32,000 nt of DNA from Gammaproteobacteria bacterium. GTDB taxonomy: Bacteria > Pseudomonadota > Gammaproteobacteria > Chromatiales > Chromatiaceae. The notes under the pieces were generated by a model that made no database searches, was not told the origin of the DNA, and saw only the letters and a list, made by a program, of their open reading frames with translations. How positions within the stretch are numbered: the stretch's first letter is position 1; each line of letters opens with the position of its first letter. The translations under genes were made by a program, and so were the position numbers. Where the stretch lies: the NCBI GenBank assembly GCA_030148485.1, contig JASBTJ010000025.1, positions 23,236 through 55,235 of the forward strand. Reading direction: 5' to 3'. Shown one piece after another: positions 1 to 32,000 of the stretch.

Positions 1-225
1 GCGTTGCTCCCAACGACTGGTCAGGTGCAGACCCGACAGCATCAATACGGTGGAAACCCCCGCGCCCACCGCCGCCTCGGTAAAGGCCACATCGACCGCG
101 TCCAGGTTCATGAACAATGCCGCAGTCAACAGACTGTAGACGCCGAACAGCATCACCACGGCGAACAGATCACGCAGGCGTATCGCCGCCACCGCGATCA
201 GCACTAGAAACCCCAACAGGGTCAT
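1..225 (-). CDS. MnhB/MbhD-like (DUF4040-type) antiporter subunit, first 75 codons; gene continues past the window start
   Basis: Absent from the ORF track because it has no stop inside the window. Reverse-strand ATG at 225 reads MTLLGFLVLIAVAAIRLRDLFAVVMLFGVYSLLTAALFMNLDAVDVAFTEAAVGAGVSTVLMLSGLHL... This is hydrophobic and carries the DAVDVAxTEAAVGxG signature I associate with MnhB/MbhD-type subunits. It starts 6 nt after the mnhG stop. Confidence 0.6.
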   Translation of the reverse strand, partial: MTLLGFLVLIAVAAIRLRDLFAVVMLFGVYSLLTAALFMNLDAVDVAFTEAAVGAGVSTVLMLSGLHLTSRWEQR

Positions 226-230
226 ATCGA

Positions 231-575
231 TCAGGAGTTCGATGACGGCGCCCCCCCTGCGGTCTTATCTTGGTCCGCCTGCCATGGGCGTAACCCGCCA
301 TGCAAGGCGGCCTTGGCCATGGCGTGCGAGGCGGTCGGGTTGGTGGCCAGGATGAACACCAGCACCATGAGCGCCTTGAACATGTCCAACGACCACTCCA
401 ACTGCAGCATCAGGCCGACCAACAACAGCGGCGCGGCCAGCGTCTCGGTGACCCCAGCCGCATGCACCCGCGAGAAGAAATCCGGCATGCGGATCAAGCC
501 GATGCCACCGGTCACGCACAGCAGACCGCCGGCAAGCAGCAGGATGTCGCTCACCCACTGGATCACAACGCTCAT
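231..575 (-). CDS. mnhG: monovalent cation/H+ antiporter subunit G
   Basis: 114-aa membrane ORF with the GLIRMPDFFSRVHAAGVTETL motif typical of MnhG/PhaG. It overlaps mnhF by 4 nt. Confidence 0.85.
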   Translation of the reverse strand: MSVVIQWVSDILLLAGGLLCVTGGIGLIRMPDFFSRVHAAGVTETLAAPLLLVGLMLQLEWSLDMFKALMVLVFILATNPTASHAMAKAALHGGLRPWQADQDKTAGGAPSSNS

Positions 576-856
576 GAGGCCGACTCCCCACCTTCGGTCG
601 CCTCACGGGCGGCGCGGTATTCAAAGAAGCGCATCACGGCCACGGTCGCCACGAAATTGACCATCGCATACAGCAGGGCCACGTCGAGATAGCTGTGCCA
701 TGACATGGCATGACCGCCTAGCGCGATCAGCAGCACCGTCTTGGTACCGAAGGAACTGGCAGCCAGCATGCGGTCGTAGGCTGTTGGCCCCAGGAAGGCC
801 CGCACCAACGCCAGCAGCATGGTCACCATCACGGCAACGATTGCAGCAAGCAACAT
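572..856 (-). CDS. mnhF: monovalent cation/H+ antiporter subunit F
   Basis: 94-aa three-helix ORF with GPTAYDRMLA ... LDVALLYAMVNFVATVA, the MnhF/PhaF pattern. It sits between mnhE and mnhG. Confidence 0.85.
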   Translation of the reverse strand: MLLAAIVAVMVTMLLALVRAFLGPTAYDRMLAASSFGTKTVLLIALGGHAMSWHSYLDVALLYAMVNFVATVAVMRFFEYRAAREATEGGESAS

Positions 857-860
857 GTGT

Positions 861-1328
861 CTAGATCCTCAGGCGCCGGATGCGCCCCTCCATTTCACCT
901 TGGCGGAGATCCTCCATCCCTTCGGGCGACAGGCTATGGATCATGAAATGATCGCGTTTGACATCGGTGGTCAGGGTGCCGGGCGTCAGGGTGATGGAAT
1001 TGGCGTACAGGGTTTTTTCGAGCGGCGTCGACACCGAAGTATCCAGGCGCTGCCAAGTCGGACGGATGGGCAGTCGCGGATCCCAGATCCGGCGGGCCAG
1101 GGTGACGTTGGACAACACCACCTGCCACATCAGCCAGGCCAGATAGCCGACCAGACCGAAGCCGAGCCGCATGGACAGGGGCTCTCCGTCCACCTTGTCC
1201 ATTCGGTTGACGAACCACGTTACCAGCACCACGGATACTGCACCCAACGCCAGGATCAGGGGGACATAGTGACCGGACAGGAGCAGCCAGAAGGCGGCCA
1301 ACAGGCCTGAGATGAATAACAAACGCAT
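861..1328 (-). CDS. mnhE: monovalent cation/H+ antiporter subunit E
   Basis: 155-aa ORF with two N-terminal TM helices and the ANSITLTPGTL motif characteristic of MnhE. Confidence 0.85.
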   Translation of the reverse strand: MRLLFISGLLAAFWLLLSGHYVPLILALGAVSVVLVTWFVNRMDKVDGEPLSMRLGFGLVGYLAWLMWQVVLSNVTLARRIWDPRLPIRPTWQRLDTSVSTPLEKTLYANSITLTPGTLTTDVKRDHFMIHSLSPEGMEDLRQGEMEGRIRRLRI

Positions 1329-1757
1329 GATTGAGTCTTGTTGTAGCGGTGAATCCGTTGTCCTTGGGCCGAACTACCGGGCGGCTCAGGCCACATTGGG
1401 CATTGTTACTCGTGCCGCTCTCTGTGGCGGCACCGATCTGGTTTACTTTAATGCCTAAACGGTCTCGACTGCACCTTGACCCACACTCGCCTGATCCGGT
1501 GAGTCCTCCGGCAGTCTTTCCAGGGGGGGGTGAAATCACGGAAACACGGGGTGGCGACCCGGCACTATGCGGGCGAACCGACCTGCTCGGACGCCACTGC
1601 CTCGGCGAAGAGCCGTTGTGACGCATTATGCTATAGTGGCCCGCTCGCCGTGCTATGCGGCAACTGGCTTTGCCCCTGAAAGGCCTGTTGCCCCGTGGCA
1701 CCGCCACAGACGCAACCTTTTGATCAACATATAAAATAGCTTTCCCTGGGAGGGCCC

Positions 1758-2645
1758 ATGTCCAAAAAGCACCCGATCGTCGCCGTGACCGGTTCATCCG
1801 GCGCAGGCACCACCACCGTCAAGCGTGCCTTTGAGCACATCTTCCTACGCGAAGGCATCAACGCTGCCGTGATTGAGGGTGACAGCTTCCACCGCTACGA
1901 CCGCGCCGAGATGCGCGAGGAAATGGCCAAGGCCACCGCGGAGAATCGCAACCTGAGCCACTTTGGCCCCGAAGCGAACCGCTTCGACAAGCTCGCCGAG
2001 CTGTTCGACAGCTACGGCAAGACCGGTTCGGGTCAGAAGCGCTATTACCTGCACAGCCAGGAAGAGGCCGACGAGCACAATGGCCGTCTGAACACCAACC
2101 TCGGCCCGGGTCAGTTCACCCCCTGGGAAGACATCCCCGCAGGCACCGACCTGTTGTTCTACGAAGGCCTGCATGGCCTGGTGGTCACCGAACAGGACAA
2201 CGTCGCCCAACACGTCGACCTGGGCGTGGGCGTAGTGCCGATCGTCAACCTGGAATGGATCCAGAAGATCCATCGCGACAACGCCGAGCGCGGCTATTCC
2301 GCCGAGGCCATCGTGGACACCATCCTGCGTCGCATGCCGGATTACATCAACCACATCACGCCGCAGTTCTCGCGCACCGACATCAACTTCCAGCGCGTCT
2401 CCCTGGTGGACACCTCCAACCCGTTCATCGCCCGGGACATCCCTACCCCGGACGAGAGCTTCGTGGTGATCCGTTTTGCCGATCCGCGCAAGTTCGACGT
2501 GAACTTCCCGAACCTGCTGAGCATGATCCCCGGCTCGTTCATGTCCCGGCGCAACTCCATCGTCGTCCCCGGCGGCAAGATGGGCTTCGCCATGGAACTG
2601 ACCCTGGGTCCGATCATCGATCAGATGATGGACCAGCGCGGCTGA
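1758..2645 (+). CDS. prk: phosphoribulokinase
   Basis: 295-aa ORF starting MSKKHPIVAVTGSSGAGTTTVKRAFEHIF (P-loop), with EGDSFHRYDR and a bacterial PrkB/CbbP-like sequence over its full length. GGGAGGG Shine-Dalgarno lies upstream. Confidence 0.9.
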   Translation: MSKKHPIVAVTGSSGAGTTTVKRAFEHIFLREGINAAVIEGDSFHRYDRAEMREEMAKATAENRNLSHFGPEANRFDKLAELFDSYGKTGSGQKRYYLHSQEEADEHNGRLNTNLGPGQFTPWEDIPAGTDLLFYEGLHGLVVTEQDNVAQHVDLGVGVVPIVNLEWIQKIHRDNAERGYSAEAIVDTILRRMPDYINHITPQFSRTDINFQRVSLVDTSNPFIARDIPTPDESFVVIRFADPRKFDVNFPNLLSMIPGSFMSRRNSIVVPGGKMGFAMELTLGPIIDQMMDQRG

Positions 2646-2657
2646 GTGCCCCGTGAT

Positions 2658-2683
2658 GGGGCGGCGCCAACCGGCGCCGCCCC
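2658..2683 (+). terminator. GC-rich hairpin after prk (11-bp perfect stem, AACC loop, no U-tract)
   Basis: GGGGCGGCGCC-AACC-GGCGCCGCCCC lies 13 nt after the prk stop. No T-run follows, so its role as a terminator is uncertain. Confidence 0.35.
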
Positions 2684-2695
2684 ACCCCGCACAAC

Positions 2696-3808
2696 ATGAA
2701 ACGTTTCGCATACGCACACGCCACCGGAAGCGACTGGCGCAGCATCTGCGACAGCGTGATCGAACAACTGGGCCCGCTGTCCGACGGACGGCTGGCCTTT
2801 CTCTACGCGGACCAGAGCCTGGCGACCGACGGCGACCGCATCATCGACTATCTGCGCAACCATACCGGCGTCCCCCATTGGGTCGGCACGGTTGGGCTTG
2901 GCATCTGCAGCACCGGCCGGGAAAGCTACGAAAAACCGGCCATCGCGGCCATGGTGACCGACCTGGGAGCGGACGACTTCCGCGTCCTGAGCAGTGGTGA
3001 CGATGTCGGTGCCAGCCTGGCGCCCAGCGCGGCTTGGCGGACAAAGACCCTGGCAAGCTTTGCCGTGGTCCACGGCGACCCCAGCAACCCCCGGACCCCC
3101 GAGCTTGTGGAAGGACTTGCCGATGGCTTGCAGGGTGGCTACCTGGTCGGCGGTTTGACCTCATCCGAAAACCTCCAGGTGCAGTTCGCCGACGGCGTCA
3201 CCGGGGGCGGCGTCTCCGGCGTGCTGTTGGCCGGGCATGTGCGCGTCACCACAGGCCTTAGTCAGGGCTGCACGCTGATCGGCCGCAAGCACCGCATCAC
3301 CGCCTGCCGACGTAACATCGTCAAGACGCTGGACGGCGAGCCGGCGCTCGATGTGCTCAAACGCGACATCGGCGAGGTCCTCGCGCGCGATCTGAGTCGC
3401 ATCGGCGGCTATATCTTTGCCGCCCTCCCCATCCCCGGCTCGGACACCGGTGACTATCTGGTGCGCAACCTGGTAGGCGTCGATCCGAACGACGGCCTGG
3501 TGGCCGTCGGTGACCTGCTACAGGACGACATGGCGCTGCAATTTGCCAAACGTGACGCGCAAACCGCCCGCGACGACCTCGTTCGCATGGTCCAAGACGT
3601 CAAGGACCGGCTCGACGGCCAACCCAAGGGCGCGCTGTATCACACCTGCCTCGGCCGTGGCCGACATCTGTTCGGCGACGACAGCGCGGAATTGACGCTG
3701 ATCCAACAGACGCTTGGCGATGTCCCGCTGGTGGGTTTCTATGCCAACGGCGAGGTCTCCCATCACAGACTGTACGGCTACACCGGCGTGCTGACGGTGT
3801 TCACCTGA
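2696..3808 (+). CDS. FIST-domain signal-transduction-type protein
   Basis: 370-aa ORF. The overall pattern and the C-terminal GFYANGEVSHHRLYGYTGVLTVF resemble the end of FIST_N/FIST_C proteins. Family recognised from memory only. Confidence 0.6.
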   Translation: MKRFAYAHATGSDWRSICDSVIEQLGPLSDGRLAFLYADQSLATDGDRIIDYLRNHTGVPHWVGTVGLGICSTGRESYEKPAIAAMVTDLGADDFRVLSSGDDVGASLAPSAAWRTKTLASFAVVHGDPSNPRTPELVEGLADGLQGGYLVGGLTSSENLQVQFADGVTGGGVSGVLLAGHVRVTTGLSQGCTLIGRKHRITACRRNIVKTLDGEPALDVLKRDIGEVLARDLSRIGGYIFAALPIPGSDTGDYLVRNLVGVDPNDGLVAVGDLLQDDMALQFAKRDAQTARDDLVRMVQDVKDRLDGQPKGALYHTCLGRGRHLFGDDSAELTLIQQTLGDVPLVGFYANGEVSHHRLYGYTGVLTVFT

Positions 3809-3827
3809 TCACGATACGGACGGGAGT

Positions 3828-3857
3828 AAAAAAAACGCCGCGACAACAGCCGCGGCG
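3828..3857 (-). terminator. rho-independent terminator oriented for the minus strand
   Basis: Minus strand reads CGCCGCG-GCTGTTGT-CGCGGCG followed by TTTTTTTT. The plus strand has no T-run after the stem, so this ends a leftward transcript about 420 nt downstream of the DnaJ-related gene stop. Confidence 0.55.
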
Positions 3858-4279
3858 CAACAAAGGTGTATAAAACAACAAAACACCACCGAGAGGTTGT
3901 AGTGCGTACGAGCAGCTACGGGACCAGCGTAGGCCCGGAGACCCACCGCCACCAGCGCTAAATGACTCGCTGTTGACGCAGGACAAATACCCTCTCGGAA
4001 AGCCCGGAGCGAACCACCGCCGCACCCCTTTGTACACCTCGCTCGGGGATCGGAACGGGGCCGTTGCATGTTGATGTCCGGAATCGGGCGATAAGTTCAA
4101 CACCCTGCACTTTTCCCGCCCCCCCTGGGAAGCGCTGAATAAGTCCATCCTGGACTTCATCAGCGCACGCTGCACGGCAAACGCGGTTTGCTGCTTGGCT
4201 CAAAATCAGTCGCTTGCAGTGACCGATTTTGGCGGCGCCTTCCTGTGCCGCGGACCCTCTGAATTTTCAGCGCTGGCCT

Positions 4280-4846
4280 CTAGCAGCGACGCAGGATGGC
4301 AATCGCCTCCTGAATCGCCTGAAACGTCGCCGCATCGCCGCCCCGATCGGGATGATGCGCCATCGCCAACTTACGGTAACGACGCTGCGCGGTGACCAGA
4401 TCGCTGTCCGCGGGGAGTCCCAACACGCTCAGCGCCTCGGCGCGACGGCTGCCGGCGTAAAACCGCAACCAAAAGCCCCCGAGCAGGGCCTCCACGTCGG
4501 TCGCCGTGGTATCGGCCAGATTGTCCAACCGTAAATAGTAGTCGCGCATCGGATCATGCAGGCTGATCGCCACGGACGACGACTCGTCCAACGGCAGAAG
4601 GCGAATCGTCAGCGGATCGATCTGCAAACCGCCCACCCCCTCTGCAAGCAAGGTGTCGCGCAGCTTGTACAAGGCGTGAAACAGCAGGAAGTGGGCGCGA
4701 AACAAGGCCAGGTCGTCAGCGAACAAGCGAGCCGGAAAATCGCTCGGGTTGTCCGCTTGCAAGCGCTTCAACAAGGCATGCTCGGCAATGCCCTGTGGGC
4801 AGGCCTCCAGTATCGCGCGTAGCTGCTTTGCCAAATCGTCCGCCAT
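4280..4846 (-). CDS. DnaJ-related protein (C-terminal J-like domain)
   Basis: 188-aa ORF ending ...RRYRKLAMAHHPDRGGDAATFQAIQEAIAILRR, a J-domain HPD motif. The N-terminal part resembles the 'DNA-J related' family. Confidence 0.75.
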   Translation of the reverse strand: MADDLAKQLRAILEACPQGIAEHALLKRLQADNPSDFPARLFADDLALFRAHFLLFHALYKLRDTLLAEGVGGLQIDPLTIRLLPLDESSSVAISLHDPMRDYYLRLDNLADTTATDVEALLGGFWLRFYAGSRRAEALSVLGLPADSDLVTAQRRYRKLAMAHHPDRGGDAATFQAIQEAIAILRRC

Positions 4847-5059
4847 CGGCCCAGCCTACCCAAGCAGGTGCACCCCGCCAACCCGGCAGGACAAGCCACA
4901 GTGGCCGCATGGCGGCAACGCACGTATTGAAGAGATCGGCGACCCGTATCCAGACAGGCGAGGCACATCGCACGGACTAGCCGAAGATGGCAGAGACTTG
5001 CCATGCACCAACCCCGACTCCCACCGAAAGCCCCAAACCAGCGACTTTGCGGTGGTAGC

Positions 5060-5689
5060 TTAGCGAGGACGCCGGTCGTGGGTCAGCGACGGGCAATTGT
5101 GGAGCCGAAACCCCGCGTCGTGCAGCCACAAAACCGCTTGCTGCAGGTTTTCCCGCACCTGCGGCAGCGGCGAATCCAGATGATGAGCGAATTGCTCGAA
5201 GGGCAGTTCCACGCGCCAACCGTCGACTGTCACCGGCATACCCAACCGTGCCGCCAGCGCCAGAAGCGGGTCCTGCGGCGCAAGCCCCGCAGGAAGCTGA
5301 TGAGTGGACAAGGCCGACGACAGCAGAGGATGGCCGCTGCGGTGCACCTGCTCATACGCATCGGCGTAGCGCTCGCACAACCGGGACTCCGTGTCGTCAA
5401 CGCCCTGACGAGCCCGCTCCACCAGCCGCACGATGTCCCGCGCGACAGTCCGGGTAGGAGGCGCGCACAGCATCGCAAGCATCAGCGCACGTTGTTCATT
5501 TGTCAGGTGCTCGGCTTGATAGCCGGCCATCAGGAAATCGCGCCGCTGCGCCAGATTACGCAGAAAGGCCTCGGTATACGGGTGGTAACGGGATGTGTAA
5601 TGCAACAATTCGTCCGCACATCCGCCCCAGCCGCGGTGCGGATGCGGTACCCGCTGACCGACCGACAAGCTGCTCGGTGATTGGATCAT
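5060..5689 (-). CDS. hypothetical protein
   Basis: 209-aa ORF with ordinary, non-low-complexity composition. No family recognised. Confidence 0.55.
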   Translation of the reverse strand: MIQSPSSLSVGQRVPHPHRGWGGCADELLHYTSRYHPYTEAFLRNLAQRRDFLMAGYQAEHLTNEQRALMLAMLCAPPTRTVARDIVRLVERARQGVDDTESRLCERYADAYEQVHRSGHPLLSSALSTHQLPAGLAPQDPLLALAARLGMPVTVDGWRVELPFEQFAHHLDSPLPQVRENLQQAVLWLHDAGFRLHNCPSLTHDRRPR

Positions 5690-5735
5690 GACACCCCCTG
5701 CGCCTCGGTGCCCTGCCCCAAGTATAGCGGCACAG

Positions 5736-6259
5736 CTACCGTGGCCGTTGGTGGCCGGGACTCACCGGCTCGGCCGAGATGTGGTACTCGTCGGTCCTCT
5801 TGCCGACCGAATCGGCGAAATATTTGATCAACGACCCGTAGGCCACGCTGAGCAGGCCCGGTAACTCGAGGCCCTCGTCGCGCAGCGGTATCTTCTCGAT
5901 GTTCTGGATGAGGTCAGCCAGGGTGGGCAGGCCGATCATCTTGTTGAAGTCGATGCCCTTGAGCACATCCTGCTGGGCATCAATATTGCGGTCCTCGGCC
6001 GCACCTCCAAGGCCTTGTCCAGACCGGTGCCAACTTTTCCTTGAGGTGTTTGACCTTGGGCCACTGAGCGCTTTCCGGCACCTGGAAGTACTTGCCCGAG
6101 TATTGCTCAGGGTCATTCAGCAGTTTCTTGATGGCAGCCATGTTCCATGAGCTTCTTTCCGAGCGCTTTGCGACGCCGATCGAACAACATGCTGTCCTGC
6201 AGGTCGTCACAGGCACGCAGCAGTAGACCTTCGAGTTGGGACAGGGTCAGTTTGGACGT
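5736..6259 (-). pseudogene. hsdM: remnant of a type I restriction-modification methylase (HsdM) N-terminal region: frameshifted, internally deleted, 3'-truncated
   Basis: Three reverse-strand frames each carry consecutive HsdM_N-like pieces. Piece 1 is (ACG)SKLTLSQLEGLLLRACDDLQDSM at 6259 downward. Piece 2 is MAAIKKLLNDPEQYSGKYFQVPESAQW. Piece 3 is IDAQQDVLKGIDFNKMIGLPTLADLIQNIEKI...LLSVAYGSLIKYFADSVGKRTDEY, which I compare with the HsdM pattern DxxGxxYExLIxxFAxxxGKxxGEFYTP. The expected ATG is ACG, and the frame ends at 5736 with no methylase catalytic domain. Confidence 0.5.
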
Positions 6260-6275
6260 GCGTTATTCGTTCTCG

Positions 6276-7175
6276 TTATGCGTTGGGAGTCGGCGCCTCG
6301 GTCTGAGGTGCCGGCTTGTAGTTGTTGTCACGATAGCCGTTTACGAAGGCATCCAGTAAGGACCGGTGCCGCTCATACTGCGTGTCCGCCTGGGTGCACG
6401 ATTCTTCAGCCAGGCGTTCCAGATCGAGCTTTCCCATACCTTCGTCGATCAGCTGGTCCAGCATTGCGGCTGTGTCGTGCAGGAGCATTGGCGCCACGTG
6501 CCTGCCCAGCATTTCGGCGGCAGCCAGGGTGATGTCCCAGCCATGGGCTTCCATGAGTTCTTCGTCGCCGTAGCACGCATCCTTGATCTCGGGGATAAGT
6601 TCGTAGCTCGCTAGGATATAGGCGATGTCCCTGGCGTCCTTGATCCGCTCGGTCGGGTCTTCACGATCAGTCCAGGCGATCAGCTTCAGCACAATTATTC
6701 CCACTGGGGTCGCCACGGGTATGGCTAGGCTTGGATCTGCCGTTACACGCACGAAAACCGCAGTTTCCAAGGCTTCTGCCAACCCAAGCACACTCATTTC
6801 AATATCACCGGAAGGGGGCCAAGCGATTTTAGCGCCCGCTTCGTCGACACCGCCAAACGGCAAGATATCCAGCCACGCATGGGACGGACCGACAAAACGG
6901 TGTGCCCTTCCGGTGGCACTGTAACCTCGGTCGAGCAGCGCCTGGCCAAGCCTTTTAAACGCTGACCAGTCCGGGACCTGAATTGCAAAGTCCACGTCCA
7001 GCGTGTTTGTTCGTATCTTGGCGCCATAGTGATTATGCAGGACGAGATCTCTCGCCGTCGCGCCGATGACCACGTAGGGGAGCTCCAACCCGCTAGCGAT
7101 CTGCTCGACGAGTTCAAGGACCTCGGCCGTGGCCGGGTCAATCTTCCCGGCAATGTCGAGCGATGTACTCGTCAT
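6276..7175 (-). CDS. nucleotidyltransferase, AbiEii-like (type IV TA toxin-like)
   Basis: 299-aa ORF with the NTase signature VVIGATARDLVL...TLDVDF (G-x-x-A-x... D-x-D). A later KLIAWTDRE...IKDARDIAYIL resembles the AbiEii/DUF1814 C-terminal motif. It overlaps the upstream regulator gene by 38 nt. Confidence 0.6.
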   Translation of the reverse strand: MTSTSLDIAGKIDPATAEVLELVEQIASGLELPYVVIGATARDLVLHNHYGAKIRTNTLDVDFAIQVPDWSAFKRLGQALLDRGYSATGRAHRFVGPSHAWLDILPFGGVDEAGAKIAWPPSGDIEMSVLGLAEALETAVFVRVTADPSLAIPVATPVGIIVLKLIAWTDREDPTERIKDARDIAYILASYELIPEIKDACYGDEELMEAHGWDITLAAAEMLGRHVAPMLLHDTAAMLDQLIDEGMGKLDLERLAEESCTQADTQYERHRSLLDAFVNGYRDNNYKPAPQTEAPTPNA

Positions 7176-8226
7176 AGATCATTCCTGCCACTTCGCGGTT
7201 TCGTGGGTCTCCTGTGGCCAGCAAGTCGGCATACGCCAAGACCGGAGGTACCAGCCCCCTCAGGGCCACTTCGTTCTCAAAGCTCAGAAGCTCTGGCCAA
7301 AAGGTTTTGTAGAGGCGCACATTGCCTGGCTCGGCCTGCAGACCATTCGGGGCTTTGCGCAGGCGTGCCTTCGCCAACAGCTTCCCCGCCGCTCCTTCCG
7401 GCAAGTACGCAGTCGCGACCGCTGGTTTCAAATAGTCGGTGTAGATCGCTGCTGCGGTTTCCCCGCCCCAGTAGCCACCAAATTTGCGGATATCGATCTC
7501 CTTCCACCAGTACGGATCCTCTGCCTGGTAGTTGCCCACTAAGAGTTTGGGGCGGAGCTTTTCGGGATAGGCTTCGACCCAACGGTCCAGCATTCGCCGG
7601 TACTCGGTGATGCGCCGTCCTTTACGCTGACCCTTCTCGATAGCCATGCGCGCAACTTTAAGACCCTTCAAGACCTCGCCAACGGTGCCAAGCGCCACAT
7701 CAGCTCTTTCTGCAATGTCACGATACGGGGCATCGATGAGGGCCGGGTCACAAAGGAACGCGAACACAACCTTCAGACCTGTTTTGTCGAATGCGCGATT
7801 CGGGGCCTCTTTTACTGTGGCAGTACCCATAGGCCTGGGCTTACCCGCCACGAACACATACACAGGCGGCTGGTTGATGTAGGCGTTGCCGACGGTATCG
7901 ATGAATTGCACATCTTCTCGTCGTAACTTGTCCGCCATCTTGGGATTGATGTAGTCGGCGACCAGCACGCCCTGCAACGGCAAGGCCTTGATCTGGTGAA
8001 TCAAGGCACCCAGGTTAGCGTGCCCTGCCCAGCGCTTGACCTCTGCCGCCAGGTGGTCGGCCCCTTGAGCCAGCCGGAGCACCGCGTCCAGCTGACGTCT
8101 ATACGCCTTGGTCTCTCGCTGTTCGATGACCAGGCGAAGCCCTGCCTCGCGCTCTACGGCACCTAGGGCACGGTCCAGTACGTCAGCATCGAGATCTTGG
8201 GGTTCCATGGCTCTCTGTCCGTTCAC
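7138..8226 (-). CDS. AbiEi-like transcriptional regulator/antitoxin with an extra N-terminal domain
   Basis: 362-aa ORF. The central part (YRDIAERADVALGTVGEVLKGL) looks like a wHTH. The C-terminal part (...WWKEIDIRKFGGYWGGETAAAIYTDYLKP...LAYADLLATGDPRNREVAGMIYDEYI) resembles AbiEi_3-type antitoxins. It lies immediately upstream of, and overlaps, the NTase gene. Confidence 0.55.
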   Translation of the reverse strand: MNGQRAMEPQDLDADVLDRALGAVEREAGLRLVIEQRETKAYRRQLDAVLRLAQGADHLAAEVKRWAGHANLGALIHQIKALPLQGVLVADYINPKMADKLRREDVQFIDTVGNAYINQPPVYVFVAGKPRPMGTATVKEAPNRAFDKTGLKVVFAFLCDPALIDAPYRDIAERADVALGTVGEVLKGLKVARMAIEKGQRKGRRITEYRRMLDRWVEAYPEKLRPKLLVGNYQAEDPYWWKEIDIRKFGGYWGGETAAAIYTDYLKPAVATAYLPEGAAGKLLAKARLRKAPNGLQAEPGNVRLYKTFWPELLSFENEVALRGLVPPVLAYADLLATGDPRNREVAGMIYDEYIARHCRED

Positions 8227-8279
8227 CGCCCCACAATCGCTCGACTCCGCTCATGACAGAGCCACCCGCGACCCAGGGC

Positions 8280-8337
8280 AATTGTTCACGATATTAGCAC
8301 GTACATTAATAATGTACAGATGCCAATTATGAACAAT
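8280..8337. promoter_or_regulatory. nested inverted repeats upstream of the AbiEi-like gene (candidate operator)
   Basis: Outer arms are AATTGTTCA (8280-8288) and TGAACAATT (8329-8337). The inner palindrome is GTACATTA-A-TAATGTAC (8301-8317). The site is an AT-rich patch 55-110 nt upstream of the start at 8226. Confidence 0.45.
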
Positions 8338-8554
8338 TAGGCTACCCCGGTAACCCCAAGCATCCCCTGCGCTAATGCCTTGCCGCACCTGCCAATCAGC
8401 GCTTTGGTCTGCCTCAAATGAAACGAAAGGGCATCCAGGGAGAAAAGCAACTTCCGCCCGGCCACATGCCCCAAGCCATGCGCAACATCGACAGCCAACC
8501 GACCCGGGTGGCTCGTCCCGCAGGCGATGAGGATTTGTGGCTATCAATGTAGCC

Positions 8555-8591
8555 AGAAAAAGAAAAAGGGCTTGGCCGCAAGGCCAAGCCC
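8555..8591 (-). terminator. rho-independent terminator (minus strand), next to the tRNA-like remnant
   Basis: Minus strand reads GGGCTTGGCC-TTGC-GGCCAAGCCC followed by TTTTTCTTTTTCT, a 10-bp perfect stem. Confidence 0.6.
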
Positions 8592-8598
8592 TTTCTTG

Positions 8599-8610
8599 TA
8601 TGGTCGTGCA
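8599..8610. repeat. candidate distal att remnant (gapped copy of the tRNA-Lys 3' end region)
   Basis: TATGGT----CGTGCA at 8599-8610 matches TATGGTGGGTCGTGCA at 21612-21627, which is the tRNA 3' end plus 2 flanking nt. That is 12/12 identities with a 4-nt gap. Each copy is followed, in the minus direction, by a strong terminator. Confidence 0.3.
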
Positions 8611-8952
8611 CCAACCAAAAAACAACAATAACATACTGTTATTTATGAATAATAATAAATACGACGATAGCTAGAACCCCCATTAATACCCCCTCCAGTC
8701 ATTGCAGCCAGCGTCGAAACAGCGCATACGACAAGCGCTCCCAAGTTGCGCGGCAGCGCCATCAATAGCTCGCTCGTGCTACGGAATAAAGCATGCTGAG
8801 AGCCTATGGACTGGCCAAGTAGCTATGCTACTGGCGCACAGCACCGGCATTCCATACCATCCAAATAACATCGTGCCTTGACCGGTAAAGCTTCTCGACA
8901 AATACCTGCACGTACTGTCCGGCCGGGACCTCCTTACGAAGGAAATAGTCAG

Positions 8953-9150
8953 ATGTGGCTTTCTAAGCAGCAACTAGAAGACCTCACGAAACGGAAAACC
9001 GGCAAGGCCCAGTGTCGCGCGCTCGACTATCTTGGCATTCCGTATCGCGTAGGACTCGACGGGAAGCCGGTGGTGTTTGAACGAGACCTGACCGCCGAGA
9101 CTGACCCTGAGAAACGCACCGAACCAAACTGGGATGCACTGAAGAATTGA
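8953..9150 (+). CDS. DUF4224-like small phage/island protein
   Basis: Internal start of ORF 8878..9150 preceded by AAGGA. It reads MWLSKQQLEDLTKRKTGKAQCRALDYLGIPYRVGLDGKPVV, which resembles the DUF4224 pattern (L-x-x-x-E-L-x-x-L-T-x...Q...L...GIP...G-x-P-V). Confidence 0.55.
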   Translation: MWLSKQQLEDLTKRKTGKAQCRALDYLGIPYRVGLDGKPVVFERDLTAETDPEKRTEPNWDALKN

Positions 9151-9222
9151 AACGAGCGCAGTACATCTTCAACGCAGATCCCTACTGTAAATAAGCGCAC
9201 CTCGACAGCCCAAATCAGGTTA

Positions 9223-9534
9223 TCAATTGCTGGTTAATCCATTCTTCAGCCATTCGGAATAATATGCCAAGCGCTCCGCAACTAACCTGACATCGTGATT
9301 CGGTATGACCACCAGACGGGCCGCATCTGCCTGCAGTTCACCCGCCATGAGGTAAAGGCCTGCGATCAAGGTGGAGTTGCGAGGCGTATTGGCAATTTGG
9401 ATTTGCGCCCGCCGCATAGCAGCGGCTAGATGACGTTCGCATTCGCGCGATTTGGCTTTCGTTTGAGCGCCGTCGCTACGCTTTCCATCCATGTTCCGGC
9501 GGTCGTTGATGTAGGATACATTTGACATAGCCAA
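9223..9534 (-). CDS. hypothetical protein
   Basis: 103-aa ORF in the lower-GC arm of the island, divergent from the RHH gene. No family recognised. Confidence 0.45.
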   Translation of the reverse strand: MAMSNVSYINDRRNMDGKRSDGAQTKAKSRECERHLAAAMRRAQIQIANTPRNSTLIAGLYLMAGELQADAARLVVIPNHDVRLVAERLAYYSEWLKNGLTSN

Positions 9535-9549
9535 ATACCTTTTTCCAAT

Positions 9550-9617
9550 TTATTGTAAAGACAATTATTTTACTGCTATAAGGCCCTGTCAAGTATTTTT
9601 TGTCTTTACTACAATAA
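9550..9617. promoter_or_regulatory. inverted repeat in the divergent promoter region
   Basis: TTATTGTAAAGACA (9550-9563) pairs with TGTCTTTACTACAATAA (9601-9617). The arms are complementary apart from a 3-nt insertion in the right arm and bracket an AT-rich 37-nt spacer. Confidence 0.45.
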
Positions 9618-9621
9618 AGGC

Positions 9622-9801
9622 ATGGCTACTGAACAAAGAAGGCGCCGTGGCGCTCCAAGAAAAGCGGTTACCGCAAGCAAGTTGGTCAACATCCGCGTGA
9701 CGGAAGAACAGCATGCCGCATGGCACGCCGCCGCCATCCGAGACGGCTACAAATCCCTCGCCGCATGGATCAAGAATCTTGCCGACAACAAGTCAGCGTA
9801 A
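9622..9801 (+). CDS. small ribbon-helix-helix-like DNA-binding protein (59 aa, below the ORF-track cutoff)
   Basis: My own translation: MATEQRRRRGAPRKAVTASKLVNIRVTEEQHAAWHAAAIRDGYKSLAAWIKNLADNKSA. The basic N-terminus, a beta-strand (LVNIRVT) and two helices (EEQHAAWHAAA / SLAAWIKNL) fit a CopG/Arc/MobC-type RHH layout. Confidence 0.5.
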   Translation: MATEQRRRRGAPRKAVTASKLVNIRVTEEQHAAWHAAAIRDGYKSLAAWIKNLADNKSA

Positions 9802-9942
9802 CTCGTGATGCTCAATGAACATGAATGCACGGCGGCCCTTCGCCGTCAACAGCGTCAACATGCTCCATCGCGCGCGTGAGACAAGGCCTCATCATTAGCG
9901 TCGGCTTAAGTCTGACGTATACGTTGACGACAGGGGACTGAC

Positions 9943-10158
9943 ATGAATCAAACGACGAGTTCGCGGCAATGGCTGGTTGTTCTAGCAGTGGCACTCGGGC
10001 TAGCAGCTTGGGTGTTTCGGTACGATTTCACCTCTGCACATACGAAGTCTCCTGCCGGATTCGTGCTCGACCGATGGACCGGACAGGTCACGTTCGTGTC
10101 ATACCGTGGACAATTCACGTTGAAACGAAAAACATCCCCTGCCGATGCAGCTCGTTGA
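9943..10158 (+). CDS. small membrane-anchored hypothetical protein
   Basis: 71-aa ORF with AGGGGA Shine-Dalgarno and a single N-terminal TM helix (WLVVLAVALGLAAWVF). Confidence 0.45.
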   Translation: MNQTTSSRQWLVVLAVALGLAAWVFRYDFTSAHTKSPAGFVLDRWTGQVTFVSYRGQFTLKRKTSPADAAR

Positions 10159-10242
10159 TGAGCAACGGCCGTGATTCGCGTAGCCCGCCTGCCCACCCTA
10201 CGATACCCGGCGCCACCTTGTGCACAACGAGCGCGAGACGAA

Positions 10243-13200
10243 TCACCGGCCACCGTCGAACTGACGGATCGCTTGCCGCCGCAATTCCTTCGGCATCGTT
10301 CGTAGGAACCTGTCTTCTGCCGTCATCCGCTTATCCCTCAGCCGCCATTTGATCTGCTGCCTGTTGATGACAATGGGAAGCTGTGGATTGGCCTGATTCC
10401 ACTTCGCAAGCTCCTCCCGTGCTTCGCGAATCATGGTCTTGTCTCGTTCGAAGATCCCCTGTGCCCACTTGTCGGCGATAGCATCCTTCCGCAGCCGGTG
10501 CATATTTCTGTCCTCTGTCAGCATGCGCTTTGCCGCCTGAATCTTGGACACCCGATTGGGATGGAACCCGATCGCCTTCCACACAGATTCTCCGAGCGTT
10601 GCATCCGTGACCTTGCGGTCCTGCCAATCGCGGTACTCGCCGGTCCGCATCATGTCGATGCCCTGCGCGATATGTCCTATTGCACGCGGGGCCAACTCGC
10701 CTCCCGCGCTTTGCAGTTCCCCGCGCGCGACCTTTTCCGCGGCGCGCGTCGCGCTCTGGACTAGCGATCCCGCTGGGCCGAGCAATTCAGCAGTATCCCG
10801 CCCTTTGCTGGGATTGGACGGTACCAGCGCGCCGGTGCCGGGAATCAAATTTCCAAGCGATAACCGAGATTGCACATCGATGGGCATTCCGGGTATGCCG
10901 GACACGCCTTTGAGAAGAATATCGCCGAAGGTGTTGCCCAGCGTCTGGTGCGCCCACTCTTGCAGTTGGCGCTTGCTGTTGGTCGGGTACCCCATCCACT
11001 GTCCGATCGCGTCGATAATATCCTCCAGGTCTTCCGCGAAGGGCAGGCCCTCTAGCCCCGCACCAGCAACCAACAAGGCCAAGGCGATAGCCTTCTGCTT
11101 CGCGGGCAGGCGACCGATGAACTCCAGGTAGTTCACCAAGAACTGCTTGAAGGTGAACAGCGGCGCCCCGATGCCACGCGCCCAGTTTGGCCTGTTGTGG
11201 CGGGCGTATACGAACTGGGTTTCCTCGACGGCTTCCTTGGCGAAAGCGTAGGGGTCTGCCGCCCCTTTGCGTCGAGCAATGTCGTAGGCCGCATTGAATG
11301 TCAATAACCGGTTGTATTGTTCGGCTGTCTGGAAGAAGTATCCCCAGGCGTACAGCGCAATTTGTGCGGGTTGGCTTTGCAGCAGCTTTCCACCACCCAA
11401 TCGCCCACCCCTGGCCGTGGCCATCAGGTTGTATATCTCTTGGGGCGCTACGACGCCTTCTTCCTTGGCGCGTTTAATCGCTTCACGGTGAGCGGGGTCG
11501 GTTGGCGCCCGACCACTCATCCACTTTGCGACCTTGGCCGGTGCTGCTGCATCGAACTGCGTCAGATAAGGGACCGTGACCATCGGCACTTGGGTCAGGT
11601 TCGTGAGGGCCGATGAGATGGATCCGCCCAGGAAGTGAAAGAACATATAACTCCGGATGCCGGAGAATTCCTCGCGTGGATTTTGCAGGTAGTCAACCAG
11701 TCGCTGGGCCTGTTTTTGCACGTCCCCCTGCGACTTAGGAATATCCTGGACGGCTTGCAGCATGTCGCCCATGTTCAGGTTCTTAGAGGCGGCATTCGCG
11801 TTACTGAGTACGAATGAAGCCAGCACACGGCGTAAGTCATTGGAGAAGCCCGGTATCCCCTTCCGCGTAATCAGACGCTTGAGCGCTGAGCGGTTGTTTA
11901 CTGCATTCTTTAGGTATTCCTGCATCGCCGCGTCTTGATCGACACCAAGGTGGCGAGCGAACAGTTCAATGGTTTCTGGAGTCAACCCGGAATACAGCTT
12001 GAACGCCTCGTCGTTCAGCACCCCGGTTTCAATTTCCGCACCCGGGTATTCCGCGCGCATCATGCGAGTCATCCGGTTGGTTTCCGCCTTCGATTCGAAC
12101 ATGCCGAAGTAGACGCGCTTGCCGTCAGCGTCAACGACATCAACCGTGTACTTGCCAAAGCGTGTCAGCGGAAAATAGCCCTCGCGCTTTAACTTCTGTG
12201 CCTTGTTGGCGATCTTCACCAGGTCTTTACGGGACGCATCTACCAAGGCGATCTTTTTCTGCCACTTGGCGGCGCGGGCCTCAGCCCCATCCGTGCCCTT
12301 TGCTAATGCGAGGTTCTCTTCCAGTTCTTCCCGCACCTCGGAAAGGATCCGGTCCAAGTTCTCTTGCACTTCGAACACCGTCTCGGTGCCCTCGCCCAGG
12401 GCCATGTCACCAAGTTCCCGTGGCATACCCAGCTTGCGGGTCATGCGGACCATGGCTGTTTTTGTCAGATCGTCCAGCGAGTGGTGTGCCGATGCGATGA
12501 CCTGCCGGTACAGGCCGATCTGCTTGGCGTTCAGGCCAAATTGCTTAGACAGCTCTTCATCCGCATACACCTTCTGCTGCGCAATGGTTCCCTCGAATAC
12601 GGCGTTGGCCACCAATTCAAGGTCTGCCGTTCGAGCGTTGCCCGTCGTGGCGGCTTTCTTCAAGGTGTCGGACCGGCGGAAAAGATCAGGCGCAAGCCGC
12701 TCCGACCGAATGGCATAAGTTGACGTGTCCGTCATGTAGTCTTCGGCCAAGTTGTAGACCCGGGCGAAGTGGCTATTCTTCTTCGCCAGCCCGCGCATGG
12801 TGCCAACGGACTTCTGCCATAACGTGACCTTGCCGGGGCCGGTGAAGTGATCCTCGGCATATTGGGATGCTGAACGGGACAAATCCCGAACCGCCTTCAC
12901 CCCTTCCACGGGGTCAAAGCCGGATTGCAGGGTACCAGGGCCAGATGCGCCCTTGGGCGGCGTGAGGTCTAGCTGGCCGCCTTCTTCGCGTCCCCGTAAC
13001 GCCAAGGCAAATCCAGACCGGAGTCGTCCCAGCTCGGGATCCTCCCCGTTTCCAGCGCCTCGATCATGATCTGCTCGAGGGCGTCCCCCTGGCCGTCCAG
13101 GCTGACGTACCGCAACAGACCCTCGGGCAAAGGACCAAACCTTTCTCGATACGTCTCGTGTAACTGGATCGGATTCAGCTTGGAATAGTCCATGGTAGAC

Positions 13201-15987
13201 CTCGTAGGCTTTCGGCAGCGCGGCGCGCATCGCGGCCGGCTCTGCAAAGTAGATTACACCAAGTCGGGCAAACAGTTCTGCCTTCACGCGGTCATCGGGC
13301 AAAAGACCGCGGTCAGCAACCGGATACCGCAGCAATCGCGCCAATTCCCCGTTGTTGGAAACGTGGTCGATCGCCTCGCGGGCGATGTCGCCCTTATCCA
13401 AGTCGAGCCGAGGGCTGCTCGCACTGATCGTTCGATCCGCCCCGACCACATCCACGGCATGCAGCAATTCTTCCGCGACGAATGCGGCAGCGGTATCACG
13501 GTGTAGCTGGTACGCCGGGTCGAACTCCACTACGCGGTCATCAAGAGAAAACCGCATGGGAACACCGACAGGTAGCGCCTCATTCGGCACGAAATCCAGG
13601 CCCAGCCGAAGACCGGTGATCTTCTCGGCGTCGGCAATTGCGGTGCCCATGTCCACGGGATCGCTGCCCAATTCGCTGAACGCCGCCTGGGATTTGTTAC
13701 GGGCATCCAGCTTGCCGCTGTCGTTGCTCAGGCTCGCACCAGTGATGTCCTCGGCGTCATACCGCGCCGATGGCGTGAGCTTGCGTTGCCACGCCTGATT
13801 CTTTGGTGACCACCGAAACCCCTTCCCCTTGAGCGCCCGAATCGTCTCCTGCGGCGGCTTCTCGTCATGCTTGATGCGCAGCACACCGGCAGCGTGGTCA
13901 AGTTCGATATGGCCGTCCTCGAACGCGACCGATTCGCTCCCGCCGGTGGATTTTGCCGCGGCAGACTGCGATTCCAGGGCATCCACCCGCTGACGCAGCC
14001 GGCGAATCTCCGCATTGTTGTTGCTCAGCTCGAAGGTCTTGAAGCCGGTGCGGCCTGCGAAATCGGGCTTATTGAGGGCGTCGATTTGCTTGTCCGTCAG
14101 GCCAATATCCAGAAGCTGGGCGCGCTTTTCGCTGTCCTTCAGTTTCTTGCTGCGCAGTACCTTATTGGCCGCCTTCATCTGCTCTTGGGCCTTCTCGCGC
14201 TGGGCGAGCTTGCTCTTGGCTTGAGTGAGCTGTGCTTGGGTGCTGTTGTCGACCGGGCCTTTCGCCAGTTTCTTGAGCCGCTTCACGCCGCGCTCGTAGA
14301 AGGCCATCGCTTCATCAAGCCGCTTATCCGCCGAGCGCATGCGTTTCTCGTTGGCCGCCACCGGGAACTTCGCCGGGCCGGTGATGAACGCGCTGGCTAC
14401 CCGGCCATGTGCACTCAAGTAAGCGCGCAGCTTGTTCGCGTAGCTCTCCCGGAACTGGGGGAAGAATTTCGCAACCCGGGCCCGGCCCGCCTCATCCTTG
14501 ATGCTCGCTTCGACATCACGCCATGCCCGCACCATGTCTTGGACATATTCACGTCGGGCCAGATTGCCGCGCTTATCCGGCGTGTGGCTGGTATTCCGAT
14601 ACGCTTGATAGGCCAGATCGGCGGGGATGTCGTCCTCGACCACCTTCACCGGCAACTGAGTCTCAGCGATCTGTTTCACGCCTTCGTATTGCCCGTCGTG
14701 AACGGCTTGGGCCACCTCGTCAATCTCCGCGCCGCTGCGGGATACCTTCCCTTCGCGGGCCTTGTCCATCAAGGCCTGAACGTCGCCGAACGGATCGTCT
14801 CGGCCCAAGGCTTTGGCGCGCTCTGTGACGGATGCTTGGCCGGTGTCGGCGGCAGGTTGATCGACAGACTCAGGCTTCAGCTGCTCCGGACGGGCCGATT
14901 CGTCTGCCCGCGCTTCCCTGGTTTCCGGTGACTTGGGTTGCTCCTGCTCGGACGGCACAACAGGTTCGGACGGGCGACCAGAAGCCGACTGCGCTACATC
15001 TGATTTGCTTTCGGCCGAATCCGGCGTAATACTTTCATCAAGCTCTGGTTGATTCCGGCCCATCGCTTCGGGCGTATCTGCGACGCCTCCCTCGGGAGTA
15101 GCACGTAAGGGGGTACGGGTCTTCCTGAGCGTTTTCTTTGCAGGTTCCTGGATCAGTCCCTTGCGCGTGTACTTCACGCGGCCGTCGCCCAGGTCTTGCA
15201 TGTCGAACCGCTCGCGCAGTCCCATCTTGTTCAGGCCGCGCAGCCTGGTGGACTTCGGCATGATGATCTCGTCGATGGCATCGTCGGTCACCGCATCCAC
15301 CACGAATTCCTTCCCGCCCACGATGCCAGTTCCTGGTTTTTGGTGCTCCCGACCGCTCAGGGCGTCACCGCGGAACTTCACCAATACCCCCTTGTTCCCG
15401 CCCTGCCCAATCGCCAGCGACTCGTCATCAGTCACGAACATGCCATTGGGGCGAGGCGTAATGTTCTCGTTCTCAGGCTTGGTGCGGTTGTCCAACAGCA
15501 GACTGTCCAACCCATTTTCGTTTGTCTCGCGCCAGTAGCTCCCTGCCGGCAACGGATTCAGTTTGACCGTTGCGCCAAGCCCAATATTCAGGATCCTGCC
15601 AGACTCGATAACCGGGCGACGTTCCGGCAACTCAGTAGCCGCACTGCTATCCTGTGGCGAAGGCTCAGGCGGTGCAGGCTGGTCCTGCGCTGTCCGTGGC
15701 GTCGGCATTGCCACATCCACATTGCCCGGCATTGACCCGGTGCTGGCGTTCTTCGGCGCGGTCCACGCCGGTGGCGCCTGCTGGGGCTGTGGCTGCGCCT
15801 GGGCAGCCTGGACCACTTGGCGTTGGGGCTCGGCCTGCCGCTGGGCATTCGCTGGATCCAGGGCATCCCGGGCAGCCTGATCGACCTGCTTCGGATCCAC
15901 ATGGGCGTCCTCGATACGCCGGAGCACCTGGCCGCCCAGCCGCTCCTGGGGCGTGGCCACGTTGCCGGACGCACCGGCACCGACCAA
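10243..15987 (-). CDS. giant polyvalent-type protein, PLxRFG domain-containing (1914-codon segment downstream of an in-frame TAG)
   Basis: Uninterrupted 5745-nt frame. FPLTRFGKY (PLxRFG motif) is encoded at 12154-12171. A DUF3560-like motif, VAFEDGHIELD...KPPQETIRALKGKGFRWSPKNQAWQR, is encoded at about 13780-13960. P/Q-rich and acidic linkers separate globular blocks. The C-terminal ~900 aa contain hydrophobic helices. The only start is a TTG, and the 24 codons upstream stay open and look coding. Confidence 0.8.
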   Translation of the reverse strand: MVGAGASGNVATPQERLGGQVLRRIEDAHVDPKQVDQAARDALDPANAQRQAEPQRQVVQAAQAQPQPQQAPPAWTAPKNASTGSMPGNVDVAMPTPRTAQDQPAPPEPSPQDSSAATELPERRPVIESGRILNIGLGATVKLNPLPAGSYWRETNENGLDSLLLDNRTKPENENITPRPNGMFVTDDESLAIGQGGNKGVLVKFRGDALSGREHQKPGTGIVGGKEFVVDAVTDDAIDEIIMPKSTRLRGLNKMGLRERFDMQDLGDGRVKYTRKGLIQEPAKKTLRKTRTPLRATPEGGVADTPEAMGRNQPELDESITPDSAESKSDVAQSASGRPSEPVVPSEQEQPKSPETREARADESARPEQLKPESVDQPAADTGQASVTERAKALGRDDPFGDVQALMDKAREGKVSRSGAEIDEVAQAVHDGQYEGVKQIAETQLPVKVVEDDIPADLAYQAYRNTSHTPDKRGNLARREYVQDMVRAWRDVEASIKDEAGRARVAKFFPQFRESYANKLRAYLSAHGRVASAFITGPAKFPVAANEKRMRSADKRLDEAMAFYERGVKRLKKLAKGPVDNSTQAQLTQAKSKLAQREKAQEQMKAANKVLRSKKLKDSEKRAQLLDIGLTDKQIDALNKPDFAGRTGFKTFELSNNNAEIRRLRQRVDALESQSAAAKSTGGSESVAFEDGHIELDHAAGVLRIKHDEKPPQETIRALKGKGFRWSPKNQAWQRKLTPSARYDAEDITGASLSNDSGKLDARNKSQAAFSELGSDPVDMGTAIADAEKITGLRLGLDFVPNEALPVGVPMRFSLDDRVVEFDPAYQLHRDTAAAFVAEELLHAVDVVGADRTISASSPRLDLDKGDIAREAIDHVSNNGELARLLRYPVADRGLLPDDRVKAELFARLGVIYFAEPAAMRAALPKAYEVYHGLFQAESDPVTRDVSRKVWSFARGSVAVRQPGRPGGRPRADHDRGAGNGEDPELGRLRSGFALALRGREEGGQLDLTPPKGASGPGTLQSGFDPVEGVKAVRDLSRSASQYAEDHFTGPGKVTLWQKSVGTMRGLAKKNSHFARVYNLAEDYMTDTSTYAIRSERLAPDLFRRSDTLKKAATTGNARTADLELVANAVFEGTIAQQKVYADEELSKQFGLNAKQIGLYRQVIASAHHSLDDLTKTAMVRMTRKLGMPRELGDMALGEGTETVFEVQENLDRILSEVREELEENLALAKGTDGAEARAAKWQKKIALVDASRKDLVKIANKAQKLKREGYFPLTRFGKYTVDVVDADGKRVYFGMFESKAETNRMTRMMRAEYPGAEIETGVLNDEAFKLYSGLTPETIELFARHLGVDQDAAMQEYLKNAVNNRSALKRLITRKGIPGFSNDLRRVLASFVLSNANAASKNLNMGDMLQAVQDIPKSQGDVQKQAQRLVDYLQNPREEFSGIRSYMFFHFLGGSISSALTNLTQVPMVTVPYLTQFDAAAPAKVAKWMSGRAPTDPAHREAIKRAKEEGVVAPQEIYNLMATARGGRLGGGKLLQSQPAQIALYAWGYFFQTAEQYNRLLTFNAAYDIARRKGAADPYAFAKEAVEETQFVYARHNRPNWARGIGAPLFTFKQFLVNYLEFIGRLPAKQKAIALALLVAGAGLEGLPFAEDLEDIIDAIGQWMGYPTNSKRQLQEWAHQTLGNTFGDILLKGVSGIPGMPIDVQSRLSLGNLIPGTGALVPSNPSKGRDTAELLGPAGSLVQSATRAAEKVARGELQSAGGELAPRAIGHIAQGIDMMRTGEYRDWQDRKVTDATLGESVWKAIGFHPNRVSKIQAAKRMLTEDRNMHRLRKDAIADKWAQGIFERDKTMIREAREELAKWNQANPQLPIVINRQQIKWRLRDKRMTAEDRFLRTMPKELRRQAIRQFDGGR
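12969..13193 (-). CDS. embedded alternative-frame ORF (74 aa) inside the giant gene; status uncertain
   Basis: ATG preceded by GAGGT 5 nt upstream. It reads MDYSKLNPIQLHETYRERFGPLPEGLLRYVSLDGQGDALEQIMIEALETGRIPSWDDSGLDLPWRYGDAKKAAS. By hand count its third-position G+C is 59/74. Over the same stretch the giant-ORF frame scores 36/80 and translates as R/G/P-rich low complexity. Confidence 0.45.
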   Translation of the reverse strand: MDYSKLNPIQLHETYRERFGPLPEGLLRYVSLDGQGDALEQIMIEALETGRIPSWDDSGLDLPWRYGDAKKAAS

Positions 15988-16059
15988 CGCCCCGATGGCC
16001 GCCGACTCCCCAACGCCCTCGCCTGCGGGACGCCCGGTTTCCCGGTTGGATATGACCTG

Positions 16060-17268
16060 CTAAACACCCTCTTGGCCGCCTTCGAACGCGGCCCCGAGGG
16101 TGCGCAGAGTGAGTTGCCCACCGGTGTCGCCAAATAGGCCCAGCTTATTGGTGACCGCCAACAAGCCGGCATTTTGCCAAAAGGCCCGGTCGGCGGCCTT
16201 GGCTGCCGCTTTCTCGCCCTTGCCGTCCGCCATCATCTGCTCATACACGGCGCCAGCCTCTACGGCAGCCTCCATGCCAGCCGCGGCCCCGCTGCCCAGC
16301 CAAAGCCCCATGCGAGGCGACACCGATGCCACAGCTTGGGCGCCCTTTGCCAGCCCCATGCCGGGAACGAAAAACGTCGTGGTCGAGCCGGCACCGGCGG
16401 CCAGATTATCCAGGAAGTTCTGATCTGAAGGCATCAGGTCAGCCGCCTGTTGGGTGACCTTGAGCTGCCCTTCCCGCAAGGCATTGGATCCGGTCATGCG
16501 GGCGGCATAGCCCAGCAATCCCCCGCCGGTTTGGATGGCCCCGGCCGTGAAATCCTTGGCGCCCCGGGTTGCCACTCCTTCGGCCGGGCCTATCTGCTCC
16601 CGGGCGCGCTTGGCGGTCGTGGGTGCGTCGAAGCGGCGACCGTCACCGGCGTCGTCCAGCCCGACCTGACGGCCAGCCAAGTACAGCGCCACATTCGGGT
16701 CACCGCCCACGGGCACCGCATCCGGATTGCCGAACAGGCTGTCCAAGGCCTGACGGAACGCAGTCTGCTCAGGTGCCGCCCGTACGCCGGCCCCGGGGGC
16801 TTTCGCCAGCACCTCACCGGTTACGTCCGGATACAGCGTCTGCACGGCATTTGTGATGGCCCTTTGTTCAGCGGCTTGCCTGGCCCTAACACCACCGCGG
16901 CCGGTGTACCCGAACTGGCCGTCCTGGGGCGCCTCCGGCATCAACGCGCTGAGCATGTCACCCAGCCCTGGGCCGGTCTGCATGATGCCCTTGGTCGGGA
17001 ACGGCTCTGTCGGTATGGCCGGCGTTTCCTGTGGCGCCGGTGGCGCCGTGGCCGCCTGGATCGCACTCAACGCCTCATTGACGCCGGCAATACCTCCGCT
17101 ACCCGGCGTAACCGGTGCCGCCAGCACCGGTGCCACCCCAAACCGCGCCCCGAAGTCCTCCGGCGTCAGCTTGTCCGCATAGTGCTTCTGATACAGGCGA
17201 GTTGCCAGATCGTCGTCTGGCAAGGTGTCGTATTGCGGATACTGAGCGCGGAACTCGGTGATGTTCAT
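16060..17268 (-). CDS. N-terminal segment of the polyvalent-protein frame (402 aa, ends at in-frame TAG)
   Basis: Start MNITEFRAQYPQYDTLPDDDL overlaps the helicase stop as ATGA. It has Ala/Gly/Pro-rich linkers and a Gly/Ala-rich hydrophobic C-terminal region. It is in the same frame as 10243..15987, since 17304-15987 = 1317 = 3 x 439. Confidence 0.7.
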   Translation of the reverse strand: MNITEFRAQYPQYDTLPDDDLATRLYQKHYADKLTPEDFGARFGVAPVLAAPVTPGSGGIAGVNEALSAIQAATAPPAPQETPAIPTEPFPTKGIMQTGPGLGDMLSALMPEAPQDGQFGYTGRGGVRARQAAEQRAITNAVQTLYPDVTGEVLAKAPGAGVRAAPEQTAFRQALDSLFGNPDAVPVGGDPNVALYLAGRQVGLDDAGDGRRFDAPTTAKRAREQIGPAEGVATRGAKDFTAGAIQTGGGLLGYAARMTGSNALREGQLKVTQQAADLMPSDQNFLDNLAAGAGSTTTFFVPGMGLAKGAQAVASVSPRMGLWLGSGAAAGMEAAVEAGAVYEQMMADGKGEKAAAKAADRAFWQNAGLLAVTNKLGLFGDTGGQLTLRTLGAAFEGGQEGV

Positions 17269-18188
17269 TGCATCAAGTCTCCTATAACGTCGACTCCCCA
17301 GCACATTACCCGGCCAGCTTTATCAGGCACGAACTGCTGGCTGGCGCCGTGGTACCAGAGGTTCACAATCCCTTCCCACTCGCCATGTCGCTGCTTAGCA
17401 ACGTTCAGCGTCGCATCAGGCTCACCAGGATCGCGCGCTCTGCCTACGCGGGCGTCCTCCTCCTTCGCCTTGTTGCGATGCACGATGAAAACGTTGTCGA
17501 CTAGGTCGGTAATCTCGGCTGCTCCGCGGATGTCGAACTTGTCCGGACGCCGATGCTCGTTCTCCCCCTTACGCATGTGAGCAATGAGCACGATGTGCAA
17601 ACCGCTTCCCTTGGCAAGCCAGCAGAGGCGATCCACGAAGTTCTTTTGGGCGTTGTAGTCGTCGGTCCCGATGCCGCACTTCATCAGCGAGTCGATGATC
17701 AAAATGTCTGCTTCGAGAACTTCAGCGGCGTAAACGGTCATACCCAAAATGCGGTCGGTTGGCACACTGTCTTGCTGGTCGTAGATCCACAGTCTGCCAT
17801 CAGTCCAAGACAGGAACCCGTCGATGAAACTCCTCGCCGGGGCGGCAGTGCCTGACGCCTGACGAATCATCCGCTGCAGAGTGGCTGCTGGTGGCATCTC
17901 CATGGACGCGATCACGGTCTTAGCTTCGGGAAGGAGCCACAACGCAATCTGTCCAGTGAGCATGGATTTTCCGTGTCCATTAATGCCTGCAGCGATAGTG
18001 ACCTCGCCAGGACGCAGTGCAACATTGGCGTGAGTCTTGGACCAAGGTAGCGGGAAACCACTTTGCTGCTCCTTCCCCGAGAAACGATCGACTACTGCGG
18101 CATGCCATTCACTTGCTGGACGGACACAGTCACCCTCGCGGTTCTGCAGATACTTGGAGAAATCGATATTGTCTGGGATCACTTGCAT
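17265..18188 (-). CDS. DnaB/RepA-like replicative helicase (RecA-fold ATPase)
   Basis: 307-aa ORF with Walker A AAGINGHGKSM and Walker B ADILIIDSL, then LHIVLIAHMRKG and DIRGAAEITDLVDNVFIVHR, as in DnaB C-terminal/phage primase-helicase ATPase domains. Confidence 0.75.
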   Translation of the reverse strand: MQVIPDNIDFSKYLQNREGDCVRPASEWHAAVVDRFSGKEQQSGFPLPWSKTHANVALRPGEVTIAAGINGHGKSMLTGQIALWLLPEAKTVIASMEMPPAATLQRMIRQASGTAAPARSFIDGFLSWTDGRLWIYDQQDSVPTDRILGMTVYAAEVLEADILIIDSLMKCGIGTDDYNAQKNFVDRLCWLAKGSGLHIVLIAHMRKGENEHRRPDKFDIRGAAEITDLVDNVFIVHRNKAKEEDARVGRARDPGEPDATLNVAKQRHGEWEGIVNLWYHGASQQFVPDKAGRVMCWGVDVIGDLMQ

Positions 18189-18535
18189 CGGATTCTCCTC
18201 ACCATCGGCGTCATATCCGGAGATGGCAGGGTTGGCGTTAGGCTCAGCAGGCCCTCTCGCAGCACGTCAACAAGTTTCCCGCTATCCAGGGCCCAAAGTG
18301 TCAGGCTGTTGACCTGGGCTCGGAACAATGCGTCCGAGACCCGGATAGCTGTTTCGAGTTGCGGGGTGGCGAACGACAGAAACACATCGAGGTCATGGAA
18401 CCCGATCAAGTCGTCTACCGGACTGACGTCAATGGCAGCGTGGTATCGCTTTACCTCAGGAACAAGTGTGGCCAGGACGGGGCCTGCAGGGCGCTGGCCC
18501 GCTTTGCGGAGATCAAGTAGGTTGGTGGCGTTCAT
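18179..18535 (-). CDS. hypothetical protein (replication-module associated)
   Basis: Internal start MNATNLLDLRKAG... of ORF 18179..18652. Its ATG overlaps the upstream stop as ATGA and is preceded by GGGGGGA. No family recognised. Confidence 0.6.
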   Translation of the reverse strand: MNATNLLDLRKAGQRPAGPVLATLVPEVKRYHAAIDVSPVDDLIGFHDLDVFLSFATPQLETAIRVSDALFRAQVNSLTLWALDSGKLVDVLREGLLSLTPTLPSPDMTPMVRRIRCK

Positions 18536-18858
18536 ATTCCCCCCTGTCCGTATGCATTCAGCTCTGCCGAGCCAGACTCCGACTTGCTGCGGCTGTCCCA
18601 GTTCCGCACCGCGGCGCGCCAGTCTTTCATGGGCGATTTGCCGACCTTCCAACCCTTGGATGCGTAGAAATCCACGAACCGCTGGGCATCTACGGCGTAA
18701 TGTTTCTCCGCAACGTACTCTGCGACATCATCGACAGAGGGTGGAGCGAACCGCGAAGCGCTACTACCTACCGAAGTAGAAGATGAAGTAGAAGATGAAG
18801 GGGTTGGATTTTGGTTATCGGCGGTGGTTGTGCGTTGTTTGCCAGCTTGCTTAAGCAA
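18532..18858 (-). CDS. C-terminal part of the replication-initiation protein, in the -1 frame relative to the DUF1376 ORF
   Basis: A Ser/Thr-rich linker is followed by VDDVAEYVAEKHYAVDAQRFVDFYASKGWKVGKSPMKDWRAAVRNWDSR. I recognise this motif from the C-termini of phage/island replication-organiser proteins. The only start is a TTG inside a hairpin, and it overlaps the DUF1376 ORF by 91 nt. Confidence 0.6.
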   Translation of the reverse strand: MLKQAGKQRTTTADNQNPTPSSSTSSSTSVGSSASRFAPPSVDDVAEYVAEKHYAVDAQRFVDFYASKGWKVGKSPMKDWRAAVRNWDSRSKSESGSAELNAYGQGGI

Positions 18859-19211
18859 GCTGGATTCCCGCCCTTTTTCCCGGCTTCTCTACGTATCGCG
18901 CTGATTTCTTCGTCCTTAACCATGCGCTTGTTGAAGATAACGCCGGTGTCGGGATCCACGCGCAGGCACCCGAAGTCGATCAAGGTGGTTAATGTGGTCG
19001 TAAGGGTTTGGTTATCCAAACCGGGCAGCCTGGCGAGCGCCGGCTCGGGCATCTTTTTGCCGTTGAGCAACAGCTTCCCGCGCTCAGCCGACTCATGCAT
19101 GATGCACAGGATCTCAAAGTAAAGGCCTCGCTCGAAGTAACCGAGCGCCTGTACTGATGGGTCTTTCCGCCAGTCTGCTGGGTAGAATTGAAAAGACGGT
19201 GCTTTGGCCAT
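18768..19211 (-). CDS. DUF1376 (YdaU-like) replication-associated protein, zero-frame product
   Basis: MAKAPSFQFYPADWRKDPSVQALGYFERGLYFEILCIMHE... is the canonical DUF1376 N-terminus. GAGGTGA Shine-Dalgarno lies upstream. The last ~30 codons (PPPITKIQPLHLLLHLLLR) look non-coding. Confidence 0.75.
   Translation of the reverse strand: MAKAPSFQFYPADWRKDPSVQALGYFERGLYFEILCIMHESAERGKLLLNGKKMPEPALARLPGLDNQTLTTTLTTLIDFGCLRVDPDTGVIFNKRMVKDEEISAIRREAGKKGGNPACLSKLANNAQPPPITKIQPLHLLLHLLLR
18842..18881 (-). promoter_or_regulatory. candidate -1 programmed ribosomal frameshift cassette
   Basis: Minus strand reads GGG-AAA-AAG in the zero frame (18881-18873), then a 9-nt spacer GGCGGGAAT. After that comes a perfect 22-nt palindrome CCAGCTTGC-TTAA-GCAAGCTGG (18863-18842). 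The -1 frame is open from the TAG at 18890-18892, just upstream of the slippery run, through to the stop at 18532. Confidence 0.4.
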
Positions 19212-19407
19212 AGCTCACCTCACTATCGGCCAGTCGCCAATCGTACGACCCCAAGCAATACACTCGCTGATCGTGCGAGGGGGTGAACTGGCTCCCTGAT
19301 ACCGGCGCCATGCTCCCTTGTCGTACCGCCCGACGGAGAGTAGCCCGCACTCCACAGCTGACGCAGGATCAGCGCCTCGACCGCGGCCACCACCGCACGG
19401 GGCATTA

Positions 19408-19683
19408 CTATGCGTGGGCATAGACGCCGCCCAACACACCCCTATCAGCAGACTTACGCGCGGCCTCGAGCTTTTCAACAAGGGCGCGGATGTCGTCTTC
19501 TGACTTACCGGCGATCCGCGCCGCATTCAGAGCGTCGATTTCCCCCGCAGGCCAACCAACCGCACGGGCTCCCAAGCTCACCGGCTTGGGCCATAGGCCT
19601 TGCGAAATTCGGAGATAGATCGTGGACCGGGCGAGACCGGTTTCAGATTTGACGGCAGGAAGCCGGAGGATCGTAGTGGTCAT
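19408..19683 (-). CDS. alpA: AlpA-family regulator/excisionase
   Basis: Internal start of ORF 19408..19821 preceded by GGAGG. MTTTILRLPAVKSETGLARSTIYLRISQGLWPKPVSLGARAVGWPAGEIDALN is the AlpA/prophage CP4-57 HTH pattern. Confidence 0.8.
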   Translation of the reverse strand: MTTTILRLPAVKSETGLARSTIYLRISQGLWPKPVSLGARAVGWPAGEIDALNAARIAGKSEDDIRALVEKLEAARKSADRGVLGGVYAHA

Positions 19684-19750
19684 CGTTCGCCTCCATCGGC
19701 GTTTCTTAGATGACTTCAGACTCTCCCCTACGGATGCCCATAAACCAGCT

Positions 19751-20230
19751 TCAGGTTGTTGGGTATCGTTGCGGCCGCTCGTGTTTGTAGCGGGGCAGGC
19801 CGCCAGCAGAATGCCACGCATTCTGGACGGCCTTAAACTTCCAATTCATGCGCCGAGCGACCCTCTCTTGCGCGGTCTTCACGACAATTGATTCGCCGCG
19901 ACTAAACATCGTATCGAGCTCTTGACTCACGAGAAGATGACTGAACGCATCGGTTCGCAGACGTGTGTTTGGCCGCCCGCCAACGCTCTCTATGTTCAGT
20001 GCACGCTTAATAGGAATATCATCAACCAGGTAATCACGCAGACACCCGCCCAAATAACGCAATGCGACCAGATCAGCTTCACCGACTGAAGTGCCCAGCT
20101 CAAGACCATTAAGTGCAACGAGAGCGTGCTGGAGTAAAGCACGCCCGGCCTTATCGTCACCGCGTGACGCCAACTTCACCAAGCGCTTTCTGTGAGGCGT
20201 GGCAAGCCGTTGTTTACGAGCGCGAGTCAT
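19751..20230 (-). CDS. hypothetical protein
   Basis: Start MTRARKQRLATPHRKRL lies 8 nt after the integrase stop. 159 aa. No family recognised. Confidence 0.5.
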   Translation of the reverse strand: MTRARKQRLATPHRKRLVKLASRGDDKAGRALLQHALVALNGLELGTSVGEADLVALRYLGGCLRDYLVDDIPIKRALNIESVGGRPNTRLRTDAFSHLLVSQELDTMFSRGESIVVKTAQERVARRMNWKFKAVQNAWHSAGGLPRYKHERPQRYPTT

Positions 20231-20237
20231 ATCCGCA

Positions 20238-21449
20238 TCATCTGGCCGTTCGAATAGGCACAACCTCCGCCCCTGACCTCAAGTGTTCCAAGTATTCGGC
20301 CCAGGCCTGCATCATCTTCCGTCTCTCGGGGAGATGCTCGGCGTAGTTGTAGGCAGCCCTAACCCCGTTGCGCTCAGCATGTGCCAGTTGCCGCTCGATA
20401 GCGTCGTGGTGCCAGCCCTGCTCATTCAGAAGTGTCGATGCCATCGACCTGAAACCATGGCCAGTCATCTGCTCTTTGGTGTAACCCAAGCGCCGCAAGG
20501 CGGCGTTGACAGTGTTTTCGCTCATAGGTCGGTCCTTCGACCGAACGCTGGGGAATACGTACTTCCCCTTCCCCGTCAGCGGCTGAATCTCTTCCAGGAC
20601 GGCCACTGCTTGATCTGACAACGGCACGATGTGAGGGGCCGGCATCTTCATTTTCTCAGCCGGAATGCGCCACTCAGCCGTCTTGAGGTCAATTTCATCC
20701 CATTCAGCGCGCCTAAGTTCACCTGGGCGGACGAAAACTAGCGGCGCCAGACTCAGGGCACACTTCGTCAGAAGATGCCCCTCATAACCCTCTATGGCCC
20801 TCAGCAGCTCCCCAATGGCCTTCGGGTCAGTGATCGAGGCATGGTGCTTCTTCCGGACCGGTGGCAGCGCCCCTCTTAGATCCCCAGAGGGGTCCCGATC
20901 TGCACGACCAGTAGCCACGGCATACCGGAAAACCATGCCGCAATACTGCAACGCCCGGTGAGCCGTATCCAGGGCCCCCCGGGATTCGATTCGGCGGATA
21001 GTTCTCAGGAGCTCAGGGGCATCAATTTCGGCGATTGGCTGGCTTCCGAGCCACGGGTATAAGTCCTTCTCCAGAAGCCTCTTGCTGCGCGTGCTATGGC
21101 TTTCAGACCATCGAGGAGAATTCTTGTCGAACCACTCCTGGCCGATGGCCTCGAAAGTATTCGCCCCCTGCTCCGCCTTCGCGTACTTGGCGGCCCTTTT
21201 AGCCACACCGGGGTCAATGCCATCAACCAGCAGCTTTCGGGCGTCAGTGCGCTTCTCACGGGCTTTCGCGAGTGAGACTTCAGGATAAGGCCCGAGGGAG
21301 ATGAGCTTCTCTTTCCCGTTGATCCGGTACTTGAGTCGCCAGCCCTTACGGCCGTTAGGATTCACCAGGAGAAACAGGCCATGCCCATCGAAGAGCTTGT
21401 AGGGCTTGTCCTTGCCTTTTGCCTTGCGAACCGCGGTGTCTGTCAGCAT
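20238..21449 (-). CDS. int: tyrosine recombinase, P4-type integrase
   Basis: MLTDTAVRKAKGKDKPYKLFDGHGLFLLVNPNGRKGWRLKYRINGKEKLISLGPYPEVSLAKAREKR is a DUF4102-type N-terminal arm-binding domain. The C-terminal catalytic region contains HGFRSMAST ... LAH ... Y. It lies adjacent to tRNA-Lys. An alternative ATG is at 21464. Confidence 0.9.
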   Translation of the reverse strand: MLTDTAVRKAKGKDKPYKLFDGHGLFLLVNPNGRKGWRLKYRINGKEKLISLGPYPEVSLAKAREKRTDARKLLVDGIDPGVAKRAAKYAKAEQGANTFEAIGQEWFDKNSPRWSESHSTRSKRLLEKDLYPWLGSQPIAEIDAPELLRTIRRIESRGALDTAHRALQYCGMVFRYAVATGRADRDPSGDLRGALPPVRKKHHASITDPKAIGELLRAIEGYEGHLLTKCALSLAPLVFVRPGELRRAEWDEIDLKTAEWRIPAEKMKMPAPHIVPLSDQAVAVLEEIQPLTGKGKYVFPSVRSKDRPMSENTVNAALRRLGYTKEQMTGHGFRSMASTLLNEQGWHHDAIERQLAHAERNGVRAAYNYAEHLPERRKMMQAWAEYLEHLRSGAEVVPIRTAR

Positions 21450-21555
21450 TTGGGGGTACCCCATGCGTCAATGAGTCCGGCTACCCCAGGAAATACCCCC
21501 GCGAGGGGTAGCTTTTACCGGATCAGGATAGACGCCACTGGACAGTCGAGGCAAT

Positions 21556-21579
21556 AAAAAAGCCCGCGTTATGCGGGCT
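21556..21579 (-). terminator. rho-independent terminator downstream of tRNA-Lys
   Basis: Minus strand reads AGCCCGC-ATAAC-GCGGGCT followed by TTTTTT. It lies between the tRNA 3' end and the integrase gene, inside the proposed element. Confidence 0.6.
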
Positions 21580-21613
21580 TTTGTACTGCATTGGACCTTA
21601 ATGGTCCGGAATA

Positions 21614-21689
21614 TGGTGGGTCGTGCAGGATTCGAACCTGCGACCAATTGATTAAAAGTCAACTGCTCTACCAACTGAGCTAACGACCC
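21614..21689 (-). tRNA. lysT: tRNA-Lys (anticodon UUU)
   Basis: The reverse complement reads GGGTCGTTAGCTCAGTTGGTAGAGCAGTTGACTTTTAATCAATTGGTCGCAGGTTCGAATCCTGCACGACCCACCA. It is 76 nt, cloverleaf-compatible, with anticodon loop CTTTTAA and an encoded CCA. From memory it matches enterobacterial tRNA-Lys(UUU). Confidence 0.95.
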
Positions 21690-21777
21690 TTTTTCGCTTC
21701 GAACGGGGCCGCAATGTCCCCGAAACGAAGCGCGGATTATACAGAAGGCAACGTCGCCTTCAAACCCTTTTTACCGA

Positions 21778-23037
21778 TCAGATGGCTTCCAGCTTGCGCA
21801 TACCGGCGGGCAGCAGCTTGAAATCCACCAGGCCGGTGATCAGGGCCTTGCCGAAGGTCGCTTCGTCCTCATAGACCATCTTGTAGTACTGGATCTTCAT
21901 GGTCAGACCGGAACCCAGCACGATGGCACCAAAGCTGATGAACGAACCCAGTGCCAGGGTCGATACGCCGGTGATGCCTTGTCCGATGGTGCAGCCCAGG
22001 GCCAGCACGCCACCGAAACCCATCAGCACGGCGCCGATGACGTGGGTGTAGAAGTCCTTGAAGCTGCTGAACCATTCGATGCGGAAGCCGCGGCTGATAA
22101 CGGACCACAGGAAGGATCCGGCCACCACACCCAGAAACGCCATGATACCGAAGGTCAGCAGGGTGCTGGCAAAGCCCTGGGCGATCCAGCCTGCGGTCTG
22201 ACCCATCGGATTGATGAAGGTGAACGACTGCGGGCTCAGCGGGCGACTGTCCGCCGGCTTACCTGCCGGCGAATCGGCCAGGAACGACCAGTCCTGGACA
22301 TAAGCGCGCAGGGTCATGCCATCGTCGCCGATCACGATGTTGGAACTCACATACCAACCGGCCAGCACGGCCAGGCCGACCACCAGGCCGCCCAGGACGT
22401 TGTCGAAACTGCCACGGAAATCGGCGGACTTGAACACGAACCACAGAATGACAGCGGCGATCAGCCCGCCGATGATCCAGCGCGCGGTCATGGCGCTCTC
22501 GGCACCGGCGACCAGGGTACCCAGGTCCTGGGACACACCGACGTTGATCGACATGGGACGAATCCAGTCATAGAACATCACGGTGAACAGCGTCTTGTCG
22601 CTGCCGGGGAACGGGTTGACCATGAAGTAGGCGATGATCCCGATGATGGCGAACACGAAGATCGATTTGATGTTGCCGCCACCGATACGCACCAGGCACT
22701 TGTTACCGCAGCCCGATGCCAGGGTCATGCCGATACCGAACAGAAGACCGCCGATGATGTGCTCACCCAACAACAGGGTGCCGGCGCGGTACGGTGGGAA
22801 GGAGTCGCCCGGCTGGGCCAGCCCGTTGGACTCGAGCACCAGCATGCCGATGATGGCGACCCCGATAGCGAGCAGCCAGGAACGCATACGACCGAAATCA
22901 CCCATGTTGACCATGTCGGACACGGCACCCATGGTGCAGAAGTTGGTCTTGTTGACCACAGCGCCCATGATCAGGGCAATGACAAAGGTGGACCACAGCA
23001 AAAACGACTGGGCCTCAAAAAAGCTCTCGAATGACAT
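21778..23037 (-). CDS. YeeE/YedE-family sulfur-compound (thiosulfate-type) transporter
   Basis: 419-aa polytopic membrane ORF with NKTNFCTMGAVSD and LASGCGNKCL / LALGCTIGQG Cys-containing motifs typical of YeeE/YedE. Confidence 0.75.
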   Translation of the reverse strand: MSFESFFEAQSFLLWSTFVIALIMGAVVNKTNFCTMGAVSDMVNMGDFGRMRSWLLAIGVAIIGMLVLESNGLAQPGDSFPPYRAGTLLLGEHIIGGLLFGIGMTLASGCGNKCLVRIGGGNIKSIFVFAIIGIIAYFMVNPFPGSDKTLFTVMFYDWIRPMSINVGVSQDLGTLVAGAESAMTARWIIGGLIAAVILWFVFKSADFRGSFDNVLGGLVVGLAVLAGWYVSSNIVIGDDGMTLRAYVQDWSFLADSPAGKPADSRPLSPQSFTFINPMGQTAGWIAQGFASTLLTFGIMAFLGVVAGSFLWSVISRGFRIEWFSSFKDFYTHVIGAVLMGFGGVLALGCTIGQGITGVSTLALGSFISFGAIVLGSGLTMKIQYYKMVYEDEATFGKALITGLVDFKLLPAGMRKLEAI

Positions 23038-23140
23038 GTGCTTCCCCTGACCGGCGGGCCGGCCTGAACGGACTTTGTAATAGTTAAGCGCGCGATTTTA
23101 CAGCACTGCTACGGCCCGGCAACCCAGATCGCTGTGCGTA

Positions 23141-23830
23141 TTAGCAGTACCGCGTGGGATCTGGAATCCCAGCCTGGCGCAATCCCTCGGCCCGAAAGCG
23201 ACAGGAGTCGCAATGACCACAGGCCCGCCCCTCCCTGTCGGCCTGATAACAAGACACCGTGAGGCCGTATTCCACCCCCAATCGCGCTCCCTCGGCGATG
23301 ATCTGAGCCTTGGTCAGCTCGATCAAAGGCGCGTGGACACGAAAGGTCTTGCCTTCCACCCCCGCCTTGGTCGCCAGATTAGCTAGACGCTCGAAGGCCG
23401 CGATATATTCCGGGCGACAGTCCGGATAACCCGAATAATCGACCGCATTGACGCCGACGAACAGATCGCAGGCGCCCAGCACCTCCGCCCAACCCAGTGC
23501 CAGACTGAGGAAAATCGTATTACGCGCGGGCACGTAGGTGACCGGAATACCCTCTCCGCCATCCTCGGGCACATCAATACGGGTATCGGTCAACGCGGAC
23601 CCGCCGATGGCGGTGAGATCGATAGGTAGTATCTTGTGCTCGACCACGCCGGCGCTGGCAGCCACCTGCCGGGCCGCGTTCAATTCGGCCACATGCCGCT
23701 GGCCGTAGTCGAGGCTCAGCGCGTAGCAGGCATAGCCTTGTTCACGCGCGATGGCCAGCGCGGTGGCCGAATCCAGCCCCCCGGACAACAACACCACCGC
23801 CCGTTTTCGCTCAGTGTCCGGGGGCATCAT
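23141..23830 (-). CDS. queC: 7-cyano-7-deazaguanine synthase
   Basis: Internal start [25 protein letters not shown] (SGGxDS PP-loop). The C-terminal Cys cluster [20 protein letters not shown] is the QueC zinc site. Confidence 0.9.
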
Positions 23831-24467
23831 TCCAAAGGTATTTGTGTAGTTGCAGCTGAAAACGCACCGGCAGTTTGTCGGCCAGGATCCACTCGGCGAG
23901 TTGTCGCGGGTCCTGTTGCCCATGGCTGGGCGACAACAACAATTCACAACGGCCCGCCAGCGCGTGCTCGGCGATCTGGGCCTTGGCCCAGTCGTAGTCG
24001 CCGCGATCGCAGATCACGAACTTGAGCTGATCCTTGGCATCCAGATAGTCGAGATTCCGGTACAGGTTCTTTTGCCGCTCCCCGGAGGCCGGGGTCTTCA
24101 GGTCCATGACCTTCACCACCCGGGGGTCGACGTCGGAAACATCCAGTGCACCGCTGGTTTCCAGGGACACCTCATAACCAGCGTCACAAAGCTGTTGCAG
24201 CAGAACCAGACAATCCTTTTGCGCCAGGGGCTCACCGCCGGTCACCGTGACATGGTGAGCACCATAATCGGCCACCTGGGCAAGAATGTCGTCCAGCTCA
24301 CGCCACTCGCCGCCCTTGAAGGCGTACGCGGTATCACAGTAGCCGCAGCGTAACGGGCACCCGGTCAGACGCACGAACACCGTGGGCAGGCCGACGGTAC
24401 GACTCTCCCCCTGCAGGGAATGGAAAATTTCAGTGATGCGCAAACGTGACACGACAGTACGGCTCAA
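23811..24467 (-). CDS. queE: 7-carboxy-7-deazaguanine synthase (radical SAM)
   Basis: [42 protein letters not shown] is the QueE CxxxCxxC radical-SAM motif. The start is ambiguous: TTG at 24467 or GTG at 24452. Confidence 0.9.
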
Positions 24468-25234
24468 CGCCGTTCGCTGGCAATCCGATCCAGACGCTGT
24501 TGAGCCATGCCGGCCTCGGCGGAACCGGGATAGTCCTTGACGACCTGTTCAAGCACCTTGCGCGCCTCATCGGGTTTGCCGGTGGCGTGCAACAGGTAGC
24601 CGATCTTCAACCAGGCGCCGCGGGCCTTGGGGCTGGCGGGATCCTTTTCCACCACGTTGCGGAACGCCGTCAAGGCCTGATCGTTCTGGTTGGTCACGTA
24701 ATACGCCTCGGCCAGCCAATAACGCGCATTGGGCGCGAATTCGCCGTTGGGATATTTAGCCAAGAAATCGTTGAAGGCAACAATGGCTTCAGGGTAGCGC
24801 CGTTGCGCCGGGCGCAACAGATCGTAGGCGGCATCATAGGCCGCCTGCTCGGCCACCGGGTCCACCGGTGCGGCGGGCGGCGGTACCGCGCTGCCATTTC
24901 CTTCGGCGGCAACCGCCGATCCCCCCTCGGTCGCGGTCGGCGGTGCGGCCGATGGCGGCGCACCGGCCTGCAGCGTAGACAGCCGCTGATCGATATCCAG
25001 GTAAAGATCGCGCTGCTTACGTTCCAAGCCGTTCAATCTGTGCTGCTGTTCCTCGAGCTGACCCCGCAACTGCTGGTTCTCCTGACGCAGGGCCTGGATC
25101 TGCAAGGTCATATCCGAAATGGACGACGCCCGGCGCTCCAGCAGCTCCAGGCGTTGTTCGGTCGAGAGCCGGGGCTGGGCGACGGCCGAGGCCGTCGCCA
25201 GCGCCAGCGCAGCGGTCAATAGCTGCGAACGCAC
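24464..25234 (-). CDS. cpoB: Tol-Pal system protein CpoB/YbgF
   Basis: Signal peptide, coiled-coil N-terminus, a Pro/Ala linker and C-terminal TPR repeats. It sits directly downstream of pal. Confidence 0.85.
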   Translation of the reverse strand: MRSQLLTAALALATASAVAQPRLSTEQRLELLERRASSISDMTLQIQALRQENQQLRGQLEEQQHRLNGLERKQRDLYLDIDQRLSTLQAGAPPSAAPPTATEGGSAVAAEGNGSAVPPPAAPVDPVAEQAAYDAAYDLLRPAQRRYPEAIVAFNDFLAKYPNGEFAPNARYWLAEAYYVTNQNDQALTAFRNVVEKDPASPKARGAWLKIGYLLHATGKPDEARKVLEQVVKDYPGSAEAGMAQQRLDRIASERR

Positions 25235-25240
25235 GTCGAA

Positions 25241-25774
25241 TCAGTACTGGTAGACCAGCACGGCGCGACGGTTCTTGGACCAAGCCGCCTCGTCATGGGC
25301 CGGGTCGGCGGGACGCTCTTCGCCATAGCTGATGGTGGTCATCTGATTGGCGGCCACGCCTTCAGCAGCCAGGAAGTCATGGACGGAATTGGCACGACGC
25401 TCCCCCAGACCGATGTTGTACTCGCGCGAACCGCGCTCGTCCGCATGACCTTCGATGCTCACGCTGACAGCGGGGTTGCTCGCCAAGAAGGCCGCGTGGG
25501 CACGCAGCATGTCGACATACTCGCTGCGGATGGTGCTCTGATCGAAATCGAAGTACACAACCTTGTTGTACAGCACGCTGTTGGGATCTTCCAACTGCGC
25601 GGCATAGACACCGGCCGCACCAGCGGCGCCGGAGGCCTCGGCACCGGCCTCAACCGTGGCGGCACCACGATCCTGGACCTGGGCACCGCCGTCTTTCTTG
25701 GGAGTGCCGCCGCAGGCGGACAGCACCATGGCAGCCGCAATCAGCGCGGCCCACGACCAGATACGGGTTTTCAT
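25241..25774 (-). CDS. pal: peptidoglycan-associated lipoprotein
   Basis: Lipobox VLSAC plus an OmpA-like C-terminal domain ([11 protein letters not shown]...[20 protein letters not shown]). Confidence 0.9.
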
Positions 25775-25797
25775 TTCGGAGACTCCAAATTATGTTT

Positions 25798-27096
25798 TTA
25801 GCGTTGAGAGAATGGAGACCAGACCGGCTCACGCACATCGCCGGTCTGCAGTCCTAGGCGTTGTTTGACACGTCCATCCGTGGATACGGCGGCGAGCACA
25901 CCTCGGCCCTTCGCCCTCGTGGCATAAATTATCATGCTGCCGTTGGGGGCGAAACTGGGCGATTCATCAAGACGGCCGTCACTGAGCGCTTGAATCCCGC
26001 GGGTTTTGAGGTCCATCACACCAATCCGATACTGGCCGTCGACGCGGGTCACCAGAGTGAGTGACTTCCCGTCCGGGGAGTACGAGGCGCGGGCGTTGTA
26101 GCCACCGTCAAAGGACAGCCGCTCGGCCGAACCACCGCCGGCCGCCACCCGGTAGATCTGCGGCGCGCCGCCGCGATCGGAGGTGAACACGATGTGCTGA
26201 CCATCCGGCGACCAGGCCGGCTCGGTGTCGATGGCCCAATGTCGGGTCACCGGCCGCAACTGTTTGTTCAACAGATCCATGACGAAGATATCCGGATTGC
26301 CATCCTTGGACAGCGCCAGCGCAAGATAACGGCCGTCCGGCGACCAGGCCGGCGCGCCGTTGATCCCCTTGAAGGCGCTGACCCGCTCGCGACGGCCGGT
26401 CAGTACGTCCTGCACCCAGACGCTGGGTTTGCGGCGTTCAAAGGAAACATAAGCCAGTTTCTTGCCGTCCGGCGACCAGGCCGGCGACAGGATCGGCTCG
26501 TCCGATGCCAGGATGGTCTGGGGATTGAATCCATCGGCGTCGGCGACTTGCAGTTCCAGCCGTTCGCTGCCGTCCTTTTGGCGATGCGCGATCACGTAGG
26601 CGATGCGGGTCGAGAACGCGCCCCGCTCGCCAGTCAGGGTTTCATAGATGATGTCGGCGATATGGTGCGCAGCCGCACGTAGGTCCCGCGCCGTGGTGGC
26701 AATACTGTAGCCGGCGATCTGTTCCCCGCGATACACGTCGAACAGCTGGAAACGCGCCAGGTACCCGCCGACTCCGTTGGGCGACAGTTCGCCCACCACC
26801 AGGTTTTCCATACGCAGTGCACGCCAGTCCCGGAAGTCGACATCGGTACCCCGGTGGGGCTTGGACAACATCTGGTCGGCCGACAAGGGTTTGAAACGTC
26901 CGCTGCGGGCCAGGTCGGCGGCGACGATCTCTCCCAGGTCGTATTTCGGTGCGCCCGCGCCGGTTCCGGTCCAGCCGAAGGGCACCACCGCGATGGGCAG
27001 CGCACCCTCCGCACCTTGGGTGATCTCGATCACCAGATCGGCCCTGGCGGCGAACGCCCAGGGCAACATCAGCAGGATCAGCCAGAATCTACGCAT
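25798..27096 (-). CDS. tolB: Tol-Pal system beta-propeller protein TolB
   Basis: 432 aa with a signal peptide and repeated PAWSPDG propeller blades. Confidence 0.9.
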   Translation of the reverse strand: MRRFWLILLMLPWAFAARADLVIEITQGAEGALPIAVVPFGWTGTGAGAPKYDLGEIVAADLARSGRFKPLSADQMLSKPHRGTDVDFRDWRALRMENLVVGELSPNGVGGYLARFQLFDVYRGEQIAGYSIATTARDLRAAAHHIADIIYETLTGERGAFSTRIAYVIAHRQKDGSERLELQVADADGFNPQTILASDEPILSPAWSPDGKKLAYVSFERRKPSVWVQDVLTGRRERVSAFKGINGAPAWSPDGRYLALALSKDGNPDIFVMDLLNKQLRPVTRHWAIDTEPAWSPDGQHIVFTSDRGGAPQIYRVAAGGGSAERLSFDGGYNARASYSPDGKSLTLVTRVDGQYRIGVMDLKTRGIQALSDGRLDESPSFAPNGSMIIYATRAKGRGVLAAVSTDGRVKQRLGLQTGDVREPVWSPFSQR

Positions 27097-27108
27097 CGTC
27101 TCGTTCAG

Positions 27109-28122
27109 CTATCGGTTGTTGTCAGGATCAAACACGAAGGTGATGTCCCGGAAGTCATTTTGCAGCGTGGCCGAAGCCGGCACCGGTAACGGGTCGGCCT
27201 TTCGAACTGCCGCTTCCACGGATCGGTCGAAGGCCCCGTTACCGCTGGACTTAACCACCTGGGCCAACAGCACCGAGCCGTTTACGCCCAGGCGAACACG
27301 CACCTCGCACTTCAGATTCGCGGTACCCGGCGGCCGCAGCCAGTTGCGCTCGATCTTGTTGCGGATCGCGGCGATGGCGGTGGCTCTCTCGCCGGCCAGT
27401 CGCTCGGATTCCAAGGCCGCGGCCATTTCCTTCTCACGCGCTTCCTGTTCCGCCTTGGCCCGGGCGACGGCCTCCTGACGCTTGCGTTCGGCCTCGGCCT
27501 TCCTGCGGGCCGCCTCGCGGGCCGCCTTTTCCTTGGCTTCGCGCTCCGCTTGGGCCCGAGCGTCGGCTTCCGCCTTGGCTTTTGCTTCGGCTGCGGCCTT
27601 TTTGCGTGCGACCTCCTCGGCCTTGCGCTTGGCCTCGGCCGCGGCGCGCTCCTGTTCTTGGGCCTTGCGCTGTTGTTCGAGTTCCTGGAGTTTCTTCGCC
27701 TCCGCCTGTTTTTTGCGCTCGATCTCGGCCAGGCGCTGCTGCTCTTGCGCCGCCTGCTTACGCGCCTGCTCGGCCCGCTCGGTGGCCTCAGCTTCCCGCG
27801 CCTTGCGGTCGGCCTCCAATTTCGCCAACCGCTGTTGCTCGGCCGCTTGTTGCTCGCGCAATTTTGCCAGCCTGTCCTGCTCGCGCTGCTCTGCCGCCGC
27901 TTGCTCCCGTGCGCGCCGATCCTGCTCTGCCTTAAGTTGTGCGGCCCGCTCGGCCACTTTGTCGGTATCCAGCAGACGGGCTTGGACGGGCGCCTGTTCG
28001 CCGACCCTCGGTTTGGGCTGGGTGCGCCATTCCAATCCCACGATCATGAACACCACCAGAGCCAGGTGTGCCGCAATAGCGAACACCACCGCCAGCGGAT
28101 TGCGCCGGAACAACTCGCGCAT
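27109..28122 (-). CDS. tolA: Tol-Pal system protein TolA
   Basis: N-terminal TM anchor, a long A/E/K/R-rich helical domain and a TolA C-terminal domain (...KCEVRVRLGVNGSVL...SSGNGAFDRSVEAAVRKA). Confidence 0.85.
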   Translation of the reverse strand: MRELFRRNPLAVVFAIAAHLALVVFMIVGLEWRTQPKPRVGEQAPVQARLLDTDKVAERAAQLKAEQDRRAREQAAAEQREQDRLAKLREQQAAEQQRLAKLEADRKAREAEATERAEQARKQAAQEQQRLAEIERKKQAEAKKLQELEQQRKAQEQERAAAEAKRKAEEVARKKAAAEAKAKAEADARAQAEREAKEKAAREAARRKAEAERKRQEAVARAKAEQEAREKEMAAALESERLAGERATAIAAIRNKIERNWLRPPGTANLKCEVRVRLGVNGSVLLAQVVKSSGNGAFDRSVEAAVRKADPLPVPASATLQNDFRDITFVFDPDNNR

Positions 28123-28125
28123 GGT

Positions 28126-28554
<429 letters not shown>

Positions 28555-28564
28555 GACGATGTCC

Positions 28565-29254
28565 TCAGGCGCCACCGACCTGGGCGCCGGCGTGGGCCTG
28601 GCGCTGCAGGATGTTGGAAAACTCTTCCAGGAAGTCGTCATAACGCCCTTCCAGGCGTTCCACGTTGTGCGAGAACTTGTTGTACACCACCACGGCCGGG
28701 ATGGCGGCGAACAGACCCATCGCCGTGGCGATCAACGCTTCGGCGATACCGGGCGCGACCAGGTTCAGCGTCGCCTGCTTGACGTTACCCAGCGCCTGGA
28801 AGGCGTTCATGATTCCCCACACGGTACCGAACAAGCCGACATACGGGCTGGTGTAACCCACCGTGGCCAGAAACGACAGATTGGTCTCCAGTTTGTCCAC
28901 CTCGCGGCTGCTGGCGACGCGCATGGCGCGGCGCACACTTTCCACCATGTCGGCGCTATCCAGGGCATGCCCTTCGCGCAGCTTGGCATATTCGCGAAAG
29001 CCGGCATGGAAGATCGCGCTCATGCCGGTGGCGGTGCTTTTGTCGATGCCACGATACAGCTTGGCCAGGTCACCCCCGGACCAGAAGCGCCGCTCGAACT
29101 CGTCCGCTTCCAGCCGGGCGGCCTTGAGCATCTTGAGACGGTCGAACACCATCGCCCAGGACACGACGGAGGCCATCAGCAGCGCCGCCATGACCAACTG
29201 GACCAGCGGGCTGGCGCCGAGCACCAGGTGCAGGAAGGAAAGATCAGTCTGCAT
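28565..29254 (-). CDS. tolQ: Tol-Pal system protein TolQ
   Basis: 229-aa MotA/TolQ/ExbB-type ORF (…[15 protein letters not shown]…[17 protein letters not shown]). Confidence 0.9.
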
Positions 29255-29663
29255 CGCGCAACTTCTCCAAAATCAAATCGGGCACCGCCTTGGGGCGGAA
29301 ACGTTCAGGATCCACGCATACCACCTGCACCTCGGCACGGGCCAGGGGCTTGTCGTCATTTTCACGGATCACCTGCTGATCCAGCAGCAGCCGTGCGCCG
29401 CGGTTCTCACGCACGTCCACGGTCACCACCAAGGCATCGTTGAACCGTGCCGGGCGCAGATAATCGATGGCAACGCGGCTGACCACGAACAACACACCCT
29501 GGTCCGCCCGCAGCGCATCCTGCTCGAAGCCGGCCGCGCGCAGCCACTCAGTGCGCGCCCGTTCAAGAAAGTTCAAATACTGACTGTGATACACCACGCC
29601 GCCGGCGTCGGTATCCTCGTAGTAGACCCGTACGGGCCAATGAAATGCGGGTTTGGACGCCAT
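29244..29663 (-). CDS. ybgC: Tol-Pal-associated acyl-CoA thioesterase YbgC
   Basis: 139-aa hotdog-fold ORF with VRVYYEDTDAGGVVYHSQYLNFLERARTEWLR. Confidence 0.85.
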   Translation of the reverse strand: MASKPAFHWPVRVYYEDTDAGGVVYHSQYLNFLERARTEWLRAAGFEQDALRADQGVLFVVSRVAIDYLRPARFNDALVVTVDVRENRGARLLLDQQVIRENDDKPLARAEVQVVCVDPERFRPKAVPDLILEKLRDAD

Positions 29664-29693
29664 GATCGCGAACTGTTGGCTGGCTCGGTCGAG

Positions 29694-30740
<1,047 letters not shown>

Positions 30741-30988
30741 ATGTTTGGGGATGCCGAGGTCGAAATTACGCGCATGAACACCGCTCCGATGTCCCGCCAG
30801 GATACTACACCGGGACAAGGCACGACGCTCGTCTGGCGCGAACACTCGAGATTAGGTACCCTTCAGGCGTATAAGTACATAACGTGTGCGGTTTTAAAGC
30901 TTGGCGAAGATGGCCCGACAACCTGTATTGAGGCTGTCTCAAAGACCAAAATCGCCGGGTCAAATCTAATCTCAAGGGGGGGGGCGTC

Positions 30989-31513
30989 ATGCATATGTTT
31001 CGCCTGTTGTTCTGCGTTACGTGTTTATCGCTGGCGAGCAATCTCGCGTTCGCTGACAAGCCGTCCAGCGATACCGACAGCACCACGGAATCCGGCGACA
31101 CCCACGAGCATGAGGATTCCCAGGAGCATGAGGATTCCCAGGAGCACGAGGATTCCCAGGAGCACGAGGATTCCCAGGAGCACGAGGATTCCGGCGATTC
31201 CGGTGACTCCAGCGATTCTGGGGATTCCGGCGACTCGTCGAAATCGGGCCCGGAGAAAAAGGTCACCATTTGCCACTATCCCGGCGGCGACAAATCCAAG
31301 GGCCACACGATTACCATCTCGCAAAGCGCCGTAGCCCATCCGCATCAGTCCTTGCACGGCGACACGCTTGGCGCCTGCTCGGGAGGCAGCGCGGTACCCG
31401 CCGGCGGCAGCTCGGCGACGCTGACCATCTGCGGCGCCGCGGGCAAGCCCGGGCGAGCGGTTGTCGTGTCCGGCACCGGACGGGTCGGTAGCCGCCCGGC
31501 GACCTGCAAGTAA
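30989..31513 (+). CDS. secreted acidic His-rich tandem-repeat protein with Cys-containing C-terminal domain
   Basis: Signal peptide MHMFRLLFCVTCLSLASNLAFA. It is followed by (EHEDSQ)x4-5 and (GDS)-type repeats, then KKVTICHYPGGDKSKGHTITISQSAVAHPHQSLHGDTLGAC. GGGGGG/AAGG lies upstream of the ATG. Confidence 0.7.
   Translation: MHMFRLLFCVTCLSLASNLAFADKPSSDTDSTTESGDTHEHEDSQEHEDSQEHEDSQEHEDSQEHEDSGDSGDSSDSGDSGDSSKSGPEKKVTICHYPGGDKSKGHTITISQSAVAHPHQSLHGDTLGACSGGSAVPAGGSSATLTICGAAGKPGRAVVVSGTGRVGSRPATCK
31106..31240 (+). repeat. in-frame tandem repeats (18-nt unit x ~4.7, then 9-nt GDS-type units)
   Basis: GAGCA(T/C)GAGGATTCCCAG repeats head-to-tail from 31106 to about 31192. It is followed by GGCGATTCC/GGTGACTCC/AGCGATTCT/GGGGATTCC/GGCGACTCG. 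Confidence 0.9.
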
Positions 31514-31547
31514 CGCCTGAGGTGCGATGTGCCCGATCAGCGGGGCG

Positions 31548-32000
31548 TCAAGCCTTCACGGCACCTTGCAAGGCGGCCTTGATGATGTCTTCCGTTCCAC
31601 AGCCCGCCGCATCGACGGCGCGCACCATGCGGCTGGCATCAGCTGGCTTGTAGCCCAGCGCGACCAGGGCGCTCAGCGCGTCCGCCACCGGATCGGCCGG
31701 CGTCGAGCCGGCGGCGGGCGTGGCCATAGGCTGCAATGGTGCAGCGTTACCCGATAGCCCTTCCAGGCGATCACGCATCTCCACCACCAACCGCTCGGCG
31801 GTCTTTTTGCCCACCCCGGGCACCCGGGTGAGCGCGGCGATGTCACCCGCCTGCACGCACAGCGCGAACTCGTCCGCGGTCATGCCTGACAGGATCGCCA
31901 ACGCCATCTTGCCGCCCACGCCGTTGACCTTGAGCAAGGCGCGAAACAACGCACGATCCCCTTCACGGGCGAAGGCGTAGAGGATATGGGCGTCTTCGCG
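31548..32000 (-). CDS. ruvA: Holliday junction DNA helicase RuvA (C-terminal ~150 codons; N-terminus beyond window end)
   Basis: The frame is open to position 32000 (REDAHILYAFAREGDRALFRALLKVNGVGGKMALAILSG...). It has HhH motifs (VPGVGKKTAERL) and C-terminal domain III (ALVALGYKPADASRMV). Confidence 0.9.
   Translation of the reverse strand, partial: REDAHILYAFAREGDRALFRALLKVNGVGGKMALAILSGMTADEFALCVQAGDIAALTRVPGVGKKTAERLVVEMRDRLEGLSGNAAPLQPMATPAAGSTPADPVADALSALVALGYKPADASRMVRAVDAAGCGTEDIIKAALQGAVKA

Follow-up and report, generated by a model that had tools for sequence, protein, structure and literature searches.

The window, as we call the whole stretch of 32,000 nucleotides analysed here, contains a discrete 13.0-kb phage-derived island that was put into the 3' end of a tRNA-Lys gene by a P4-type integrase. 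The integration target, a tRNA-Lys (UUU), lies at positions 21614..21689 on the minus strand (ARAGORN; Rfam RF00005, 79 bits), and the island supplies the sequence that restores its 3' end. Two relatives (L144 and L145) possess empty tRNA-Lys sites, which place the island boundaries at 8599 and 21627, in agreement with an earlier sequence-only reading that had also named the tRNA correctly. At the empty sites, the tRNA 3' end is followed by 'TACAAGAAGG-hairpin-CTTTTTCTTT'; the matching words and the hairpin are found at window positions 8563-8599, beside a partial tRNA 3' end. This hairpin (8563..8596, minus strand; a 15-pair stem and a T-run) is the original terminator of the tRNA-Lys gene, which was moved by 13 kb through the insertion and which stands in both relatives at the same position, between the same flanking words, directly after tRNA-Lys. 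An island-borne inverted repeat, likewise a hairpin with a T-run (21551..21589, minus strand), follows directly after the rebuilt tRNA 3' end and acts as its replacement terminator. According to the empty-site comparison, the proximal att copy TATGGTGGGTCGTGCA (21612..21627, plus strand) equals the inferred 16-bp core, and the distal copy TATGGTCGTGCA (8599..8610) is this core minus 4 bp. Exact identity between the two copies amounts to 9 bp (21619-21627), which is no better than chance in a search of the window alone; the att repeat is therefore established by the comparison with the empty sites, not by the window search.

The genes next to the tRNA are all encoded on the minus strand, and the order described before (P4-type integrase, 159/170-aa ORF, AlpA, 118-aa ORF and a helicase that is of the DnaB_C type according to Pfam) is confirmed. 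The tyrosine integrase (20238..21464, 408 aa) carries the Pfam domains Arm-DNA-bind_3, Phage_int_M and Phage_integrase; it matches NCBIfam NF007246 with an E-value of 4e-94, yet stays under the curated cut-off of that family. The adjacent uncharacterised ORF (19751..20263) has 170 aa when counted from TTG and 159 aa when counted from ATG; gene calling on the Logan assembly predicts it too, and it has no match in Pfam, PHROGs, NCBIfam or PADLOC. An excisionase/regulator of the AlpA family follows (19408..19686, about 91 aa; PF05930, E 1.4e-14), for which L150 contains a 91-aa call.

The replication module begins with a replisome-organiser gene (18532..19211, minus strand), which possesses a DUF1376-like N-terminus (PHROG 13246 and 9327) and a conserved C-terminal domain (PHROG 15768). 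It does not agree with its earlier description as a DUF1376 protein: Pfam detects no DUF1376 even at E<=5, and the gene is not one intact ORF. An N-terminal part of 147 aa (18768-19211) and a C-terminal part of 108 aa (18532-18858) stand in different reading frames; its homologues in L073 and L056 are single ORFs of 209-253 aa. The frameshift is located near 18855-18862, within a perfect 18-bp palindrome (18844-18861); the DNA contains no slippery heptamer at this point, and an independent Logan contig has the same frameshifted sequence. Between organiser and helicase lies the 118-aa ORF (18179..18535, minus strand), without a family match in Pfam or PHROGs. Its position is kept in relatives: L073 and L042 have ORFs of 149-157 aa there, with an N-terminal motif that is similar by eye, and our guess is that the product is a helicase loader. 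The helicase itself (17265..18188, minus strand, 307 aa) is of the T7 gp4 type without a primase domain (Pfam DnaB_C, AAA_25; PHROG 5482, 239), and the module as a whole contains no primase. Relatives of the helicase occur in named phages as well as in IMG/VR, where 368 were found, the best 80 of them at 43-56% identity. The ATGA stop/start overlaps at 18535-18532 and 17268-17265 (minus strand) are present, as had been noted.

More than half of the island is occupied by the PLxRFG giant-protein gene, as the sequence-only reading had it; the 7062-nt frame that it assumed (17304 to 10243, minus strand) is interrupted by an in-frame TAG at 16060..16062. The N-terminal 402 codons (16063..17268) start with the ATG at 17268, which overlaps the helicase stop and has an AGGAGA ribosome-binding site 9 nt upstream; the remaining 1938 codons (10243..16059) match NF032893 (E 1.2e-148) and PHROG 11358 (E 6e-197). 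At the N-terminus, the protein matches PHROG 10691 and P0014 (residues 3-76), and residues 101-402 are 50% identical to the homologue P0294. Because the alignment to P0294 crosses the TAG within a conserved domain and has Gln at this position, the TAG is a CAG>TAG nonsense mutation. The products encoded now are two ORFs of 402 aa (from ATG 17268) and 1914 aa; the first possible restart codon after the TAG falls inside the conserved domain, no credible ribosome-binding site precedes the TTG at 15987, and ARAGORN predicts no suppressor tRNA in the window. The giant frame contains 2 stops, compared with 70-71 in either other frame, and the GC1>GC2<GC3 periodicity is kept on both sides of the TAG, evidence that the lesions are recent. 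The domain map, counted from ATG 17268, comprises a module of ~165 aa without assignment (aa 541-705), a DUF3560-like module of ~300 aa (aa ~875-1184) and a further module (aa ~1177-1446), followed by the PLxRFG region (aa ~1436-2336), whose domain NF032893 detects. Of the two module names proposed before, PLxRFG is thus borne out by NCBIfam; DUF3560 itself finds no match in Pfam, even at E<=5, and only the DUF3560-like module stands.

Beyond the giant gene come a DUF4224 gene and a small ribbon-helix-helix (RHH) regulatory switch, and the four small ORFs described for this arm are confirmed. The 71-aa ORF (9943..10158, plus strand) is translated into a protein with one hydrophobic segment and has no family match in Pfam, PHROGs or PADLOC; the same is true of the 103-aa ORF (9223..9534, minus strand), which is divergent from the gene of the 59-aa RHH-like protein (9622..9801, plus strand; ParG, E 5e-4, and RHH_10, E 2e-3, both under the Pfam cut-offs). 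The divergent promoter region between them (9550..9614; promoter-like sites at 9592-9564 on the minus and 9586-9615 on the plus strand) includes a 15-nt inverted repeat, probably the operator for the RHH protein. The DUF4224 protein is excisionase-like (8878..9150, plus strand, likely start ATG at 8953; PF13986, E 5e-10; PHROG excisionase families, E 4e-7). Next to the island lies a defence islet with AbiE and a fragment of a type I MTase.

Family searches covered the main island ORFs with Pfam, PHROGs and NCBIfam and the four small left-arm ORFs with Pfam and PHROGs. No match to capsid, terminase, portal, tail, lysis, relaxase or T4SS families was obtained in them, which confirms the absence of structural, lysis and transfer genes as first read from the sequence. 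Furthermore, we found in the island neither a packaging signal nor a gene for a small terminase or for capsid redirection, PADLOC yields no credible defence system among its ORFs, and the window shows no helper prophage. The island does not recur as a unit in any collection searched: among 5.8 billion proteins, in IMG/VR and among 185,579 species genomes we found neither a second copy nor a relative of its architecture.

Relatives of the giant protein assign it to the phage virion. Its C-terminal 900 aa show 35-46% identity to the giant protein that F116/H66-type podophages carry in the virion, and the C-terminal 885 aa are 38% identical over 98% to F116-like phages/H66 gp60; over the conserved C-terminal part, no identity above ~40% was found in any database searched except for a 160-aa fragment (~55%). 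The record of H66 gp60, whose gene sits just before the holin, states 'verified by mass spectrometry as part of the virion'. Hardies et al. placed both F116 p60 and H66 gp60 in the T7 IVP-D family of T7 gp16-type ejection proteins (PMC4819975). For connecting PLxRFG with T7 gp16 we rely on this literature; our own profile comparison gave no match. All of the ~70 relatives examined are located within or beside phage genes, and wherever upstream neighbours can be identified they form the last gene of the virion module. Some belong to podovirus-type phage contigs, three of five directly after structural genes, and of the ~25 genomic loci whose upstream region is visible, at least 16 carry homologues of H66 gp54-gp59. 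The island gene accordingly represents the terminal gene of a podovirus virion module and encodes a PLxRFG 'polyvalent' protein; the placement among polyvalent, virion-packaged proteins was right, and modules are shared with proteins bearing LPD1, LPD22, LPD38, InPase, ART-PolyVal or PBECR3 domains. Because the gene closes virion modules and matches virion-borne, ejection-type proteins, the cargo itself is part of a delivery machine, and the earlier statement that the island lacks delivery machinery of its own misleads.

Two phage modules, the integrase/AlpA/replication operon and the last gene of a virion module, thus meet precisely at a gene boundary. The helicase aligns with its homologues through residue ~303 of 307, i.e. 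to its native C-terminus, and the giant protein aligns from residue 1-2. This precision, together with the AGGAGA site and the ATGA overlap, suggests that the arrangement was selected. A comparable backbone exists in L042, whose P4-type integrase and helicase show 39% and 46% identity, respectively, and which also has a small ORF and no structural genes within 15 kb; it differs from the island in a replication initiator of another family and in a type I RM-like cargo.

A discrete 13-kb tRNA-Lys element with integrase, AlpA and replication module is supported by these data; an intact one, dependent for its fitness on a single giant protein, is not what the sequence encodes now. The island is defective through the CAG>TAG mutation, the organiser frameshift and the 4-bp deletion in the distal att core. 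With the giant gene and two other key parts broken, it is therefore a dying relic and not a working new hitch-hiking element. Our best explanation, tentative at a probability of roughly 45%, is a defunct satellite-like mosaic that formerly depended on a helper, not an active new satellite. Before its decay, AlpA and the integrase would have excised the satellite-like element at the ~16-bp core, and organiser and helicase would have replicated the circle. Translation of the giant protein would have been coupled to that of the helicase, and its gp16-like C-terminal region may have directed it into the capsid of a helper podovirus that belonged to the F116/P22 structural group. Upon infection, the protein would have been ejected together with the DNA, its C-terminal part helping to form the ejection channel and its N-terminal and middle modules working inside the new host. 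The present copy would no longer perform excision, replication, loading or ejection.

The strongest alternative, only somewhat less likely, is that the island is simply what remains of a cryptic prophage: a temperate podovirus, complete when it integrated at tRNA-Lys, would have lost its morphogenesis and lysis block (~25-40 kb) in one deletion and now be decaying. Its original order would have been int, xis, replication, morphogenesis, ejection protein and immunity switch, and the 13-kb unit would never have propagated as such. From the tRNA outwards, the island carries int, xis, replication genes, a gap, the ejection protein, a membrane ORF and the RHH switch; by analogy this is colinear with the P22-type prophage map, and one internal deletion could therefore have made the island. 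The phage surroundings of all giant-gene relatives examined fit this history, as do the 35-40 kb phage contigs in which relatives of the helicase module are mostly found, the two pseudogenes with a damaged att, and the singleton status of the island sequence. L137 even combines a P4-type integrase (46% identity), a tRNA, a PLxRFG giant gene and an endolysin homologue in one larger prophage region; its giant gene, however, faces the integrase, opposite to the island arrangement. What speaks against a remnant is the exact junction without any gene fragment: the helicase is native to within ~4 residues of its end, the giant gene is native from its very start, and neither the ribosome-binding site nor the ATGA coupling is disturbed, a result that a neutral deletion would seldom leave.

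Distinctly unlikely is a domesticated or interfering cargo, in which the giant gene, whole or reduced to its C-terminal 1.9k aa, was retained by host or island to serve as a decoy; that incoming F116/P22-group podophages would take up this decoy, with particles or ejection poisoned, is just as unlikely. The long C-terminal ORF remains open, the AbiE islet lies next door, and interference functions are common in satellites and cryptic prophages according to PMC10085698 and PMC10803314. Yet an ejection-protein decoy is without precedent, PADLOC is silent, and TTG 15987 lacks a credible ribosome-binding site.

The currently active satellite or mobilisable element proposed before would have to tolerate TAG and frameshift via read-through, a programmed shift or a split of the F116 p59/p60 kind, which we consider very unlikely. 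Such a split does exist in F116, a viable phage whose homologue is annotated as two genes (PMC4819975), and PMC10803314 describes PICMI as a satellite without capsid-remodelling genes. The palindrome around the organiser frameshift and the reading frames that stay clean on either side of the TAG would also be in line with activity. Against it stand the TAG in a domain conserved on both sides, with the first possible restart codon inside, a frameshift without slippery heptamer, the distal att core short by 4 bp, and a window without suppressor tRNA.

Finally, a chimeric metagenome-bin contig joining unrelated phage fragments is hardly credible: the source resembles a metagenome-assembled genome (58.8-kb contig, singleton proteins) and the metagenome-style Logan contig breaks at the tRNA and at 16504, but this independent contig is 100% identical over 21689-16504, from the tRNA through integrase and helicase to the giant-gene start, both att halves and the displaced terminator lie on one contig in the expected geometry, and the giant frame is continuous through its domains.

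The stretch holds a 13-kb phage-derived island (8599-21627) inserted at tRNA-Lys(UUU) (21614-21689, minus strand), which comprises an integrase, AlpA, a replication module, a virion-type giant gene and a small regulatory arm. The P4-type integrase (20238-21464) lies on the minus strand like the tRNA and reads away from it. It is followed on the minus strand by an unassigned ORF of 159/170 aa, AlpA, a replisome-organiser gene (18532-19211), a 118-aa ORF, a 307-aa helicase of the DnaB_C / T7 gp4 type (17265-18188) and a very long frame (17304 to 10243). The remaining arm (8.9 to 10.2 kb) contains a DUF4224 protein, an unassigned 103-aa protein, a 59-aa RHH-like protein and a 71-aa hydrophobic ORF. 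This architecture is as described in an earlier sequence-only reading, and both ATGA overlaps named there were recovered on the minus strand, at 18535-18532 and 17268-17265. The HMM searches it had called for agree with its proposal that capsid, terminase, portal, tail, lysis, relaxase, coupling-protein and T4SS genes are missing: none of these families was found in the scanned island ORFs with Pfam, PHROGs and NCBIfam, the four small left-arm ORFs being scanned with Pfam and PHROGs only. PADLOC predicts no credible defence family on the island and Rfam returns only the tRNA; apart from one sub-significant helicase match, the two scans gave nothing else there.

Because searches for att sites inside the window stayed at chance level, the boundaries could be settled only via empty sites in relatives. 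The tRNA 3' end finds a 9-bp match at 8602-8610, and the window yields matches of 9-11 bp in all, the 11-bp match at 6474 falling within an AbiEii gene. For the empty-site comparison, relatives of the flanking YeeE gene were fetched. The host, a gammaproteobacterium, falls near Sedimenticola and Thioalbus; in two related loci (L144 and L145) YeeE is 81% identical and the order tol-pal, queE, queC, yeeE, tRNA-Lys is kept. Both have a terminator directly after the tRNA 3' end (...TGCACGACCCACCA or ...AGCACGGCCCACCA): L144 continues with TACAAGAAGG, a hairpin and CTTTTTCTTT, and the first word in L145 is GAGAAGG instead. The minus strand of the window reads, from 8612, GGTTGG-TGCACGACC-A-TACAAGAAAGGG, a hairpin and CCCTTTTTCTTTTTCT. 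Judged by this word match, it is a partial tRNA 3' end with the original tRNA terminator (8563-8596, minus strand), moved 13 kb from the tRNA by the insertion; an island-borne hairpin (21551-21589) replaces it at the tRNA. Since the displaced terminator matches the empty sites, the boundaries 8599-21627 proposed by the sequence-only reading are right. The att core is probably 16 bp (TGCACGACCCACCATA), and its distal copy lacks CACC. The left flank (1-8550) is not syntenic with the DNA 3' of tRNA-Lys in relatives, so the distal end is defined by the terminator match alone.

The giant protein, 2341 aa when counted from the ATG at 17268 and beginning with 'MNITEFRAQYPQYD...', matches the NCBIfam model NF032893 (PLxRFG, 'tail-700') with an E-value of 1.2e-148 and 496.6 bits against a cut-off of 100. 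The match spans model positions 2-680 of 681 and residues 1270-1902 of the annotated 1914-aa ORF; the PLxRFG motif is present as PLTRFG (GYFPLTRFGKYTV), and PHROG 11358 is matched at E 6e-197. Pfam yields nothing at E<=0.01 for the whole protein and nothing credible at E<=5 for segments, and no relative is found in the PDB by sequence. With no segment match at E<=5, the DUF3560 label previously given to part of the protein fails: PF12083 does not match aa 940-1200 at that threshold. One stand-alone homologue of the module, P0189, matches the model below threshold (E 3e-4), so that the module is at most a distant DUF3560 relative.

The protein is composed of at least five separable modules, each common to different giant phage proteins. 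The first (aa 1-77) matches the N-terminal end of P0014 (3275 aa), in which LPD1, LPD5, LPD34 and LPD39 are combined with a PLxRFG end. Another (aa 541-705) is common to seven other large phage-type proteins at 35-50% identity; its structure model (pLDDT 80) has no significant match in the PDB, and in BFVD only another giant phage protein is retrieved at E<=0.001. An interpretation of this module as an ADP-ribosyltransferase was rejected, as the matches to diphtheria and pertussis toxin have E-values above 0.7 and TM scores of about 0.2. A module of roughly 300 aa (aa ~875-1184), which dominates the matches in the 4347 relatives of aa 720-1470, occurs both stand-alone and within giant proteins, and the region of aa ~1177-1446 is common to P0276 (ART-PolyVal, LPD38). 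Altogether, the modules recur in proteins with LPD1, LPD5, LPD22, LPD34, LPD38, LPD39, InPase, ART-PolyVal or PBECR3. An effector domain of recognisable activity was found neither with Pfam and the PDB nor in the model of aa 541-705. On these modules, the PLxRFG match and the virion relatives, we classify the product by homology as a polyvalent-type giant virion protein, with no enzymatic activity assignable to the island copy.

Over its C-terminal ~900 aa, the protein shares 35-46% identity with giant proteins of phages, plasmids and prophage loci. Relatives occur in 68 phage records, 41 of them from Pseudomonas phages, the F116-like Hollowayvirus group among them, and the rest from phages with hosts such as Klebsiella, Erwinia and Vibrio, in 11 records of non-mobilisable plasmids, and in 59 loci of species-representative genomes, mostly prophages of Burkholderiales, Psychrobacter and Pseudomonas. 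All relatives with readable surroundings lie among phage genes, most of them as the last gene of the virion block, directly preceded by structural or tail-type genes; homologs of gp54-gp59 of the Pseudomonas podophage H66 are found upstream in at least 16 of about 25 genomic loci with at least 1.5 kb visible. H66 gp60 itself (3787 aa) is annotated as a virion protein verified by mass spectrometry and is the last gene before the holin. For the C-terminal two-thirds of the giant protein, a search of 5.8 billion proteins gave no match above about 40% identity; the one relative of the N-terminal region, P0294, is 50% identical, and all island proteins tested form singleton clusters. A single-protein scan of IMG/VR with the PLxRFG region gave no match, and scans with the integrase and the 118-aa ORF revealed no locus with the same backbone. 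The closest relative of the PLxRFG region (~55% identity) is located in a Methylococcaceae MAG (L135:14-1195, CAJAWH010000140.1). It is a fragment that ends ~160 aa into the domain and is followed by another ORF of 2557 aa, and it may represent a second decaying copy in a different lineage.

Hardies et al. described F116 p60 and H66 gp60 as homologues of the T7 internal virion protein D, and likened gp60 to N4 gp50, with an ejection-protein part and parts that act intracellularly (PMC4819975). Our own comparison gives no such signal: hhalign of a six-sequence profile against T7 gp16 has a probability of 0.2%, and the C-terminal 907 aa, modelled with AF2, come out all-helical at a pLDDT of 55, too low for a fold search, so that the Foldseek matches of this model are meaningless. 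The assignment to the T7 gp16 type thus rests on the literature. Where the giant gene had been taken for cargo apart from any delivery machinery, its relatives include virion proteins assigned in the literature to the ejection type (F116/H66 gp60); the "cargo" of the island would itself be phage delivery machinery.

Compared with the F116-like giant proteins (H66 gp60, F116 p59+p60), the C-terminal ~900 aa are 37-39% identical, NF032893 is matched over its full length, and both are built of multiple modules; in F116, the giant gene is likewise annotated as two pieces. The F116-like proteins are 2449 to >4300 aa long as against 2341 aa here, and the island copy contains no methyltransferase or other recognised enzymatic module. 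Their genes sit in the virion module, whereas the island gene, on its 13-kb element, is coupled to that of a helicase and, unlike its F116-like relatives, carries a nonsense codon. In 2017, Iyer, Burroughs, Anand, de Souza and Aravind described polyvalent proteins from phages as well as conjugative elements (PMC5512222). These have the same modular make-up, and the genes for the relatives of our protein stand among virion genes, which is the prediction for proteins that are injected; the island copy differs in that it follows a helicase, not virion or T4SS genes, and lacks an assignable domain of known biochemical activity.

The giant gene had been presented as an open frame of 7062 nt, but an in-frame TAG interrupts it at 16060-16062, and the NCBI annotation lists two proteins of 402 aa (P0293) and 1914 aa (P0001). 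P0294 (795 aa), which carries a PBECR3 nuclease domain and comes from the virion module of a podovirus, is 50% identical to residues 101-470 and spans the stop: the window reads ...FEGGQEGV*QVISN...GVGESAAIGALVGAG... and P0294 ...MEGSQEGAQQVVSN...GVGESAAIGALVGGG..., with Gln at the stop position. The TAG is therefore a CAG>TAG transition in a conserved domain, within which the first possible restart codon still lies. A second lesion affects the organiser gene, which is broken into two frames of 147 aa and 108 aa. Its homologs are single ORFs, with 253 aa in locus L073 (...GGHLGGNPTLKKLKE...PTPSSSSSS...) and 209 aa in L056; in the window, ...GKKGGNPA stands in one frame and LLKQAGKQ...PTPSSSTSSS in the next, one base being missing near 18855-18862. 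A perfect 18-bp palindrome (18844-18861, AGCTTGCTTAAGCAAGCT) is located exactly at this frame change and may have promoted the loss. A programmed frameshift was rejected because 18855-18865 contains no slippery heptamer. The independent Logan contig SRR23576960_33847 (L150) is 100% identical to window 21689-16504, so the frameshift is not confined to one assembler; the TAG is read from one assembly. The contig starts exactly at the tRNA 5' end and stops within the giant gene at 16504; repeats or strain variation within a metagenome typically produce breaks of this kind, which could here reflect cells with and without the island. Together with the deletion in the distal att, three lesions are present, and the expectation of an intact, novel, working satellite was not borne out. 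To judge from the reading frame, these lesions appear recent: 2 stops occur in the giant frame as against 70-71 in the other two, and the codon-position periodicity of GC is kept on both sides of the TAG.

The organiser matches replisome-organiser and primosomal families in PHROGs and begins, like the 253-aa homologue of L073, with a 'PSFQFYP' motif; its former label, DUF1376, was not recovered, as PF07120 gives no match at E<=5. Helicase and organiser form a module found in many IMG/VR phage contigs, about 35-40 kb in size, and the best 80 of 368 helicase loci have identities of 43-56%. L006 and L042 were rejected as sources of organiser homologues, their initiators being unrelated. L042 (IMGVR_UViG_3300037418_003871) nonetheless has a backbone resembling that of the island in type; it comprises 15 kb with no structural genes and contains a P4-type integrase (39% identity), an initiator of a different family, a small ORF, a helicase (46%) and, as cargo, a type I RM-like methyltransferase cluster. 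The island was searched for as a recurring unit and does not recur: helicase and giant gene are neighbours in none of the 59 genomic loci and in none of the best 80 of 368 helicase loci. The junction between the two genes is nevertheless exact. The helicase aligns with its homologs to residue ~303 of 307 (...WGVDVIG) and the giant gene from its first residues; at the join (...ATAGGAGACTTGATGCAATGAAC...) the ATG of the giant gene overlaps the TGA of the helicase, an AGGAGA ribosome-binding site is positioned 9 nt before the ATG, and no gene stump is left. Neutral deletion would seldom produce such a join, and the alignments therefore favour a selected arrangement, as in phage mosaics and satellites.

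With no morphogenesis or transfer genes and three lesions, the island would fit best with a satellite-like mosaic, now defunct, that formerly relied on a podovirus as helper, a reading to which we give slightly less than an even chance (about 0.45). A plain deletion remnant of a prophage is a plausible, though not the preferred, explanation. The order int, xis, replication, ejection protein, membrane ORF and RHH switch is colinear with P22-type prophages by analogy, and one internal deletion could have made it. An Albidiferax MAG (L137:1904-16702) contains one end of a prophage region with a 3608-aa PLxRFG gene, ~2.5 kb with an endolysin homologue, a P4-type integrase 46% identical to that of the window, and tRNA-Ser. 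It shows that the same type of integrase serves a larger phage region with a giant gene and thus unites integrase, tRNA and PLxRFG gene in one prophage, but there the giant gene is oriented opposite to that of the island. Retention of the giant gene as an interference decoy appears improbable, the nonsense codon, the frameshift and the damaged att speak against current activity of the island, which is more improbable still, and an assembly artefact is scarcely credible.

As a satellite-like mosaic, the island corresponds to the PICI, PICMI and P4-like satellites in its size of 13 kb, the tyrosine integrase at an att site, AlpA, a replication module of its own and the absence of structural and lysis genes; it thus shows the core organization of PICIs (~10-15 kb). 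The packaging and hijack module of PICIs (terS, rppA, cpm, ppi or similar) was not detected with Pfam and PHROGs or, on the main ORFs, with NCBIfam. The island differs from satellites in having no primase, terS, rpp, cpm, sid or psu and no identified cos/pac feature, in a replication module made up of an organiser and a gp4-type helicase, and in a putative virion ejection protein as cargo; furthermore, it has no known helper, is non-recurrent and is defective. Of the P4-like core (psu, delta, sid, alpha primase-helicase, eps, cos), it shares only the P4-type integrase and AlpA. PICMIs are characterized by int, alpA and primase next to fis in Vibrionaceae; here the site is tRNA-Lys, no primase is found, and the host is Sedimenticola/Thioalbus-like. 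PICMIs show that a satellite can do without capsid-remodelling genes (PMC10803314). Neither a complete tailed prophage (no terminase, portal, major capsid, tail or lysis genes between the att sites, and no homologs of H66 structural or lysis genes in the window) nor an ICE or integrative mobilisable element (no relaxase, coupling-protein or T4SS family in the scanned ORFs with Pfam and NCBIfam) is present. Cryptic prophage remnants at tRNA genes likewise have an integrase at the tRNA, a degenerate distal att, pseudogenes and no morphogenesis genes, whereas in the island the junction of the retained modules is exact, translationally coupled and free of stumps. The island amounts to a variant on known kinds of element, either satellite-like islands or cryptic prophages, that carry a virion protein of the polyvalent type.

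It is a long shot that the island was, before its decay, the first seen satellite type without capsid-redirecting or packaging genes, bringing its own ejection/polyvalent protein to control delivery. The giant protein would then have been co-translated with the satellite replication genes, and its gp16-like PLxRFG region would have loaded it into the capsid of the helper podovirus, replacing or beside the helper's own protein; the satellite would thereby control the delivery and protection of its DNA in the next host. If this once functioned, satellites could parasitise the ejection apparatus and the injected-effector slot of a helper, beyond capsid and packaging; we know of no described satellite family that does so. 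Such an island would also be a small, tractable setting for the study of PLxRFG giant proteins, which are, to our knowledge, widespread in temperate podophages. As a single broken copy, the locus has its main value as a pointer to intact relatives, for which a helicase translationally coupled to a PLxRFG gene in a tRNA island of 10-15 kb can serve as a search image. It also cautions that a long frame read by eye can conceal a stop codon and a frameshift.

Some smaller features are located in the arm and the flanks. Within the arm, a 15-nt inverted repeat (TTATTGTAAAGACAA / TTGTCTTTACTACAA) at 9550-9614 covers the region of divergent promoters that separates the RHH gene from the 103-aa ORF, a near-consensus promoter (TTGACA-17-AATAAT) included; this sequence pattern looks like an autoregulated switch. 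A small decayed defence islet (5739-8226) abuts the distal end of the island. It is made up of a fragmentary type I RM methyltransferase of 126 aa (5739-6116; PADLOC E 9e-12) together with an AbiEii (6276-7175) / AbiEi (7138-8226) pair, its GC content is below that of its flanks, and it is not syntenic with the DNA 3' of tRNA-Lys in relatives; the left flank also carries FIST and DnaJ-related genes. On the other side, the segment 30773-31564, flanked by ruvB and ruvA, lacks an equivalent in both L144 and L145; within it, a tandem repeat of six copies of an 18-nt unit (31083-31226) is predicted to encode an acidic His/Glu/Asp-rich peptide repeat. In the tolB homologue, a word of 23-32 nt occurs in three copies at a spacing of 132 nt (26200-26486), which probably reflects the PD40 / beta-propeller blade repeats.

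Follow-up and report, generated by a model that had tools for sequence, protein, structure and literature searches.

The stretch between positions 12969 and 13193 of the window (the whole 32,000-nucleotide piece of DNA that was analysed) is very probably a true dual-coding region, in which a small gene, here called B, is nested in the +1 frame of a gene for a giant polyvalent protein and is predicted to start internally on the mRNA of that gene. Comparison of 17 diverged loci indicates that both reading frames are maintained by selection and that the start signals of B are conserved. B represents a new small protein family and the part of the giant protein in which it is nested, domain A, is a new, unmodelled domain of polyvalent proteins. 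The features are collected in Table 1.

Table 1. Features of the dual-coding region and its surroundings (positions in the window)
Feature	Position	Strand	Basis or remark
Giant ORF ("G frame"), phage-type polyvalent protein, 1914 aa	10243..15987	-	Matches to NF032893 and PHROG
PLxRFG (LPD38-type) C-terminal module	10282..12180	-	NF032893, 496.6 bits against a cutoff of 100
Domain A core, giant residues ~766-937, alpha/beta fold	13177..13689	-	AlphaFold model and alignment
Giant-frame disordered loop, residues ~938-981, R/G/P-rich	13045..13176	-	pLDDT <40; the same DNA encodes the predicted folded core of B
Domain A terminal helix and short strand, giant residues ~982-1011	12955..13044	-	ELGRLRxxIxxxFxxxxxGxxVxF
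Eight codons constrained in both frames: giant ELGRLRSG, B PSWDDSG	13012..13035	-	Conservation at all codon positions
Nested gene B (predicted)	12969..13193	-	ATG, 74 codons and TAG; frame +1 relative to the giant ORF
Shine-Dalgarno-like GAGGT	13199..13203	-	Followed by 5 nt and then the ATG of B

The giant protein and its element

The giant protein is a polyvalent protein with a PLxRFG / LPD38 module, encoded by a mobile element. It is a multidomain protein of at least three modules: the NCBIfam model NF032893 (PLxRFG domain) matches residues 1270-1902 (E 1.2e-148), phrog_11358 and phrog_21376 match from residue 1049 on, and phrog_19458/phrog_6744 match residues 512-748. A Pfam scan of the window's protein returned no family at E <= 0.01, and its homologues carry a precomputed PF18857 (LPD38) annotation. 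The gene adjoins those for a DnaB-like helicase, a P4-type integrase and a tRNA-Lys, and homologues were found on IMG/VR viral contigs. Polyvalent proteins are thought to be delivered along with the invading DNA and to disarm the host.

Composition and start signals of the nested frame

B runs on the minus strand from the ATG at 13193-13191, through 74 sense codons, to the TAG at 12971-12969. It had been described in an earlier note as an embedded 74-aa ORF preceded by GAGGT at a 5-nt spacing; all coordinates were confirmed, and the hand counts of codons with G or C at the third position given there, 36 of 80 in the giant frame and 59 of 74 in the small frame, were exact on recount (31 of 75 when the giant-frame codons are counted from the ATG of B). 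There are zero stops in the giant ORF across this stretch, and the open run of the +1 frame is 94 codons long. The suspected local frame switch is clearly visible in the GC3 profile along the giant ORF: with the overlap left out its GC3 is 0.718, with a mean count of 52.8 +/- 5.8 per 75-codon window, the overlap is the lowest of all 1839 such windows, and those with a count of 33 or less are all grouped at 13188-13215. In the sliding profile position 1 of the giant frame reaches 0.80-0.88 GC within the overlap, the pattern left by a coding frame that is displaced by +1. The openness of the +1 frame was dropped as a significant observation by itself: runs of at least 75 codons cover 7-40% of the positions in such GC-rich genes, and the significance of B therefore rests on the comparative evidence and not on the ORF as such.

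No sigma-70-like promoter was found in a 1-kb scan (12700-13700) that included ~500 nt 5' of the ATG, and B is therefore probably read from the mRNA of the giant gene. Its product is mildly acidic and cytoplasmic-looking, without a signal peptide or lipobox.

Homologous loci

The comparison covered the window and its homologues in Nitrosospira genomes, in IMG/VR contigs and in metagenomes, 17 distinct loci in all (W, L003, L008, L009, L010-L020, L022 and L026). A +1 ORF of 70-87 codons lies at the homologous spot in all 17, beginning directly after the giant-frame motif LPxAY[EG][AV][FY]. B has conserved translation start signals of its own: the ATG is found at the homologous position in 16 of the 17 loci, GGAG or GAGG stands six bases 5' of it in 16 of 17, and the glycine codons at the Shine-Dalgarno site were all GGA in the loci that were read. 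The locus without ATG and Shine-Dalgarno sequence at the usual place, L017, has an in-frame ATG eight codons upstream. In another, L009, the body of domain A is absent upstream of B. The 16 loci other than the window were assembled independently and share its frame offset and start position, with a stop 220-265 nt later; their B sequences are 16-46% identical to that of the window. Pairwise identity over the overlap averages 0.37 in the B translation and 0.35 in that of the giant frame. Eleven of the loci (L010-L020) came into the set as long gene calls, which biases them toward an open giant frame; the other six (W, L003, L008, L009, L022 and L026) were found without reference to giant gene calls and all show the arrangement.

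A HMMER search of 1.84 billion representatives recovered four small proteins (P0002-P0005) that align with B from Met1 (E 3e-10 to 5e-7). The gene is uncalled on all long contigs with listed gene calls (L010-L020), and its presence in databases is limited to cases in which the giant ORF had by chance been cut. When 11 close B sequences were made into an HMM, it retrieved all six distant ones at E 2e-7 to 0.039, ahead of every decoy (983 off-frame ORFs of the same genes; best decoy E 0.29). B had no family in Pfam, NCBIfam or PHROG, no tblastn match in the INPHARED phages or PLSDB plasmids, and no match in a word-indexed protein search, the last reflecting the sensitivity limit of the tool; a six-frame search of 60 relatives found nothing besides the window's own genome. 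Likewise, domain A had no tblastn match in phages, and its six-frame search of 400 genomes of the class found nothing outside the window's own genome. The A/B module is rare in the sampled genomes.

Selection on the two frames

The B frame is under purifying selection: its dN/dS was 0.06-0.38 in eight of nine pairs (0.59 in the ninth, L018-L026), the giant frame read from the same bases gave 0.84-12, and the control domain gave 0.07-0.21 (in the five pairs for which the value was computable and valid). Nucleotide identity in the overlap was 0.567, 0.603 and 0.435 at the three codon positions of B, and 0.615, 0.678 and 0.343 at those of the upstream single-coding control; the wobble pattern in the overlap therefore belongs to B. 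Since the second position of B is the third position of the giant frame, the latter shows an identity of 0.603 in the overlap versus 0.343 in the control. In three close pairs the substitutions that were silent in B but changed the giant-frame residue outnumbered the reverse by 8:2, 14:1 and 17:7, with an expected ratio of ~0.20:0.24. The ungapped L009-L015 comparison and the L009 upstream control were discarded as invalid (an indel and missing homology, respectively).

The giant frame, in turn, is kept open by selection; it is stop-free across the overlap in all 17 loci. When the amino acids of B were held fixed and synonymous codons resampled, the simulated probability of a stop-free giant frame was 0.001-0.13 per locus, and the frame was open in all 15 loci simulated, as it also is in L022 and L026. 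Elsewhere in these genes -1 frames were open at an empirical rate of 0-0.19 and +1 frames at 0-0.14. The per-locus probabilities may not simply be multiplied, because the loci are related by descent. The earlier note had held that conservation of the R/G/P-rich translation among giant homologues would speak against it. Such conservation was seen in part, in the ELGRLR..F helix and in a PVTxExSRxxW motif; the latter is a by-product of the small frame, the nested gene is not refuted by it, and the criterion was ill-posed.

Predicted structures of the two products

Domain A contains 23 invariant columns in an alignment of 14 homologues, among them the motif E839-E840-x-x-H843-x-x-D846 (AEELLHAVD). 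In the AlphaFold model its core has a pLDDT of ~90 (model residues 5-176), the loop falls below 40 (residues 177-220), and the following segment rises again to 79-94 (residues 221-250, with a helix at 223-235). The earlier note had placed a possible overprinted gene in a linker of the giant protein. The nesting stood up, with its 17 loci, the purifying selection on B and the open giant frame, and the linker did not: the last helix of the domain is encoded after the loop, so that according to the model the host segment of B is a disordered loop within a folded domain and not an inter-domain linker. The ELGRLR motif of this helix is kept in 17 of 17 giant homologues.

The AlphaFold model of B (pLDDT 81.6) is a confidently predicted three-helix bundle with helices at residues 8-19, 26-33 and 36-49. 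A Foldseek search with this model in PDB and BFVD returned no match with E below 1.7. The two predictions are complementary, the ordered part of each product overlying the disordered part of the other, and the terminal helix of domain A overlies the unconstrained C-terminal tail and the stop codon of B. The exception is a run of codons read as ELGRLRSG in the giant frame and as PSWDDSG, with its invariant W55, in B, where identity at the three positions is 0.61, 0.73 and 0.60, against 0.34 at ordinary third positions; beyond these first eight codons of the helix, conservation is patterned as in the giant frame, position 3 varying most.

Judged from its model, domain A weakly resembles the zincin metallopeptidases. 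Its top Foldseek matches are nearly all zincin-type peptidases and all weak (E 0.04-2), the best local match being 4jiu (prob 0.98, TMt 0.52, rmsd 2.1, 67 columns), and its conserved ExxxH helix aligns with the zincin active-site helix. The HExxH motif itself is absent, the first His being Glu in 14 of 14 sequences (EExxHxxD), and no sequence match was found in Pfam or PDB. The domain occurs at positions from residue 169 to ~2000 of the various proteins and beside varying neighbours (ART-PolyVal, LPD1, LPD3, InPase, SLT, ResIII), and B was present in every such case whose DNA was read. A profile search for stand-alone copies returned only a single 279-aa fragment, from a 1.3-kb contig, and no free-standing version was found.

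Alternative explanations

Among the other readings we considered it very improbable that only the small frame is used and that the giant ORF is in fact three separate genes, A, B and C, left open across B by chance, a reading that the earlier note had raised as three cistrons. It would fit the absence of amino-acid-level constraint on the giant frame in the overlap (dN/dS ~1 or more) and its very low GC3, the fact that gene callers do call B on short contigs (P0003-P0005), and the giant-frame stop that lies 106 nt upstream of B in L009. However, gene A would then be without a stop codon in every full locus, the part downstream of B is always in frame with the part upstream, and the helix that follows the loop is itself conserved, with a high-confidence model that places it beside domain A. 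Moreover, an open giant frame is improbable by both the simulated and the empirical rates, yet it was observed throughout, including in the six loci that were found independently of gene calls.

The same note had suggested a frameshift-dependent product, which could be a +1 slip near 13193 that yields an A-B fusion ending at the TAG, or a double slip that puts B inside the giant protein. We regard this as highly improbable. Phage genes commonly use programmed frameshifts, and B is indeed in the +1 frame, its start coinciding exactly with the point at which the conserved stretch of domain A is interrupted; but a slip needs neither an ATG nor a Shine-Dalgarno sequence at fixed spacing, and both are conserved. 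Nor is there a conserved slippery site or RNA structure at the junction: from -60 to +30 nt around it no X XXY YYZ heptamer occurs in the giant frame in 14 of 17 loci, the three others having one at non-homologous positions, and across 13 loci RNAalifold predicted 0 pairs in the stretch between -60 and +40 nt of the ATG. Selection keeps the giant frame stop-free through the region, the helix beyond belongs to domain A, and B was seen in frame inside a large protein in none of the 1.84 billion clusters.

It is very improbable as well that B is no functional protein and is conserved only passively, through constraint that acts on the giant frame or on the nucleic acid itself, such as an RNA element. 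Conservation in one frame forces some in the other, and both translations do align across the loci; the asymmetry, however, runs the wrong way, since the third positions of the giant frame are the most conserved and those of B the least, and most substitutions change the amino acid in the giant frame and leave that of B unaltered. In addition, no RNA structure was predicted, B folds confidently in the models where the giant-frame reading is disordered, and the start and stop codons of B are kept.

The chance that the frame switch arose as an artefact of assembly or through a recent compensated indel pair, in a true protein that has the B sequence in frame, is practically negligible: the window does come from a 97-contig draft assembly and a +1/-1 indel pair would resemble a local frame switch, but the arrangement is ancient and shared, which refutes this further suggestion of the earlier note, recurring identically in 16 independently assembled and strongly diverged loci (including the isolate genome of Nitrosospira sp. 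Nsp11), in every one of which a stop codon ends B.

Proposed organisation and function

In the dual-coding arrangement that we favour, the giant gene would be read straight through in its own frame, giving a disordered loop of ~45 residues in a zincin-like domain and then its last helix, and independent initiation at the internal GAGG-N6-ATG would yield, from the +1 frame of the same mRNA, a separate 74-aa, three-helix protein B. The folded core of B would lie over the giant loop and its loose tail over the giant helix, so that each frame would pay little for the other; tight constraint in both frames would be confined to some eight codons (ELGRLR / PxWDD).

As B is nested in the loop of domain A itself, the two would be inseparable under the domain shuffling of polyvalent proteins, and on the strength of this linkage B most likely acts with domain A, hypothetically to inhibit it or serve as its antidote, to activate it, or to partner it in assembly. 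It is possible, although we put it forward only tentatively, that B is a dedicated partner (antidote, inhibitor or activator) of the EExxH peptidase-like domain, encoded within its surface loop, and that the two recombine as a single indivisible unit, which is shuffled among phage and satellite polyvalent proteins. If so, this would be a self-contained module of effector plus safety catch, of a kind undescribed for polyvalent proteins or polymorphic toxins.

To our knowledge, well-supported nested genes on the same strand are few in bacteria and their elements; they go unannotated because gene callers forbid them. The case of B is unusually clean, with its 17 diverged loci, the opposite selection signatures in the two frames and the complementary structure predictions, and a hidden co-encoded partner would change how the domains of polyvalent proteins are catalogued and tested. 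The hypothesis is directly testable, since a mutation that leaves the giant-frame amino acids unaltered can abolish the start of B.

Comparison with known systems

The giant gene belongs with the polyvalent proteins of phages and conjugative elements by its C-terminal PLxRFG domain and by the LPD38, ART-PolyVal, LPD1, LPD3, InPase, SLT and ResIII domains of its homologues; it differs in domain A (EExxHxxD), which is without a Pfam model. LPD38 is listed among the domains of phage-type polyvalent proteins, whose embedded peptidases were proposed to process the polyprotein (Iyer et al. 2017, PMC5512222); the text of that paper makes no mention of overlapping, frameshifted or nested reading frames. 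Domain A is akin to the zincins and minigluzincins (abylysin 4jiu, selecase 4qhi, PPEP-1 and MtfA 3khi), which provide nearly all of its best Foldseek matches, but these matches are weak (E >= 0.04, TM <= 0.52, ~70 residues) and the first zinc-binding His of HExxH is replaced by Glu.

The closest layout is that of Rz1 of phage lambda, which is embedded in the +1 frame of Rz and whose product, a lipoprotein that carries a signal sequence and is known to function in lysis, acts together with its partner. As predicted for B, the small gene lies wholly inside the larger one, on the same strand and in the +1 frame, with its own ribosome-binding site and start on one mRNA. B differs in having neither signal peptide nor lipobox and no similarity to Rz or Rz1 in sequence or fold, and in having a 1914-aa polyvalent protein as its host instead of a spanin. 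By analogy only, a small partner tightly linked to a shuffled enzymatic module also recalls the toxin-immunity and enzyme-inhibitor pairs (polymorphic toxins; serralysin/Inh); there the gene of the partner sits downstream, whereas the candidate partner B sits inside the coding sequence of the putative enzyme.

In phiX174 the genes B, K and E lie inside A, C and D, and such overprinting in small viruses is usually explained by pressure on genome size in tiny capsids. Nested gene B of the window resembles these cases in the dual coding on one strand, with the structured part of one product over a permissive part of the other, and in its detection via suppressed variation at the synonymous sites of the host frame. 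The setting differs: the element is an integrative island of 13 kb, or else a larger phage genome, and pressure on size is not obvious in either. We infer that a more attractive reason for the overlap is that it keeps B genetically linked to domain A when domains are shuffled.

The nested reading frame in the window

The earlier note had described an embedded 74-aa ORF with its own Shine-Dalgarno sequence (SD) in the +1 frame of a giant ORF, and all of these elements were confirmed (see the table; the nested ORF is called B below). Its counts of G/C at third codon positions were exact on recount (small frame 59/74, giant frame 36/80), and the jump in coding signal was borne out along the giant ORF: in a sliding count the 75-codon overlap window holds 31 such positions (mean 52.8 ± 5.8) and has the lowest GC3 of the 1839 windows, GC3 outside the overlap being 0.718. 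A second, milder dip in giant-frame GC3 (0.48-0.52) falls in an acidic/proline-rich linker and is less extreme than the B region. An open +1 frame alone is unremarkable, because +1 runs of at least 75 codons span 7-40% of the positions in these giant genes.

Coordinates of the features in the window and in homologous loci
Feature	Position	Strand	Remark
Giant ORF	10243-15987	minus	1914 codons
SD (GAGGT)	13203-13199	minus	inside giant ORF, 5 nt before ATG of B
B	12969-13193	minus	+1 frame of giant ORF; ATG at 13193, 74 codons, TAG at 12971-12969
Domain A core	13177-13689	minus	giant residues ~766-937
Second GC3 dip	15050-15150	minus	giant frame
Intervening region	15988-16062		from giant ORF to edge of 414-aa ORF
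414-aa ORF	16060-17304		upstream of giant ORF
L017	1864-2172		variant start
L009	1-1133		metagenome contig Ga0105101_10148997
L016	13-501		ferritin/rubrerythrin-like gene
L018	16-504		ferritin/rubrerythrin-like gene

Homologues of B

Run with HMMER against all of 1.84 billion cluster representatives, the 74-aa sequence recovered four small homologues (69-131 aa, aligned from Met1, E 3e-10 to 5e-7) and no large protein carrying the B sequence in frame. Searches for the encoding DNA turned up Nitrosospira genomes and contigs from IMG/VR and metagenomes; each match was again a nested small ORF with the identical +1 offset, and the host ORF was giant in all but L009 (a 1.1-kb contig). The giant frame as query (residues 770-1060) retrieved 16 further giant proteins (1253-3293 aa), eleven of which were examined at the DNA level, and two new loci, L022 and L026, came from searching viral contigs in six frames with only the upstream domain as query. 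In all 17 loci, the window included, the giant-frame motif LPxAY[EG][AV][FY] is directly followed by a +1 ORF of 70-87 codons with its stop 220-265 nt downstream; the ATG of B lies at the homologous base, and GGAG or GAGG 6 nt 5' of it, in 16 of the 17. The most distant members, only 16-23% identical to B of the window, retain Y15, F19, A31 and W55. An HMM built from 11 close members placed the six distant ones (E 2e-7 to 0.039) ahead of every one of 983 decoy ORFs drawn off-frame from these genes (best decoy 0.29). B represents a real protein family.

Several loci vary in detail. L017 is the only one without both the ATG and GGAG/GAGG at the usual place (giant frame YKLYKS); even there the +1 frame remains open, shows homology to B (E 2e-4) and has an ATG in frame 8 codons further upstream. 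A second in-frame ATG lies 12 nt (four codons) 5' of the B ATG in L003, L008, L009, L011, L014, L015 and L020, with the sequence ATGGAGCATTCAATG (M-E-H-S-M), and in L022, with ATGGAGCTTACGATG (M-E-L-T-M). In this subclade the start of B may therefore lie four residues further upstream. Gly at this site is always encoded by GGA, so that GGAG is preserved as well. L009 retains B, loop and helix; its domain A homology ends about 8 codons, and a giant-frame stop lies 106 nt, 5' of the B ATG, and rearrangement or decay may have left B effectively free-standing in this copy. This locus has a close relative in P0004, a called 74-aa protein. In P0002 (131 aa), a complete B is followed by a repeat of FGELPE and then by residues similar to the loop and helix of the giant frame (GESGSNG...AELEHLRDAISEAF), an apparent partial tandem duplication with a change of frame that may have separated the two readings there.

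Maintenance of and selection on the two frames

That the giant ORF might really be three cistrons is disfavoured, since no homologue has a stop in the giant frame at B (17/17 loci), whereas with B amino acids fixed and synonymous codons resampled from each locus's own usage the simulated frame was stop-free in 0.1-13% (median about 3%; observed open in 15/15 loci). Elsewhere in these genes the -1 frame is open in 0-19% of same-length windows, and the third frame across B carries 2-6 stops per locus. The 17 loci are related by descent, and eleven entered the sample through long gene calls, a bias in favour of an open giant frame; in those found independently of gene calls (the window, L003, L008, L009, L022 and L026) it is open in 6/6. 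The giant frame is maintained across B even though its amino acids show no constraint there. A frameshift-dependent product, the companion suggestion, is likewise disfavoured, as neither a conserved slippery heptamer nor a conserved RNA structure occurs at the frame junction.

Mean pairwise nucleotide identity over the first 57 codons of B was 0.567, 0.603 and 0.435 at B positions 1, 2 and 3 (B position 2 being the giant third position), and 0.615, 0.678 and 0.343 at giant-frame positions in the single-coding domain just upstream. Identity is lowest at B position 3 in the overlap and at giant position 3 in the control; the wobble signature of the overlap therefore belongs to the B frame, not the giant frame. 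As to which frame homologues conserve, Nei-Gojobori dN/dS pointed to B: 0.06-0.38 in 8/9 pairs (0.59 in L018-L026) versus 0.84-12 for the giant frame over the same bases, with 0.07-0.21 in upstream domain A (five pairs where computable and valid). In three independent close pairs, substitutions synonymous in B only and in the giant frame only numbered 8:2, 14:1 and 17:7, against a random-mutation expectation of about 0.20:0.24, and the direction of this asymmetry contradicts a merely passive conservation of B. A compensated pair of indels or an assembly error is excluded by the same arrangement in 16 independent assemblies.

Downstream, giant-frame constraint returns to ordinary, with ELGRLRxxIxxxFxxxxxGxxVxF conserved in all homologues. 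Its first eight codons overlap PxWDD[YF]V of B and are conserved at all three positions (0.61, 0.73, 0.60); past them the giant-frame pattern resumes and the B tail is free.

Predicted structures and the host protein

The AlphaFold2 model of B (15-sequence alignment; mean pLDDT 81.6, pTM 0.63) has helices at 8-19, 26-33 and 36-49, then a loose tail; in most loci B is acidic to neutral (pI 4.4-6.7 in 12/17). B matched no family (Pfam, NCBIfam, PHROG) and no fold (PDB, BFVD). Modelling of the giant segment gave a confidently folded alpha/beta domain at model residues 5-176 (pLDDT about 90), then disorder at 177-220 (below 40) and a confident helix and strand at 221-250 (79-94). The B helices map exactly onto the disordered loop (giant residues ~938-981) and the tail onto the giant-protein helix. 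Nesting, as proposed earlier, thus held in 17 loci; the linker did not, the disordered stretch between confident elements being a predicted internal loop of a domain.

The C-terminal third of the giant protein matches NCBIfam NF032893 (PLxRFG domain, E 1e-148), the protein also matches giant PHROG families, and homologues bear LPD38, ART-PolyVal, LPD1, LPD3, InPase, SLT and ResIII domains, which makes the host a phage-type polyvalent protein as Iyer et al. 2017 (PMC5512222) use the term. Its gene is carried by a small integrative element, with a DnaB-like helicase, a tyrosine integrase and tRNA-Lys as neighbours. The upstream 414-aa ORF has an N-terminal match to the start of phrog_10691, a further giant PHROG family. 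In the distant loci L016 and L018, a ferritin/rubrerythrin-like 162-aa gene immediately 5' of the polyvalent-protein gene overlaps its start by one codon.

Domain A, the giant-protein domain upstream of B, has 23 invariant columns including E-E-x-x-H-x-x-D (AEELLHAVD). It has no sequence match in Pfam or PDB, and its weak Foldseek matches are nearly all zincin-type metallopeptidases (abylysin, selecase, PPEP-1, MtfA-like proteins, M32, lethal factor); it is probably zincin-like, with a putative metal motif of atypical form. Iyer et al. (PMC5512222) proposed that polyvalent proteins are processed by embedded peptidases. No stand-alone copy of domain A was found. Domain A occurs at very different positions and with different neighbours across polyvalent proteins, and B accompanies it in every locus read; we therefore infer that B may work with domain A, as inhibitor/antidote, activator or assembly factor. 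This specific partnership is a tentative proposal, rather doubtful as it stands; if true, nesting would hold the two together through domain shuffling.

Comparison with known nested genes

Same-strand nested genes are a known phenomenon. B is a new and unusually well-supported one, and polyvalent-protein genes are a class without a previously described nested gene: PMC5512222 makes no mention of one, and in the text available "polyvalent protein" and "overlapping gene" co-occur only in a podovirus paper (PMC13299392), once each. No sigma-70-like promoter was found in the 1-kb region around B, including ~500 nt 5' of the ATG. In the simplest model, judged from sequence, B would be initiated independently at the internal SD-ATG on the mRNA of the giant gene, a putative independent internal initiation like that of lambda Rz1 inside Rz.

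Follow-up and report, generated by a model that had tools for sequence, protein, structure and literature searches.

An in-frame TAG in a giant polyvalent-protein gene and further ones across the same assembly: sequence artefact or genome-wide amber read-through?

The stretch of DNA analysed here (the window, 32,000 nucleotides) belongs to an assembly of 3.2 Mb in 97 contigs that is 91.6% complete and has about 62% G+C. It comprises an island of approximately 13-17 kb adjoining a tRNA-Lys gene, which is the only tRNA gene in the window. Besides the integrase and the AbiEi/AbiEii pair (Table 1), the island genes include an excisionase-like gene, a replisome-organiser-like gene, a DnaB-like helicase gene, a giant gene and small unknown ORFs, while virion or type IV secretion genes were not detected in the island. 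To locate the far border of the island, a direct repeat of the 3' end of tRNA-Lys was sought, and none of at least 12 nt turned up. The replication gene neighbouring the giant gene may be frameshifted; searches of 300 genomes from the class and of phage records yielded no homologue of it.

The giant gene is located on the minus strand and occupies a single reading frame that begins with ATG 17268 and terminates at 10243, a TAG (16062-16060) being its sole break. Counted from GTG 17304 to the final stop, the frame comprises 2354 codons. Two ORFs had been listed in this frame: an upstream one (16060..17304) of 414 aa from GTG 17304 or 402 aa from ATG 17268, and a downstream one of 1914 aa starting with TTG 15987. 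ATG 17268, and not GTG 17304, is where the upstream part truly starts; it is preceded at 10 nt by an AGGAG and forms an ATGA overlap with the stop of the DnaB-like helicase gene. The 24 codons between the TAG and the TTG contain no in-frame ATG or GTG, and their G+C content at the three codon positions (0.75/0.62/0.79) is close to that of the flanking coding parts (0.71/0.53/0.75 and 0.66/0.45/0.71). No AGGAG-like site was found at proper spacing before the TTG.

Table 1. Features of the window and in-frame stop sites of the assembly. Plain positions are those of the window; stop sites are placed on the assembly's own contigs (C numbers).
Feature	Position	Strand	Basis
Whole ancestral gene; with codon 403 as sense, a PLxRFG polyvalent protein of 2341 aa	10243..17268	-	Reading frame, ATG with AGGAG
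Upstream piece, 402 codons, stopping about 35 residues short of the conserved domain end	16063..17268	-	Profile and homologue matches
In-frame TAG, codon 403 from ATG 17268, replacing a near-invariant Gln	16060..16062	-	Frame reading and homologue alignment
24-codon "spacer", coding, last part of the conserved N-terminal domain	15988..16059	-	Alignments, third-position G+C
Conserved all-helical N-terminal domain, about residues 230-440	15949..16581	-	HMMER clusters, AlphaFold model
1914-aa ORF from TTG, an ORF-calling artefact 3' of the TAG	10243..15987	-	TTG within conserved domain
C-terminal PLxRFG ("tail-700") domain, complete	10282..12180	-	NF032893
DnaB-like helicase gene; ATGA overlap couples its translation to that of the giant gene	17265..18188	-	Overlap reading
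tRNA-Lys	21614-21689		
Integrase	20238-21464		
AbiEi/AbiEii pair	7138-8226 and 6276-7175		
aceF, in-frame TAG	C64:19742		TAG spanned by domain envelope
trpE, in-frame TAG	C54:51304		TAG spanned by domain envelope
ilvC (ketol-acid reductoisomerase), in-frame TAG	C6:1314		TAG spanned by domain envelope
rimK, in-frame TAG	C79:30467		TAG spanned by domain envelope
uvrD-like, in-frame TAG	C61:51682		TAG spanned by domain envelope
hom, in-frame TAG	C57:31666		TAG spanned by domain envelope
prfB (RF2), in-frame TAG	C81:8956		TAG spanned by domain envelope
fliI, in-frame TAG	C57:34842		TAG spanned by domain envelope
rimO, in-frame TAG	C60:19919		TAG spanned by domain envelope
Molybdopterin oxidoreductase, in-frame TAG	C51:42255		TAG spanned by domain envelope
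glgC, in-frame TAG	C12:59804		TAG spanned by domain envelope
AcrB-family pump, in-frame TAG	C54:4678		TAG spanned by domain envelope
Amino-acid permease, in-frame TAG	C16:19175		TAG spanned by domain envelope
CCP/MauG peroxidase, in-frame TAG	C92:1925		TAG spanned by domain envelope
Amidase, in-frame TAG	C30:56847		TAG spanned by domain envelope
dapD, in-frame TAG	C73:561		TAG spanned by domain envelope
smc, in-frame TAG	C57:16913		TAG spanned by domain envelope
trkH, in-frame TAG	C36:62789		TAG spanned by domain envelope
rpoH, in-frame TAG	C45:14010		TAG between domains
bamA, in-frame TAG	C73:15053		TAG between domains
uvrB, in-frame TAG	C26:12272		TAG between domains
slmA-like, in-frame TAA	C52:5415		
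cpdA-like, in-frame TAA	C76:26062		
ABC-F protein, in-frame TAA	C30:68856		

The codon following the TAG is CAG, and the frame stays open for 1938 codons 3' of the stop, a length that cannot be due to chance. Among all possible single-base substitutions in this downstream frame 3.4% create a stop, and the next stop is expected after about 29 random substitutions, i.e. at about 0.5% divergence. Since the rest of the gene is intact, the lesion is either young, selected around, or not real.

Read without the break, the gene would encode a protein of about 2341 aa, in which variable modules lie between a conserved N-terminal domain made of helices and a PLxRFG domain at the C-terminus. The PLxRFG domain matched NCBIfam NF032893 with 496.6 bits (cut-off 100) over profile positions 2-680 of 681, and the N-terminus matched positions 5-90 of the 3925-position phage profile phrog_10691; no Pfam domain was recognised in the giant protein. 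Relatives are 1766-5074 aa long and carry LPD38/LPD39, ART-PolyVal, InPase and PBECR domains. Homologues occur as single ORFs, placed last in the virion/structural module of podovirus-like contigs of about 40 kb; these contigs encode a P22-type coat or an SU10-type adaptor. Polyvalent proteins are believed to enter the recipient cell along with the DNA of the mobile element (Iyer, Burroughs, Anand, de Souza and Aravind 2017, PMC5512222). The giant gene agrees with this class in having a PLxRFG domain above the curated cut-off and in encoding a very long multidomain protein of a mobile element; no DNA-delivery module was found in or beside it in the island, although its homologues do sit in virion modules. 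No close relatives of the island or the gene were found in 60 related genomes, searches of genome contigs and metagenome contigs for relatives of the gene returned only distant matches, and neither gene nor island matched deposited phages and plasmids. In the protein database, the closest match shared 47% identity across the middle region, and a second copy of the gene was not found in the genome.

For the comparison of codon 403 with homologues, the TAG was read as a sense codon. A protein search with residues 230-480 identified 11 proteins, 1766-3788 aa in length, whose alignments cross the junction and reach 59% identity. Residues 1-470 were used for a HMMER search, which put the number of protein clusters sharing the N-terminal domain at 628 or more (E<=1e-3). 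The matched stretch crosses residue 403 in 149 of the 150 relatives listed, the exception being the window's own 402-aa product. After re-alignment, all 154 homologues spanned positions 395-411 and 151 of them carried Gln at position 403; none had a stop or gene junction at or near this position, and none was a stand-alone protein ending at this column. In 16 homologous loci the codon itself was CAG (11) or CAA (5). The surrounding motif, E-G-x-Q-E-x-x-Q-[QE]-x-I-S-N, is among the best-conserved columns of the domain, the near-invariant residues I406, S407, N408, G426 and G430 are kept in the window's spacer, and the TTG codon corresponds to column 428 (Ile/Leu/Val) within the conserved domain. 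An AlphaFold model of the domain, built from 13 sequences, consists of helices only and is of moderate confidence (pLDDT 63.5); it would place the TAG inside a helix (171-196) and the TTG inside another one (205-220). A fold search returned only weak matches (E>=0.004), to the first fragments of other podoviral giant proteins, and the confidence of the model is too low to name a fold. The N-terminal domain had no match in deposited phage and plasmid records.

At the level of sequence, these comparisons establish that the TAG represents one C-to-T change of a near-invariant CAG (Gln) codon within the N-terminal domain, and that both ORFs are one ancestral gene. What the initial annotation had read from the letters held, its numbers included: the shared minus-strand frame with the TAG as its only interruption, the translation of the spacer and its lack of ATG and GTG, a third-position G/C of about four-fifths (0.79 as measured), the TTG without a convincing Shine-Dalgarno sequence, and the coding appearance of the spacer, through which the homologue alignments run. 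The check that it proposed, i.e. which codon homologues carry at the site and whether they are fused, returned Gln (CAG/CAA) in nearly all homologues, CAG being one substitution from TAG, and a fused gene in every one of them. Its option of two genuine genes sharing a frame by chance retains the ORF caller's list of two ORFs in its favour, but fusion is seen in every homologue, a conserved domain contains both the spacer and the TTG, and neither relatives with two proteins nor a start with a ribosome-binding site at the junction were found. By the criterion that the initial annotation itself had named, the homologue comparison refutes this option, which we consider practically negligible.

Regulated read-through of this particular amber codon, with a short and a long product, was also put forward in the initial annotation; as a programmed device it would set the two products in a constant proportion. 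The open frame of 1938 codons past the stop and the TAG-CAG succession would fit such a device, yet the stop is not conserved in any of the 154 homologues and, according to the model, it would cut a helix of the conserved domain. In addition, the RNA downstream of the TAG does not stand out as a stimulatory structure (fold z = -1.36; 20 of 200 shuffles fold at least as well), no promoter-like or terminator-like site was found within 15600-16500, and no suppressor tRNA was found. Programmed read-through specific to this gene thus found no support, and we regard it as very improbable.

Another explanation involves a helper phage with a recoded TAG, in which case the giant late gene would be fully translated, with Gln at codon 403, only during helper infection. 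Gln is indeed the amino acid used by TAG-recoded phages (10.1101/2021.08.26.457843), and an island devoid of virion genes would need a helper. On the other hand, only 1 of the 129 Gln positions of the giant gene is a TAG, no other island gene has an in-frame TAG, the assembly yielded no suppressor tRNA, and the homologous phages use the standard code. Furthermore, the other in-frame TAGs described below are chromosomal and mostly replace Glu or Ser. This scenario is therefore given hardly any weight.

The remaining gene-specific explanation is a private, recent CAG-to-TAG mutation in a cargo gene of the tRNA-Lys island. Such a mutation would leave a young pseudogene or the 402-aa fragment only, and an N-terminally truncated product might arise by reinitiation, e.g. 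at GTG 15900, preceded at 7 nt by a GAGGA. An in-frame stop where relatives have a sense codon is what a nonsense pseudogene should show, and a single transition at a Gln codon suffices to explain it. Selection on an injected protein may be relaxed in an island without virion genes, there is no second gene copy in the genome, and the neighbouring replication gene, too, may be damaged. Against this, the 2340 codons contain no other lesion, with the PLxRFG domain complete and a further stop expected at about 0.5% neutral divergence, and the same kind of lesion was found elsewhere in the genome.

An in-frame TAG in the RF2 gene, noticed while checking for the presence of RF1, prompted a scan of the whole genome. 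In a first genome-wide test, which required at least 250 codons on each side of a stop, TAG was not in excess. This filter was too coarse, and a codon-usage score that detects stops with strongly coding same-frame sequence on both sides took its place. A Shine-Dalgarno pattern for gene boundaries did not discriminate, and Pfam domain envelopes were used instead to confirm internal stops. In this way at least 21 further in-frame TAGs were identified in conserved genes, some of them essential, on many contigs, making at least 22 with the giant gene. In eighteen genes one Pfam domain envelope spans the TAG, while in three more the TAG is located between domains of one protein (Table 1). Three TAAs were also internal, in slmA-like, cpdA-like and ABC-F genes, which are dispensable in E. 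coli; the other TAA cases and the TGA cases in the scan marked normal ends of genes, with a new start after them, including all ten best TGA candidates, none of which was internal. The resulting counts of 22 TAG, 3 TAA and 0 TGA compare with 61, 25 and 14% expected under uniform substitution and the codon usage of the genome. The probability of at least 22 TAGs among 25 stops is 0.003, a value that is indicative only, as the classification of internal stops began with our own reading of the translations before Pfam was applied. The skew towards TAG increases further when substitutions are taken to follow the G:C>T:A spectrum of the TAG sites.

Aligned codons were obtained for 10 of the 21 sites from one genome of the same genus and from genomes of the same family. 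The relatives carry Glu (GAG/GAA) at the uvrB, rimK, hom, glgC, rpoH, bamA and trpE sites, Ser (TCN) at the ilvC and aceF sites, and Gln (CAG) at the prfB site. None has a stop at any of the 10 checked sites, and the same-genus genome has a sense codon at every checked site that it covers. Together with the giant gene, the 11 sites comprise nine G:C>T:A and two G:C>A:T changes and none at an A:T pair. A process specific to CpG (CGA>CTA) or creating CTAG was considered and rejected: nine of 11 Glu sites follow a C at a base rate of 57%, and the dapD and smc sites do not. The closest 120 RF2 proteins in a large database are all uninterrupted; none in this database is more than 97% identical to the RF2 studied here, so that an independent assembly of the same strain was not available. 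Conserved neighbourhoods of about 46-53 kb contained zero to one frameshift-like junction, from which it follows that the assembly is neither indel-ridden nor generally error-ridden.

We infer that the TAG of the giant gene belongs to this assembly-wide class of in-frame stops. As the genes hit include those for RF2, BamA, RpoH, DapD and ketol-acid reductoisomerase, a living cell cannot carry null alleles in all of them, and the stops as a class are therefore either not in the DNA of most cells or read through. The recent nonsense mutation proposed in the initial annotation fits the codon change, but a separate explanation for the giant gene is not parsimonious when the same lesion occurs in at least 21 genes where a knockout is not tolerable, and private inactivation becomes only the third most likely reading, a rather improbable one. 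The TAG thus points either to an artefact of the sequence or to amber codons being read through across the genome; all explanations other than these two and a private mutation share between them a small residue of probability.

The capacity of this organism to decode UAG bears on both. RF1 is intact, with PxT (P-E-T) and GGQ motifs, TAG terminates about 15% of the genes, and terminal TAGs show no excess of back-up (tandem) stops; neither loss or change of RF1 nor avoidance of TAG at gene ends was thus observed. Among the 32 tRNAs found, none has a CUA, UUA or UCA anticodon, an absence that is not proof in an assembly that is incomplete, and a relaxed ARAGORN run gave only false positives below the default threshold. 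PylS was not found above the cut-off. Decoding of TAG as one amino acid (Gln or Glu) was considered and rejected: an invariant Ser (ilvC), Glu (uvrB, hom, trpE) and Gln (prfB) are all replaced. The residues at TAG sites are not consistent (Glu 7, Ser 2, Gln 2 including the giant gene), and as no single inserted residue restores all sites, this argues against a clean reassignment.

The explanation that we rate highest, at slightly less than an even chance, is that the stops are consensus or variant artefacts as a class and that the sequence is not representative. Their source would be errors in the consensus, changes arising from damage or minority variants that the assembler fixed, and they would not represent the DNA of the functioning population; the giant gene would then be intact in vivo and one long protein would be made. 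The absent signs of TAG decoding in RF1, gene ends, tRNAs and PylS speak for an artefact. Conversely, the bias towards TAG counts against it, since a blind error process should not favour this codon, as do the few frameshift-like junctions. The long contigs, too, suggest decent coverage, where consensus substitution errors are rare, and count against it.

Alternatively, the ambers may be real and read through genome-wide, either by a suppressor tRNA encoded on unassembled DNA or by poor termination at UAG, which we consider possible but doubtful. The TAGs would then act as leaky missense changes and could persist even in essential genes, and most of the product of the giant gene would be the 402-aa piece, a lesser part being the full-length protein, which is wild type if Gln is inserted. 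A natural population of an uncultured gammaproteobacterium that tolerates two dozen or more in-frame ambers, those in prfB, bamA, rpoH and dapD among them, might, tentatively, be passing through the "ambiguous intermediate" stage by which a stop codon is reassigned. The excess of TAG favours read-through, and so does the difference between the genes hit by TAA, dispensable in E. coli, and those hit by TAG, which include essential ones. The changes at the 11 sites read as a natural mutation spectrum, frameshifts are few, and with only 32 tRNA genes assembled a suppressor could be missing. On the opposite side stand the failure to find a CUA tRNA or a Pyl system, the intact RF1 and the normal use of TAG at gene ends with no tandem-stop enrichment. 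The replaced residues (Glu, Ser, Gln) differ and some are invariant, no single insertion restoring them all, and the same-genus genome shares no TAG at the checked sites it covers. Amber read-through at such a scale is, to our knowledge, unprecedented in a wild bacterium. Favouring it, near-cognate tRNAs of E. coli have been reported to insert Gln, Tyr, Lys, Trp and Glu at UAG (PMC4333366), and bacterial in-frame stops under purifying selection have been described (PMC7918605).

For annotation, the locus should be presented as one 2341-aa polyvalent protein or its pseudogene, and not as a 402-aa protein followed by a 1914-aa protein starting with TTG. Single in-frame stops in this assembly are not readable as biology one by one, as at least 25 conserved genes carry one. 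On its own the TAG of the giant gene is ordinary; the genome-wide pattern behind it is the noteworthy part. If the TAGs are real, they represent a rare natural case of pervasive amber tolerance in which the early steps of stop-codon reassignment are directly testable, and if read-through is indeed genome-wide the split giant gene is one visible symptom of it. If they are not real, the assembly documents a TAG-biased consensus error, mostly G:C>T:A, that inflates pseudogene counts.

Among the known systems, programmed read-through is exemplified by the Q-beta coat/A1 proteins and by retroviral gag-pol. In suppression of the supE type, Gln inserted at UAG would restore the ancestral residue at codon 403, whereas here no suppressor tRNA was found, RF1 is intact and most other TAGs replace Glu or Ser. 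The near-cognate tRNA-Gln of E. coli (PMC4333366) would restore this residue in the same way. The TAG-to-Gln recoded phages (Borges et al., 10.1101/2021.08.26.457843) resemble the present case in having an in-frame TAG at a Gln position of a late or virion-type mobile-element gene, but differ from its single TAG in 129 Gln positions, its lack of a detected suppressor tRNA and its standard-code relatives. A nonsense codon in an otherwise intact gene, with many cases in one genome, is shared with the study of Belinky et al. 2021 (PMC7918605), which counted only stops shared by at least two genomes in order to exclude sequencing errors; no stop described here is shared with the relatives tested, so that errors may account for them. 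With respect to polyvalent proteins, the relatives are uninterrupted and located at the end of a virion module, whereas the giant gene is broken by one TAG, has no recognised Pfam domain and lies in a tRNA-Lys island without virion genes, coupled to a DnaB-like helicase gene. It nevertheless shares with them (PMC5512222; NF032893) the character of a giant multidomain mobile-element protein with a complete C-terminal PLxRFG domain.

At least 21 more in-frame TAGs, additional to the one that interrupts the PLxRFG polyvalent protein gene (giant gene), were identified within conserved genes of the same assembly, outside the window (loci L030-L049 and L127-L129), including the essential genes prfB, bamA, rpoH and dapD. 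At the ten sites checked, the relatives (one genome of the same genus and others of the same family) keep a Glu, Ser or Gln codon where this assembly has TAG. Three in-frame TAAs were also found outside the window, in slmA-like, cpdA-like and ABC-F genes, and of the ten best candidates for an in-frame TGA, none is internal to a gene. The unexpected TAG of prfB is additional to the TGA of its programmed +1 frameshift site. This usual in-frame TGA is retained (L010, contig C81, ~9733).

Coordinates of the features discussed (L numbers, loci of the same assembly outside the window; C81, one of its contigs)
Feature	Position	Strand	Detail
AbiEi-like regulator and AbiEii-like nucleotidyltransferase	window 6276-8226	minus	362 aa; 299 aa
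GTG 15900 of giant gene	window 15898-15915	minus	codon 457; GAGGA 7 nt upstream
N-terminal helical domain of giant protein	window 15949-16581	minus	
Replisome-organiser-like ORF	window 19211-18768	minus	
ilvC in-frame TAG	L034		codon 66
prfB in-frame TAG	L039, C81:8956	minus	codon 161
In-frame TAA loci	L046; L114; L110		codon 161; codon 85; codon 161

Beyond the TAG of the giant gene, GTG 15900 would be the only plausible start for reinitiation and may be a chance occurrence. It is located just beyond the conserved N-terminal helical domain, which carries the motif E-G-x-Q-E-x-x-Q-Q-x-I-S-N and is common to at least 628 protein clusters. No Pfam model was found for this domain, nor any match among deposited phage or plasmid records.

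The replisome-organiser-like ORF has an odd sequence at its end (region 18179-19211, minus strand). A second frame on the same DNA encodes a Ser/Thr-rich linker followed by a well-formed C-terminal domain (ORF 18652-18179, minus strand), and the two ORFs could be the product of a frameshift, either real or programmed. Homologues of this gene were not found in 300 genomes of the class or in phage records.

The element at tRNA-Lys extends over window ~5000-21690, with the AbiEi-like and AbiEii-like genes overlapping as a pair at its far end. Despite the polyvalent protein gene, no virion or conjugation genes were found in this island. It could represent either a satellite-like element or a remnant. 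The relatives of the N-terminal domain whose context was seen are all located in virion modules, on podovirus-like contigs of ~40 kb.
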